64,000 nucleotides of DNA from Sphaerodactylus townsendi (lineage: Eukaryota), in NCBI RefSeq assembly GCF_021028975.2, contig NC_059426.1, positions 140,864,001 to 140,928,000 on the forward strand, in the 5' to 3' direction. The translations under genes were made by a program, and so were the position numbers. Positions 1 through 64,000 of this stretch are shown in pieces; within the stretch, counting starts at the first letter, position 1, and the number at the start of each line of letters is the position of its first letter. The notes under the pieces are model-generated. The model did no database searches, was not told the DNA's origin, and was given only the letters and a program-made list of their open reading frames with translations.

Positions 1-1059
1 GTAACATTATGCCGAAGAAATACAAGTGTTCTAATTATGAATGCTGATCTTACAAAAAGCAAACAAAAGTGAATATTCATGTACACTAATATTTTCACTG
101 GCACCCCAGTACTACACAAATCTGCTTGGGAATCTTGCTGTCAGAAAGTGTAATGGCCAAGGCACAAATCTTCCATGAAATAAATCTATTAATGCAACAG
201 ACGTTCACTTTTTAAAGCGGCTTTATTATTTCTTGCTCACATATCCTGCAAGGATCAAGGTACATCCAACGTGTTCATTACACCAGTAGTTTTTAACGTT
301 TCTATATCTGAGACTCAACTTTAACCCCAATCAAAAACATGACTCAGATTAACTTTGTTCTCCCACACAATCTATTTTTTCTTCATTCCACATATTTTAG
401 GAGAACTAGAGGTAGCACTAGATGACCTACTTTTTGCCCAGGTCACAACCTATCTTTTAGTCACATTGAATGAAAAATCAACAAATTGGGAAGACACTGC
501 ATTTTTGTCTCTCCAAGGACCCATCATGTCTGTGTGTTAATGACAGACCAAATATATGTTTAGGTTTACGAAACTTTGGCCAATGTCTCAATTTTTTTCT
601 ATTTTGTGCTTTCTGAATCTGAATTTCAGTTTAAAATTACCAGAACATGATGCATTTTGATAGGCTGTAATGTTTGCACCCATTACATACATTTTATTGA
701 AGGATAACTGAGTCTCAACTGTGTTTTTGATTCTTCCAACCTCAGAGAGTGCAGATCCTACACACAGTGTATGTGTATTTAAACTAATGTAAACAACATT
801 TGATAATAACTCCAAGTCTGGCTATGGCCAGGGATGGGCAGGGTAAAAGTTGAATAAAATAAATAAATAAAATAAACTCCACAGAACAAATCAAATCTGG
901 CTAAACGTTCTGAGTACATCCCAGTTATGTTCACCTAAGGAGACATTTAATATGGTTTTCTCTATATCAAATCACTTTCAAAAGTGAATACTTCAACACA
1001 TGTTCCGTTCGTCCACCAGAGGTAATTATTTTATTATACTATATCTAATAGTAAACTGC

Positions 1060-1270
1060 CTCAACTTGGATGCCCCAAGCTAGCCTGATCTCATAAGATT
1101 TCAGATGCTAAGTAGGGTCAGTTCTGGCTAGTACTTGGATGGAAGACCTCCAAATAATACCGGGGTTGCTGTGTAGAGGAAGGCAATGGCAAACCACTTC
1201 TGTTAGTCTCTTTCTTTGAAAACCCCACTGGGTTGCCACAGGTCGGCTATGATGTGACGGCACTTTACAT
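1060..1270 (+). mobile_element. 5S rRNA-derived SINE (5S-Sauria-like)
   Basis: The head resembles 5S rRNA (gcctgatctc...gctaagtagggtc...agtacttggatggaagacc...ataccggggttgctgtgtag). It is followed by the RTE/BovB-type tail gaggaaggcaatggcaaaccac. Confidence 0.75.
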
Positions 1271-1337
1271 GAACAATAGTAAAGTAAATGACAAAACATA
1301 AAAGCAGCTAAGCCAGATGCAAGGTTTTTACATACTT

Positions 1338-1635
1338 AGGAGCAGCAGTGGGGTAGGAGGTTAAGAGCTCGTGTATCTAATCTGGAGGAACCGGGTTTGA
1401 TTCTCCGCTCTGCCGCCTGAGCTGTGGAGGCTTATCTGGGGAATTCAGATTAGCCTGTGCACTCCCACACACGCCAGCTGGGTGACCTTGGGCTAGTCAC
1501 AGCTTCTCAGAGCTCTCTCAGCCCCACCTACCTCACAGGGTGTTTGTTGTGAGGGGGGAAGGGCAAGGAGATTGTAAGCCCCTTTGAGTCTCTTACAGGA
1601 GAGAAAGGGGGGATATAAATCCAAACTACTACTAC

Positions 1636-1677
<42 letters not shown>
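1338..1677 (+). mobile_element. tRNA-derived squamate/gecko SINE with (TAC/TAT)n tail
   Basis: tRNA-like head, conserved body gtgaccttgggctagtcac...ctctctcagccccacctacctcacagg and tail ggatataaatccaaac. Several copies occur in the window. Confidence 0.85.
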
Positions 1678-1680
<3 letters not shown>

Positions 1681-3301
1681 AAAAGAAAAATATTATTTTG
1701 TAAATTAACCAAAGGAAAAATATGTCTTTTTAAAAGGCTTGAAAACTATTGAGCATGCTCTAATTGGAGCATTGAGAGCAGTTGAGAGGCCAAGAGGAGC
1801 ATTAAGGAAGATTTAAAAATGGGCCTGCTCAAACCACTAAATAAAATAAAATGCTTGTGCTAAGAGTTCATAGAATCCTAGAAGAATCTTAGAATTTCCT
1901 GGGTTGTGGTGAGGGAGGCTCTAAAGGATTACAAATCTTTTATTCTTCTCTCCAATAAATTCTCCATGAATCCCCCATTTGTTCCTGCTAACCACAATTT
2001 TCCTGTCACTAATTCCATTTCAACCCACCTGTTACAACTGACAACACACATGCCTACAAATATACCCAAGAGACAGCTTGTTTTTCTAACAATCACTGCG
2101 GAATAGAGGTTACATTTTATGACAACACATATCAGTCTTTAAGGTCAGCTATAACAACATATTTAAAGTATAGATGAGACTATAGTAGATTCTAAATCTG
2201 CTTACATTTTTCCCATTTAAAAAAAATCCAAATGTATTGAATTCTCTCCTGAACACTTGATAAATTGGCTCAGACGCACAAAAAATTGTGCCAGAATATG
2301 CCTGTTCATTTATTAAATTTATATCCTACCCTTCCCAACCAAGATTTGTTAACTCTGCAATGACACAGTGTTGATTGAACAAAGCATGCGCATACTCCTT
2401 GTACCCCAAAAGTGATAGAATCTGGCACAAATAATAGGAATGAATTGCATTTGGGAAAGAAAATTTTTATTATAACATCAGAATCCTCCATTTCCTACCT
2501 CTGCCTTTAAAAGAACCTTAATTTTTCTCCATTCACCTGAATTATCTGCTAAGAAATGCCGTTTTGACTCCTGCTCCATAGCAATGCATATATGTGCAAC
2601 CCATTTTAGGCAGAATGTACTTACTCATTTCACTCTCAATATAACAATGCAATCTCAGTTACCTTTGCTCTAATACTACTCAAACTGGCGGTGAACGGGT
2701 AGGCAGAAGCAGAGAAATGGAAAGAAAGAAGAGAGCCAACACTTTCATAAACCTGCCAAATGAAGGCCTGGCTTCCCCGCCCAGTCCGTATATCCAAATG
2801 TTCTGGCCACTGTGCGCAAGAATCCTACACAAAACCAAGAAAGGTGGTGAACTATCTGGGAAGCCTATCAGCTACAAGCACACCTTCAAACCCAGGACAA
2901 ATGCACAGTATTGCCCTCAGCTACAGAAGATGTGGCTGACTTTAGTTTCAGCTTCTTATACACTAGATAGAGAAGGCGGCTTAGGTCGTAGAGAGGCGCC
3001 TGAAAGCCAAACCCCCGACCCCGGGGTCTGAAACTGGGACCCAGCTCCCTCCTCATAAAGGCCGGAGGGAAAAGGGGAGGAGGCGGTTAAGTCTCAGTTT
3101 CTTGACGAGCACGAGCCAAATTATGCTCCTAATTCACGCCCCTCACCCAAAAGGGTGCAACTGTTGGAAGGGTCTTCCCGTTGCAGCTCCTGCACTGCCA
3201 CGAAGGCACAGAGGCGCCCGTGGACTCCTCTCGGCAGCCTCGCTGCATCGAATGAGCGTCTTCAAAGAAACCGTCACCCCTTCCCCACCAGAGCGACCTA
3301 C

Positions 3302-3465
3302 CTGCCTCAGCGAGAGCCGCCTCCGACTGCCAGCGCCTTACACCGAGCCCAGCCGCCCGAGCGGCGCCGACGCAACCAACATGGCCGACGGGGAAAGCCG
3401 GTTGCCACGTCAAAGGGCATGAAGCAAAGCAGGAGTCCCCAAGTGGGGCGGGGCCCCGGGGCGGT
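3302..3465 (-). promoter_or_regulatory. CpG-island promoter and non-coding first exon of a minus-strand gene, probably SEC23A
   Basis: Donor CAG/GTAGGT on the minus strand at 3302/3301. YY1-like AACATGGCCG at about 3378-3387. TGCCACGTCA (CREB3/XBP1-type) at 3403-3412. GC boxes at about 3445-3464. Identity is inferred from synteny only; no coding exon was recognised in the window. Confidence 0.55.
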
Positions 3466-4617
3466 ATTCTGTTTTCCCCTCAGAATTGGGGCGAAGGGCG
3501 TCCCTTGAGCCAGGTGGGCAATGGTCTGGGGGCCTGTCCAACGCCTGGGGTCGATTTCAAAAATAGTTTAAAAGTTTGGTTTTTCCCGAGCAAAGTAATA
3601 TACTCTCCCACCCACACACACAGAATCACACACGATAATAACTCCCGTTCCAGAGTTGAGGTATATTTAGTATGCATTTCACTCTGCTCACCCCCGTATT
3701 TGTGTGAGTTGGTTTGGTCTGAGGTAGAGTTCCCAGCTCAGTCCTGCCGACTCTTTACAATTGAAGACTGAATGAGCTCCCTTGTCCTGTATCTTACCTC
3801 CCTTGTTACCTCCCTGTATCTTAATAAATGGATGTTGTTGCAAACACACCTGCCTGTTTCACACAGTTTTCGAAATTACAGAAGTGTTACAGCGGTAAGG
3901 TGTGGGCCACTACAGAGAACTTGTGGTGCCCAATATTTCTTTACCAAATATCAAGCCAATAGAAGAGAGTTTTAAGTAACTATATATGCAAAGAAAGGGG
4001 AACCGTCCCCACATGAGTGGACTCAGTTGAAACAGTATATACACAGCATGTTTATTCCCTTCTCCCAAATTCGCCACACCCTCTTTGTTCCCCCACTGGC
4101 TAAGGGTACTTAAGAGTCACAACTTTCCGATTCGCCTATTTACATGTTCCTCCTTAACATGTGGACCCCTTCCATATTCTTTCAGTATGTTCATTATAAT
4201 ACAGTTTGTCGTCATAGCAGGAGGAGAAGTTAATATGCATTGGCCTATTAAGTATTAGCCTATCAATACGTACAATCTGATACAATCCTTGCCCTTCAGC
4301 CCAGTCATCCAGCAGTCTTATCTTGTCCTGCCACAAGCATCCTCCCTTATGACTCATCTCATTCCTAGTAGAAAACACATTTCTCATTTATCACAAACTC
4401 AGGTTGTTTATCTTGTCCATTTGCAGGGTGGCACCTGTAGAAAGCTCATATAAGCACAGTTGTTGTGGCAAGGCACAGGAGGAGAAGCAGTTCTGCAGGT
4501 AGGAGTGTCCATGGAGATGAATGCTTTTGTATATGATGACCACTATCCTGAATTAAACCCAGTAACTAATGGTGATTCAATGGAGTGACTGCAGAAGCAG
4601 TGAAATATGCATACTCC

Positions 4618-5772
4618 CAGCGGTGGGATTCAGCCAGTTTGCACCCGTTCGCTAGAGCTGGTAGCTAAAAAATTTTCTGTAGTTCGCAGAACCGGTTGTT
4701 ATCCCCCAACCTGGCCTCAGCCCCTCCCTTAAAACTCAGGTTCTTCAAGGGAAAGGACCTTTCCCTTTAAGAGGACCTTTGCTCTTAAGAAGACCTTTCC
4801 CTTTAAGAGCCCTAAGGGAGGGACGGAGGACAGGCTGGAAAGGTGAGCTGGGCAGGGAGGGAGAAGTCAGGAGTGGAGAGAAGGAGGCCTGCCACACCCC
4901 TCCTCCTCCTCCCCCTGCCTCACTCTGCCTGACTGCTCCTTCAGCCAGGCCCAGTCAGGCTGCCTGAGACCACAGCGGAGCCTCCAAAAATAAGTGGGGT
5001 GGAGGACGGCCTGGGCCCTTGAGGGCCCAGCAGAGACCTTTTGTCCCCCCTGCCATCCCTTCCCATTTCCACCACTCCTAGCCACCCCTTGCCACCTTCC
5101 CCCACCCCTTGCCACCCTCACTTCACCCCTAGCCACCCCTTGCCTCCTTTCCCTCACCCCTAGCCCAGTTGGCATTGTTCTGAGACATGGTGATTTTGGA
5201 GTGACTTGGTGCATAAATCATGAGGATCAGTGTTTTCCGAGATGGTTTTGCACCACTGCAGTGCCATGGGGCATGGGATGCATGATTGTTGTGTTCAGAC
5301 ATATGGCCAGGCGCTTCAGCTGTTATGTGCTGGTGATTTGGGGGTGACTTAGTGCAAAACTCATGAGGATTCATAAGGATCTATGTTTGTCAAGCAGGTT
5401 TCTGCGCCACTGCGGCACCATGAAGCATGGGATGTGTGATTGTTGTGTTCAGACATGTGGCTAATGGCTGGAGTTGTGATGTGCTGGTGATTTTGGGATG
5501 ACTTAATGCAAAAATCATGGGGATCCATGTTTTACAAGCAGGTTTTTTCATTAATATTTTAAAACTCTTTCTTATAACATAATCTAGTTTTGTGTACCTC
5601 TTTTATTATTCTTATTTAAGTATTAACTGTATGAAATGATGAATTATCTTTCGGTATATCTTTTTTATATACTTAAAACAGTAATTAGGGCAGCAAACCA
5701 GTCGTTAAATTATTTGAATCACACCACTGGAAGTTTGGACCCGGTTGTTAAATTATTTGAATCCCACCACTG
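4618..5772. mobile_element. Non-autonomous hAT DNA transposon with internal tandem repeats
   Basis: TIRs CAGCGGTGGGATTCA...TGAATCCCACCACTG. Perfect 8-bp TSD CATACTCC at 4610-4617 and 5773-5780. Confidence 0.85.
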
Positions 5773-6434
5773 CATACTCCATATATTTAAAAGAAAGCCA
5801 AACATATGAGCCTATATCCTGAATCAGACAATGGACTATCTAACCTAGCATCCTGTTTTACATAATGGCCAACCAGACTGCACCCAAAGATGTGAATTAG
5901 ACAGCCCCATCCATGGGGCAGGGAGGGCTTGAGGGAGCAGGAGCAGCCTGGCCGGGACATTTGTCCTCCCCAGGGCACTTACACAGGCAGAAAGGGTAGA
6001 TGTGCTGGTGGCTGCCCATCCCTCAGTCCCACCACCACAAACCTTGAGAAGTCCAGGCAGCAATGAGGCTGCACTGGCATCACAATTGGACACCAGTGTG
6101 AGGAGGGGCAAGCCAGGGCATTTCTGGTATTTAGAAGGTATTCTAAATATGGAGGTTCCACTGAATCATATGACTAGTAACTATTGATAGACCTATCCTC
6201 CATGAAATTGTCTAATCCCCTTTTGAAATCAGTTAGACTTCTGGCTATCATCACATTTCATGGCAGAAAATTTCACAAGTAGTCACTCTTTGGGTGATTC
6301 CTCTTGTATGTTTTTAACCTACTGCCCCAAAGCATAGTAAAAATCTGTCAAAAACAGTCAAAACAGAACTAGATTTGTATCCAAACTAAATGTAGTGCCT
6401 CCAATTATTTCCTCTAAATAAAAACAGTTCCTAA

Positions 6435-7108
6435 ATTACCTGGGCAGGGGACATAATGCAAATAGGTCTCTCTAGGGTCGACTCGTGTCTGCGGAAATTG
6501 TTACCTGAGCTCGACTCTTCTGTTATTCCACACAAAAGCCAGGTCGTCTCTCCAGACCCAAGTTCAGAGGGCGGGGTTACCTCCTCACATCTTTCGCTCC
6601 TCATTCCCGATTGGCTGCTGTGCTATGGAAGGAAACGTGTGTGTGTGTGTCCCTTTTTTTGATTTGCCACCTAGGAGCTACGTTGTGACAATATCACAAA
6701 GCGCCGATTTCCCGCCTGTCACAAACTGGCGGGAATCTGCATTTTTGCAAGCCTTCTCTGTCGGAGCAGAACAAGCAGAGCTAAGCTGTTGCTTCGTGCA
6801 CGAGAAGGGGTTTTTTTTGAAGGTGCGCTTTTCGCCGCCTTGAGTCTCCCGTTCTGCGCATGGCCAAAATACTGCACTGTGATTGGCTGGCTGGCAGAGT
6901 CGAGGCGAGGGAGATTCCGCACTCTGCCGGCTTCGGCTTGAGTGCAACCCAAGTTCGGCAAAAAGTCATACCTCCCAGTCGAGCTCAAAAATTTGACGGT
7001 GAGAGGGGGGAGAGCAGAGACAGACACGAATTGAACGCTACAGCTATGCGGAGTACCCGGGTTGGACCTATGTCGAACTAAGGTTAAATCCTACAGTGCG
7101 GAGGGGCC
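6435..7108. mobile_element. CpG-rich Harbinger-like element, left end not recognised
   Basis: The right end GTGCGGAGGGGCC matches the TIR type of 29126-29266. Confidence 0.5.
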
Positions 7109-8623
7109 CTTAAATATGACATAGCTTGTCTTAATTCAACCCTTACATGAAATCACAAATCAGTCTCTGAAATAGTTCAGTTTTCAGTTGCCATCTCAAG
7201 ACTACCATGGAAGGGCTCCAGAAAATTTCCCTGAGGAGGAAGTTTGATCGTTTCGGTCCCTGTGCAGAAAAGTTCCTGACACCCAACGCTGCTCAGATCA
7301 CAGAGACCCTTGACTACCCATGAAAGGTTCAGCAGAGACAGTATTTAATTTCATGGACCTGTAGTAGCTGAAAAAGTAGCACCTGTTCAGTTCCTCATCA
7401 TGTCACAGCATTTTCAGGCTCTTTAACTGATGGGAACTTCCTCTTCACACTCTGACATGAGAACAGATCAGAGACAGGCTGTATCAGCTACATTTGAAAC
7501 AGAAGTATTTCTTGCCACTGCTCTTTGAGGAAGGCAGTTTGATGTAGTCAGTGCATTTGAATCAAGTCTGTTCTTCTTTGGTCACTCGCTTGAGATTCTT
7601 GTTTCTCTGGCTTTTTTCTTTTTTGGGGGGGGGAAGGGGTACTGCCTCCTTTTTTTAAAAACTTGTCAGATGGAAATGCACATATACACCAAATTACATA
7701 TAAGCAGCAGTTATTTGTTGTGACCAACCACTGAAGGGTGAACATCTGCATCACTGGCTGGCATTACTGTGTGCAGTTGTTCTCCTCATGGCATCTCCAT
7801 GCTGGGAAATGCTACCACTGTTTGAAAACAATCCTACTTATAGCTACTGTAGTGCACAAAAGAACTTCATCGTAATCAGAGGGGCTCATGTCCCCTCAAT
7901 ATTGAGGAAATATTTGCATGCAAAAATTTAAGAATGCCTAACTGGCAGTCATTCCCACTGAATAGAATTGGACTTACTTCTGAGTACATCAGCTCAGGCT
8001 TGCTTCACAGAGACATGCTAAGTAGATCTATCCATAAGCCTACTCAAGTCTACTCAGTTGGGCTTACTCCCAGGAAAATGTTACTACCTTTTGTTTTATG
8101 TCACTTCAGATATCGGCTCCTGTAAATTAGAAATAGTCAGAACCCCTCATCATCACTACATCAGATCCATGATGTGCATGTAATTGTTCACAAGCATTTG
8201 CTTGACAAAATGCTCTATTTTCTGTTTCCTTGGTATTAATTTGCATCTCTCCAACATACAATGCCACTAGCCTGCAGCAGGGACTAGTCCCTAAAACAAA
8301 ACACGCAAAATCTATTCCAAACATATTAAGAAGCCATTTAGTAATGATTTAGTGACTAAAACCATGCTATGTGATGCAAATAAACATTTTAGTAACTTAA
8401 GTATTAACACAAATCTACTTTAAACTTCGGCTTAATTGTCTAAACTATGAACAAATGTTTACGTACTGTCAGCTTTCCAATTTCGAAAAAGAAAAACACA
8501 ACAGTAGTAAACTTTAGTACTGTAACCGGAATGTGACGCCCCTCATTCCCTACAGCTCAGCTTGTAAGCCCAGAGGGAAAGCCCCACCTGCGGCCCACCA
8601 GAGGGAGGAGGCGGAGCCACAGC

Positions 8624-8816
8624 GGGCGGCTCTATGCAAATAAGGTGCGGCACGGCATTGTGGGAAAGCGGGGAGCACCGCGATCGTCCGAGTTTTGTGG
8701 GGTCAGTTGGCACCCAGATCGGTCGCTCTTTGCTGTCAGCGAGGCGCCTCGCGATCCTGAGGCATGGACGGTGTGAACAAAAGCAGCGGTCCGTGAGCCG
8801 CCGTGGCTTGTAAAGT
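8624..8816 (+). promoter_or_regulatory. U1 copy A promoter: DSE (GC box, octamer, SPH/Staf-ZNF143) and PSE
   Basis: GGGCGG at 8624-8629. ATGCAAAT at 8634-8641 (-225 to -218). SPH motif on the opposite strand, TTTCCCACAATGCCGTGCCGC, at 8647-8667. PSE-like GCCGCCGTGGCTTGTAAAGT at 8797-8816 (-62 to -43). Spacing is that of Pol II snRNA promoters. Confidence 0.85.
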
Positions 8817-8858
8817 AGTCGTCGGCGCTGGCTAACGGCTTTCGGGGCCGAGGAGAGC

Positions 8859-9022
8859 ATACTTACCTGGCAGGGGAGACACCTTGATCNNNNNNNNNNN
8901 NNNNNNNNNNNNNNNNNNNNNNNNNNNNNNNNNNNNNNNNNNNNNNNNNNNNNNNNNNNNNNNNNNNNNNNNNNNNNNNNNNNNNNNNNNNNNNNNNNNN
9001 NNNNNNNNNNNNNNNNNNNNNN
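8859..9022 (+). ncRNA. RNU1: U1 spliceosomal snRNA gene, copy A (nt 32 onward masked as N)
   Basis: ATACTTACCTGGCAGGGGAGACACCTTGATC at 8859-8889 is the U1 5' end, including the 5' splice-site recognition sequence. It is followed by 148 N. The 3' end is inferred from the 164-nt canonical length. A full snRNA promoter lies upstream. Confidence 0.88.
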
Positions 9023-9671
9023 NNNNNNNNNNNNNNNAATAGGTTTAAATATTTTGCGTTTTCCGTGTGTGCTTCGATCCCTCGTGTTGTCTTTGTCCAG
9101 GTCCTGTAGACTTTGTCTCGCCGTTTTAATTCGAAGTTACTTCAATTCACACTCCTGCTGCCCAACAAATCTTTCATGCCAATATCATGCAAAAAGCGAA
9201 GCTTAAGTGCCATTATCTAATGGCCAAAGGAAATTGGCCTTGTGTTACCACTACCACTATGAGACCAAGACCATGTGATTTCAACCCCAGTGCAATCAAA
9301 TGGTCTTCTCTGTTTGCAGCTCACACCCCCCCCCCCGCCATTTCCATTTTAAAAGTACATGAATAAAGTTCGTTTCCTATAATCTGCTCCCCCCTTCTTC
9401 CACACCCCTTAGTATGGTAAAATTGAAAACTAGTTTAAATTGGGGATGACAACGATGCTGCTTTTATAGAATTGGATCATATGGAAATTTTATATAATCA
9501 GTCGCCATCACTTGGTTATATGATTAATTTAATTTTCATGGGGATTGTTAGTGGTTATTTTTAGGTTGTATTGTATTACTGTACATTTTAATAATGTGTG
9601 TAAGCCATTCTGAGCCTGGCCTTTGGCTGGAAAGAGCAAGGTAACAAACTTAATAAAATAAATTAATTAAT

Positions 9672-11450
9672 CACAATGAATGATTTTATTACAGCCGCAA
9701 AGCCAGCAAAAAGAAAACGAAAACAGATTCAATTTATACATATATACAAACATCCATGGCATAATACCCATACCCAAAAGAAGCATCAATTTACAACATT
9801 ACAGTCACCATCATCTAGTGCTGCTCCCTGTCTTAACAATCTGTGCTTGCTGTATACTAACATACAAAATTTGGCTACCTTCAGAGATGTAAAGGAAACC
9901 TCGTCTTCCAATAAGATTCTTGTAAGAGCTAAATCAGAGTCAACTGCGATTGGATTAATATAATGAATTAACAATGGTTGAATTAATGACTTCCTTTCTG
10001 CTTTATAGAGTTCACAGTGCAGTAGAATGTGTGACTTAGGGTCCACTTTTCCTGAATTGCAAACACAAACTCTACTGGACTGTGGAATTTTTGGAAATCT
10101 TCCTGCTAAATTGGCTGATGGAAAAGCATCAAAATGGGCCCTAGAAAAGGCCCAGTGACATTTTGTAGATACAATATTAAATCAATAGGGGGATGCTGAA
10201 ATTCCTGACCAGGATTTCAATGGTTTATATAACAATGGTAACAAGGAGTAATTTGTTTGCATTTTGATGTCATTAAATCTTTGATAAACCAAGACTGTTG
10301 CTCTATGGAAACCCAATTCCAATAGTTGCATAGGATCCAACCTGCATTGTTTAAGTTTGAGTATTATCTTTTCTGACCAACTTGGATATGGTGACACTGC
10401 CAGCAAGAAAGGCAGTAAACCCAGAGGCTGGAGAAGAACTTTAAGCCAATATTTAATAATCAGCCTCCAAAAGGTTGTCTCTACTTTCACCATCCCTGCT
10501 TCTTGTCTTAACACTGCATTAGCTGTACATTTAGGTGTATTAAACAAAGCTCTAAGGAATGCAGATAAGACTCTAATAAAGTAAAATCTGTTACTAGTGC
10601 CAGTGGAGCTCCATAGGTAAGTTGAGCCAAGGATTTAGCTTCGAATAATCTAATTGCAGGTGGGATAAATCCACCCCCTTGCGATCAAAAATATCTCAAA
10701 ATTGCCTGTGAGCTCCTTTGGGCTGTGTGTGTAACTGATTGTATATGGACCATGAGTTTCCCATTATACTGGAAAACCACCTCTAGGTATTTGAAGCACA
10801 ATCTGATATCCAGTCAACTGTCAATTCTGTTTCTTAAATTTAGCATTAAAGTGTCTTGTCTTGTATAATTAATATTTAACAATTCCTCTGCACATTTTTG
10901 AGCAAATATCTTCAGTGCTCTTTTAAGCCCCACTTACCAGGGACAAGCATAGGTGCATGGGTATCTTTCTTATGGAAACCAGTTATGAGTATATTAACAT
11001 GGAGGTTAAACAAGTGGGGTGCTGAAAGGTACCCTTGCCTCACACCTTTCTGAGTAGAGATGGGCACAGTTAGGTGACCTTCATGTGAGAACCTTACCTG
11101 TATGGTTGTATTCTCATGTAATTTAACAATTGGTTGGAGAAGGTGTCTATCAATATTAGTCTCCTCTAGCTTTGCCCAGAGACAAGTGCGTGTTACATTG
11201 TCAAATGCGGCCTTAAGATCAACAAAGCCCGCATATAGAGATCCTTTTTTAATATGTACATATTTTTCTATCATATATTTTAATATCAGGCAGTGATCCA
11301 TTGTCAAGCGGCCTTTACAAAAGCCAGCCTATTAATCTTCTAGTTTCTCTGTCCAACCGTGCAAGAAATTTTTTTGCTCAGATATTTGGTGTATAATTGG
11401 TTCACAACATTGAGGAGGCTAATTGGTCTGCAATTAGCTGGTTCGGAGAA
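9672..11450 (-). mobile_element. Decayed 5'-truncated non-LTR retrotransposon (RTE-X-like) ORF2 fragment
   Basis: Minus-strand RT motifs EPANCRPISLL (about 11410-11445), FVDLKAAFD and GVRQG..P.LFN (ORF 10912..11307). Downstream PKCTANAVLRQEAG...KYWLK (ORF 10182..10547). The 3' end has AATAAA and a short repeat near 9690. Frameshifted. Confidence 0.8.
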
Positions 11451-12048
11451 TAAATTATCACAAATGTTAAACAGCGTCCGGTGTGTAAAAATGAAGGGTT
11501 GGATAAGCACCTGAGCAATGTAAGGTGAAAGACAGTCTTATACGCAGAGTAAAATGACTAAACTACAAACTAACATGGCGAAACAAACTTGAATCTGGCA
11601 CAGTATATGACTCGGAAAAAGACAACACCAGTTTTCAATTTTACCATACTAAGGGGTGTGGAAGAAGGGGGGAGCAGATTATAGGAAACGAACTTTATTC
11701 ATGTACTTTTAAAATGGAAATGGCGGGGGGCGGGGGGGGGGGGTGAGCTGCAAATAGAGAAGACCATTTGATTGCACTGGGGTTGAAATCACATGGTCTT
11801 GGTCTCATAGTGGTAGTGGTAACACAAGGCCAATTTCCTTTGGCCATTAGATAATGGCACTTAAGCTTCGCTTTGGCATTGATATTGGCATGAAAGATTT
11901 GTTGGGCAGCAGGAGTGTCGAACTTCAGAAGTAACTTCGAATTAAAACGGCGAGACAAAGTCTACAGGACCTGGACAAAGACAACACGAGGGATCGAAGC
12001 ACACACGGAAAACGCAAAATATTTAAACCTATTNNNNNNNNNNNNNNN

Positions 12049-12212
12049 NNNNNNNNNNNNNNNNNNNNNNNNNNNNNNNNNNNNNNNNNNNNNNNNNNNN
12101 NNNNNNNNNNNNNNNNNNNNNNNNNNNNNNNNNNNNNNNNNNNNNNNNNNNNNNNNNNNNNNNNNNNNNNNNNNNNNNNNNGATCAAGGTGTCTCCCCTG
12201 CCAGGTAAGTAT
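12049..12212 (-). ncRNA. RNU1: U1 spliceosomal snRNA gene, copy B (nt 32 onward masked as N)
   Basis: GATCAAGGTGTCTCCCCTGCCAGGTAAGTAT at 12182-12212 is the reverse complement of the same 31 nt. 148 N at 12034-12181. The 3' end is inferred. Confidence 0.88.
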
Positions 12213-12254
12213 GCTTTCCTCGGCCCCGAAAGCCGTTAGCCAGCGCCGACGACT

Positions 12255-12447
12255 ACTTTACAAGCCACGGCGGCTCACGGACCGCTGCTTTTGTTCACAC
12301 CGTCCATGCCTCAGGACCGCGAGCCGCCTCGCTGACAGCAAAGAGCGACCGATCTGGGTGCCAACTGACCCCACAAAACTCGGACGATCGCGGTGCTCCC
12401 CGCTTTCCCACAATGCCGTGCCGCACCTTATTTGCATAGAGCCGCCC
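12255..12447 (-). promoter_or_regulatory. U1 copy B promoter: PSE and DSE
   Basis: PSE at about 12255-12274. SPH TTTCCCACAATGCCGTGCCGC at 12404-12424. Octamer ATTTGCAT at 12430-12437. GC box CCGCCC at 12442-12447. Confidence 0.85.
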
Positions 12448-14599
12448 GCTGTGGCCCCGCCTCCTCCATCTCGGGGTTTCCGAAGTGAGAGGCGGGGGGT
12501 TTGCAGCCGATGGATTGAGGAAGGGCGACGGTCGAATTCTTTTGTTTAATGACAGCTACTGTGAGCAGGAAAATGCTTTAAAAAAGCAGGAGAGAATCTG
12601 CTAGAGGACTTTGAAAGCAGAAGGACACAAACGTCAGTTGCCGTTGTTTTATTTCTGAAAGTTAAAATAAAATAATTTTTCAAATACTATACTAAAATCT
12701 GGGTATTATCTACAACACGTGATACGGATCTGGTCAGTGTCTTGGTGGAAAATCAGTTGTCTGCTGCCTTGAAGTGTAAGGACGAAAGGCTTGATTTTCA
12801 GGTAACAAATGAGATCCTTTCACAAACGAACCAAAAAAATCCTAGGGGAAATCCGGAGCTAGTTCTATTAAATATTTGTATTTTCTAGAGGTGCCACTAA
12901 ATTATTGGCCACCGCTAATTTTTTCCAAAACCTCTGCAAGGAACATCTTTCACCCGCTGTCATCACCCAATTGGGGTTATTGCTACAGGCCCATTGATGT
13001 CAAAGGATTTACACAAGTGTGTTTGCGACCGCACTGAGAGACTTCTTACAAAATAAAATAAGGTTGACTTTCTCTATAGTTCAATTTTTCTCGATGCATT
13101 ATTCCATTTCACTTAAGCATGGAAAAACATTTTTGGCCAGAACAGTGAATGAATGTTAACAGAGGTTTGAGAAACAGAAGGGTGGGGGTGGTAATTCTCG
13201 GACTGATACTCTCTGAAAATAAAGGAAACAATTATGAAAGAAAGATTCACGTGTGTCATTGTTAAACTGTATACCCTTTTCCATTCACCCCTTGCATTTC
13301 ACTCCAAATGTCACAGCAAGTGAGACATTCTTTGCTCTTGCCGGACAAAGTGTATTTCTGCAGTTAAGCTCAAGATTCAAAGGTCCATGCAATGTATTGA
13401 ACTATAGCAAGTTTGCAGACTCCGTGTTTCTACCATCCCATCATCTGTTATGATCTGAACACTTCATTTGCTGGCTTATGATGCTTGAAAATTCCATAGA
13501 TTGGTCGTTGTTGTTTTTACAAGACAGAGGTGGACTCCAACGGGCACACATATAACACCTTCAAGATGTTATGCATAGCATTTGGGGAAGAACTTTCCAC
13601 AGATCTCTTCCCCAAAAGGACTCATTTCTCTCAATCCAGGTTTTACAAACATCACCGAACTTGTGACCTTTTTGCACAGTCCTGGGGTGGAGGCACTCCC
13701 ATGCGAACACAACAGCCAGGAGACATTTTATTTTCTTCCCTTCCATCTGGTTACTTTTAAGTTCTGCTACCATCCGCCATTTCAGGAAGAATCTGCCCAC
13801 CTGCCAGTCTGTGCAGTTCACCCAGCACATTGTGGGCAGATTCTCTGAGCACCCACCATTTCACAAATCCTCCAAGCACATTTTCTTCCCGTGGCAGCAA
13901 GTATGACCACCATTTCACTCATAGATCTACAGCAACACATTCATTATTGCCTGGCCATTGCAGAAAAGTCCCTTTTTCTCTTTTAAAATTTTTGTGTATG
14001 TTAAACATTTGAAGCTACGCAGGTGCGAGACAATCAGCATCGCTGAGGGGTTCGTTTCTGTATGTCTTCACAGCTAGGCCTGCATTGAAAAAAAATTAAA
14101 AACAGAAAGAAGTGTTTCTGTGCAAAGGTGTGAAAGCAACCCAAATTGTTTCCATGAGCTCAAATTGCTTCCTGAACACATAAAGGGCACACATGCGAAT
14201 GGAAAAAAGGAAAGTGGGTTCATGTGTAATAACTGCAACTTGTTATAAATATGCTGTGCAGAATCCACTAGAGAGAGATCTCTCACAAATTTTCTCCATA
14301 AAATTCAAACTGCTGACCAATGGGGAAAGCAACTGGAGGAAGCCACATTGTTGGCACTTGAAAGAAAATGCCTGTGAGGAGTATGTCAGACATGAGAGGG
14401 GGTGGTGGGGGATGAGTGCGCGTATGCCAACCCAAGTATCTAATGAAGAGCTGTTCTCCTTGTGAGTAGGCAAGCAGTCTTGAGCTGAGCAGGTGGTTGC
14501 CCACTTGGGGGTCTCTGTCTGAGGATGGCCAGATCCCATTTCCACCTGCCTAGTAGGGAGCTCGTAACAGGCAGACTTAGCTGGAATTGGGAAGGAATT

Positions 14600-15480
14600 A
14601 AGTGAGCTGTAACCCAGTCAGCCGGCCGGGGCAGAATTACAGGACCATCGCCGTTATAGAGGAGTGCTTGGGCGGAGAGGCGCTGAAGGAAGACACCCCC
14701 ACCCAATGCAGTAATTTGCAGCCCCGGCCCGCGGGGATCACCAGCCGCTGGTATAAAACAAACACCTCTCCTCCCCTCCCCTCCCGAATCAGAATCCACC
14801 TAATATATTTTATTAAGCTCGACCCACTTAGGAGTTTTTTTTGTTTGCTTTTTCCAGACTCGAAGATTAGGCCCCGGTTTTATGAAACAGTGGTACGACT
14901 GTCCCTCTAAAACTATCAAAATGACTCAAAAGAACGCACAAGCTTCCAGATCCTGCAGCGCGCTTTTGCAATCAAACGCGCCACCAATGTAGCAACAAGC
15001 CGCAGAGGGGATGGGAAAAGGTGAGAGAAGGCTTATTATAATGAATGGCTCCACCCGCTTTCTCTTTCCCGCCATCCTCTTCGACCAGTAGAGGCCTGGC
15101 ATGCGTTTTCATGGGAGAAGGTCGTGTGTGTGACGTCACCATATGGCGCCGACATCCGAAGCCTGCTTCCGTGTGGTGGTGGAGGAGGCGACTGCGGTGT
15201 CGCCTGGCGATTGCGTGCGCGCTTCCTCGCCGGCCAGTGGCTACTCTTCTGGTGCCGCTCCGGGAGCCGCGGGTGGTCAGAGCGCGCCGGGAAGAGGGAG
15301 GCGGAGGGGAAGTCTGGAGTCTTCCCTCGCTTGCAGGAAAGGCTTCGGGCCCCACCGGGCTGCTGATGCGGAGCGATGGGCGAACTGCCGGAGTAGTTAG
15401 AGGGCCGTTGCAAAACTCCGCGTGTGAATGAAGCGGGGACGGGTTCAACAGGCGAGTAGTGCTCCAGGCTGCAAGGAGGG
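14600..15480 (+). promoter_or_regulatory. CpG-island promoter, probably of PROSER1
   Basis: CpG-rich. Full CRE TGACGTCA at 15131-15138, YY1-like ATATGGCG at 15141-15148 and ETS-like CTTCCG at about 15166. Candidate donor TGA/GTAAGT at about 15550. Confidence 0.65.
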
Positions 15481-18195
15481 GGCATACAAGCTGGCTCGTT
15501 AACTAGGGAGTAAACTTCATTCATCTCAGTAGTAGAAATGTGTTTCTGAGTAAGTGGGTGTGCAGAGTGATCCTGTGCACCTTTTATTTGGAAGCAGGCT
15601 GCCCTTGGATTAATTGCAGGTTAGACGTCATGTCGGTTTGCACTGGCCTTGGGCCATTTACAGGCTTCCTGCCTAACTGACCTCGCTGGGTCTGATTCTG
15701 CACTGGCAACTCAAACTGGTTGCGTGAACCCGTGTTGTCTGTGCCACCGTTTGTGCCACCGGCGGGAGCAGGGGCCATCTGGGATCACTGGGATCCCAGC
15801 GACAGGAGGCAGCACGGTTTGCACAGAGAACACTGTATGTCCATGCAAACCACGCAGTTGAGAATCATCCCCACCCAGTTACCAACACAATATGGTGGCT
15901 GCCTATTATAGAATCCACCACAATGGTGGGCAGAAGGAGTTGGGAATAGAAAACTTCCTGCTTGCCATAGTTTTCACAGACAAGCAAGAATTGACTGACA
16001 CCTAGGTTAATGGAGAAAAGTCATTAATTTAGCAACTTTCATTTGACCCGGGTTCAGCCAAAAATAATAGGTCAGAAGCATTTGGGGGGTGAGTTCTGTG
16101 GGACCATCTCCCCCATAACACTTTGAAGAAGGGCCTGAACCTGTTACACTTGGCCTGTGCAAAATCACCATGAGTCGTTACAGTAAAGAGCAGGGTAAAA
16201 ATATATTAATGTGATTTGCAGGAATATCTGATTAGACATCTGGAATTTTTTTGTTTGTGTAGGTGCCATAGCGTTGATCGGCCTTTAAGCTTCTTTCAAT
16301 ATGTTTACATGAACTGGATTCAAGAAGCTTATATTCTACTTGTAGAGGACCTCAGCATTTGAGCAAGTGTTTTCAACTCGGGTTGAATAGGTTTGTGCCA
16401 GATGAGTTATTCTAAAAGTATAGTTGGAAAAGGAGGATTGGTAGTTCCCATGGCCTCCAGTGAGTACTATGCTAAGGTTATGTATTTTGATATAGTCCAG
16501 TTAATGTTGACAAGGTCTGGGTTCTTCCTTTCTAACGCTGGTTAGCTGGGATAATTATGATTATGTTCTCTTCAACTTGATAGTGTTAAGACAAGACTTA
16601 CAGGGAAAGACCAGAGGTTCATATGAGCAGTTCTCTCGTGACCAATTAGATGCTCTCCAAAGTTTGTGTAAGTTTGTTTATTTTGATTTCTCCTTTTTCA
16701 GGCTCATACATGAAGGTAACAACCCTTTCCTAGGTAACCTGAATTCAGTGGCATGTTGATTCTAAACTTGGAGGTTCCACTGAGCAATCATAACTAACAG
16801 GAACAGTTGTCTTCCATGAATTTTCTCATCCCCTTTGAAAGTGAGCTCTGGTTATCTCTACATCTGGGATAAGCTAACTTATTTCTTCGAATTCTGCTGC
16901 CCGTCAATTTCAGTGGGGGCCCTCTGCTCTATTGTTATGTGCAGTTGATCTTCCTGTCCAGTTTATCTATATGAATCGTATCGATCGCTGTCTCCCACAT
17001 CCTTCATAGTTTGGAAAAAATCCTGTTACAGAACAGTTCTTACATCTGTAGACACATAAATGATTATTTTACCAGTTTCAATATGCTGTAGCAGGTTTTT
17101 TAATATTGTTAAAGTAGTTATACCCCATGTTTTTTCTTGGCTCAAGGAAAGAAACTTACATGTGTTTGGAAGTATGTACACCCAATCAGCAAATGTGGAA
17201 AAGATAGCTTTATTCTTTCTGTTTAAAAATTCATGTAAATAAAAATGGAAGTTCAGAAACTGAAGTTACTGATCTCTGGGGAAGTCATTTTTAAAAAATC
17301 TTAAAATAGTGACATTTTCAAGGGAACCTTATTGTTTATGTGGCTTGTGGCAGCTGATTGGATCTGTTTGCTTCAACACTTCCACTGTGCAGTGATGATT
17401 CTTGACTGAAGAAGTCAATGTTTCAAAGTTTAACAATATTCAGTTTTAATGAGAGTCTTTAATGTTGTGACATGTCCTCTTTCAGAGAGCAGGATGCAGT
17501 TTAAAGAGAACTATAATTGTGATGTGTATGCTAATTCCCTGGTGCAAGGTGTTTTTGCATTGTTTTTTGGCAATGCTGGCTGGAGATAGAACTAGGTTTC
17601 TATATGAACTTTTAGTTTTTGCCAGTTGGAAAAAGAACGGAGGGAAATGATTGGTACTTTAGGGATGTAGCAGTGTGCTACTCACTTTTTTAAATGACAA
17701 AAATAAGCCAAACACACCATTTTATATGTTAATTGTATTATGCATTCTATGTTCTTTGTCATAAGTGTGTTTTCTAGATTGGATAAGAAAATACACTTTA
17801 CAAGTTTCCATCCTTTCACCACTACCACCTTCAGAAATCTTACATGTTTAAGTAAATGGCTTTAGAGAAGTATTGTGTAGTTGACTGATGGCAGCATTTG
17901 GCTAATATTAATTTACCAGCCTTAGATAGGAGTTGAGCTTTCTTCTGGGAGATCATGTAAAAAGCTTGGGGGTATTCTTGAATGTAGCCTTATTGATGGA
18001 TGCATAGGTCATTACTGTTGGCGGGGGCATCTTTGTGGTCAATCTAACTTGCATTTAAATTCATGGGACTGTCCATTTGCCTACAGTCAGGTCAAAGGCA
18101 TTTTCTGTGGCAGGGCTGGTCCTCTGGAATGATGTACCAGAGTGAGAGTGGAGGGCATCTTCACTTTCCACATTCAGGAAGTCTTGTCAAACAGT

Positions 18196-18770
18196 GGTTG
18201 ATTCTGCACAGGGCAGATATAATGGGTGCAGGATGCTATGTAACCTGTTTTTGGGGTGACTTCACACAGGTCCCACTTCCCAAAACAAGTCTGCCCCATT
18301 TTATTTCCCTCAACCCAGGATTTTCAAAAATTGCTAAACCAGCTATCCTTTTGCAAAATCCCAGGTTGAAGCCGCTCCCACTGGAGCTGCCAAGCAAGAG
18401 TGGCTTTATTCTCCCCCCTTCCACCGTGCTGTCCATGGTCAGGGAGAATCCGCCTGCAGTTGCAGGAAGGTCCCTTTTTCTTTTTTTAAATTTTGCATGT
18501 TGCATAGGTGCAACTACACAGGTGCAACCGACTGTATTGTGGAACAATCAGCATGGCATTGGGGGTACACTTCTGCATGCCTGTGTAGCTACGCATGTGT
18601 TGCAGGAAATAAAAAGGGAAGTATCTTTGTGCGAAGACACAAAAGCAACCTGGATTGTTCCCATGGGCTCCAGTCGCTGCCTGCATGGCACGCATGTGAA
18701 CGCGAAAAAGGAACACGGATTCCTTTATAATCACTGCAGTCCATTGTACATTTGCTGTGCTGAATCAACC
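18196..18770. mobile_element. Older Harbinger-like MITE
   Basis: TIRs GGTTGATTCTGCACA...TGTGCTGAATCAACC flanked by AGT/AGT. The interior resembles about 13590-13780. Confidence 0.6.
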
Positions 18771-19089
18771 AGTCTTATTTCAGAGGATTTTTGTAGCATC
18801 TTAATTCCAAAGTTAAATCTGAAATCAAGCAAAGGATTTGAGACATCGAACTTCAAGATTATTCAAGTTCTTCTACTAAATACTTCAGGAACAAGAAACA
18901 AGTGTTGTCAAACTGTTTAGCTAACTTACTAATTTGATTGTTTAGCATTCAGTTCAGCAGGGTGTGAAGTATAAAGAGATGCTAATGTATTTTCTGATTT
19001 TTCTTTTTGGATTTTTCTTCCACAGAAGGCAAGTTTACAGCAAAGGGTGCCTGGAACAGACAAGGGGCTGTGCCCTTGAAGAAAGCAAG

Positions 19090-36952
<17,863 letters not shown>

Positions 36953-37526
36953 AGAACTTCCGTTTCTCCTGCAGAGAGCCGTTTTTGAAGAATGTTGTGG
37001 TAGCTTGGCAAAGCCACTGATGATGTTCCCATTGAAGGCTTTGGAAAATATTTGCTTCAATTTGTAGCACTGAAGAGGAAGAGAAGAAGGATTCTAAGAA
37101 GCTGTTTCCAACACACTACACAACAAAATGAACTCTGTTGCTTTTTATCAGTAAAAACACTGGGTGTCCCTAATTCAGTTCCCACTAGTAAAAATTCAGG
37201 GTACTTGGATCTTCACATAACCCAGCCTAGGGGGTCAGTATTTTTTTTAAATAAGTGATTTGGGGTAAAGAGTGTTACATGAACTTTTGGGGACTAATTT
37301 AATGCCATGTTTGATATGGTGTTTTTTTGCTAAAACGGAAGTTTAAATCAAAGGCTCCCAGAATGTCAGATGCTCTCCTTTCTTCCCACCTCACGTTGCG
37401 TATCAGATTCCTCTGCTTTTCCCAGGCAAAAGGCAGTTTTCTTCTCAGTCTATTCCAGTTCCCTGCCTTTCATTTTTAATGTTCTGGATTGCCTTTCCAA
37501 TTCATTTTTGCACATATGCGTCTAAA

Positions 37527-37823
37527 GAGCGAGCCAACATGGTGTAGTGGTTAAGAGCAGATGGACTCCAATCTGGGGAACCAGGTTTGATTCCCCCACT
37601 CTGCCACTTGAGTTGTGGAGGCTTATCTGATGAACTAGACTAGCCTGTGCACTCCAACACATGCCAGCTGGGTGACCTTGGGCCAATCACAGCTGTTCGG
37701 AGCTCTCTCAGCCCCACCCACCTCACAAGATGTTTGTTGTGGGAGGGGAGGGAAAGGAGATTGTAAGCCCCTTTGAGTCTCCTTACAGGAGAGAAAGGAG
37801 GGATATAAATCCAAACTCTTCTT
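37527..37823 (+). mobile_element. Same SINE family, in the probable PROSER1 3' UTR
   Basis: Homologous to 1338-1677. Confidence 0.8.
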
Positions 37824-38696
37824 CCAAACTCTAAATGCTATAATATGTATCAAATCGCCCCTATTCTTTACCTGTACATGCTTCCAATCATATATGTGTG
37901 TGTCTCCTGTTGGTGAAACATTGGTAGAAACTCTGGTGCATCAAATGTACACTTCAGTTTCTGCCTGACATGTCAAAGGCCTGCTGAATTGTGAGCAAAG
38001 TAGTCACTTTTCTTAAATGAAAACTGCACTATCATATAATGCTATATTGTAGTAAGATAAGTATTGATTCTCTGGCTAAAAGACTGCATCTAAAATATCT
38101 GTGAAAATGCCAATTTAAACTTTTAAAATGTATCCTCCACCCCATGTACCTACACTGTACAAGTGGCTGGCACTAGATTATCCCCTGCTTCCACACAACA
38201 GAAGTCAGCAATGTACTCACAAGGATTTTAAAGACAGATGGCTCATTTGAAGTGTGAATGACGCAAAACAAGCTATAGATGATACTGTTATGTTAACGAA
38301 GTGCTCTATATTGTTATAGTATACATAGTAATGAATAGAAAAATCCCTAATATCTCTTAAAGTCTTCATCATGTTCTAGATCTACATTAGCGACATGCTT
38401 GATTTGTTTTTTAATGTGAATTGCCAGAAAAAGCAGGGCTTGATACCTTTTTCTCCTAATGATGGAAGCATAGTAGGTGCGATTAATACAGGTTTCCACA
38501 AGTGAAAAGGCATGAAGAACACTAATGTGTATATATCTGTATTTTTATAAAGTTTTTTTAAATAAAATATGTAGGGATGATACATACGTTTCTAAGCGTT
38601 GACTAGAATAAACAATTCTTTACAAAACTGTTTTGTCTTTCATTGACAAGTTGCAGGGAATTAAAGTGAGTGTATTTATGCTTTTTTTGAGGAAAG

Positions 38697-38882
38697 TTTT
38701 TTTGCTGTCAAGCCACTTCTGACTTACAGCAGCCCCTGGTGGCATTTTCAAAGCAGGAGACATTCAGAGATGTTTGACGTTGCCTGCCTCTGTGTCATGG
38801 TCCTGATATTCCTTGGAGGTCTCCCATTCAAATGCTTGCTGGGTTCACCTGCTTCTGAAATCTGATGAGATCTGGCTAGCCT
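38697..38882 (-). mobile_element. 5S rRNA-derived SINE, older copy
   Basis: Reverse-complement similarity to 1060-1270 (ggaggtctcccattcaaat...tctgatgagatctggctagcct). Confidence 0.65.
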
Positions 38883-40599
38883 AAGGGTAACATGATACTA
38901 AAAATCAGAATATTTAAGACTCAGGTTTGAAGATATTCACCTCATGTATGTGTATCCTAAAGTAGTTAATTAAGTTCTTAAGTATTCAGATAAAAATGGA
39001 GGGACTTGAACAAATGAATTTTGACTCTTGAAAGCTTAGATGTTGAAAAAAAATGGTTGTCTTTCAGGTTCTACCAGTCTGGAATGGTGTTCCACTACTA
39101 CAGCCTAACACTGTAACCCACCTAATATATCTATATTAAATTTCAGTTTTTGGAGTGGTATAGAAATACCTCATCATTTTGAAGTACATGTCATTTTATG
39201 CCTCCATTTTGTACAAGAGGGCCCTTTCCACAAAAATCTAAATTGTAAAACAATTTCAATCCCCTCCCTTTGTGTACATTCACCCCCTAGAAACAGGTCC
39301 TGGCTGCCAGTACATAATTTTTCCTTTTTTTTTTTTTTTTTGGAGCTGTGTTGAATTGATGCTTTAATGCTTTATAGCCTTGTGCTGCATTCTATACCTC
39401 TCATATACTTGATGCTTTAAAGATTGCGCCCCCCCCCAAAAAAAAAAGAAATATAAGAATGAACAGAGTAATGCTGCAAATAAACAGGTGAGGAGGAACT
39501 GAGTGAGCTTAGAAAATGGGTTGAGGAGGAAGTTCAGGGAAGTAGAGAAGAATGTGAATTGAATGTAGTAAATAAATCGCACAGCAACTGAAGTTGTTTT
39601 CAAAACATTTCAGCCAGAGAATCATTTGAAAAGGGGATTCATTTAACATGTTTTGAGGTTGGGAATAAAACGTTTTGGGTAAACGCAATGCAGAACTCCA
39701 TGGAGAAAACGTTTTTATTTCCTGCCTCAAAATGTTTTAAATTATGCAGAAAAGCCTGAGGACATAAAAACATTTGGGCTCGTTAGGAAAGATGACCGTG
39801 AATGTGCACATAATCCATTATTTGCTGTGCACTATTTTTGTCCATGTATTGAGCAATTTGGAGAGGGGTCATGGCTCAGTGGTAGGATCTCTTTGGCATA
39901 CAGAAGGTCTCAGAATCAATTTCTGGCATATCCAGTTAAGAGGATCAGGTGCTAGTTAATGTGAAAGACCTCCAGCCCTGACCATGAGGGCAAACTACGT
40001 AACTAGTCTGAGTCGACAATATTAATCTTGAGGAATTGATGGTCTGACTCAGTGTAAGGTAGCTTTGTGGGTTCAACTCTTGGTGGTGGAAGAGGAAAGT
40101 GCCATCAAGTCACAGCTGATACAAGGCAAGCGTCTAACAGACATTTGCCATTGGGGCAGAGTAGACCGCCCTCTCAGCCTTGAGAAATTCAGTTAGTAGG
40201 ACATTCTTGCGCACCCATCACACACGCTGCATTTCCACAGAAAGGTCTGCCTCCTGGTTTGCTCTGAAACGCTCAAGAAAAGCCTGCGGAGAAGTTACAT
40301 TATAGAGGCTCCGATTCTCCATATTCTATTTCACTGCATCACTCCGCATCTCACAGAAATCCGGAATAAAACGTCAAGAAAGGGAGAGTAGCAAGTCAGG
40401 GCACACGCGCCAAATCACCCGTTTTCGAAGAAACCCCTTTAAAATCCTCCTTCAAAAAGTCAGGCTGTTCCTGCCCTCCACCATCTTTAGAGGCGCGCGG
40501 GTTTTGCATTTCGGTCGCAGCCGTGCCGTCATGGGCGTCTTTTTGCACATGCGTTTTGCATTCCCTGTCGAAGAGCGTTCTGCTGCTGGGAGGGCTGCG

Positions 40600-43500
40600 A
40601 TGGAGTCGACTGTCGAGGAATTGATGCCCTGCCTTTTGCCTGTGGAGGACTGTGACATCCCGGAGGATTTCGACCCTACCGTGCCCCCCAGGACACCCCA
40701 AGAGTATTTAAAGCGGGTTCAGTAAGTGGGTCGAGAGTCTGCAGGGTTGGGAAAGGGGCTGCCCGCCCCCGGGTGAGTGGAAAGAGCGGGCTGGGTTTGA
40801 TCGGACCCTCCTTTTGGAGACGGCCATGCAGCTGTCCCATACCGATGCTAAGGGTTATCTGGATCGGATCGCCCCTTCTAGTACACCCACAGTTTCCTTA
40901 TGGTTCAACGGGGCAGCGCTTCCCTTGATAAACAAGCGCGTTAGGTTCTGCCTGGGTTTGGCACTTAATATCACTATATGATCTTAATGAAGAATGTGGT
41001 TGTTATATGCTCAAGGCTTGTGGAGTGAAGGTACATTTATTTGCCTTAGTAGCCATATTCTGCTTATGTTCATCTTTTAGCATTGCTTGTCTGAAGATGC
41101 TTGCCAGTAGTATTGCATCCTTAAATAAATGGAGATAAAATCTAGTGAACTTAATGCAGTGCAGGTGCCCTTTTTTCTGAGATTCACTCTGTGCTAGCAG
41201 GCATCCATTTGATCAGCTGCAGAAGGTTTTCAGAATATTACATGTGGTGGCATTAAGAACACTTTAGTCCTATGGTGAAGGATTCTGATTCTCTAATCTC
41301 AGTCACAACCTGTTCTGCCACTAGACAGAAAACAGCCTGGAAATAAAGCTGCTTCAAGAAAAAAAAAGAGAACAAAAACTGAATCCCACAAGAAAAGCTA
41401 GATTTTAAAAAATAGAAGTAAAGACTTTATGAGAAAGATTTTATTGCCTTCAAAACGTCTGCTGCAGGTCTGTGAATCCAAACCTTCCATTATTTACAAG
41501 GTCATAAGAATGTGGACAGCTAGAATTCAAGCCATATGTTCATCAGCAAGAGTTTAGAAATAATTATGAGAGAGTGCTCTCAGGGCAGAGTTGCTGTCTC
41601 CAAGTGAAGTTTTTGTTTGCATGAACATAAATGATGTGAAGAAAGTTTTAGCTGCTTTGCTTCTGTCTCTCATTTGGTATTTAAAAACAGCAGGGTCAGA
41701 AAAAAAAGATGGCACCCCCTACTGAGAACTGGGCAGATAATAGCTGACAGATCAGTGTTCCAAATAAGATTCTTGTTGAAAGTTTAAGCTTTGAGAGTTC
41801 ATGCTGCAGTACAGCAAACAAATTGTTGGGAATATTGGTGTATAGAAAATATAGTTTGGTTTTAATTTGTCAGTACTGATTCTGTTTGTTATGGTCACTA
41901 TCAAAAAGTCCAGATTCTATCAAAGGCTCATTCCGCATGGGCCAAAAACAGCAGTGTGAAAATGGTGTAAAAGGGTTTATACCGTTTTCACACCATTTTC
42001 ACATCACTGTTTTTGGCCCATGCGGAATCTGCCAAAGAGAAAGCAGTACAGAAGGTCTGTGGCAGGCCAGCTGGGACAGAAGAGTAGTTGTGGTAATTAA
42101 AAGTCATTTTGTGGTGTTAGTCATGTAAAAGAATCTCTTCAGATGTGAAAAATACAAGCATTCTTAGATAATTTCTGTACTAAATTGGAAGACATTTTTT
42201 AAAAAATAGGACGTTTGTTTTCTTGTTTTGTAGGATTGAAGCTGCAAAATGCCCAGATGTTGTTGTGGCCCAGATAGACCCCAGAAAACTGAAAAAGAAA
42301 CAGACAGTGAATATTTCAGTAAGTTCTGAGGAAATGTAGTGACAGCATTTCTTTTGCATGTTTCAAGGAGCTCCTGGCAGCAGTAAACATTGAGATTCTC
42401 TCTCCTCATTGAAGTTTCTCAACAGCAGTGACTCATCCAAGTTCACACAATGAGCTTCATAGCTGAGCAAAGATTGGTACACTTTTGCCCTGAACCATCT
42501 TACTCTGGCCCTCTAGCCCCTATACCATAATGTTCTTTGTTCATTTAAGACTGGACTGTGGTGGAAACATAATGAGAGAACAAAACTTCAAGGTTTGTTC
42601 TGCAAGATTACCTTATCCAAATTGCACAAAAGTTTTACAGGATTACCAGTAGCAAAAACAGAGTTCATGTAAATTGGTATCTAGTCTTACAGAACAAACT
42701 TGGAATTGCAGGAATTGCAGTAATGCTGGTAAATCTTAAAGGTGTTGCAAGGGTGCATCCATGTAGTACAAACAATTGTTGAATACAACTCTGAATCAAC
42801 ATTTTCACTGCTGCTGGGGTTTTGGTTACTAATCAATTTTCACTTGATGTCCACTATAGTCATTGCTTCTCTTCTCTCTGAATCTGTAAATTTAGCCATA
42901 AATAATGTTGACTGGGTCAGGGTGTACAGATTTTAGCTAGTTATTTCTACTAATTATTCTAGCTAGCAAGGCCAGGCTTTCTCATATCTTGATCCACAGA
43001 GGCAAAACAAATGCAATGCATGGCAAACTGGTTTTATAAGGGGAGGAGTTCTAGACAAGGTGATATGCTTTGGAAGCAGCCCTTTCTCTCTGACTCTTGT
43101 CCTACCTAGCATGTGATATAGCCTGCCACCATTTTGAAAGAAGTACACTCTGCATTGTGTGGATTTTCCAGCCATACAACCTAGGAAACCCACAACAACC
43201 TAGTGATTCTGGCCGTGAAAGCCTTCAAAAGTACACTCTACCTCTGCCCATGAATCTGGCCCCAGTGTGTGCTAAAGTCTGTCCCTGTTGGTTGTGACTT
43301 TGGATGGCTATGAATTGCTATAGCAACCATATTTTATTTTATTTATAGACTGCCTTTTAGCTGAGACTCAAGGCAAATTACACCATTTAAAAAACAATCC
43401 AATCAGGTGACAAAAGACCTCCAATAAATAGTACAGTAGAACTAGAACTGCAGAATTGGAAAACAGTGCAACAGAAAGTATAACAGACTGTCTAAGACAT

Positions 43501-46500
43501 GGCATACCATAATACAGAAAGTGGGTTTCAAAAGTAGAAGACAGTGCTGTGGAACTCTTGAGTGTTTCATCTACTTCCATGTGATTTAAATTTTCCCATC
43601 TTATCTACAGTGAATCAACTTGTTGTGTGACCTTACAGCCCTCTCTCTCTCTCTCTCTCTCTCAGCCTAATTTACTTCAAGTGTTGTAATGACCAGAGAA
43701 AATGCAGTAGTATTAATGCATGGGTCAAAAGAGAACCTCAGAATTTATATTGTCAATCATTAATAACTTAATTAATCCCCTTTCTTTTCATAGCTCTCGG
43801 GATGCCTCCCTGCCCCTGAAGGATATTCACCAACTCTGAGATGGCAGCAACAACAAGTGTCTCACTTTTCTGCTGTTCGCCAGGTGACTCTCTTTTTCCT
43901 ACTCCAGCCCTGAAGCCATTCTTACTTGGAAGGTGCCTAATCTCATAATACGCATTTTCAAGAGAGTCACTCATTACTTTGTATTGTCGAAGGCTTTCAC
44001 GACCGGAATCACTTGGGTGCTGTGTGGTTTCCGGGCTGTATGGCCGTGTTCTAGCAGCATTCTCTCCTGACGTTTCGCCTGCATCTGTGGCTGGCATCTT
44101 CAGAGGATCCTCTGAAGATGCCAGCCACAGATGCAGGCGAAACGTCAGGAGAGAATGCTGCTAGAACACGGCCATACAGCCCGGAAACCACACAGCACCC
44201 AACTCATTACTTTGTTTATGGAAACAAGGCTTTGGGAACCTTCACTTCTGTTTTTTTCTTGATATTGCAAAACTAATAAAAATCATGATGTTAGGGCTGG
44301 GATCCTGTACATTTTTTTCTGCTTGCACTTCTCTCCATCAGCTGCAGAGCCCACTCCTCTTGTGCTGGACGCATATTGGCTCCTTAAAAGACAGTGTTGC
44401 ATGAGCAGAAGTGTGCTGCGTAACAGCACTGCCTCAGGAGTGACGAAAGAGGTGTACAAGTCAAAAGAAAGTTTAGGAGGTTCATCATTTGATGAAAGCA
44501 TCTTAGTTGGTACATTGAACATGTTGTTGGTGGAATTAGGCGGATTATTATTTTTTTATAAACTTGCACCTGAGTAAAAACAGTTCTGAAGAAAAAGGGA
44601 TCATTTTATTTTTAGGTAATATGTCTATTACAAAGAGTCTGTGAGTGAAAGGGATACCTCTCCTCATGCCATTTGCCACTTGTGTAAATATCAGTATTTT
44701 TAATTGGGTTTTAAATATCTACTTGATTAATTGGGGGCACCTTTAGAATTGGTCAGAAGGCTTTTAATCAGTCAATCTGAATAACCGTACTAAACGCCAA
44801 AACCGTAGAGAAAATTTTCTAGATTTTACTTTTTCAATTTTCCAGAGTGTGAACAAACACAGGGACCACTGGAAGTCCCAGCATTTGGACAGTAACGTTA
44901 CAATGGTGAGTATAATTTGACATTGTAATCTTGATCAACAGATCTCTTGCTCAGGAATAATGCAGAGCAAGCTGTCTTGAGAACTACAGCCCCTTCTGGA
45001 ACATTTCTTTTTTTCTTCTCATTTAGTAATGCTGAGATACTACCACAGTACAGTATCTTATTGTAAACTAAACATACAGGATTAACATTTGTGTGTGAGG
45101 GTATTTCATGTAACCTTGGGGGAGGGGGCCCGCAATATTTTGTTTTATTAAAATAAGAAAAACATCTTGTTTGCTTGCTGCCCTCAGCCCAAATCAGATG
45201 ACGAAGAAGGCTGGAAAAAATTTTGTCTGGGTGAAAAGTTGTATTTAAATACAGGTGTTCAAGTATCCAATGATGAAAATCAAGGAATTGATTATGTACA
45301 GGTGAGTAGCAAGCACAAAAGTTGCTAGCCTGTACATCTACAATTGATTTAGATTTCCTACGAATAATTTTGTATCTTAACGAATTCTGATGATTTCCCC
45401 CTCCCCACCCCCAGGTTGGCTTTCCTCCACTCCTGAGCATTGTTAGCAGAATGAACCAGGTATCTCTGTTACTGTCATTCTTAAGTGGGGTTAGTGGCAA
45501 GGTCTTTGTAGCTCTTCTGCTACTTATGTAGACATCCTTCCATAAGGGTAGTCTGGTGCACATGATAGTGCCACTTAGACATGGAACACGTGAGCACGCA
45601 GGCCTTACTTTCACACAACAGCCTTGTCATCTGCAGGGGCAACTGCTCAGTCTCCTTCTGTCCCAATTAGTGGGGAGTGAGAGTTTGTGCAGGCACTTCA
45701 TTGGTGCCGTTGTCTCTGCAGATGATCAGGCTGTCACATGGAGCCAAGAACGAGGCCCACACGCTCACTGTCTCTCCTCATATGTTTGGTGAATGCAAGC
45801 TAATACTTGCAAAAATTATATATAGTGTCATACAGATAAGCTTGATGAAAATCATAGTGTGATTATAATTTACCCAAAATGATTTTTACATCTGTATGTA
45901 TCTAGGACTATTTGTCCCTTGTAGTTTGATCCTCCAGTTTGTGGGCCAATGGAAAAAATGTTTAGGGTAGACTCTGCCAGCTACTACCTCATAAGATAAC
46001 CAAATATGAAACTGCATTGGAGTCAGTAGCTTTGCATGTGAACCTAAGTAGAGGTTGCTATTTATTTAAATACCTGGTTTCTGGATTACTCCCTAGTGTT
46101 TATGTGAAACATCAGATACAAGTATAGTTCTTATCTGATAATGCAATACAAGGACTATGAGGAAGCGTTCCTATAGAGAACTGTTTTTCATAGCTTCTTC
46201 TTTTCTTCTTAAAAGGCAACAGTAACCAGTGTCTTGGAATATCTGATAAACTGGTTTTCGGAGAAGGAATTTACTTCAGAACTGGTACCTTTTACTTCAT
46301 GTGTTCATGTTGAAAAGCAAACTATCCCACTTGAAGCTTAGCTGAATTAGAAATATTAGAATTAGAAATTAATTAGAAATATTTTAGAAATTAATTATTT
46401 TGGAAATTAATTAGAAATATTTGATCGCTTGCTTTGTTACTACATCCCTACCCCCACTTTTCATCCATCATGAAACAGAAGGAGACACTCATGAGAGTTA

Positions 46501-49500
46501 CAGGCACTGACTAGACCCAGAACTGTTGAGCCTCAGCAAGATTCTTGGACCACAGGCCTTCCAACCATACTATGGAGCCCAGATGCACTTTCAGTCAGTC
46601 AGTAGGCCATTATGCACCAGGTCACTGCTGTGCGGCAAGGGCAAATGTCTGTTGCAGCAAGATTTCTTGTATGGATGTATTTCCCTGAGCCCCACTTTCA
46701 GTTTCCATTCTCCTCACACTAAGTCACACCACTTTCCGCATGACTTTAATTTTCTTCGCTGCCAGAGTGGGGGAGATTTCCCAGCGAGCACAGCATTGCC
46801 TGAACATTTTCCCTAGGCCCAACCCCAGCCCCTCCCACTCCCTCACACACCTCTCCCCTTCCCCCTTTTCAGATTTGCTAATACTTCAGTTTTTGTTATT
46901 TAGTATATTGATATATAGATATATCGATATCAACAGAGAAGCACTGCAAAATTGCTGTTTTTTATTGCATTTTATGTTTGTGTGTGAGGAAGAGAGATAT
47001 CAGTTCTAGGACTTATTTCTCTTCTCCAGCACAGTGTGGTTCAGTGAATTGCCCTGCCTCTTTCTTTTTTTGAGGGGGGCGGGTTACAATATCAATACAA
47101 CTGAAATTACAGGTGTATTGATATAAGTTCAATTTAAAGGGTTTTACCTTTAAGAGGTACCTTTATCTTGCAATTACCGAATGTGATGGGATCTGTGCCT
47201 TTAAGAGGGAGGTAATGGGTGGAGTTAAGAGAACCAGGAAAAGCAGAAGCTGTTAAGACTTCAGCAAGCAGCTGCAGGGCATGGTTCCTTGCATGTAAAC
47301 AGAGAAACACAAGGAGACTACACTACAGCCCCACTGAACTGCTAAGAGCCCCAAGGGAAGAGTTCCATGTATAATGGGCCAGTAGGTCTCTTTTAGTGAA
47401 ATGCCTGCTTAGCAGTTAGTGGAATTATATGGTCTTGCTGACATGCCATTAACCAGCAGTACATTTTTCTGAATCAGTTTTCTGTATTTTAAGTTGATTT
47501 ATCTTTTAAGAAAGCATGGTCCTTCTCTACAGATATGATTACTTGAACTCATAGAAACCTAAGTAGATATTGTTGACTCCAAAAATGAAACGTAAGTTGC
47601 TTAATATAGCAGTCATGAAGAAGGAACCTGTATGCTCCATGTTTGCAGTTAAGAACTTTGTGCACAACCCAGCTTGCCTGAATAGGTGTGCTAAATTAGA
47701 CGTAGTTATTTTTTTGATATTTATACCTAAATAGCAGCTTACAGCTTTGTTCCTCCTTTCCTCAATTTTATCTTCACAATAACTCAGTGAGCCAGGTTAG
47801 GTGCAGGGACTGGCCAAGGGTCACCCAGCAAGCTTCCATGGCAGACTGGAAGTTTGAACCTGGGTCTCTCCCAGATCCTAGTGTGGTACTTTAATTGCTA
47901 CATAAGACCATGCGTATCTACTATTTGGCATGGCCTTAAAAAACAATCATTTTTATTCTGGTGGATTAACTTGTGGGCAAAGTGATGTTATTGGGATTGA
48001 TACGTTTGTGTATATGTTGAAGATAAAATTGCTCTTCCCCACTTTGTTCGGACAAAGTACCAGTAGTGAAACATTACTTTCAGGATGCACCTCCCATTAA
48101 ATTCCTGTAGGGCAGATGGCTTTATGCTCTGCTGGCCTGTCTTGAAAAACCATTGTTACCAGAGGCTCACTCCCTAATTCGGCAACTGGCAAGAAGATGC
48201 TCTGAAGTAAGAGTTTTGGAGGTAAGCTGGCTCAGCAAATCACTGAATAAAATGAATTTAGAAAATACTCTCTAGTATGTAGGTGTCGTTCTACTCGGTT
48301 ATCTCGGTTGTATAAATTTTTGTGTTTTTCATTTACCTTCCTTCTCTAAGTATCTAACCAGAATCATTCTGACTACCCACCTTGGTGTGTGACACTCACA
48401 GAACATTAACTGTATCAGATTAAGTTTTCTGAATATCTGAAACTAGTGTTACTCCATTTTATACATCAGTGAATATAGATAATCAGTTAGGTGGCTTTTG
48501 TTCACTCGCTTATCTTTGGGTTCATGGACATTTGCCAGATTTGTCCAGAATTGTGAATGTTGACATTCTCTAAACTTCAAATATATTCTGCATTAATTCT
48601 GCTTTCCTCTGTCGTAGGAGAACAAGAATGAAAATAGAGTATCAGCTCTGAACCTGTTAATTTGTTTAGTTGGCAGGTATGGAAGATACTGTATCTACTG
48701 GGTTGGCTATTTAAGGAAAGTAGGTGTGCTGTTCAGAGCTGTTGTTTTATCCAATAAACTGCTAGAAACTTGAGTGTTTGTACTCCCAAGGACCACAGTT
48801 GTACCTATGTAGCAGCACTGGCTTGGACCTTTGACTTGACCACTTAGAACAGGGGTCCCCAAACTACGGCCCGGGGGCCAAATGTGGCCCCCTGAAGGCA
48901 TTTATCCGGCCCGCCAGGCATGGCGGCACTGGCTCCATTCATGTGCAGTGGGGGCTCGAGGGAGAGGAGGAACCGGCCCCAACGGGCTGTTGGATTGCAA
49001 AGGTAGCTACATTGATGGCACCCCCCCAAATCTTTTCCATGGAATTTTCTTCTTGACCCAGAGTTGGAAACCTTACATGTGGCAACGCCTGCTCCGCCCT
49101 TCCCTCTCCATGTGTTGCTCTCAGGCTTTCTGTTCCGCCTCACTTCCATTGGCATCAGCCAGGCTGGCGAATCGCTTCATTGCTAAGTTAGAGGAAAGAA
49201 CCCAGGAAGATACCTGATCCCTCCCAAGTTGTTAGATGGAATGCTTCCATTGGGAAAGTTCTTGCTTTTTTTTTTTACTTGCATTGGGAAGGTATTCCAC
49301 AGCCTCCCCAACAATATTTGGAACCCACTCTGTACTTGACATACTTTGGTCACTGTTCTAAAAATAGACCATGACAGAAAGGCTGAAAGGTGAAATCAAA
49401 CATTTTACAATCATTTGTGCATAGGAATTTGTTCATAGCTTTTTTTTAGTCCGGCCCTCCAACAGTCTGAGGGACAGTAACTGGCCCTCTGTTTAAAAAG

Positions 49501-51270
49501 TTTGGGGACCCCTGACTTAGAATCATAGAGTTGGAAGGGATCTTCAGGGTCATCTGATTCAACCCCTGTACAATGCAGGAAATTCACAACTACCTTCTCC
49601 CGCCCCCCCTTCCCAGTGACCCTTGCTCCATGCCCAGATGGCAGAAAACCACCAAGATCTCTGGCCAATCTGACCTGGAGGGAAATTGCTTCCTGACCTC
49701 AAAGTGGTAATTGGCATTATCCTGGGCATGTAGGAAAGGGCAATGAGAGCCAAGCACTGATGCCCTCCCTCAAACAATCTGCCTAAGAATCAGCATCAGA
49801 ATTGCTTTCAGATGGCCATCTAGCCTCTGCTTAAAAACCTTCAAAGGGAGAACTTGGATTTATACCCTGCTGTTCTCAACCATAATGAGTCTCAAAACGG
49901 CTTACAAACTCCTTCCCTTCCTCTCCCCACAGCAAAAGCCTCCCACCTCCCATCATTGTTAATCTGTGATCCAAAGTGACATGGATGATTCTGGGAAGGT
50001 TACTGTAGGCACCATGCACCAATAATCAACAGCAGCAACGACACTTAGGGATCCTTGAGCATTTTTCCTGGTGCATTAGATATAGAGTGTTTTGATCCCT
50101 GAGCAAGAGTGTGCTGTAAATTGGGCAGGACAATCTCACAAAGGAATTTAATTATAGAATTCAACCACTCCTTCACATGCCAGAAATACTTACTCTTATA
50201 TGGCCAAAAGTAGGCCTTTTTGTTGCTTTAATTCTATGCTTAATTGTACCGGGACAGCAGCCATCCCTGGCTCCAAGGTAGGGGCCGCTGCCTGGGACTC
50301 AGGCAAGCCAGTCACCAGCGAGGCCCGCCCACCACCTCCTGAAGGCACTCCCAAAGAAACAGGCTGACCACATCCACCAGTCAAAGCAGGGAGGTGCCCC
50401 CAGGCCAAGCAACCACCTTCTCGCCTCCCCCAGCCGCCAGGAGAGCTGGGGAGCAACTCACCTTCAGCCTCAGTGAGGGGGAATAGGCGGTGGCAGATGC
50501 ATCAGCCAAGCGGACCTTGGGCTGAAGCCGAGCAGGGTGGAAGGCTAGAGGACATCAGACTGTGGAGGACAGAGCAGTGGCCCGACACTGTAGAAGCAGG
50601 TGCCAGGCCGACAGAGGAACTAGGGAGGAGAGACCTGGGCAGATTCAGGCCCCATGATACCAGCCAGAGCAGGGAAGGGGGGTGGAGTCAAGGGAAGGTG
50701 CAGGAGGGGTGGGAGCCAAAAGAGGAATGGAAAAGGCAGGCAATGCTGCTGAGGAAGAGCAGGCTTGGCTCCGCCCCAACACCCTGACTGGTGGGGCAGA
50801 ACAGTATCTATATAAAGGAAGGGAGAACCAAGGCCAAAGAGTAAGTTGGATCCACTCTTCCCAAGGCTGAGAAATTTTGTGGATCATGAAAGAGAGGCAA
50901 CTGGTGAGTCCTCCCTCGCTTTTGAGCCCAACAGTGCGCTGGAGGACTCAACAAAAGAACAGATGAGAGAGGCCGCCCTGATCCTTGGGGCTGCCACATT
51001 AGAATAGCCACCTATTTGCTAGGCTGTATGGCCTTCTGTCTAGTCCTGAGCTTCTCTGGTTGTTGTTATTGAAGACAGTCAAATTTATTGTAATTCTGTC
51101 ACTTGCTTAATACACCATTAGTCTGTTGAAGAAATGTACTTCTTGCATCTCTGACACATTCAAGTCTTATATGTAAGATTTTTTCCTATAACTTCTATTT
51201 TCATGAGTTTTCTCTCCTCCCCGCCACCAGGTACTTTGACCAGTATGACCTAGCTGATGAGCCATCTTGA
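40600..51270 (+). CDS. GEMIN2: Gem-associated protein 2 (SMN complex), 10 coding exons, 264 aa
   Basis: Exons: 40600-40721, 42234-42318, 43794-43883, 44846-44905, 45188-45301, 45415-45459, 46216-46284, 48111-48221, 48618-48676, 51231-51270 (795 nt). Translation [19 protein letters not shown]...[29 protein letters not shown]...[34 protein letters not shown]...[12 protein letters not shown]. All introns GT-AG. An in-frame upstream ATG at 40531 is possible. AATAAA at 51707-51712. Confidence 0.96.
41925..42033. mobile_element. PIF/Harbinger-like hairpin MITE (109 bp)
   Basis: GGCTCATTCCGCATGGGCCAAAAACAG...CTGTTTTTGGCCCATGCGGAATCTGCC, with a 3-bp TSD AAA. Confidence 0.8.
43983..44201. mobile_element. 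Penelope-like element terminal-repeat derivative: perfect palindrome with hammerhead ribozyme motifs
   Basis: 14-bp TSD ACTCATTACTTTGT at 43969-43982 and 44202-44215. Palindrome at 44013-44202. HHR core TCCT-CTGAAGA-TGCC..GGC-GAAA-C-GTC-AGGA at 44108-44150 (+) and 44065-44107 (-). Confidence 0.8.
48850..49514. mobile_element. Non-autonomous hAT-Charlie element, OposCharlie1 (OC1)-like
   Basis: TIRs CAGGGGTCCCCAAACT...AGTTTGGGGACCCCTG. 8-bp TSD ACTTAGAA at 48842-48849 and 49515-49522. The subterminal sequence resembles OC1 derivatives as recalled. Confidence 0.85.
50245..50998. mobile_element. Possible solo LTR
   Basis: GC-rich block bounded by TG...CA with TATATAAA at about 50810. The flanks ttaat/ttaga match only partly. 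Confidence 0.3.
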
Positions 51271-52910
51271 TAAAAGTCTGGAGAGAAAAGAAGCATGGAC
51301 TATCCTAATAGTTTTGATGGAATGCTATGCCAATATAATCAACCAGCTCTTCTGTGACTTAAGGGTGAAGAACTCCAGCTGTGCCCTACCTTTCAACTTG
51401 ACCTTGTTAGATTATATGACAAGTAGTTTAAAATGATTTTTGCAACAGTTGTTGATTTTAGCAACAGACTTAGCTTGAAAGAGGTCAACAACAGAGTGCC
51501 TAAACACTTTCTTGTAGACTCTTTTGCCAGCAAGCAGTTTGTGAGAACTGTATCCAGACTGAAAGCATCTAGGTTAAACTGTGGAAGAAAACTAATGAGC
51601 TTGTTTTTTTTTAAACACAGGTTTTTAAAGAATCAGATCTGTACAGATTCCTCCCCCTCCCCCTATCAGTTAAAGCAAAATTGTATAGGGCCATTTTAAT
51701 ATTTACAATAAAGGGGTTTTTTTAAGTTTCTTGAATTATTATTGGGAGCATTGACACCTGTTAAATCTTTGTACTGGTCCATGCTTTCTAAATAGATATG
51801 GTTCATAACATGAGCTAGTCAACATGCTTGGACTCTAATCAAACAACAGATCTTCCAAAGTTTATGATGTGTACTCAGGTTTGTTTCAAATCAACCAAAC
51901 TTCTAACCCGCCTTCCCTCCCTAACTGATATTGCTGTTATAAAATTAACCACTTTATTCAGTGGATATAATAATACAGAAATATTACTATCAGGTCAACT
52001 CTTACTTAAAAAAATATCCTGAGCCCAGTTATGCTTATCTTAACTCCTTTGCCAATCACTGTTCATAGTTTGCCTTGAGTCCCTGTGCAGAAGGCAGACT
52101 GTAAATAATGTAAACACAATTGAATTACATTTTTAAAAATGAAATAGTGACAGAGAATGCCCAGAGTCACTCTATATCAACTTGATTGTGTTAGAAATTT
52201 CCAGTTGCTTTATTTCTGCTTTTCTAGCCCCGAATCTAGATTACTAATACTTTATTTCTCTCTTTTACTGTCATATTCTATATCATATCTTAAGCCAAAG
52301 GATAATAATAGCTAAAATTCAAGAATTTATCTGCTACAGCAGAGCTAGCAGCCATCTGGCTATATTTGCACTGCGCAATTTGGTAGATTGTGTTCAAAAC
52401 AGCTCTTTGGATTTCCATTCAGTTCACGTACAGAATTTTCTTGTCATCAAGCAGGTCCCATTTGGTTTTGAAGACAGCTCGGCTGTACTTGTGAATATGA
52501 AGGAAGCAGGCAAATCTCTTCACAGAGAAATAAAGCTGTGCCCACAAGATATCGTTCTAGCTAGAAAAAAATGACAAGGCAATGGGTGTGAGCTGAAGCT
52601 AAGCAAAAGCTAGCAATGAAGACTGGTGAGACTGCAGAAAGCTCAGCATTGGAGCCATGATGCAGGAGGGAGCTTTCCTGCCACAGACTGATTTATGCCC
52701 TTTAATGGTCATAGAACTATCAGGAAAGCTGCAGAGTAATTACACCATGAATAGTCTTCAAAATGCAAGTTATAAGAGGAGTGTGTCAACAGGATCAATT
52801 TTTAGGGCAAAGCAGTACTCACACAGCCTCAAGATGGAAGCACTGCATCGGAAAGAGAGAGAAACTGAGACCCAGATGATGGAAATCATCCTAGGTAAAT
52901 AACCTTGAAA

Positions 52911-53199
52911 AGAAGAAGAGTTTGGATTTATACCCAACCTTTCTCTCCTATAGGGAGAGTCAAGGTGGCCTACGAGCTCCTTTTCCTTCCTCTCCCCCCA
53001 ACAGACACCTTGTGAGGTAGGTGGGGCTGAGAGAGTTCCAAAGAACTGTGACTAGCCCAAGGTCACCCAGCAGGAATGTTGGAGTGCGGAAACACATCTG
53101 GTTCGCCAGATAAGCCTCTGCCACTCTGGTGGAGGAATGGAGATTCAAACTCGGTTCTCCAGATTAGAATCCACCTGCTCTCAACCACTTCACAACGCT
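52911..53199 (-). mobile_element. Same SINE family, reverse orientation
   Basis: Starts aagaagaagagtttggatttata, the reverse complement of the SINE tail; the body is homologous. Confidence 0.8.
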
Positions 53200-54270
53200 A
53201 TGCAGCCATAATCTGGTTTGAGAGATCTGTGTAGTCTCCAGCAGCAAAAATAAAGTGGAGAGTGTTGTTGCATCTAGAAATCAACAAAATTTTATTGCAG
53301 CATAGCCTGTCATAGAGTTCACTTCTTCAGATGCATCTGACATGATCTCACATCTATAAAAGATGTTATATTCTATCTTGGAACATCCTATACAACAGAT
53401 GCATAATCTTCTCCCACCCACTGCATAATAAAGAAAAGTATTCACAGACTATTTATGGAGATATTCCGCCCCAGTTCAGATCAGACTAGAAAGTGTATAA
53501 ATTCTTAGTAAAACCTTTCAGTATATACAGGCCTGCTGTCACTTTTTAAGACAAAGTACATTAGTCAGCTTACAACATAAATGGAGGTTGTCCATATACA
53601 AATTGTGCATTGCCAAAGGCAGAGAGGCTACAGTGCCGTTCATCTCTACATAAAAGTCAAATTAAGAATTCTACCTTGACTTCCTACTCAGGAGGTCCTG
53701 GAGTAACTGCAGCTGATGTAAGCAAGAAATACAAATCAGGACCCTCACGGAAGAATTCATTTCAAGGGGAGAATTAAGATGAGAGCCCCCAATCATCTTT
53801 CACCCATCCTGAAAAAGATTGCTGTGGATTGACAAATGTTTCCATTCCAGGAAATCCCATTGTAGTAGATTGCTTACGTTAGCAATAAAATGGAACCCCC
53901 ATCAGCAACTTCATAGCACTTCAAAAGATACTGGTAGTTTGGAGACTTACCCATATACAGGGCAGGTCAGAATAAATTCTGCACACTTGGCCAAAACAAC
54001 AAACGCGAAATTCAAACATTGTATTTAATCAGATATCCCACCATTATTACATACTTACAAACTACATGTTCCTAGAAACATGCAGAAATGGGACATTACT
54101 AAAAATTTACAAGATTAACAGTCATCGGATAACAATCATCAGATAACTTGCATGTTTTAATGACTGGCAAAACATGTTTCACACAGATGGTATCTGCGTT
54201 AAACTGCAATTATGAATAAATAAACAATTTAAAGATATTACAGGGCAGGTGTTTTCTTCAACACATTTTT

Positions 54271-57200
54271 TTAAATCTTCTGTATCATCACCTGAAATTT
54301 ACCTGTCAAAAGAAAAAACGAAAGAATTTATAAAGTATCTACTTTGCTTACCTGAAGCAACTATTTATCAAGTTCAAAAAAAGTTACCTGGGTCTATACT
54401 ATTCTCTTGTACAATACATCCAGCCAAATCTGAGTTGGCTACATCTTTTGCAAGATTTGTAGCGCAACCCTAAACAGAGCTGAGCCCTTCGAAGTCAACT
54501 GAAGTCAATGGTCTTAGAAGGGTATAATTAACTCATAGAGACCACAGATGACGAGGAATTAAAGGCAAGAGATCAGTAGAAGTGGTCTGCCAATGTCTTC
54601 CTCTGGTTACCTTGGCCCGAAAAGTATCTGGCTGTCTTCAATAGAATGCTCTGGTGGAATGTTCTGTCAAACGAGACCAGCGCCGTAAAGGACTTCTTTC
54701 AATTCCGCAGGGCCTGCAAGACAGCTATTCCACCAGGCCTATAGTTGAGGGCAGCAGTGCGGTGTAATAGGCCTACCTTGGCTGGCTTCCTCATTCCCCT
54801 ATCCTTTTTTTTTTTAGTCAAATCAAAGGGGGGCAGTAAGTTGTTCCAACCCTGGTTAAGTTTTTATTGCCATTTGTATGTTGTTTATTAGATGATGTCT
54901 TTATATTACTATTTCATATTGCATGCTATGTAATCTTATTGTACACCTATGTTGTGAGCTGCTCCGAGCCCGCTTCAGTAGGAGAGAGTGGAATATTAAA
55001 TCAAAATAATAATAACAAAACCTGTATTGTCAAAGGCTTTTGCAGCTGGAATCAACTGGCTGTTGTGGATTTTCCAGGCTGCATGGTCATGGTCTAGTAG
55101 TTTCTGCTCCTAACATTTTCCCTGCATCCATGGCAAAAATGGGTGAAAGGAGCAAAAACTATTACACCACAGGCACACAACCTGGAAAACCCACTACAGT
55201 CAATAATAATAATAGCAACCTTAGACTTCATTGGAGTACACTGAAAGTGGATTGAAAGTGCATTATTCTGCAGGTGCAGAAGGGGTCTCAACATACAGAG
55301 AACAGACAAAGAAATCCATGATATCACATGCAAATTGAATTTTAGAAATATCTGGGGACCTCAGCCAAAGCCTAGTCCTTTTAACTAGTCTAAAAAAAAT
55401 AACCTAACTGCCACTTTCCACTCTGGAATTCATCAGTTTATGCACAAAATATGGAAACTGCAGTTCAGAGACATTAAAGAGGCCTTTAAATACAAGCAAA
55501 TTACTTGGGAGAGGAAGGCTTCTTGACATAGATCAGGACCTCAGTATGTCTTAATCCAGCCTTAATTGCTGTTGTGAGTCTTCCTTATAACACTCTTAAC
55601 AGCAACAGTTTTATAGCAGCTGATAATCAACCGCTGGTCTCCCCAGTTCTAAAAAATGCACTGAGTAACAACTTCTTTATACTAAGGCACAGCTATATAA
55701 AAGCTTTTTTTTCCTCAGACCAAAAGGGCACTTACATGCAGGCATTGCTGAAACTTCTGCTGTCACAATACTCTTTATTCCCAAATTTGACAAAGCGCCT
55801 CTGATCAATCCACAAGTAAATGCCAAATACTGAAATGTAATAAATACATAAAGAATGGCTAAACAGGACTACATTTTTGCTTGTTGAGGTAGGACAGGTT
55901 GCTTCTGCCAGCCCAAAAAGTGAAGACTGAATTACATAATAACCTCATTACACATGCAAGAAGCAAAGATAGAAGGCCAATGAGCAGATCTCTTTTATTA
56001 ATACTAGCATGCATACAAAAATATGAACCAAACCACTAATGTATACTGAACAGGAGAAGCTATGTAAAATATACTTCCCCTCCAATATTTATCTGCATAA
56101 TTTGCAATAATCTTTTTCCACATAGCATATATGAAGATACGAAAAACATTCTGAACAACACTGCTAGCTTATTAATGATCAAGGTGAACTTTTGCCCTCT
56201 CCAGTTTTGAGAAGAATTCTCTGCAGGTATTCATTGTCATTCTTAATGGGGGGGGGGGGGTGTCATTCTAATGGAAACCTCTTCAACATCTATACCAGTG
56301 GTGGCGAACCTATGGCACGGGTGCCAGAGGTGGCACTCAGAGCCCTCTCTGTGGGCACGCATGCACAGAGTTCGTCATGTGATAATAGTGTAATTATTTC
56401 AGGGAGATTATTAGCATTAAACCTAAGACCTAGTTTTGGGGAAGCAGTGTAGGTAACCTGGTTAAGCGCTGCTAAACCCTACTGATTTTCATGGGAAGAA
56501 CTAAAGCGTGATCCTTTACCTGGGAGTAAGCTCGATTGCTGGCAATGGGGCTTGCTTCTGAGTAAACCCTCCTAGGGTTGTGATTCACCCATTCGAAGCG
56601 TTGCACAGTTGCTTCAAAGCAAAGCCACCGACTACCACCAAGCTTACTCCCGAGTAATGCGCACCTTGGAGCCAACCGTTTTTCTATACTAAAACCTCAG
56701 TATTCAGGTTAAATTGTCATGTTGGCACTTTGCGATAAATAAGTGGGGTTTGGGTTGCAGTTTGGGCACTCGGTCTTGAAAAGGTTCGCCATCACTGATC
56801 TATACAGATCTTTAGACACCAATGCATGCAAGTCAGTGCAGGTGTTGTGTCCAACACAAGGACAATAAATGTGCAGAAGGGTCAGGGACAGTGTGATCAA
56901 GACCGCCCCCCCCCCGCCCCCCCATGCATAGAAAATATTTTGTTCATAAAGCTTATGTTTCAACTCATTAGGAAGTTTGTATCCACTATTACTAACCTCA
57001 ATAGGCTATGATGCAATACCTACCTTGGGTGCATGTTCCAAATACTGTTTACCAGCAGACATTTGAGTCAGGAGACGGAATTTGTTGTCCTGGAGTACAT
57101 AGATGCCCTACAAAAATGAATAATCATCTCCATTTCAGACAGAAGACATGACTACTCACAGAAGAATGATACGCTAACATGCCAATCCAGCTACAAATCA

Positions 57201-60200
57201 TAGGCACGTGGACCATTTTCCTAGCTGGTTGGAGGAATGGAGCATACAGAGACCTCTATACATGCATGCCCTTGTCAAACTACATTTGTGTTTATTAATT
57301 CACACTCACACACCCCAACTCAAGATAAACCACTCTCAGAATTACTACTTTTAAAGCTTTTATGAAGTTTAGACAAATGACTGTACAAACACCACCATTT
57401 TATATCATTTCTTGGGGGGGCACAGTAGTGGATATAATGCATTTAACATGTATGTGAGCTAACCCATCAATAATTGTCAGTTTATCTTTGTCTCGTATTT
57501 ACCCTGCAGTTATTCTAAACAGTCCTCCATAAATTGTTGCCAGGTTGATTATGATATATATATATTTTACTGCATGTAATTCTTCCTTGACTTATAAGAT
57601 CCTCAGTCTATGTTCCATTTTACATACTTGCCTTGCTTTCCAATTTTGTAACTGGGATACAAATACTATTCTTCAAATAGAAAATGACTAGAATGCAGTT
57701 CCATAACATGAGTTTGCTGAAATCTCTGCTCTAAATCTATAATTTTATCTCAGAGTTAAAATCAATACATTTATCTTTCAAGCTCAGCTCAGTATATATA
57801 ATCACAACTTTCTCCTTTTCAGACTTTGTATAGATGTGCAACATGCCCAGCTGCTCTACATATTCCATATTTTTACAATATTAATACCTGATGGTTGGTC
57901 CTAAGGTTATCAATTTGCTTTTTGAAAACAGTAGTCCAAAAATCTTTGCAAATAAACTTCATTATATCTAATTCATCCTTGAATCTGGCAGTATCTTTAG
58001 TAAACCTAAGAGAAATCAATTCAGAGCAGAGACATTTGGTTAATTATCTTGAAGTAGTCAAATACAATAATGCTTGTTGGTAACAAAATAACCTTTGACC
58101 CAATAGACACGCCACTTATGTAAAGCAGCTTCTATCAGAATGTCACAAATTTGTCACCACCCCCTAAAATGCTGCTCCTGACAGACACGTAACAACATCC
58201 ACTTTAACTCCAGAAACACCATGGCCATGGAAAGGGAGATCTGATGCAGTAGGGAAGAAACTAATGAAAGCTGAGCCCCTCACATCCATTTCATTCACTG
58301 GATCCAGGCCTAGGTATAGAAGAAATCATAGGGCTTTCCTGAAAAGCATGGGTACAATCCAGAGAACATTTAACATCGATTCCACACTGATTTCAGTGGG
58401 AGATAGCTGAGAATTTAATGGCCTCCAGTGGGGCTGAAAGAGTTTGGCATGGCCTTGTGCCGGAGCATTTGCCCCCTCCAGCGCCTAAGCGGCAGCCCCA
58501 CCAGTACAGAAAACAAACACACCAGTCCCTCAGGTCTGCTGCAGTGAAGCCTAAAATGGTTGCTGCTGTGCAGCTGCACTGGAGGATGAGCTGGGGCATT
58601 TCCAGGTGTGAAGTCAACTATAGTCAGCTCCCAGCTGGGCTTTTGTGCCATGGATACCACAGCTGGGACCCCTGACTTATGCCTCCCCAAAGGGTGGTGT
58701 AATTCCATTTAGCCCCGTGGAGATCTTTTGGTGTCCACTGAGGTTATTTTGTTTTTTCTGCCTCCCCATGCCACCCCCAGCTGTCTTGGGCTTTGGATGG
58801 GGCTGGAGCTCTCCTATGAAAATTCTGGGGGTAAGAGACTCTAGGAAAATTATGGCAACCCTATTGTCAGCAATAAAGCCCACTGAAATGCAAAACCACG
58901 TAAACAGCTGGGGTTCTGCTGGAAAACTGTTGGTGGGTTTGAGGAGGCCCATGCCTTTAATTGCGTGGGCTAACCCCTCTTGCCTTTCTTCCCCCCTTGG
59001 CCCTGTGTCACCAGTTCCCTCCTCATCCTTTTCCCAGACACCTGCATCAGCATGCTAGGGTTAATAGTGCCCACCAAGGGGGGGGGGGGTGACCCCTCTT
59101 GTATTTCCTACCCCCTCAGTCCCACGGGGAGCAGCTGACACCTGTGCCTGTTCCTCCTCAGTCAGCTGCAAATGGAACCGTGACTGTAATTATTCAGCAG
59201 TGGGGGAGAAGGGCAAGTGCGAGAGCAGTGAGATAGTGAATAAACTGTCACATTGTTTTGTTTGTGTGGTTTTTACCTGTTCTGTGTAAGCCCTGTCCAC
59301 AAGCCATGTGTGCATGGTGATAGGCTGGAAGTGAGTCATCTCCACCAAGGGTAGCCTTTTATATAATAGGATAGTTACTACAGCTACTTTCATTAATTTT
59401 TTTTACCCATACACTATGTAACAACAGTTGGGATACCATTAACTGTGCTTACTTCTTTTTTTCAAAACAACTTTAAATTAGTTCCATTGTATTATTATAA
59501 GTTGTTTTGTTTTTCATTGTTGCCTTACAATAGAGATCCCCAACATGGTGCCCACTGATGTTTTCTGGCCCACACTTGCTTCTTCCCCAAAGCAATGAGC
59601 CAGTCCTATCCTTCATTCATTTCAAAGGAGTAGAAGGTGTTTCAGAAGAGCCCAGGAAACATCCTTTTGTCTCACCATTTTTCTTCTTCAAGCGAGTCCT
59701 ATTTCACAATAACACACATCAGACTACTAGAAGCCTATAAATCTACCCCCTAATTTTTTTTTTATTACACAAAGTATACAGCATCTTTCAAAAGCTTTCC
59801 TCATGGCATTCTAAAAAAGACATACAGAACCAGGTGGAATATTTAAAGACAAACTATGTATGAAAAGGAGGTTCCACTCACCTTTCTATTAATCCTTGTC
59901 CTACTCTAAACCCCATGTTCTCCAGTTTTGTGATGCACCGTCCATTTTCCTGAAAGTACAAAAACCGCAATCCTGTATCAAATCTACATAAAATCTATTT
60001 TTCAACTATTTATTACATTTCAATCCTGTGTTCCCTACAAAAAGTGGAGGGCAGCGTGCATTTATCCACAAAGCAACCCTGAGGTTAGATTGTGAGAGTG
60101 ACTGGAACCTGTGACCTGTGGCCTGTGGGATTCCATGGACGTTTGAACCCATGTCTCCTACAATTCCAGAGCAATCCTAAACAAAGTTTCTTTATTTACT

Positions 60201-60668
60201 TTCCTCATTATCCAAGTTACACCCTTCCAAATCCACTGAAAGTAACAGGATGAAACAAAAAAAAAAAACACCCAACACCCCTAAAAGGATGTTGACCACA
60301 TCTTGCAGCAGAAAAGCAAGCAACGACCATGGGGCATTAGGACTCAGAATCCCAACAGATCTGGTGAAACTAATCCATGGTAACAAAGCAATAAGATCCG
60401 TTGGGGACACCTTAAGACCAGGCAAATCCTTTGTGGCAAAAGCTCCCGCAGCCTGTCGACTGGGGCCTTCACGCCACAGCCGCTGTGCCATAAGCCTGCA
60501 GCTCCCGTCCACCCCACACCAGAGTCTCTACAGCCTCCTCCTTTTCCTCCCACAAACCGGGAGCGCCGGTCTCAGCCCTTCACTCACCCCGTCGCCTTGT
60601 TCCGCGGCGCGGTACAGCCCAGAAACCATCTCGTTGTGCAGCAACAAGAAGAGCGCTTCGTCTGCCAT
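54271..60668 (-). CDS. TRAPPC6B: Trafficking protein particle complex subunit 6B, 6 coding exons, 158 aa (163 aa if the ATG at 60683 is used)
   Basis: Minus-strand exons: 60668-60588, 59949-59882, 58005-57888, 57107-57024, 55829-55736, 54302-54271 (477 nt). Translation [73 protein letters not shown]...[10 protein letters not shown]. All introns GT-AG. Confidence 0.96.
56296..56797. mobile_element. Non-autonomous hAT element
   Basis: TIRs CAGTGGTGGCGAACCT...AGGTTCGCCATCACTG. 8-bp TSD ATCTATAC at 56288-56295 and 56798-56805. Confidence 0.88.
58938..59371 (-). mobile_element. Possible non-autonomous Helitron
   Basis: The minus strand begins a|TCCTATTATATAAAAG. GC-rich hairpin GCCCATGC-N8-GCGTGGGC at 58947-58970 near the other end. 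The terminal CTAG is not intact. Confidence 0.45.
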
Positions 60669-62949
60669 CTCCGACTTGTTCATGGCGGACGCTTCCCGGT
60701 TGGAAAGGGACTCCGAGGGCTGCTCTTTCTCACACGACCCGGCAAGGCCAAACCGACCCTCCGCAAAAGCCCAGGCGGAACTGTCAAGGCAACCGCCGGC
60801 GGATCCCGGGGCGGGGTTTCTGCAAGAACCCGCCTCGGTTAGCCGGCGCTGCTGGGACGGAGAGCGCTGCGCTTTGCGCGCCAGGAGGCTTTGGAGAGGG
60901 GGGCGCAGGATCAAGTTGGATGGGTGGGTTCGGGACACGAAGCTGGGCGCTCTCTCTTGTGCAGCTCAGTCTCCTTCATCTTCACCGGACTCTCAAGGAT
61001 ACGTGCAAGTGATTTGCAGCCTTGCTGCAAGTACCATAGCTTTTCCCATTACTTTGATATCGCGAGATGGTGCGCGTATTGGTGTGAATGGTCACAGGTT
61101 TGGGGAGCGCTTTAAATGCTCGGAAAGATCTTTATATATACTATACGCTGTTATTATTGTAGTCATAAACGAAGGGAAACCTAAGTATCTGCCGTCCCTT
61201 CTCCAAGGTTGTCAGCATATAGAAGTGCTCGTAGATCTCGTTATCATCACATCCTAAGTATAACTGGTACACTTATGCTCGCTGTTTCAAATTAGCCATG
61301 CTTTCACAATGTAGAAAAGTACTCTCATAATGCACTTATTTGCTTTTACTTTTTGGAAAGGCACACAACTAAAATATTATAAACAAGCAGCTGAACAATG
61401 ATTTCACTAGCTTGAATAAGCGGTGTGAATAGTGTAAATATTACAACCAGTTCTCTTAGACAGTGAACTTGCCTCCCCTTTGCATGCATTAGTAAATTCT
61501 TATTTAGATTTCATCAGTGTTCTTTATGCAGTTCCAAAGATTCAACTAGTACAGAATGTACTTGTTCATCTCTTAACTGGAGTGCTAAAAAGATCATAGC
61601 TGTATTGCACTGAATTCCTATTTACCTGTTCAGTTCTCTCTTCTGAAGCTCTATCCCCATTATTAATATCATCTGGTATGAACTTGGTTCAGTTTCACCT
61701 ATTGTTTTTTATCATACTTTAGAAAGACTGCTGTGTATCTTGAGTGCCATGTGGATAGAAAGTTTCTATGAAATTTTACTAATATTACCAGAGATGACCT
61801 TGTAGATCAGTTGCAATAGTATATAAACTTGACTGACATGCAGATGGCATTTTGGTGCCAAAGTTTGCTCTTCCTCTACCCAAGTAAATAATGTGCTACG
61901 TCTGGTAATGGGGCCTAAAAGCTGAGGACTGACTTACAGCCCAATCCAAATGGGGGAGTAGATTGGGGGTTGGGTACAGTGCCACAGTAGCACATCCACA
62001 CTATTTCCAATTGAGTTTCAGGTGACACAGGGAGGGGAGAAAATCCCCCTGAAAATTCCATAGGGAGGACCAGCTTACACCATACTTTTGGTGGCGTAGG
62101 TCGACTGCAGTTGTAGCAGGCTTTCCTGGGCTGAAACTCCTTTGGGAGGCAACGGAAGTCAGCTCCTCCCTAGAATGCCAGCACAGGAATGACAGCGTGG
62201 AAGACCACTTCCTGGTTTCTGCACCACAGTGCCCTGCCACAATGGCATTTGTGCTATTATGTACAGTGCTGGTTGCACAGGCACCAGCACAACCATTCCA
62301 CCACTTCCAAGATGGCTTCCACCACCACCCTTTGGACTACACAGTAACTGCTATTTATAAGCCTGAGACACCTTAAAGACAAATGAAACTGTATTCCAAC
62401 ATAAAACTCACTTCTTCAGAGGCAAACTTAAACTGGAATGAAATTGTGTTGGTTTGTAATATGCTACAAAACTCCTGTTTATTTTGGTTGAAACGGAGTA
62501 GCCCTCTGGAATTATTAATATTCACAGTTCATCTCATTCATATTGTTTTGAGCAAGTTGCGACGTGTTTTTAATATTTACTTACGAACTATGTAATTCAG
62601 AGGTTCTTAATAAAAAGCTAATGCACTGCACATACATAGCCTTCCTTCACACACACACATATATTTCTGCTTCAGAAATAAGGTCCACAGATTACTATTT
62701 CCAAGTGAGAATTAAATGCATCCTGAAAGAGTTTAGAGCACAGTATTTATTTATATTTATACTTTGTATTTATATCCCCCCAATCTCCCGAAGATCTCGA
62801 GGCTGCCGGTAGCTGGACTAAAGTAAAAAAAAATCCAAAAGCAAAGGTCGCTTTCTATTAAAAACTACCTAGATTTGCAATGCTCCCATTCGCTCGTGGC
62901 ATTGAGCCTAGCCCTTCCACTCACACTTCAAGGCAGTTTATGACCCCAG

Positions 62950-63416
62950 GAGCGCGCGAAATCAAACAGGGCTGGTCATGTAATGGGGACGGAAGACAAA
63001 AAAAAAAAATCCACCTCCGCTGATTGGTTAGCTTGAAGGTCTCATTTACCCCTTGCTTGGCTGATTAGACATCAGTCCCATCTGCCGTTTGGTGATTGGC
63101 CAGACAAGCAAAGCCGGCGAATATCGAGTGGCTGAAAGCTACTTTACTCTGAAATATGAGAACGGACGATTGGCTCAGATAGAAGACGAAGATTGGATTA
63201 TTTTGGTGCCATTTAAACGCAATAAGATAGTCTTTCGAGCAGCTGTTGGGTAAGACAGTTGTCACTCCGGACTAAAAGTGGCGATTGGTGGAGAGGTTGG
63301 CGAAGGCGCGTTACGTGTAGGCGGGACGATTCCCCATCCCTTGCTCCCACGGTTCCTCCGGCCTTGCTTTCTACTGGGTAGGCCGCGCTGTGGTGGTTGA
63401 GGCGGCGGCGGCGGGG
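62950..63416 (+). promoter_or_regulatory. PNN promoter with five inverted CCAAT boxes
   Basis: ATTGG at 63023, 63095, 63169, 63192 and 63284, upstream of the CpG-rich exon 1. Confidence 0.65.
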
Positions 63417-63529
63417 ATGGCGGTGGCTGTGCGTGCTCTGCAGGAGCAGCTTGAGAAGGCGAAAGAGAGTCTCAAGCACGTCGATGAGAATATCCGCAAA
63501 CTCACCGGGCGAGATCCCAATGATGTGCG
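63417..63529 (+). CDS. PNN: Pinin, first coding exon (gene continues beyond the window)
   Basis: MAVAVRALQEQLEKAKESLKHVDENIRKLTGRDPNDV(R), followed by donor CG/gtaagg. Lies in a CpG island, head-to-head with TRAPPC6B as in mammals. Confidence 0.95.
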
Positions 63530-64000
63530 GTAAGGCTGAAGGGCGGGGAGGGGGAGAGAAAACTGGACACGAATGGAAATAGGCTTATTAACCGACAAAG
63601 GGGTCCCTTCGCAGCAGAGGCTCACTCGAGCTTTTATTGCAACTCGCAAACGGGGCGGGAGCCTCACATGCGTCCTTGAGGCGTAGTGTGGACAGTTCTG
63701 GCCCCAGAAATGGCCATCCGAGGCTTCTCAGGGGGGGAAAATGGGAGGGGTATTAGGAACGGCTAGCAATTTTCTTTGGAAGAATGAGGTCCAGAATGAG
63801 AGGTGGGTAGGCTGGGTGGAGAGCGTAGGCAGTGTGGTATCAGCGATTAGGATGCTGCCCTATGATCTTGAAAATCTGGATTCAGGTTCTCAATTTGCTA
63901 TGAAACCTCGTTGGCTAAATTTCCACCAGCGTCTCGTTCTCCAACCGAATTATTTCGCAGAGTTATTGTGAATGGGGTGTCAGTCTCCAGGTGAGATTTG

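What the first reader, a model, noticed from the sequence alone, without database searches (positions are those of the whole stretch)
3302..40600. PROSER1 plus a U1 pair lies inside the SEC23A-GEMIN2-TRAPPC6B-PNN syntenic block
Seen: an intact, intron-containing PROSER1 ends about 3.6 kb before the GEMIN2 ATG, and no NHLRC3 exon was recognised upstream of it. Established: in human GEMIN2 directly neighbours SEC23A on 14q21, whereas PROSER1 is on 13q13 head-to-head with NHLRC3. Inference: a DNA-level single-gene relocation (introns retained, so not a retrocopy) in one lineage, with the U1 inverted repeat at one junction.
Basis: partly seen in the sequence, partly recalled or inferred. Interest (0 to 1): 0.7.

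Follow-up and report, generated by a model that had tools for sequence, protein, structure and literature searches.

The report
PROSER1 moved in the lizard-snake ancestor
In this gecko the intact, intron-bearing chromatin gene PROSER1 sits between SEC23A and GEMIN2 instead of beside NHLRC3, and gene catalogues place it with GEMIN2 across lizards and snakes, so it likely moved once, as DNA, in their common ancestor when its old chromosome block broke apart; the U1 pair next to it is likely a later bystander.

Summary
PROSER1 has 13 intact coding exons at ancestral intron positions, is single-copy, and lies between SEC23A and GEMIN2. It is neither a misjoin nor gecko-specific: PROSER1 and GEMIN2 share a contig in 32 of 32 squamates and 0 of 5 outgroups. 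A published table keeps PROSER1 beside STOML3 and NHLRC3 in tuatara, turtle, chicken and mammals. The move therefore dates to the squamate stem. The donor block did not simply lose one gene. TRPC4, UFM1, PROSER1 and NHLRC3 now lie on four different chromosomes, and FREM2 and STOML3 were not found; that break-up is in print (PMC13005343), the landing site was not found in print. New here: PROSER1 protein changed three to four times faster on that stem than two control genes, which fits a passing duplicate. The U1 arms are 96-98% alike, too young to be the scar. This scan noted the same move before in another lizard. Verdict: a new member of a known kind.

The parts
3302..3480 (-). SEC23A promoter and untranslated first exon (extent inferred); coding exons lie before the window
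   Evidence: CpG-rich stretch and a minus-strand donor at about 3,302; first coding exon at G000:C2:140,857,277 matches human Sec23A, E 2e-34
8595..9434 (+). Left arm of the inverted repeat: U1 snRNA gene with octamer, GC-box and SPH-like enhancer, proximal element and about 400 nt of 3' flank
   Evidence: promoter and 5' end match complete U1 genes elsewhere in G000; motif names recalled
9435..11626 (-). Spacer between the arms, holding a decayed non-LTR retrotransposon
   Evidence: RVT_1 at 10,912-11,328, E 2e-12
11627..12476 (-). Right arm of the inverted repeat: second U1 gene, convergent with the first
   Evidence: 98.3% over 290 nt of promoter and 5' end, 95.8% over 408 nt of 3' flank
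15000..15550 (+). CpG-island promoter and likely untranslated first exon of PROSER1
   Evidence: CpG island; a Paroedura isoform joins sequence matching 15,366-15,455 to the ATG exon
19026..19134 (+). PROSER1 ATG exon (ATG 19,090), opened by a splice acceptor 64 nt before the ATG
   Evidence: annotated isoforms of geckos, a cordylid, a varanid and snakes match this 5' stretch
19090..36952 (+). PROSER1 coding region, 13 exons, 925 aa, DUF4476 at the N-terminus, 1,705-nt exon 11 at 32,775-34,479
   Evidence: single locus in G000
36953..40599 (+). PROSER1 3' UTR and the gap to GEMIN2 (right junction of the moved segment lies somewhere here)
   Evidence: covered in 30 of 30 bins by contigs of 4 of 4 runs laid, none spanning it whole
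40600..51267 (+). GEMIN2 coding region
   Evidence: tblastn with P0338; Pfam SIP1
60591..60668 (-). TRAPPC6B first coding exon
   Evidence: PDB match to TRAPPC6B, E 9e-10
63418..63510 (+). PNN first coding exon (name recalled)
   Evidence: reading frame seen; no PDB match; order agrees with the turkey list

Best explanation
PROSER1 is an intact, single-copy gene with its ancestral introns that sits in the SEC23A-GEMIN2 gap, and it likely got there once, on the squamate stem, as a DNA copy whose original was then lost when the TRPC4-UFM1-FREM2-STOML3-PROSER1-NHLRC3 block broke apart. Shown: position, intact frame, single copy, shared contig with GEMIN2 across squamates, NHLRC3 left beside LHFPL6 and COG6 and now head-to-head with ESD, former neighbours on other chromosomes. 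Taken from print: the ancestral order in tuatara, turtle, chicken and mammals. Inferred: (1) a 25-30 kb genomic segment was copied into the gap between two head-to-head promoters, probably during repair of a chromosome break; (2) two copies coexisted for a while, which relaxed constraint and gave the long stem branch; (3) a break at the shared PROSER1/NHLRC3 promoter removed the old copy together with STOML3 and FREM2, and this was survivable because the new copy existed; (4) the 5' end was remodelled to an upstream CpG promoter with an intron in the 5' UTR; (5) the U1 inverted pair arose or was homogenised much later and played no part.
For: Gene model with 0 mismatches. Exon-skipping isoforms of non-squamates remove aa 16-37 (5 pairs, = gecko exon 2), 160-187 (= exon 7) and 215-243 (within exon 9), so these introns predate the move. 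All 11 matches of P0001 in G000 fall in this locus; no remnant in 200 kb from LHFPL6 across NHLRC3. Different contigs in 5 of 5 non-squamates. PROSER1 and NHLRC3 share a contig in 9 of 9 non-squamates, one of 87 kb. Published order for tuatara, turtle, chicken, human, mouse. Turkey and human lists have SEC23A next to GEMIN2, and PROX2-DLST follow 1.2 Mb downstream in the gecko as in the turkey list. TRPC4 on C7, UFM1 on C12 beside POLB and DKK4, NHLRC3 on C1, SERTM1 on C4. Stem-to-crown branch ratio 1.71 (95% bootstrap 1.39-2.05) against 0.52 (0.24-0.89) for GEMIN2 and 0.37 (0.17-0.59) for NHLRC3, without a shift in composition. Loss of PROSER1 is costly in mice (PMC11610933).
Against: No duplicate or remnant survives, so the copy-first order is indirect. 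The rate test has only two control genes with partly different species, uses predicted proteins, and most of the signal lies in the low-complexity region; for aa 1-215 alone the ratio is 1.29 (0.65-2.67), overlapping GEMIN2. A rate burst can also follow a change of promoter or selection. PROSER1 and NHLRC3 still share chromosome 1 in 6 of 13 squamates, which allows a route by inversions. Contig length and accession order are proxies for synteny: five species give large gaps (292 for the window's own known neighbours, 1,550, 1,740, 5,150, about 9,200). The SEC23A side was shown only in G000. The tuatara order comes from a supplement row spread over three scaffolds.
Confidence: 0.6

Rival explanations
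1. The same stem-squamate move happened without a duplicate: PROSER1 was cut out and re-inserted in a multi-break event, or was carried by a translocation and then two overlapping inversions on ancestral chromosome 1.
For: Several neighbours moved too. PROSER1 and NHLRC3 are on the same large chromosome in 6 of 13 squamates, and the paper's table says the same for Anolis and Pogona. No remnant exists.
Against: It needs a break reused exactly between SEC23A and GEMIN2 that restores their order and the downstream block. It does not explain the long PROSER1 stem branch. In 7 of 13 squamates, geckos included, the two genes are on different contigs.
Confidence: 0.3
2. The U1 locus caused or marks the insertion: a highly transcribed, break-prone inverted U1 pair stood in the SEC23A-GEMIN2 gap already and has been kept alike by gene conversion since.
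For: The pair lies in the left junction interval, 2.5 kb from the PROSER1 promoter. The 5' edge of identity falls right at the enhancer, as conversion would give. U1 loci do move as DNA here: the copy on C17 shares about 450 nt of further 5' flank with the left copy at 76-85%.
Against: Identity covers 400 nt of 3' flank that no other U1 locus shares, which fits a recent local duplication. Nothing U1-like is at the right junction or was seen at the donor site. No outgroup evidence for U1 at this site was obtainable.
Confidence: 0.06
3. The move is older (lepidosaur stem) or the squamate order is ancestral.
For: The tuatara row is compiled from three scaffolds, and no tuatara contig data came from my own calls.
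Against: The table lists FREM2-STOML3-PROSER1-NHLRC3 for tuatara, turtle, chicken, human and mouse, and PROSER1 beside NHLRC3 in platypus; 9 of 9 non-squamates share a PROSER1-NHLRC3 contig.
Confidence: 0.03
4. Assembly misjoin in this genome.
Against: 31 other squamate assemblies put the two genes on one contig. A misjoin would not restore SEC23A on the far side of the insert. Single-copy contigs of 4 of 4 runs tile the right junction and break at repeats.
Confidence: 0.01

Closest known systems
Squamate break-up of the chicken chromosome 1 / human 13q13-14 region with loss of FREM2, STOML3, LCP1, RUBCNL, SIAH3, LRCH1 (Salve et al. 2026, PMC13005343)
   Same: Same donor block and branch. Its Table S4 puts POSTN-TRPC4, UFM1, PROSER1 and NHLRC3 on different chromosomes or far apart in Podarcis, Anolis, Pogona and Crotalus, and NHLRC3 beside ESD.
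   Different: The paper is about lost genes. PROSER1, GEMIN2 and SEC23A do not occur in its main text, and GEMIN2 and SEC23A occur once each in the supplement, in a gene list. It gives no landing site, intron evidence or rate.
DNA-based gene relocation by duplication and loss of the ancestral copy, as described for Drosophila (recalled, no paper read)
   Same: One intron-bearing gene in a foreign, otherwise intact block, with no copy at the old site.
   Different: Here the donor site was not left intact: both flanks were rearranged and neighbours lost. The duplicate phase is inferred from a rate burst only.
Retrogene relocation
   Same: A single gene at a new site with what looks like a remodelled 5' end.
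   Different: All 12 coding-region introns are present, and those that could be tested are at ancestral positions.
Rescue of genes from decaying Y chromosomes by transposition to autosomes (recalled)
   Same: Needed genes (PROSER1, UFM1) survive singly elsewhere while dispensable neighbours are gone.
   Different: No sign that the donor was a sex chromosome; NHLRC3 from the same block shows no stem acceleration.

Membership tests
PROSER1 orthologue | N-terminal DUF4476 plus long Pro/Ser-rich region; groups with PROSER1 of other amniotes as species do | tested here: met
   Pfam E 5e-26; 15 squamate rows form one side of a branch at support 100 in the quick tree of 25 rows
DNA-based gene relocation | Ancestral introns kept | tested here: met
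   Skipped segments in non-squamate isoforms match gecko exons 2, 7 and (in part) 9; other introns not testable this way
DNA-based gene relocation | One copy at the new site, none at the old | tested here: met
   genome search counts are lower bounds
DNA-based gene relocation | Host flanking genes adjacent in outgroups, and outgroups keep the gene at the donor site | tested here: met
   turkey and human gene lists; Table S4; contig proxy 9 of 9 and 0 of 5
Relocation by duplication then loss | A duplicate or decayed remnant at some stage | tested here: inconclusive
   no remnant in G000; stem rate burst is indirect
Relocation by duplication then loss | Junction signature (microhomology, target-site duplication, element ends) | not testable with these tools
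   event older than crown Squamata; window against the NHLRC3-ESD interval gave only short dispersed-repeat-like matches
Retrogene | Loss of introns | tested here: not met
   13 coding exons
U1 snRNA gene (RF00003) | Covariance-model match of the RNA body | not testable with these tools
   most of each body reads N in the window; three other loci with the same 5' end and promoter score 125-172 bits
U1 snRNA gene (RF00003) | Proximal element and octamer enhancer upstream | tested here: met
   read from the sequence in both arms and shared with the complete copies; motif names recalled
Inverted-repeat scar of a rearrangement | Repeat as old as the event and flanking the moved segment | tested here: not met
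   arms 96-98% alike and both on one side of PROSER1

The most novel reading that the evidence does not exclude
The 13q13-14 block of the squamate ancestor was dismantled gene by gene: dispensable members were lost while needed ones (PROSER1, UFM1) were rescued singly as whole DNA copies into housekeeping promoter gaps on other chromosomes. PROSER1, the regulator of TET enzymes, passed through a burst of change and took a new promoter in the process, which may have altered control of DNA methylation and retroelements in all lizards and snakes.
Probability: 0.2. Interest if true: 0.65.

Novelty: new member of a known kind. Interest (0 to 1): 0.36.

Why it matters
Single-gene insertions into intact amniote synteny blocks are uncommon, and this one is a shared derived character of squamates that can be scored in any new genome, including dibamids, whose position is debated (recalled). 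It adds the surviving half to a published story of gene loss: four consecutive survivors of one block ended on four chromosomes. The coincidence of the move with a three- to four-fold faster change in PROSER1 makes a general question testable in one clade: do relocated genes pass through a relaxed duplicate phase? The gene itself looks ordinary and functional.

Tried and rejected
Rfam on the window: 0 matches, because most of each U1 body reads N. DUF4476 family search in G000: 0 matches, exons too short. NHL family search listed 20 matches and missed NHLRC3; it was found by walking from LHFPL6. Frem_N, FREM3-like and Band_7 searches found no FREM2 or STOML3; these searches score only the best candidates, so absence rests mainly on PMC13005343. 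The idea that the third U1 copy on C2 marks an ancestral locus beside EAPP/SNX6 (recalled for human) was rejected: it lies beside PROX2 and DLST. Neighbours of the C17 U1 copy were not identified (0 of 66 candidate exons hit Pfam). No RNA holder listed among 8 runs. P0215, a PROSER1-cluster member on another Phrynocephalus contig, is a transposase piece and not a second PROSER1. A block-wide decay was not supported: NHLRC3 has no long stem branch. The careful tree did not finish; the quick tree was used. Paper searches without a relevant hit: PROSER1+synteny (3 papers), PROSER1+squamate (0), PROSER1+GEMIN2 (1, unrelated), PROSER1+NHLRC3 (15), U1/inverted/conversion/synteny (20 of 620 listed, none on U1), transposition/relocation/squamate (0).
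Full report
What is in the window. The window is G000:C2:140,864,001-140,928,000. The encoded PROSER1 is identical to a record named Sphaerodactylus townsendi, so this is a dwarf gecko. The order is SEC23A (-), a U1 inverted pair, PROSER1 (+), GEMIN2 (+), TRAPPC6B (-), PNN (+), and a MIA2-like gene beyond the window (PNN and MIA2 are recalled names). PROSER1 has 13 coding exons from 19,090 to 36,952 that splice to 925 aa with 0 mismatches to P0001. Its stop is 3,648 nt before the GEMIN2 ATG at 40,600.

The introns are old. I compared 14 long/short isoform pairs (13 non-squamate, 1 snake). Five pairs drop aa 16-37, exactly gecko exon 2. One drops 160-187 (exon 7). Two drop 215-243 or 219-243, within exon 9; one of these is also among the five. 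Six differ only at the N-terminus and one gave no internal gap. So at least these introns predate the move, and the gene is not a retrocopy.

One copy, no remnant. The large exon gave 1 match and the whole protein 11 matches, all in this locus. NHLRC3 is on C1 at 171.474-171.493 Mb, 7 exons, next to LHFPL6 and COG6. Where PROSER1 used to face it, ESD now starts about 3 kb away, followed by a PROB1-like gene. Five PROSER1 queries found nothing above chance in those 200 kb.

How far the arrangement reaches. No other eukaryotic genome is searchable here, so I used two proxies from the protein collection: the length of the contig that carries each protein, and accession order. Many are whole chromosomes, which says little, but four are small scaffolds: king cobra 194 kb, Protobothrops 402 kb, Gekko japonicus 854 kb, Thamnophis sirtalis 2.3 Mb. 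Identifiers are within 33 numbers in 27 of 32 species and consecutive in 7. The five large gaps include the window's own species (292), where the genes are known neighbours, so large gaps are uninformative. Seven squamates were left out because only one of the two genes was seen (Tiliqua, Erythrolamprus, Phrynosoma, Python, Crotalus horridus, Laticauda, Gekko kuhli); Euleptes and Pantherophis count for accessions only, Paroedura and Podarcis muralis for contigs only. In non-squamates the two genes are on different contigs in 5 of 5, and PROSER1 shares a contig with NHLRC3 in 9 of 9, one of them 87 kb long. In squamates PROSER1 and NHLRC3 are on different contigs in 7 of 13 and on the same chromosome of 330 Mb or more in 6. 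The SEC23A side was tested only in G000.

Polarity and date. PMC13005343 (seen: abstract, passages, sections 5 and 10, parts 43 and 50 of supplementary file 1 and search hits in it) reports FREM2 and STOML3 as lost in squamates through rearrangement. Its Table S4 gives POSTN-TRPC4-UFM1-FREM2-STOML3-PROSER1-NHLRC3 for tuatara, turtle, chicken, human and mouse. For Podarcis it places POSTN-TRPC4 on chromosome 17, UFM1 on 8, PROSER1 on 1 and NHLRC3 on 3. A turkey gene list has SEC23A directly before GEMIN2, and further on PROX2 and DLST (PMC8470100, one table passage); human deletion lists agree (PMC4502401, two passages). In the gecko PROX2 and DLST follow 1.2 Mb downstream, so the host block is otherwise in place. 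The move falls after the split from tuatara (about 250 million years in that paper) and before crown Squamata. Figures and any picture-only supplement of that paper were not visible and might show the landing site.

The donor block in this genome. SERTM1 is on C4, TRPC4 on C7, UFM1 on C12 head-to-head with POLB, among DKK4, GGCX, STAMBP-like and KANSL3-like genes, PROSER1 on C2, and NHLRC3-LHFPL6-COG6 on C1. FREM2 and STOML3 were not found. So PROSER1 is one of at least two genes of this block that now sit alone in a foreign neighbourhood.

A rate burst on the same branch. On a fixed species tree, the branch from the sauropsid split to crown Squamata divided by mean crown depth is 1.71 for PROSER1 (100 bootstraps: 1.39-2.05), 0.52 for GEMIN2 (0.24-0.89) and 0.37 for NHLRC3 (0.17-0.59). 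Nearly all of it lies after the tuatara split (0.144 of 0.153). Amino-acid composition does not shift. Against reading much into it: two controls only, partly different species, predicted proteins, and a wide interval for aa 1-215 alone (0.65-2.67). It fits a period with two copies but does not prove one. PROSER1 loss is costly in mice (PMC11610933; seen: outline, section 5, four passages), which makes loss of the old copy easier to understand if a new one already existed.

The 5' end. In mouse the guide RNA that targets codons near the start is said to hit exon 1. In the gecko the ATG exon opens with a splice acceptor 64 nt before the ATG, and annotated isoforms of geckos, a cordylid, a varanid and snakes match this stretch; a Paroedura isoform links it to the CpG island at about 15,400. 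The moved gene may have a remodelled promoter, but the state in tuatara, turtles and birds is unknown.

The U1 pair. The arms are 98.3% alike over 290 nt of promoter and 5' end and 95.8% over 408 nt of 3' flank; other promoter-bearing U1 loci on C2, C17 and C4 are 82-93% alike in the promoter and share no 3' flank. The spacer holds a retrotransposon remnant. Both arms lie on one side of PROSER1. In its present form the repeat is far younger than the move. Whether a U1 gene was here earlier could not be tested.

Reads. Eight runs hold part of the locus; four were laid on 36,700-40,800. All four cover 30 of 30 bins, single-copy contigs break at repeats, and none spans the whole stretch.

Earlier notes of this scan. 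One report on another lizard reached the same reading (e1-10284373); I met it after my own tests, and it is not independent evidence. Two notes on this genome describe other displaced genes; I did not check them.

Verdict. A real, squamate-wide relocation of an intron-bearing gene, part of a published break-up of its old block. The landing site was not found in print in the searches named under Tried and rejected. The stem rate burst and the parallel case of UFM1 are the additions worth following. Interest 0.36.

Noticed in passing
G000:C12:33.29-33.31 Mb (L116, L117, L145-L147): UFM1, a former near neighbour of PROSER1, sits head-to-head with POLB among DKK4, GGCX, KANSL3-like and STAMBP-like genes: a second single-gene relocation from the same block.
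   Followed up: partly
G000:C1:171.493-171.497 Mb (L050): NHLRC3 and ESD are head-to-head with about 3 kb between their start codons and no strong CpG island, where PROSER1 used to be.
   Followed up: partly
G000:C2:140,934,600-140,944,800 (L077-L078): A run of about 10 kb that is over 90% G inside the PNN gene, just past the window; likely an assembly artefact.
   Followed up: no
Protein records P0214, P0216 (Hemicordylus capensis): Two annotated PROSER1 isoforms begin with a 366-aa extension holding a Tc1/mariner transposase (HTH and DDE), joined at the same acceptor before the ATG exon: an annotation artefact or a transposase fusion.
   Followed up: partly
G000:C17:4,049,075 (L089) and window 8,210-8,590: A complete U1 gene on C17 shares about 450 nt of further 5' flank with the left window copy at 76-85%: a DNA-level copy of a U1 locus between chromosomes.
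   Followed up: partly
G000:C2:142,075,100 (L090): Another complete U1 gene 1.2 Mb downstream, beside PROX2 and DLST and just behind a CpG island.
   Followed up: partly
window 35,607-35,609: PROSER1 intron 12 uses a GC donor.
   Followed up: no
window 6,460-7,110: A CpG-rich stretch between the SEC23A promoter and the U1 pair, with a short palindrome near 6,707-6,740; possibly a non-autonomous DNA element.
   Followed up: no
G000:C1:171,625,300-171,628,700 (L063): Reverse transcriptase and tyrosine-recombinase frames side by side, a DIRS-like element.
   Followed up: no

What the first reader, a model, noticed from the sequence alone, without database searches (positions are those of the whole stretch)
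8600..12471. Two convergent, fully promoted U1 snRNA genes in an inverted repeat whose edge coincides with the DSE
Seen: two U1 5' ends point at each other, each with GC box, octamer and SPH at about -220 and a PSE at about -55. Arm homology stops about 25 bp upstream of the DSE GC box, so the near-identical unit is essentially the transcription unit plus about 400 bp of 3' flank. The arms differ at several sites, which argues against a simple assembly echo. Inference: these are real expressed U1 genes rather than retropseudogenes, kept similar by recent duplication or arm-to-arm gene conversion. The repeat could also flip the 2.2-kb spacer.
Basis: partly seen in the sequence, partly recalled or inferred. 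Interest (0 to 1): 0.7.

Follow-up and report, generated by a model that had tools for sequence, protein, structure and literature searches.

The report
Converted inverted pair of U1 genes
Two intact, identical genes for the U1 splicing RNA face each other 3 kb apart, the pair is also present in two related organisms, and the copies have most likely been kept alike by repeatedly copying from one another; this is a clear example of a known process, not a new system.

Summary
Confirmed. Arms 8600-9434 and 11627-12471 form an inverted repeat, each with a full-length U1 gene (Rfam 172.4 bits, bodies 164/164 identical), octamer, STAF site, GC boxes and a CpG-rich promoter. Contigs from public runs show both outer junctions in this organism and in two relatives (flanks about 3.5% diverged), so it is neither an assembly echo nor a duplication private to this organism. 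In relative C, one promoter contig at 1.95x and 2.04x flank depth differs from both arms here at 4 sites: concerted evolution, most likely gene conversion. Faint in-register likeness beyond the outer edges and a displaced, diverged piece of 3' flank suggest an old duplication whose right copy was overwritten from the left. The spacer is mostly a decayed LINE. Expression and spacer flipping are untested. Closest known: the human convergent pair RNU1-27P/28P (14q13); orthology not shown. The scan noted an inverted U1 pair before, in a fungus (e1-7522342, unchecked). New member of a known kind; interest 0.35.

The parts
8211..8591 (+). Left upstream flank, shared only with the upstream of the U1 gene on contig C17; holds two extra octamers (-620, -485)
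   Evidence: 330/381 = 87% to C17 upstream; 2 matches in the genome, itself and C17; octamers
8353..8480 (+). Faint in-register likeness to the right flank 12610-12736: likely remnant of the old duplication
   Evidence: score 49, 83/117 aligned letters; 0 of 300 shuffles, 2 of 796 and 0 of 796 real tiles; weaker under other windows (anchored tests)
8600..9434 (+). Left arm of the inverted repeat (-259 to +576)
8610..8667 (+). Left DSE: GC boxes -249 and -235, octamer -225, STAF/SPH site -210
   Evidence: consensus from PMC5493778
8789..8815 (+). Left PSE region (about -70 to -44)
   Evidence: position and conservation among paralogues; match to human consensus is at chance level
8859..9022 (+). 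Left U1 snRNA gene, 164 nt
   Evidence: RF00003 172.4 bits at this place in G000; Sm-like site at nt 125
9335..9662 (+). 330-bp dispersed repeat fragment that runs unbroken across the left inner edge; only its first 98 bp are in the right arm
   Evidence: 85% over 330 bp to L033 on the left, 98 bp on the right
9677..11454 (-). Decayed, 5'-truncated LINE-type retrotransposon filling most of the spacer
   Evidence: RVT_1 E 2.1e-12; many copies, best 86-89%; family matches stop at about 11454
11546..11626 (-). Diverged copy of U1 3' flank +228..+295 directly behind the right arm: likely the right gene's own old flank, displaced
   Evidence: score 47, 52/68 aligned letters; 0 of 500 shuffles, 0 of 970 tiles; 4 of 2154 in the reciprocal test
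11627..12471 (-). Right arm of the inverted repeat
12049..12212 (-). Right U1 snRNA gene, 164 nt, identical to the left
   Evidence: RF00003 172.4 bits; 0 differences
12256..12282 (-). Right PSE region
   Evidence: identical to left
12404..12461 (-). Right DSE: GC boxes, octamer, STAF/SPH site
12472..13100 (.). Right outer flank, single copy in the genome
   Evidence: 1 match, itself; joined to the promoter in organisms A, B and C

Best explanation
These are two intact, identical, convergent U1 snRNA genes, likely both expressed, from a likely old inverted duplication, and most likely kept alike by repeated arm-to-arm gene conversion. Shown: the anatomy; both outer junctions in three organisms; promoter letters that are shared by both arms within an organism but differ between organisms. 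Inferred: breaks in one arm are repaired from the other, 3 kb away on the same chromosome; the homogenised zone runs from just above the DSE (-255) to +576 and is tightest at -3..+285. Upstream of -255 nothing kept the copies alike, they drifted below the likeness that recombination needs, and the edge froze there. Inferred with less certainty: one repair event started near +227 of the right gene, copied the left 3' flank out to +576 and ended without homology, rejoining at a short microhomology; this cut the 330-bp repeat after 98 bp and pushed the right gene's own old flank inward. The likely function is plain dosage: these are 2 of 5 intact U1 genes found in the genome.
For:: in organism C (2 of 2 samples) a single promoter contig 12258-12467 has depth 103 and 94.7 against flank contigs of 52.2/53.3 and 46.6/46.4 (1.95x, 2.04x), and both the left and the right flank join it; B shows both flank junctions too. 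That contig has 7 differences to the right arm; 6 are listed; at 4 (left positions 8674, 8718, 8722, 8764) both arms of the window agree against C. Were these 4 on one arm only, depth would be 1.46x. A fifth site (8840) shows the same pattern (203.6 of 203.6 depth, 2 contigs, one sample). At 8840 3 of 3 and at 8764 2 of 3 paralogous U1 promoters carry C's letter, so the window's letters are likely derived and spread to both arms. Right-flank divergence is 12/353 (B) and 13/353 plus one indel (C). Without exchange 0.095 shared parallel changes are expected in 210 nt, P(4 or more) 3e-6, or 2e-4 if all were transitions. Within the genome the trees disagree: upstream flank left-C17 87% over 381 bp, left-right only a faint 117-letter patch; promoter left-right 98%, left-C17 80%. 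Repeat cut at the right inner edge and displaced old flank. Such non-homologous endings of long-tract conversion, with microhomology, are described in mammalian cells (PMC5104497, abstract).
Against: Expression is not shown. PSE and 3' box match the human consensus poorly. Evidence from relatives is short-read contigs, which drop alleles and cannot phase arms; both C samples come from one study, A and B from another, and X1 may be the assembly's own sample. In the A and B runs the collapsed contig is 2.2 to about 4 times flank depth, not 2; GC bias is a likely cause (the single third-locus contig is about 1.5x in B) but extra copies in B are not excluded. Only 2 of the 5 sites could be polarised. 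The age evidence is moderate: outer-flank likeness gave 76, 6 and 127 of 300 shuffles for 100, 300 and 1000 bp, 102 and 8 of 500 in anchored tests beside the 0 of 300 result. The microhomology at the junction is only about 4 of 5 letters (read by eye).
Confidence: 0.8

Rival explanations
1. The 840-bp unit was duplicated once, shortly before organisms A, B and C split, with true breakpoints at -259 and +576; it survived because it happened to hold the whole promoter, and conversion has acted since. The faint outer match and the inner remnant are chance.
For: The right inner edge cuts an older repeat sharply, marking the left as donor; the outer step from 98% to background is abrupt; outer-flank significance depends on window and scoring.
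Against: Two separate remnants, both in register or at the junction, each beat shuffled and real-sequence controls; the right flank also matches the C17 upstream at the same segment (0 of 300 shuffles; not independent of the left match).
Confidence: 0.12
2. The arms are homogenised mainly by crossovers that invert the spacer (a flip-flop), with conversion as a by-product; the spacer orientation is polymorphic.
For: Geometry allows it: 840-bp arms, 98-100% alike, 2.2 kb apart. The left gene's upstream is 87% like C17 while its 3' flank is not (66/112, background level), which some past exchange must explain.
Against: No read or contig shows a flipped form, but none could. In a human Y palindrome 146 conversions went with only 3 inversions (PMC3723533, abstract). 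The spacer holds only retroelement debris, so a flip would likely change nothing.
Confidence: 0.05
3. A recent duplication private to this organism, or an assembly echo, with no exchange between arms.
For: Arms differ at only 9 substitutions.
Against: Both outer junctions are bridged by contigs in A, B and C; flanks of A and C differ by 3.7% while C's two promoters collapse into one contig; P(0 arm differences in 210 nt) without exchange is 4e-4.
Confidence: 0.02

Closest known systems
Human RNU1-27P / RNU1-28P pair at 14q13
   Same: Two identical 164-nt U1 genes, + then - strand, convergent (GRCh38 chr14:34546713 and 34556225; PMC12317402 supplementary table 3); inside a segmental duplication, copy number two in nearly all haplotypes (passages). 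The window lies in a block with SEC23, GEMIN2, TRAPPC6B-like exons and, 2.75 Mb away, EAPP; that these genes are on human 14q13-q21 is recalled.
   Different: Genes 9.5 kb apart in human, 3.2 kb here. The human pair lies beside EAPP (recalled); here no U1 was found in 100 kb around EAPP and the pair sits beside SEC23/GEMIN2. Orthology is not shown.
Concerted evolution of multicopy snRNA genes (primate RNU2 array, U1 families)
   Same: Copies more alike within than between species (PMC4291461, passages).
   Different: Here only two copies in inverted orientation, not a tandem array, and the zone of exchange has visible edges and remnants beyond them.
Linked U1 gene pairs of rat and mouse (Watanabe-Nagasu 1983, PMC325836; Marzluff 1983, PMC326371)
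   Same: Recalled, not read: two U1 genes a few kb apart in opposite orientation with near-identical flanks of a few hundred bp. Only the titles were seen, in a reference list.
   Different: Cannot be stated; the papers were not held.
Arm-to-arm conversion in Y-chromosome palindromes (P6)
   Same: Inverted arms homogenised by conversion, inversions rare (PMC3723533, abstract).
   Different: Arms there are far longer and above 99.9% alike; here 0.84 kb, 98-100%. No G+C bias is evident at the two polarised sites (G to A, G to T), too few to judge.

Membership tests
U1 snRNA gene (RF00003), Pol II snRNA-type | Full-length match to the U1 covariance model | tested here: met
   172.4 bits, positions 1-166, both copies, at these places in G000
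U1 snRNA gene (RF00003), Pol II snRNA-type | Intact 5' splice-site-binding end and Sm site | tested here: met
   5' end; Sm-like site at nt 125, recalled motif (a first, wrong pattern matched no locus)
U1 snRNA gene (RF00003), Pol II snRNA-type | DSE with octamer, Sp1 boxes and STAF site near -220 | tested here: met
   STAF 2 mismatches, 0 of 300 tiles as good
U1 snRNA gene (RF00003), Pol II snRNA-type | PSE near -55 | tested here: inconclusive
   4 mismatches to human consensus, chance level; conserved at the same offset in 3 other loci
U1 snRNA gene (RF00003), Pol II snRNA-type | 3' box 9-19 nt after the gene | tested here: inconclusive
   best match at +9 with 3 mismatches
U1 snRNA gene (RF00003), Pol II snRNA-type | Transcription into capped U1 RNA | not testable with these tools
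   no RNA holder listed
U1 retropseudogene | No promoter, truncation or decay, poly(A) or target-site duplication | tested here: not met
   CpG-rich promoter, full length, no poly(A)
Concertedly evolving gene pair | Both copies predate the split of species | tested here: met
   both outer junctions in A, B, C
Concertedly evolving gene pair | Copies within a species closer than orthologues between species | tested here: met
   4 sites (5) shared by both A arms against a 2x-depth contig in C; contigs, not phased reads
Invertible (flip-flop) segment | Both spacer orientations observed | not testable with these tools
   only short-read contigs were served
Orthologue of human RNU1-27P/28P | Same immediate gene neighbours | tested here: not met
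   pair lies by SEC23/GEMIN2, 2.75 Mb from EAPP; no U1 in 100 kb around EAPP; human neighbours recalled

The most novel reading that the evidence does not exclude
The converted zone is set by the active snRNA transcription unit itself: breaks that arise in the open, heavily transcribed U1 gene start arm-to-arm repair, and the proteins bound at the DSE fix the outer limit at -255 in three species. The pair, in the same chromosome block and geometry as human RNU1-27P/28P, would then be a natural, long-running recombination reporter in which tract edges, a fossil aborted tract and inversion rates can be read from population data.
Probability: 0.15. Interest if true: 0.6.

Novelty: new member of a known kind. 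Interest (0 to 1): 0.35.

Why it matters
It annotates 2 of the 5 intact U1 genes found in this genome and shows in one 4-kb stretch how snRNA copies stay identical: species-specific promoter changes sit on both arms, the edge of exchange lies at the enhancer, and a likely aborted conversion tract is preserved. Concerted evolution of snRNA genes and convergent U1 pairs are known, so a specialist would find it neat rather than surprising. It offers a small, phaseable locus to measure conversion against inversion outside sex chromosomes.

Tried and rejected
Rfam on the window itself: 0 hits, because the bodies read N there. No RNA holder listed; this says nothing on expression. Run X8 (organism D, share 0.07, depth about 5) was laid and dropped as uninformative; of 8 runs listed 6 were laid (X1, X2, X4, X5, X6, X8), X3 and X7 were not. 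Tables were cut (553 differences, 1093 loose ends and 3985 pieces not shown), so the left inner junction was seen bridged only in A (33 letters in the arm; 19 in B, none listed in C); at the right inner junction contigs of A, B and C run 33, 33 and 35 letters past 11626, letters not shown. No likeness between the inner flanks in mirror register (223, 81, 116 of 300 shuffles). The remnant 11454-11626 does not match the 3' flanks of the other four promoter-bearing U1 loci (351, 89, 362, 466 of 500). The other four loci are single genes: no second U1 and no U1-bearing inverted repeat in 9.9 kb around each. Insertion of the pair by a transposon: no support; the spacer LINE is 11-14% from its best relatives and stops about 170 bp short of the right arm. 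Positional orthology with the human 14q13 pair: not supported. A genome search with DUF4476 found nothing though a direct Pfam scan did. The protein atlas was unavailable. Three 1983-84 papers were not held. Paper searches for a description of this locus or arrangement (listings only) gave none on reptile U1 pairs; the library lacks most older and subscription papers, so this is weak.
Full report
Observation. The inverted repeat is there. Arms run 8600-9434 and 11627-12471 around a 2192-bp spacer; visible letters give 677 matches, 9 substitutions and 6 indel events. The window is G000:C2:140864001-140928000 of a 1.81-Gb genome. The gene bodies mostly read N in the window; the same places in G000 are full-length U1 at 172.4 bits, identical over 164 nt and over the next 121 nt. 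Starts are 8859 (+) and 12212 (-), so the genes converge.

Are they genes? Each promoter has CpG observed/expected above 1 (window 0.32), GC boxes at -249 and -235, an exact octamer at -225 and a STAF site at -210 with 2 mismatches, which 0 of 300 control tiles reach (consensus from passages of PMC5493778). The PSE and 3' box fit the human consensus no better than chance or poorly (4 and 3 mismatches); the PSE region is, however, conserved at the same offset in three other U1 loci. The Rfam search of the genome scored 42 of 35242 candidates and gave 5 copies at 169 bits or more (C13, three on C2, C17) and a promoter-bearing variant on C4 at 125 bits; the count is a lower bound. The other 24 of the 30 loci examined are decayed and lack the conserved PSE stretch. 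Expression could not be tested.

Is it real, and how old? Eight runs of four coded organisms hold the left promoter region. In A, contigs bridge the left outer and left inner junctions with 0 differences and the right outer junction. In B and in both samples of C one contig carries the right flank into the promoter and another carries the left flank into it, branching at 12468. The right flank differs from the window at 12 of 353 letters in B and 13 of 353 plus an indel in C. So the pair and its outer edge predate a split of about 3.5% divergence.

Concerted evolution. In C the promoter is one contig (12258-12467) at 1.95 and 2.04 times the depth of the flank contigs. Of its 7 differences to the right arm 6 are listed: 2 are sites where C equals the left arm, and 4 are sites where both window arms agree against C. 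If these four were on one arm, the depth would be 1.46 times; if any single one were, about 1.8 times, so the joint claim is firmer than each site. Site 8840 behaves alike. At 8840 and 8764 paralogous promoters mostly carry C's letter (3 of 3, 2 of 3), and B's collapsed contig carries the window's letters (G-bearing depth 68.1 of 255, equal to the third-locus contig): two changes likely arose after the split from C and reached both arms. Without exchange, 0.095 such shared sites are expected (P 3e-6 to 2e-4 for four). Limits: contigs drop alleles, C is one study, and A and B depths are 2.2 to about 4 times flank, likely from GC bias but not proven.

Traces of an older state. First, the left upstream flank is 87% identical over 381 bp to the upstream of the C17 gene and occurs nowhere else, whereas the right flank shows only a faint in-register patch (8353-8480 against 12610-12736; 0 of 300 shuffles, 2 of 796 and 0 of 796 real tiles). 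Other windows and anchored alignments were mostly not significant, so this is moderate evidence. In the promoter the order is reversed: left-right 98%, left-C17 80%. Second, a 330-bp repeat crosses the left inner edge unbroken but is cut after 98 bp on the right: the left is the donor of that part. Third, directly behind the cut lies a diverged copy of U1 3' flank +228..+295 (0 of 500 shuffles, 0 of 970 tiles, 4 of 2154 in the reciprocal test). The simplest reading, an inference, is that repair of the right gene copied the left flank from about +227 to +576 and ended without homology, pushing the old flank inward. PMC5104497 (abstract) describes such endings in mammalian cells. The remainder of the spacer is a decayed LINE on the minus strand.

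Mechanism. Shown: anatomy, shared junctions, species-specific letters on both arms. Inferred: an old inverted duplication; repeated conversion between arms 3 kb apart; a zone of exchange that holds where likeness has been kept (promoter, gene, near 3' flank) and stops where it fell away, just above the DSE. Whether selection on the promoter or the transcription unit itself sets that edge is open; the first is the plainer reading. Flipping of the spacer is untested and would move only retroelement debris.

Comparison. The human RNU1-27P and RNU1-28P genes are an identical, convergent pair 9.5 kb apart at 14q13 with stable copy number two (PMC12317402, passages and supplementary table 3; its PDF supplement was not held as text). 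The window's neighbours are SEC23, a DUF4476 and Pro/Ser-rich gene (the name PROSER1-like is recalled), GEMIN2 and TRAPPC6B-like; EAPP is 2.75 Mb away with no U1 in 100 kb around it, so orthology to the human pair is not shown. Concerted evolution of snRNA families is established (PMC4291461, passages); conversion with rare inversion is documented in a Y palindrome (PMC3723533, abstract). Opposite-facing U1 pairs in rat and mouse are recalled; only titles were seen.

Verdict. Observation confirmed; conversion supported over recent duplication; expression and flipping open. New member of a known kind, interest 0.35.

Noticed in passing
G000:C2:142075098-142075261 (L039): Third U1 gene 1.2 Mb away with a body identical to this pair, proximal promoter 89% alike, distal 71%, no exact octamer; present in B and C. 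Possible longer-range conversion partner.
   Followed up: partly
G000:C17:4048942-4049878 (L040): U1 gene whose upstream 770 bp is 87% like the left flank here, with a 48-bp identical block holding an octamer, while its 3' flank is at background likeness. Either a partial duplication or conversion, or a conserved far-upstream element.
   Followed up: partly
G000:C4:136928231-136928394 (L044): Variant U1 (18 differences, no Sm-like match) that keeps a CpG-rich promoter and PSE region but no octamer: candidate variant U1 gene or decaying gene.
   Followed up: partly
L006-L030: Of 25 promoterless U1 matches, 19 stop at nt 32-39; of those 19, five show 11-16-nt direct repeats right around the fragment (L009, L011, L013, L020, L024): short 3'-truncated U1 insertions with a preferred end.
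   Followed up: partly
window 44007-44208: Perfect-centre palindrome of 101-bp arms, 98% complementary, no spacer, made of a dispersed repeat.
   Followed up: no
window 15100-34573: Gene with a DUF4476 exon (23885-24061) and a 617-codon Pro/Ser-rich frame (32720-34573) between the U1 pair and GEMIN2; looks PROSER1-like, a gene recalled from another human chromosome, so possibly a paralogue lost in mammals.
   Followed up: partly
L068:6595-9788 and L069:1375-3551: Inverted repeats of about 300 and 370 bp, 90-97% alike, near the C17 and C4 U1 loci but not containing U1; probably two copies of a mobile element.
   Followed up: no

What the first reader, a model, noticed from the sequence alone, without database searches (positions are those of the whole stretch)
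43969..44215. Perfect 190-bp loopless palindrome with back-to-back hammerhead ribozyme motifs in GEMIN2 intron 3
Seen: 44013-44202 reads as an exact palindrome centred on GGATCC (44107/44108), inside a 14-bp TSD, about 100 nt after exon 3. Each strand carries a minimal type I hammerhead (stem I TCCT/AGGA, CTGAAGA, stem II GCC/GGC, GAAA, GTC cleavage triplet). Established: Penelope-like elements carry such minimal hammerheads in their terminal repeats and often insert with inverted ends. Inference: a young, ORF-less, bidirectional ribozyme cassette. Whichever strand is transcribed contains a ribozyme plus its own antisense lock, giving a 95-bp dsRNA and cruciform-prone DNA. It may be a retrozyme-like non-autonomous family.
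Basis: partly seen in the sequence, partly recalled or inferred. Interest (0 to 1): 0.7.

Follow-up and report, generated by a model that had tools for sequence, protein, structure and literature searches.

The report
Back-to-back Penelope retrotransposon insertion stub
This mirror-image DNA in an intron of a GEMIN2-like gene is a young insertion of two short head-to-head pieces from the start of a very common Penelope-type jumping gene, likely built afresh when both cut DNA strands copied the same RNA start, so it is an ordinary insertion footprint and likely not a ribozyme element that spreads as a unit.

Summary
The 190-bp palindrome, 14-bp duplication and minimal hammerhead motifs are real. 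The insert is asymmetric: one arm has a 30-nt extra 'tail'. The long arm matches at 127 of 128 bases the start of an 819-aa RT + GIY-YIG ORF in the same genome, a close relative of Anolis Poseidon PAc. The arm ends (+118, +85 from the ATG) fit PAc's published reverse-transcription starts and tail. The site is empty in two related organisms. 973 loci share the exact centre, but only 12 of 100 tail-selected copies and 2 of 26 sharing this copy's rare variant have it; the rest have varied junctions clustered at -12. The same centre occurs in two subfamilies. So it is the commonest single outcome of insertion, not a propagating retrozyme. Likely mechanism: both target strands prime on one RNA, run off near -12 (a TATA/initiator-like site, inferred) and join through self-complementary GATC. 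The layout is published, and this scan found the same thing in several other genomes. No RNA data; cleavage untested.

The parts
43794..43883 (+). 90-bp coding exon of a GEMIN2/SIP1 gene upstream of the insertion (probably exon 3; numbering recalled)
   Evidence: SIP1, E 0.018; AG..GT frame; downstream exon above Pfam cut-off
43969..43982 (+). Left copy of the 14-bp target-site duplication; last 3 bases also match the element end (+116..+118)
   Evidence: one copy only at the empty site in runs X4 and X6
43980..44109 (-). Long arm: element positions -12 to +118 (ATG = +1 at 44097), antisense to the host gene
   Evidence: 127 of 128 bases equal to the full-ORF copy L182
43983..44012 (-). One-sided 30-nt Penelope 'tail' (+86 to +115), outside the palindrome
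   Evidence: tail defined in PMC11167929 and PMC8557442
44013..44202 (.). Perfect 190-bp loopless palindrome
44065..44107 (-). Minimal type I hammerhead motif of the long arm (predicted cut after 44069)
   Evidence: mirror of the + strand motif; activity untested
44106..44109 (.). Self-complementary GATC (-12..-9) shared by both arms: the 4-nt overlap that makes the junction loopless
   Evidence: native upstream sequence differs from the mirror image beyond this GATC
44106..44202 (+). Short arm: element positions -12 to +85 (ATG at 44118; first 28 codons), sense to the host gene
44108..44150 (+). Minimal type I hammerhead motif in the host pre-mRNA sense (predicted cut after C44146, +29); predicted to be paired in the hairpin
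   Evidence: same position relative to ATG as the tested PAc ribozyme
44202..44215 (+). Right copy of the target-site duplication
44846..44905 (+). Predicted next exon (60 bp), closing the 962-bp host intron
   Evidence: predicted from splice motifs only

Best explanation
It is a young insertion of two short head-to-head copies of the start of an abundant Poseidon-type Penelope retrotransposon, flanked by a target-site duplication, and was likely built in place when both nicked DNA strands primed reverse transcription on the same RNA. Shown: identity of the arms with the element's first 118 and 85 coding bases plus 12 upstream; the duplication; the empty site in relatives; the spread of junction types. 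Inferred steps: (1) the GIY-YIG endonuclease cuts both strands about 12-14 bp apart; (2) one 3' end primes near +118 and the other near +85, which leaves the 30-nt tail on one side only; (3) both cDNAs usually run off near -12, most likely the 5' end of the RNA, since a TATA-like box starts 28 nt before an initiator-like TCA at -15..-13; (4) the two cDNA 3' ends both finish in GATC, anneal to each other and are filled in, giving a loopless palindrome in about one insertion in eight, while other outcomes give overlaps, deletions or templated filler. The hammerhead is a passenger of the element's 5' end and is predicted to be locked in a 95-bp hairpin in the host pre-mRNA.
For: Long arm equals the 5' end of an 819-aa ORF with RVT_1 (E 1e-12), YVDD, DKG and GIY-YIG motifs. 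By my eye count it matches 98 of 118 bases of the PAc template printed in PMC11167929. That paper reports cutting and extension of both strands, RT starts 111-118 nt into the ORF, and a tail lying between two RT starts. Among the first 100 tail hits on contig C1: tail ends +112..+122 in all 100; an inverted arm in 82, whose outer end is +82..+91 in 63; at least one arm ends at -15..-10 in 62; perfect GATC junction in 12. Of 66 with a near-complete inverted arm, 28 have junction overlap, 3 are blunt, 35 have extra bases; the tail arm reaches further 5' in 13, the other arm in 28. Of 40 perfect-centre copies, 27 are tail+short, 0 tail+tail, 1 short+short, 12 other. Genome-wide exact counts: 20,990 arms cover -11..+11; 5,014 continue with the native 6 bases, 2,522 with the mirror junction, 1,368 with ATG. 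Of all 26 copies with this copy's rare tail base, 2 have the perfect centre. T15C is in both arms in 6 and one arm in 2 of 116 pairs, against 0.42 expected if arms were drawn independently; all non-CpG variants: 20 shared vs 1.5 expected. TSD 12-14 bp in 75 of 95. Empty site in X4 and X6, both junctions in X3.
Against: No RNA evidence for a 5' end at -12; the TATA/initiator reading is by eye, and D. virilis Penelope has a TATA-less internal promoter with an intron ending at hammerhead helix I, so the AG at -13/-12 could be a splice acceptor instead. Shared variants between arms are also predicted by a single cDNA folding back. Unequal arms could arise by later deletion across an unstable palindrome. 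The position of PAc's second RT start is in a figure I could not see; +85 is matched through the tail definition only. Target-element overlap at the outer ends averages 2.0 and 1.6 nt, against a one-sided chance figure of 0.46 and 0.32 (about double that if both sides are counted), after dropping 12 and 21 negative rows of 95; this is a modest departure from the 'no homology' in vitro result. The samples come from one contig arm (C1) and need an exact 34-mer or 38-mer, so they favour young copies; the 100 hits include one locus counted from both arms (L048) and one duplicated segment (L126/L127).
Confidence: 0.75

Rival explanations
1. Fold-back self-priming: one cDNA primed at +118 runs to -12, snaps back at GATC (perhaps with a cap-templated extra C), copies itself, and is cut near +85 by the endonuclease; the hairpin is then opened.
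For: Explains shared variants in both arms and the fixed centre. PMC3846280 reads palindromes at inverted Penelope junctions as self-priming. D. virilis endonuclease needs the tail for recognition (as cited).
Against: The tail-less arm reaches further 5' than the tail arm in 28 of 66 copies, once to -761 against -17, which a copy of the tail arm cannot do without later deletion. 35 of 66 junctions have extra bases, many templated from nearby element sequence, as expected when two free ends are joined. PAc extends both strands in vitro.
Confidence: 0.15
2. The palindrome is a non-autonomous, MITE- or retrozyme-like unit that is itself transcribed and retrotransposed by the Poseidon protein.
For: 973 loci carry the exact 38-bp centre; copies have distinct 12-14 bp duplications; the long arm holds an RT start site.
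Against: Only 12 of 100 tail-selected and 2 of 26 same-variant copies have the perfect centre. The centre occurs in two subfamilies with concordant arms (L137, L141, L147, L150, L151, L157, L162 versus the rest). The same inverted +85 arm caps ORF-bearing copies (L187, L189, L195, L196). The long arm stops at +118, short of the first 172 nt of ORF that PAc needs in vitro. No tandem hammerhead units.
Confidence: 0.05
3. The stop at -12 marks a 3' splice site: the template is a spliced RNA, and cDNAs end or switch at a very short first exon.
For: A pyrimidine-rich run ending in CAG lies directly before -11. In D. virilis the intron ends at hammerhead helix I. 1,368 arms carry the same non-native ATG at -14..-12.
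Against: No common sequence upstream of that ATG in the 29 contexts printed from 30 loci; several are explained by templated filler from the element's own GAAGATG. No GT..AG joint ending at -11 among the joints listed (those runs look like DNA, so this is weak).
Confidence: 0.1
4. Assembly artefact (fold-back chimera).
For: About 8-9 of 40 perfect-centre copies have one garbled arm (by eye), so palindromes trouble this assembly.
Against: A duplication flanks the insert; both junctions are in short-read contigs of a second sample of the same organism (X3, 0 and 1 differences); relatives have the clean empty site. No single contig spans the whole insert, so the centre itself rests on the assembly.
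Confidence: 0.01

Closest known systems
Poseidon element of Anolis carolinensis, PAc (Frangieh et al. 2024, PMC11167929; main text and methods read, two figure-only supplements seen as text)
   Same: About 83% identical over +1..+118 (eye count against the printed template); ATG at the start of stem II, cut site 26 nt after the start codon, RT start at 111-118, tail at one end, AT-rich targets (71% AT in 56 duplications).
   Different: PAc's printed template has no GATC at this position, so the loopless centre is particular to this subfamily. The paper's text does not describe a 5' stop near -12 or palindromic stubs; its Fig. S2 and .gbk file were not readable.
Endonuclease-bearing Penelope-like insertions with an inverted, 5'-truncated pLTR, one-sided 30-40 bp tail and TSD (Craig et al. 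2021, PMC8557442; Arkhipova et al. 2013, PMC3846280; passages read)
   Same: Head-to-head inverted arrangement, tail on one end, palindrome at the inverted junction, TATA plus initiator-like motifs in the pLTR (Pen2a_Av).
   Different: Here both arms are only about 100-130 nt, the unit has no ORF body, and the exact junction recurs about a thousand times, which allows a count of outcomes.
Minimal hammerheads of metazoan PLEs (Cervera and de la Pena 2014, PMC4209133; results and discussion read)
   Same: 4-bp helix I, unpaired base before stem II, G-C first pair of stem II, palindromic ACGU in place of helix III; that paper notes pairs on opposite strands 100-700 bp apart and little monomer activity.
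   Different: The two motifs here abut each other; only one is sense in any transcript, so they cannot form the dimer with each other.
Animal non-LTR retrozymes (bioRxiv 10.64898/2026.07.22.740005; first part and passages read; PMC7229834 listing only)
   Same: Type I hammerhead, PLE-derived, no full ORF.
   Different: Retrozymes are head-to-tail tandem units with a hammerhead in each, giving circular RNAs; this is head-to-head with one sense ribozyme.
LINE-1 twin priming (recalled, not read here)
   Same: Two target strands prime on one RNA and give an inversion inside a TSD.
   Different: In L1 the second primer copies a different, internal part of the RNA; here both primers start 30 nt apart and copy the same stretch, giving a mirror image.

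Membership tests
EN+ Penelope-like element, Penelope/Poseidon clade (parent family) | Single ORF with RT followed by C-terminal GIY-YIG endonuclease | tested here: met
   L182 819 aa: RVT_1 at 355-537, E 1e-12; DKG 280, YVDD 506, GVY..YIG 700-714, HERHC 727. Pfam did not name the GIY-YIG domain; it is called from motifs.
EN+ Penelope-like element, Penelope/Poseidon clade (parent family) | pLTR formed by the ORF start repeated after the 3' UTR | tested here: met
   L129 and L183-L186: endonuclease end, 3' UTR, then the same arm sequence.
EN+ Penelope-like element, Penelope/Poseidon clade (parent family) | Inverted 5'-truncated copy at the 5' end, one-sided 30-40 bp tail, TSD | tested here: met
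   82 of 100 tail hits have an inverted arm; 27 of 40 perfect-centre copies are tail+short, none tail+tail; TSD 12-14 bp in 75 of 95.
EN+ Penelope-like element, Penelope/Poseidon clade (parent family) | Placement in the Poseidon clade by RT phylogeny | not tested
   No reference PLE proteins were held; assignment rests on about 83% nucleotide identity to PAc over 118 nt (eye count).
Minimal type I hammerhead ribozyme of PLEs | Core CUGANGA, GAAA, NUH triplet, stems I and II | tested here: met
   Motif positions; helix I forms in the isolated-arm fold (z -1.06, not significant). Rfam models do not detect it.
Minimal type I hammerhead ribozyme of PLEs | Self-cleavage | not testable with these tools
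   The PAc homologue cleaves only with PAc protein. Only 2 of 182 arm ends here lie at +30, the 3' side of the cut.
Non-LTR retrozyme | Head-to-tail tandem units, each with a hammerhead | tested here: not met
   Head-to-head arms, no tandem unit at this locus.
Non-LTR retrozyme | Circular or multimeric RNA intermediates | not testable with these tools
   No RNA holder listed.
Non-autonomous element propagating as a fixed unit (MITE/SINE-like) | Constant internal structure among related copies | tested here: not met
   12 of 100 and 2 of 26 have the perfect centre; centre recurs in two subfamilies.

The most novel reading that the evidence does not exclude
These stubs are a genomic record of a hidden step in Penelope transposition: a protein dimer primes both cut strands on one RNA at two starts 30 nt apart, both short cDNAs run off the transcript's 5' end like a retroviral strong-stop product, and their fate (annealing through GATC, end joining, or a jump to the RNA's 3' part) decides between a stub and a long copy. 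With some 20,000 young arms in one genome, the model can be tested by counting and by one in vitro assay with the available PAc system.
Probability: 0.5. Interest if true: 0.5.

Novelty: new member of a known kind. Interest (0 to 1): 0.3.

Why it matters
As a single locus it matters little: one of about a thousand identical junctions, a passenger in an intron. As a class it bears on an open question, how Penelope elements make their inverted ends and one-sided tails (called undefined in PMC8557442). The counts here favour priming of both target strands on one sense RNA with run-off at a fixed point, over the antisense self-priming proposed in PMC3846280. It also means this genome carries on the order of a thousand perfect 95-bp hairpins, a predicted load of double-stranded RNA and of hard-to-assemble DNA. 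The scan has already reported the same reading for other genomes, so this adds a case, not a new idea.

Tried and rejected
Rfam scans: only generic miRNA-hairpin hits below gathering score, no hammerhead family; the miRNA hits reflect the perfect stem and were rejected. Pfam on the endonuclease fragment: no hit. Solved-structure search: only weak RT matches, best E 6e-4. Expression: no RNA holder listed; three guessed-RNA runs from other organisms behaved like genomic DNA and showed no splice joint at -11 among listed joints, which is uninformative. In run X1 the summed contig depth rises about 13-fold between L129 3870-3889 and 3910-3929, at the -12 boundary, but the tool warns this is no copy number, other subfamilies contribute, and X1 may be the source sample, so it is not used as support. 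Run X5 gave a mixed signal (right junction with 0 differences, two exon versions) and was left out. A common first exon upstream of the ATG-GATCC class: none. The automated count of garbled arms was confounded by indels and is not used. The first 30 loci were best hits to the whole insert and so biased to the same centre; they were not used for junction frequencies but are among the 145 pairs and 95 TSD rows. Earlier-findings search by sequence returned nothing. Six paper searches listed no paper whose title or abstract start describes a fixed run-off point with GATC-sealed stubs; subscription papers and Repbase reports are outside that library, and the PAc Fig. S2 and consensus file could not be read and may already show this boundary.

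Full report
Observation. The stretch 44013-44202 is an exact palindrome with 95-bp arms and no loop, the only one with arms of 8 bp or more in the window. A 14-bp direct repeat lies at 43969-43982 and 44202-44215. Between the left repeat and the palindrome are 30 further bases (43983-44012) with no mirror partner. Each arm holds a minimal type I hammerhead motif (positions); Rfam's models do not detect it. The insert starts 99 nt after a 90-bp exon that matches Pfam SIP1 weakly; another exon of the gene matches above the cut-off, and flanking exons of 85 and 60 bp are predicted. The name GEMIN2 follows from SIP1; the exon number is from recalled human exon sizes.

What the arms are. Read on the minus strand, the long arm equals at 127 of 128 bases the start of an 819-aa ORF elsewhere in the genome (L182). 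That ORF has an RVT_1 domain (E 1e-12) and DKG, YVDD and GIY-YIG motifs. With the ATG as +1, the long arm runs from -12 to +118 and the short arm from -12 to +85; they overlap in GATC (-12..-9). The native sequence upstream of GATC, seen in 14 of 100 copies and in L129, is not the mirror image, so the centre is a junction. The element is close to the Anolis Poseidon element PAc: 98 of 118 bases by my eye count against the template printed in PMC11167929. That paper (main text and methods read) reports that PAc cuts and extends both strands, starts reverse transcription 111-118 nt into the ORF, that the 30-40 nt tail lies between two RT start sites, that the ORF begins at stem II with the cut 26 nt after the start codon, and that the ribozyme cleaves only with protein and is not needed for insertion in vitro. 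All these positions match the window copy; the exact second start is in a figure I could not see.

Age. Contigs of a second sample of the same organism carry both junctions (X3, 0 and 1 differences). Contigs of two related organisms (X4, X6) run straight from 43968 to 44202, the empty site with one copy of the repeat. No contig spans the whole insert. The fourth run laid (X5) was mixed and not used.

Census. 973 loci carry the exact 38-bp centre and 3,309 the exact tail 34-mer. I took the first 100 of those 3,309 tail hits, all on contig C1; they include one locus counted from both arms and one duplicated segment. An inverted arm is present in 82; its outer end is +82..+91 in 63 and a second tail in 3; the perfect GATC junction is found in 12; at least one arm ends at -15..-10 in 62. 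Of 182 inner arm ends, 53 are at -12, 14 at -13, 8 at -11. Among 66 copies with a near-complete inverted arm, 28 junctions overlap, 3 are blunt and 35 have extra bases; arms end within 5 nt of each other in 25, the tail arm is longer in 13, the other in 28. Genome-wide, 20,990 arms hold the 22-mer from -11 to +11; 5,014 continue into native sequence, 2,522 into the mirror junction and 1,368 into ATG; mutation and other subfamilies account for part of the remainder. Of 40 perfect-centre copies taken in genome order (40 of the 50 listed; the others were skipped, most being already held), 27 have one tail arm and one short arm, none two tails, 1 two short arms, 12 other. Duplications are 12-14 bp in 75 of 95 scored.

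Does the palindrome spread as a unit? Four results say no. The window copy has a rare tail base shared by 26 copies genome-wide; only 2 of the 26, itself included, have the perfect centre; some of these may be independent mutations. The perfect centre occurs in a second subfamily, with the diagnostic bases in both arms (seven copies). The same inverted arm ending at +85 caps copies that run on into the ORF, with near but not identical junctions (L187, L189, L195, L196 among 30 loci). And the long arm stops short of the 172 nt of ORF that PAc needs in vitro. It also fails the retrozyme definition of tandem hammerhead units.

How it likely forms. Both arms usually come from one template: T15C is in both arms in 6 and in one arm in 2 of 116 pairs, against 0.42 expected if arms were independent; over all non-CpG sites 20 shared against 1.5 (145 pairs; this set includes the 30 best-hit loci). 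The outer ends sit at the two priming positions, with a small overlap between target and element (means 2.0 and 1.6 nt, rough null 0.5-0.9 and 0.3-0.6, after dropping 12 and 21 negative rows of 95). I infer that each cut strand primes a cDNA, one at +118 and one at +85, that both run off near -12, and that their GATC ends anneal and are filled in; other repair outcomes give the other junctions. The cause of the stop is inferred: a TATA-like run begins 28 nt before an initiator-like TCA at -15..-13, a similar pair is described for Adineta Pen2a, and a TCA lies at the same place in the PAc template. Against this, D. virilis Penelope has a TATA-less promoter and an intron that ends at hammerhead helix I; the AG at -13/-12 could be an acceptor, though no shared first exon appears upstream of the ATG class. 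A fold-back of one cDNA, the reading of PMC3846280, explains shared variants equally well but not easily a longer tail-less arm. Copies do not pile up at the ribozyme cut (2 of 182 ends at +30).

What it would do in the host. On the gene's sense strand the antisense arm is made first and the sense hammerhead second; the predicted fold is one 93-bp stem at -209 kcal/mol, so the ribozyme is predicted to be locked, and it has no dimer partner in the same RNA. No RNA data were available, so editing, siRNAs and splicing effects are untested.

Comparison and verdict. The layout (inverted 5'-truncated pLTR, one-sided tail, TSD, junction palindromes) is described in PMC8557442 and PMC3846280 (passages), and opposite-strand pairs of minimal hammerheads in PMC4209133 (results and discussion). 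Six searches listed nothing whose title or abstract start describes the fixed run-off and GATC seal; unread supplements of PMC11167929 (Fig. S2, consensus file) and papers outside the library may bear on this. Earlier notes of this scan give the same reading for other genomes; they are unchecked AI notes, not support, and my reading was recorded before I saw them. Verdict: a new member of a known kind, interest 0.3; the mechanistic reading, if confirmed by 5' end mapping and one in vitro assay, would deserve about 0.5.

Noticed in passing
window 43171-43235 with 43980-44044: An older Poseidon tail fragment in the upstream intron is 78% complementary over 65 nt to the new long arm, including its unpaired tail. 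The pair brackets the 90-bp in-frame exon, so it could pair across the exon in pre-mRNA; any effect on skipping or circularisation is a guess.
   Followed up: no
window 30816-31037: A sibling insertion of the same family with an 11-bp duplication: long arm from -12, short arm cut at about +9, so a different junction 13 kb away.
   Followed up: partly
window 29319-29436, 29937-30008, 21800-21860, 55026-55134: Older, about 75% identical arms of a related subfamily; the first two lie back to back with about 500 bp between them.
   Followed up: no
genome-wide; L217-L246: 1,368 arms carry a non-native ATG at -14..-12 with no common sequence further up. Some are templated filler; the rest are unexplained (untemplated addition at run-off is one guess).
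   Followed up: partly
L182 3968-4199 and 6897-7129: The full-ORF copy is flanked by a 233-bp direct repeat, 96% identical, instead of a short duplication, and its 3' UTR is cut short.
   Followed up: no
L136, L139, L142, L143, L149, L153, L167, L168: One arm of the palindrome is garbled while the other is clean, suggesting long-read or polishing errors in hairpins in this assembly.
   Followed up: no
L037, L113, L125, L248: Long poly-C or poly-G tracts with a periodic A or T abut the inner end of some arms; artefact or real addition not determined.
   Followed up: no
L148: Two A-to-G changes and one A-to-C change are mirrored in both arms of one copy, compatible with a variant or edited template RNA.
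   Followed up: no
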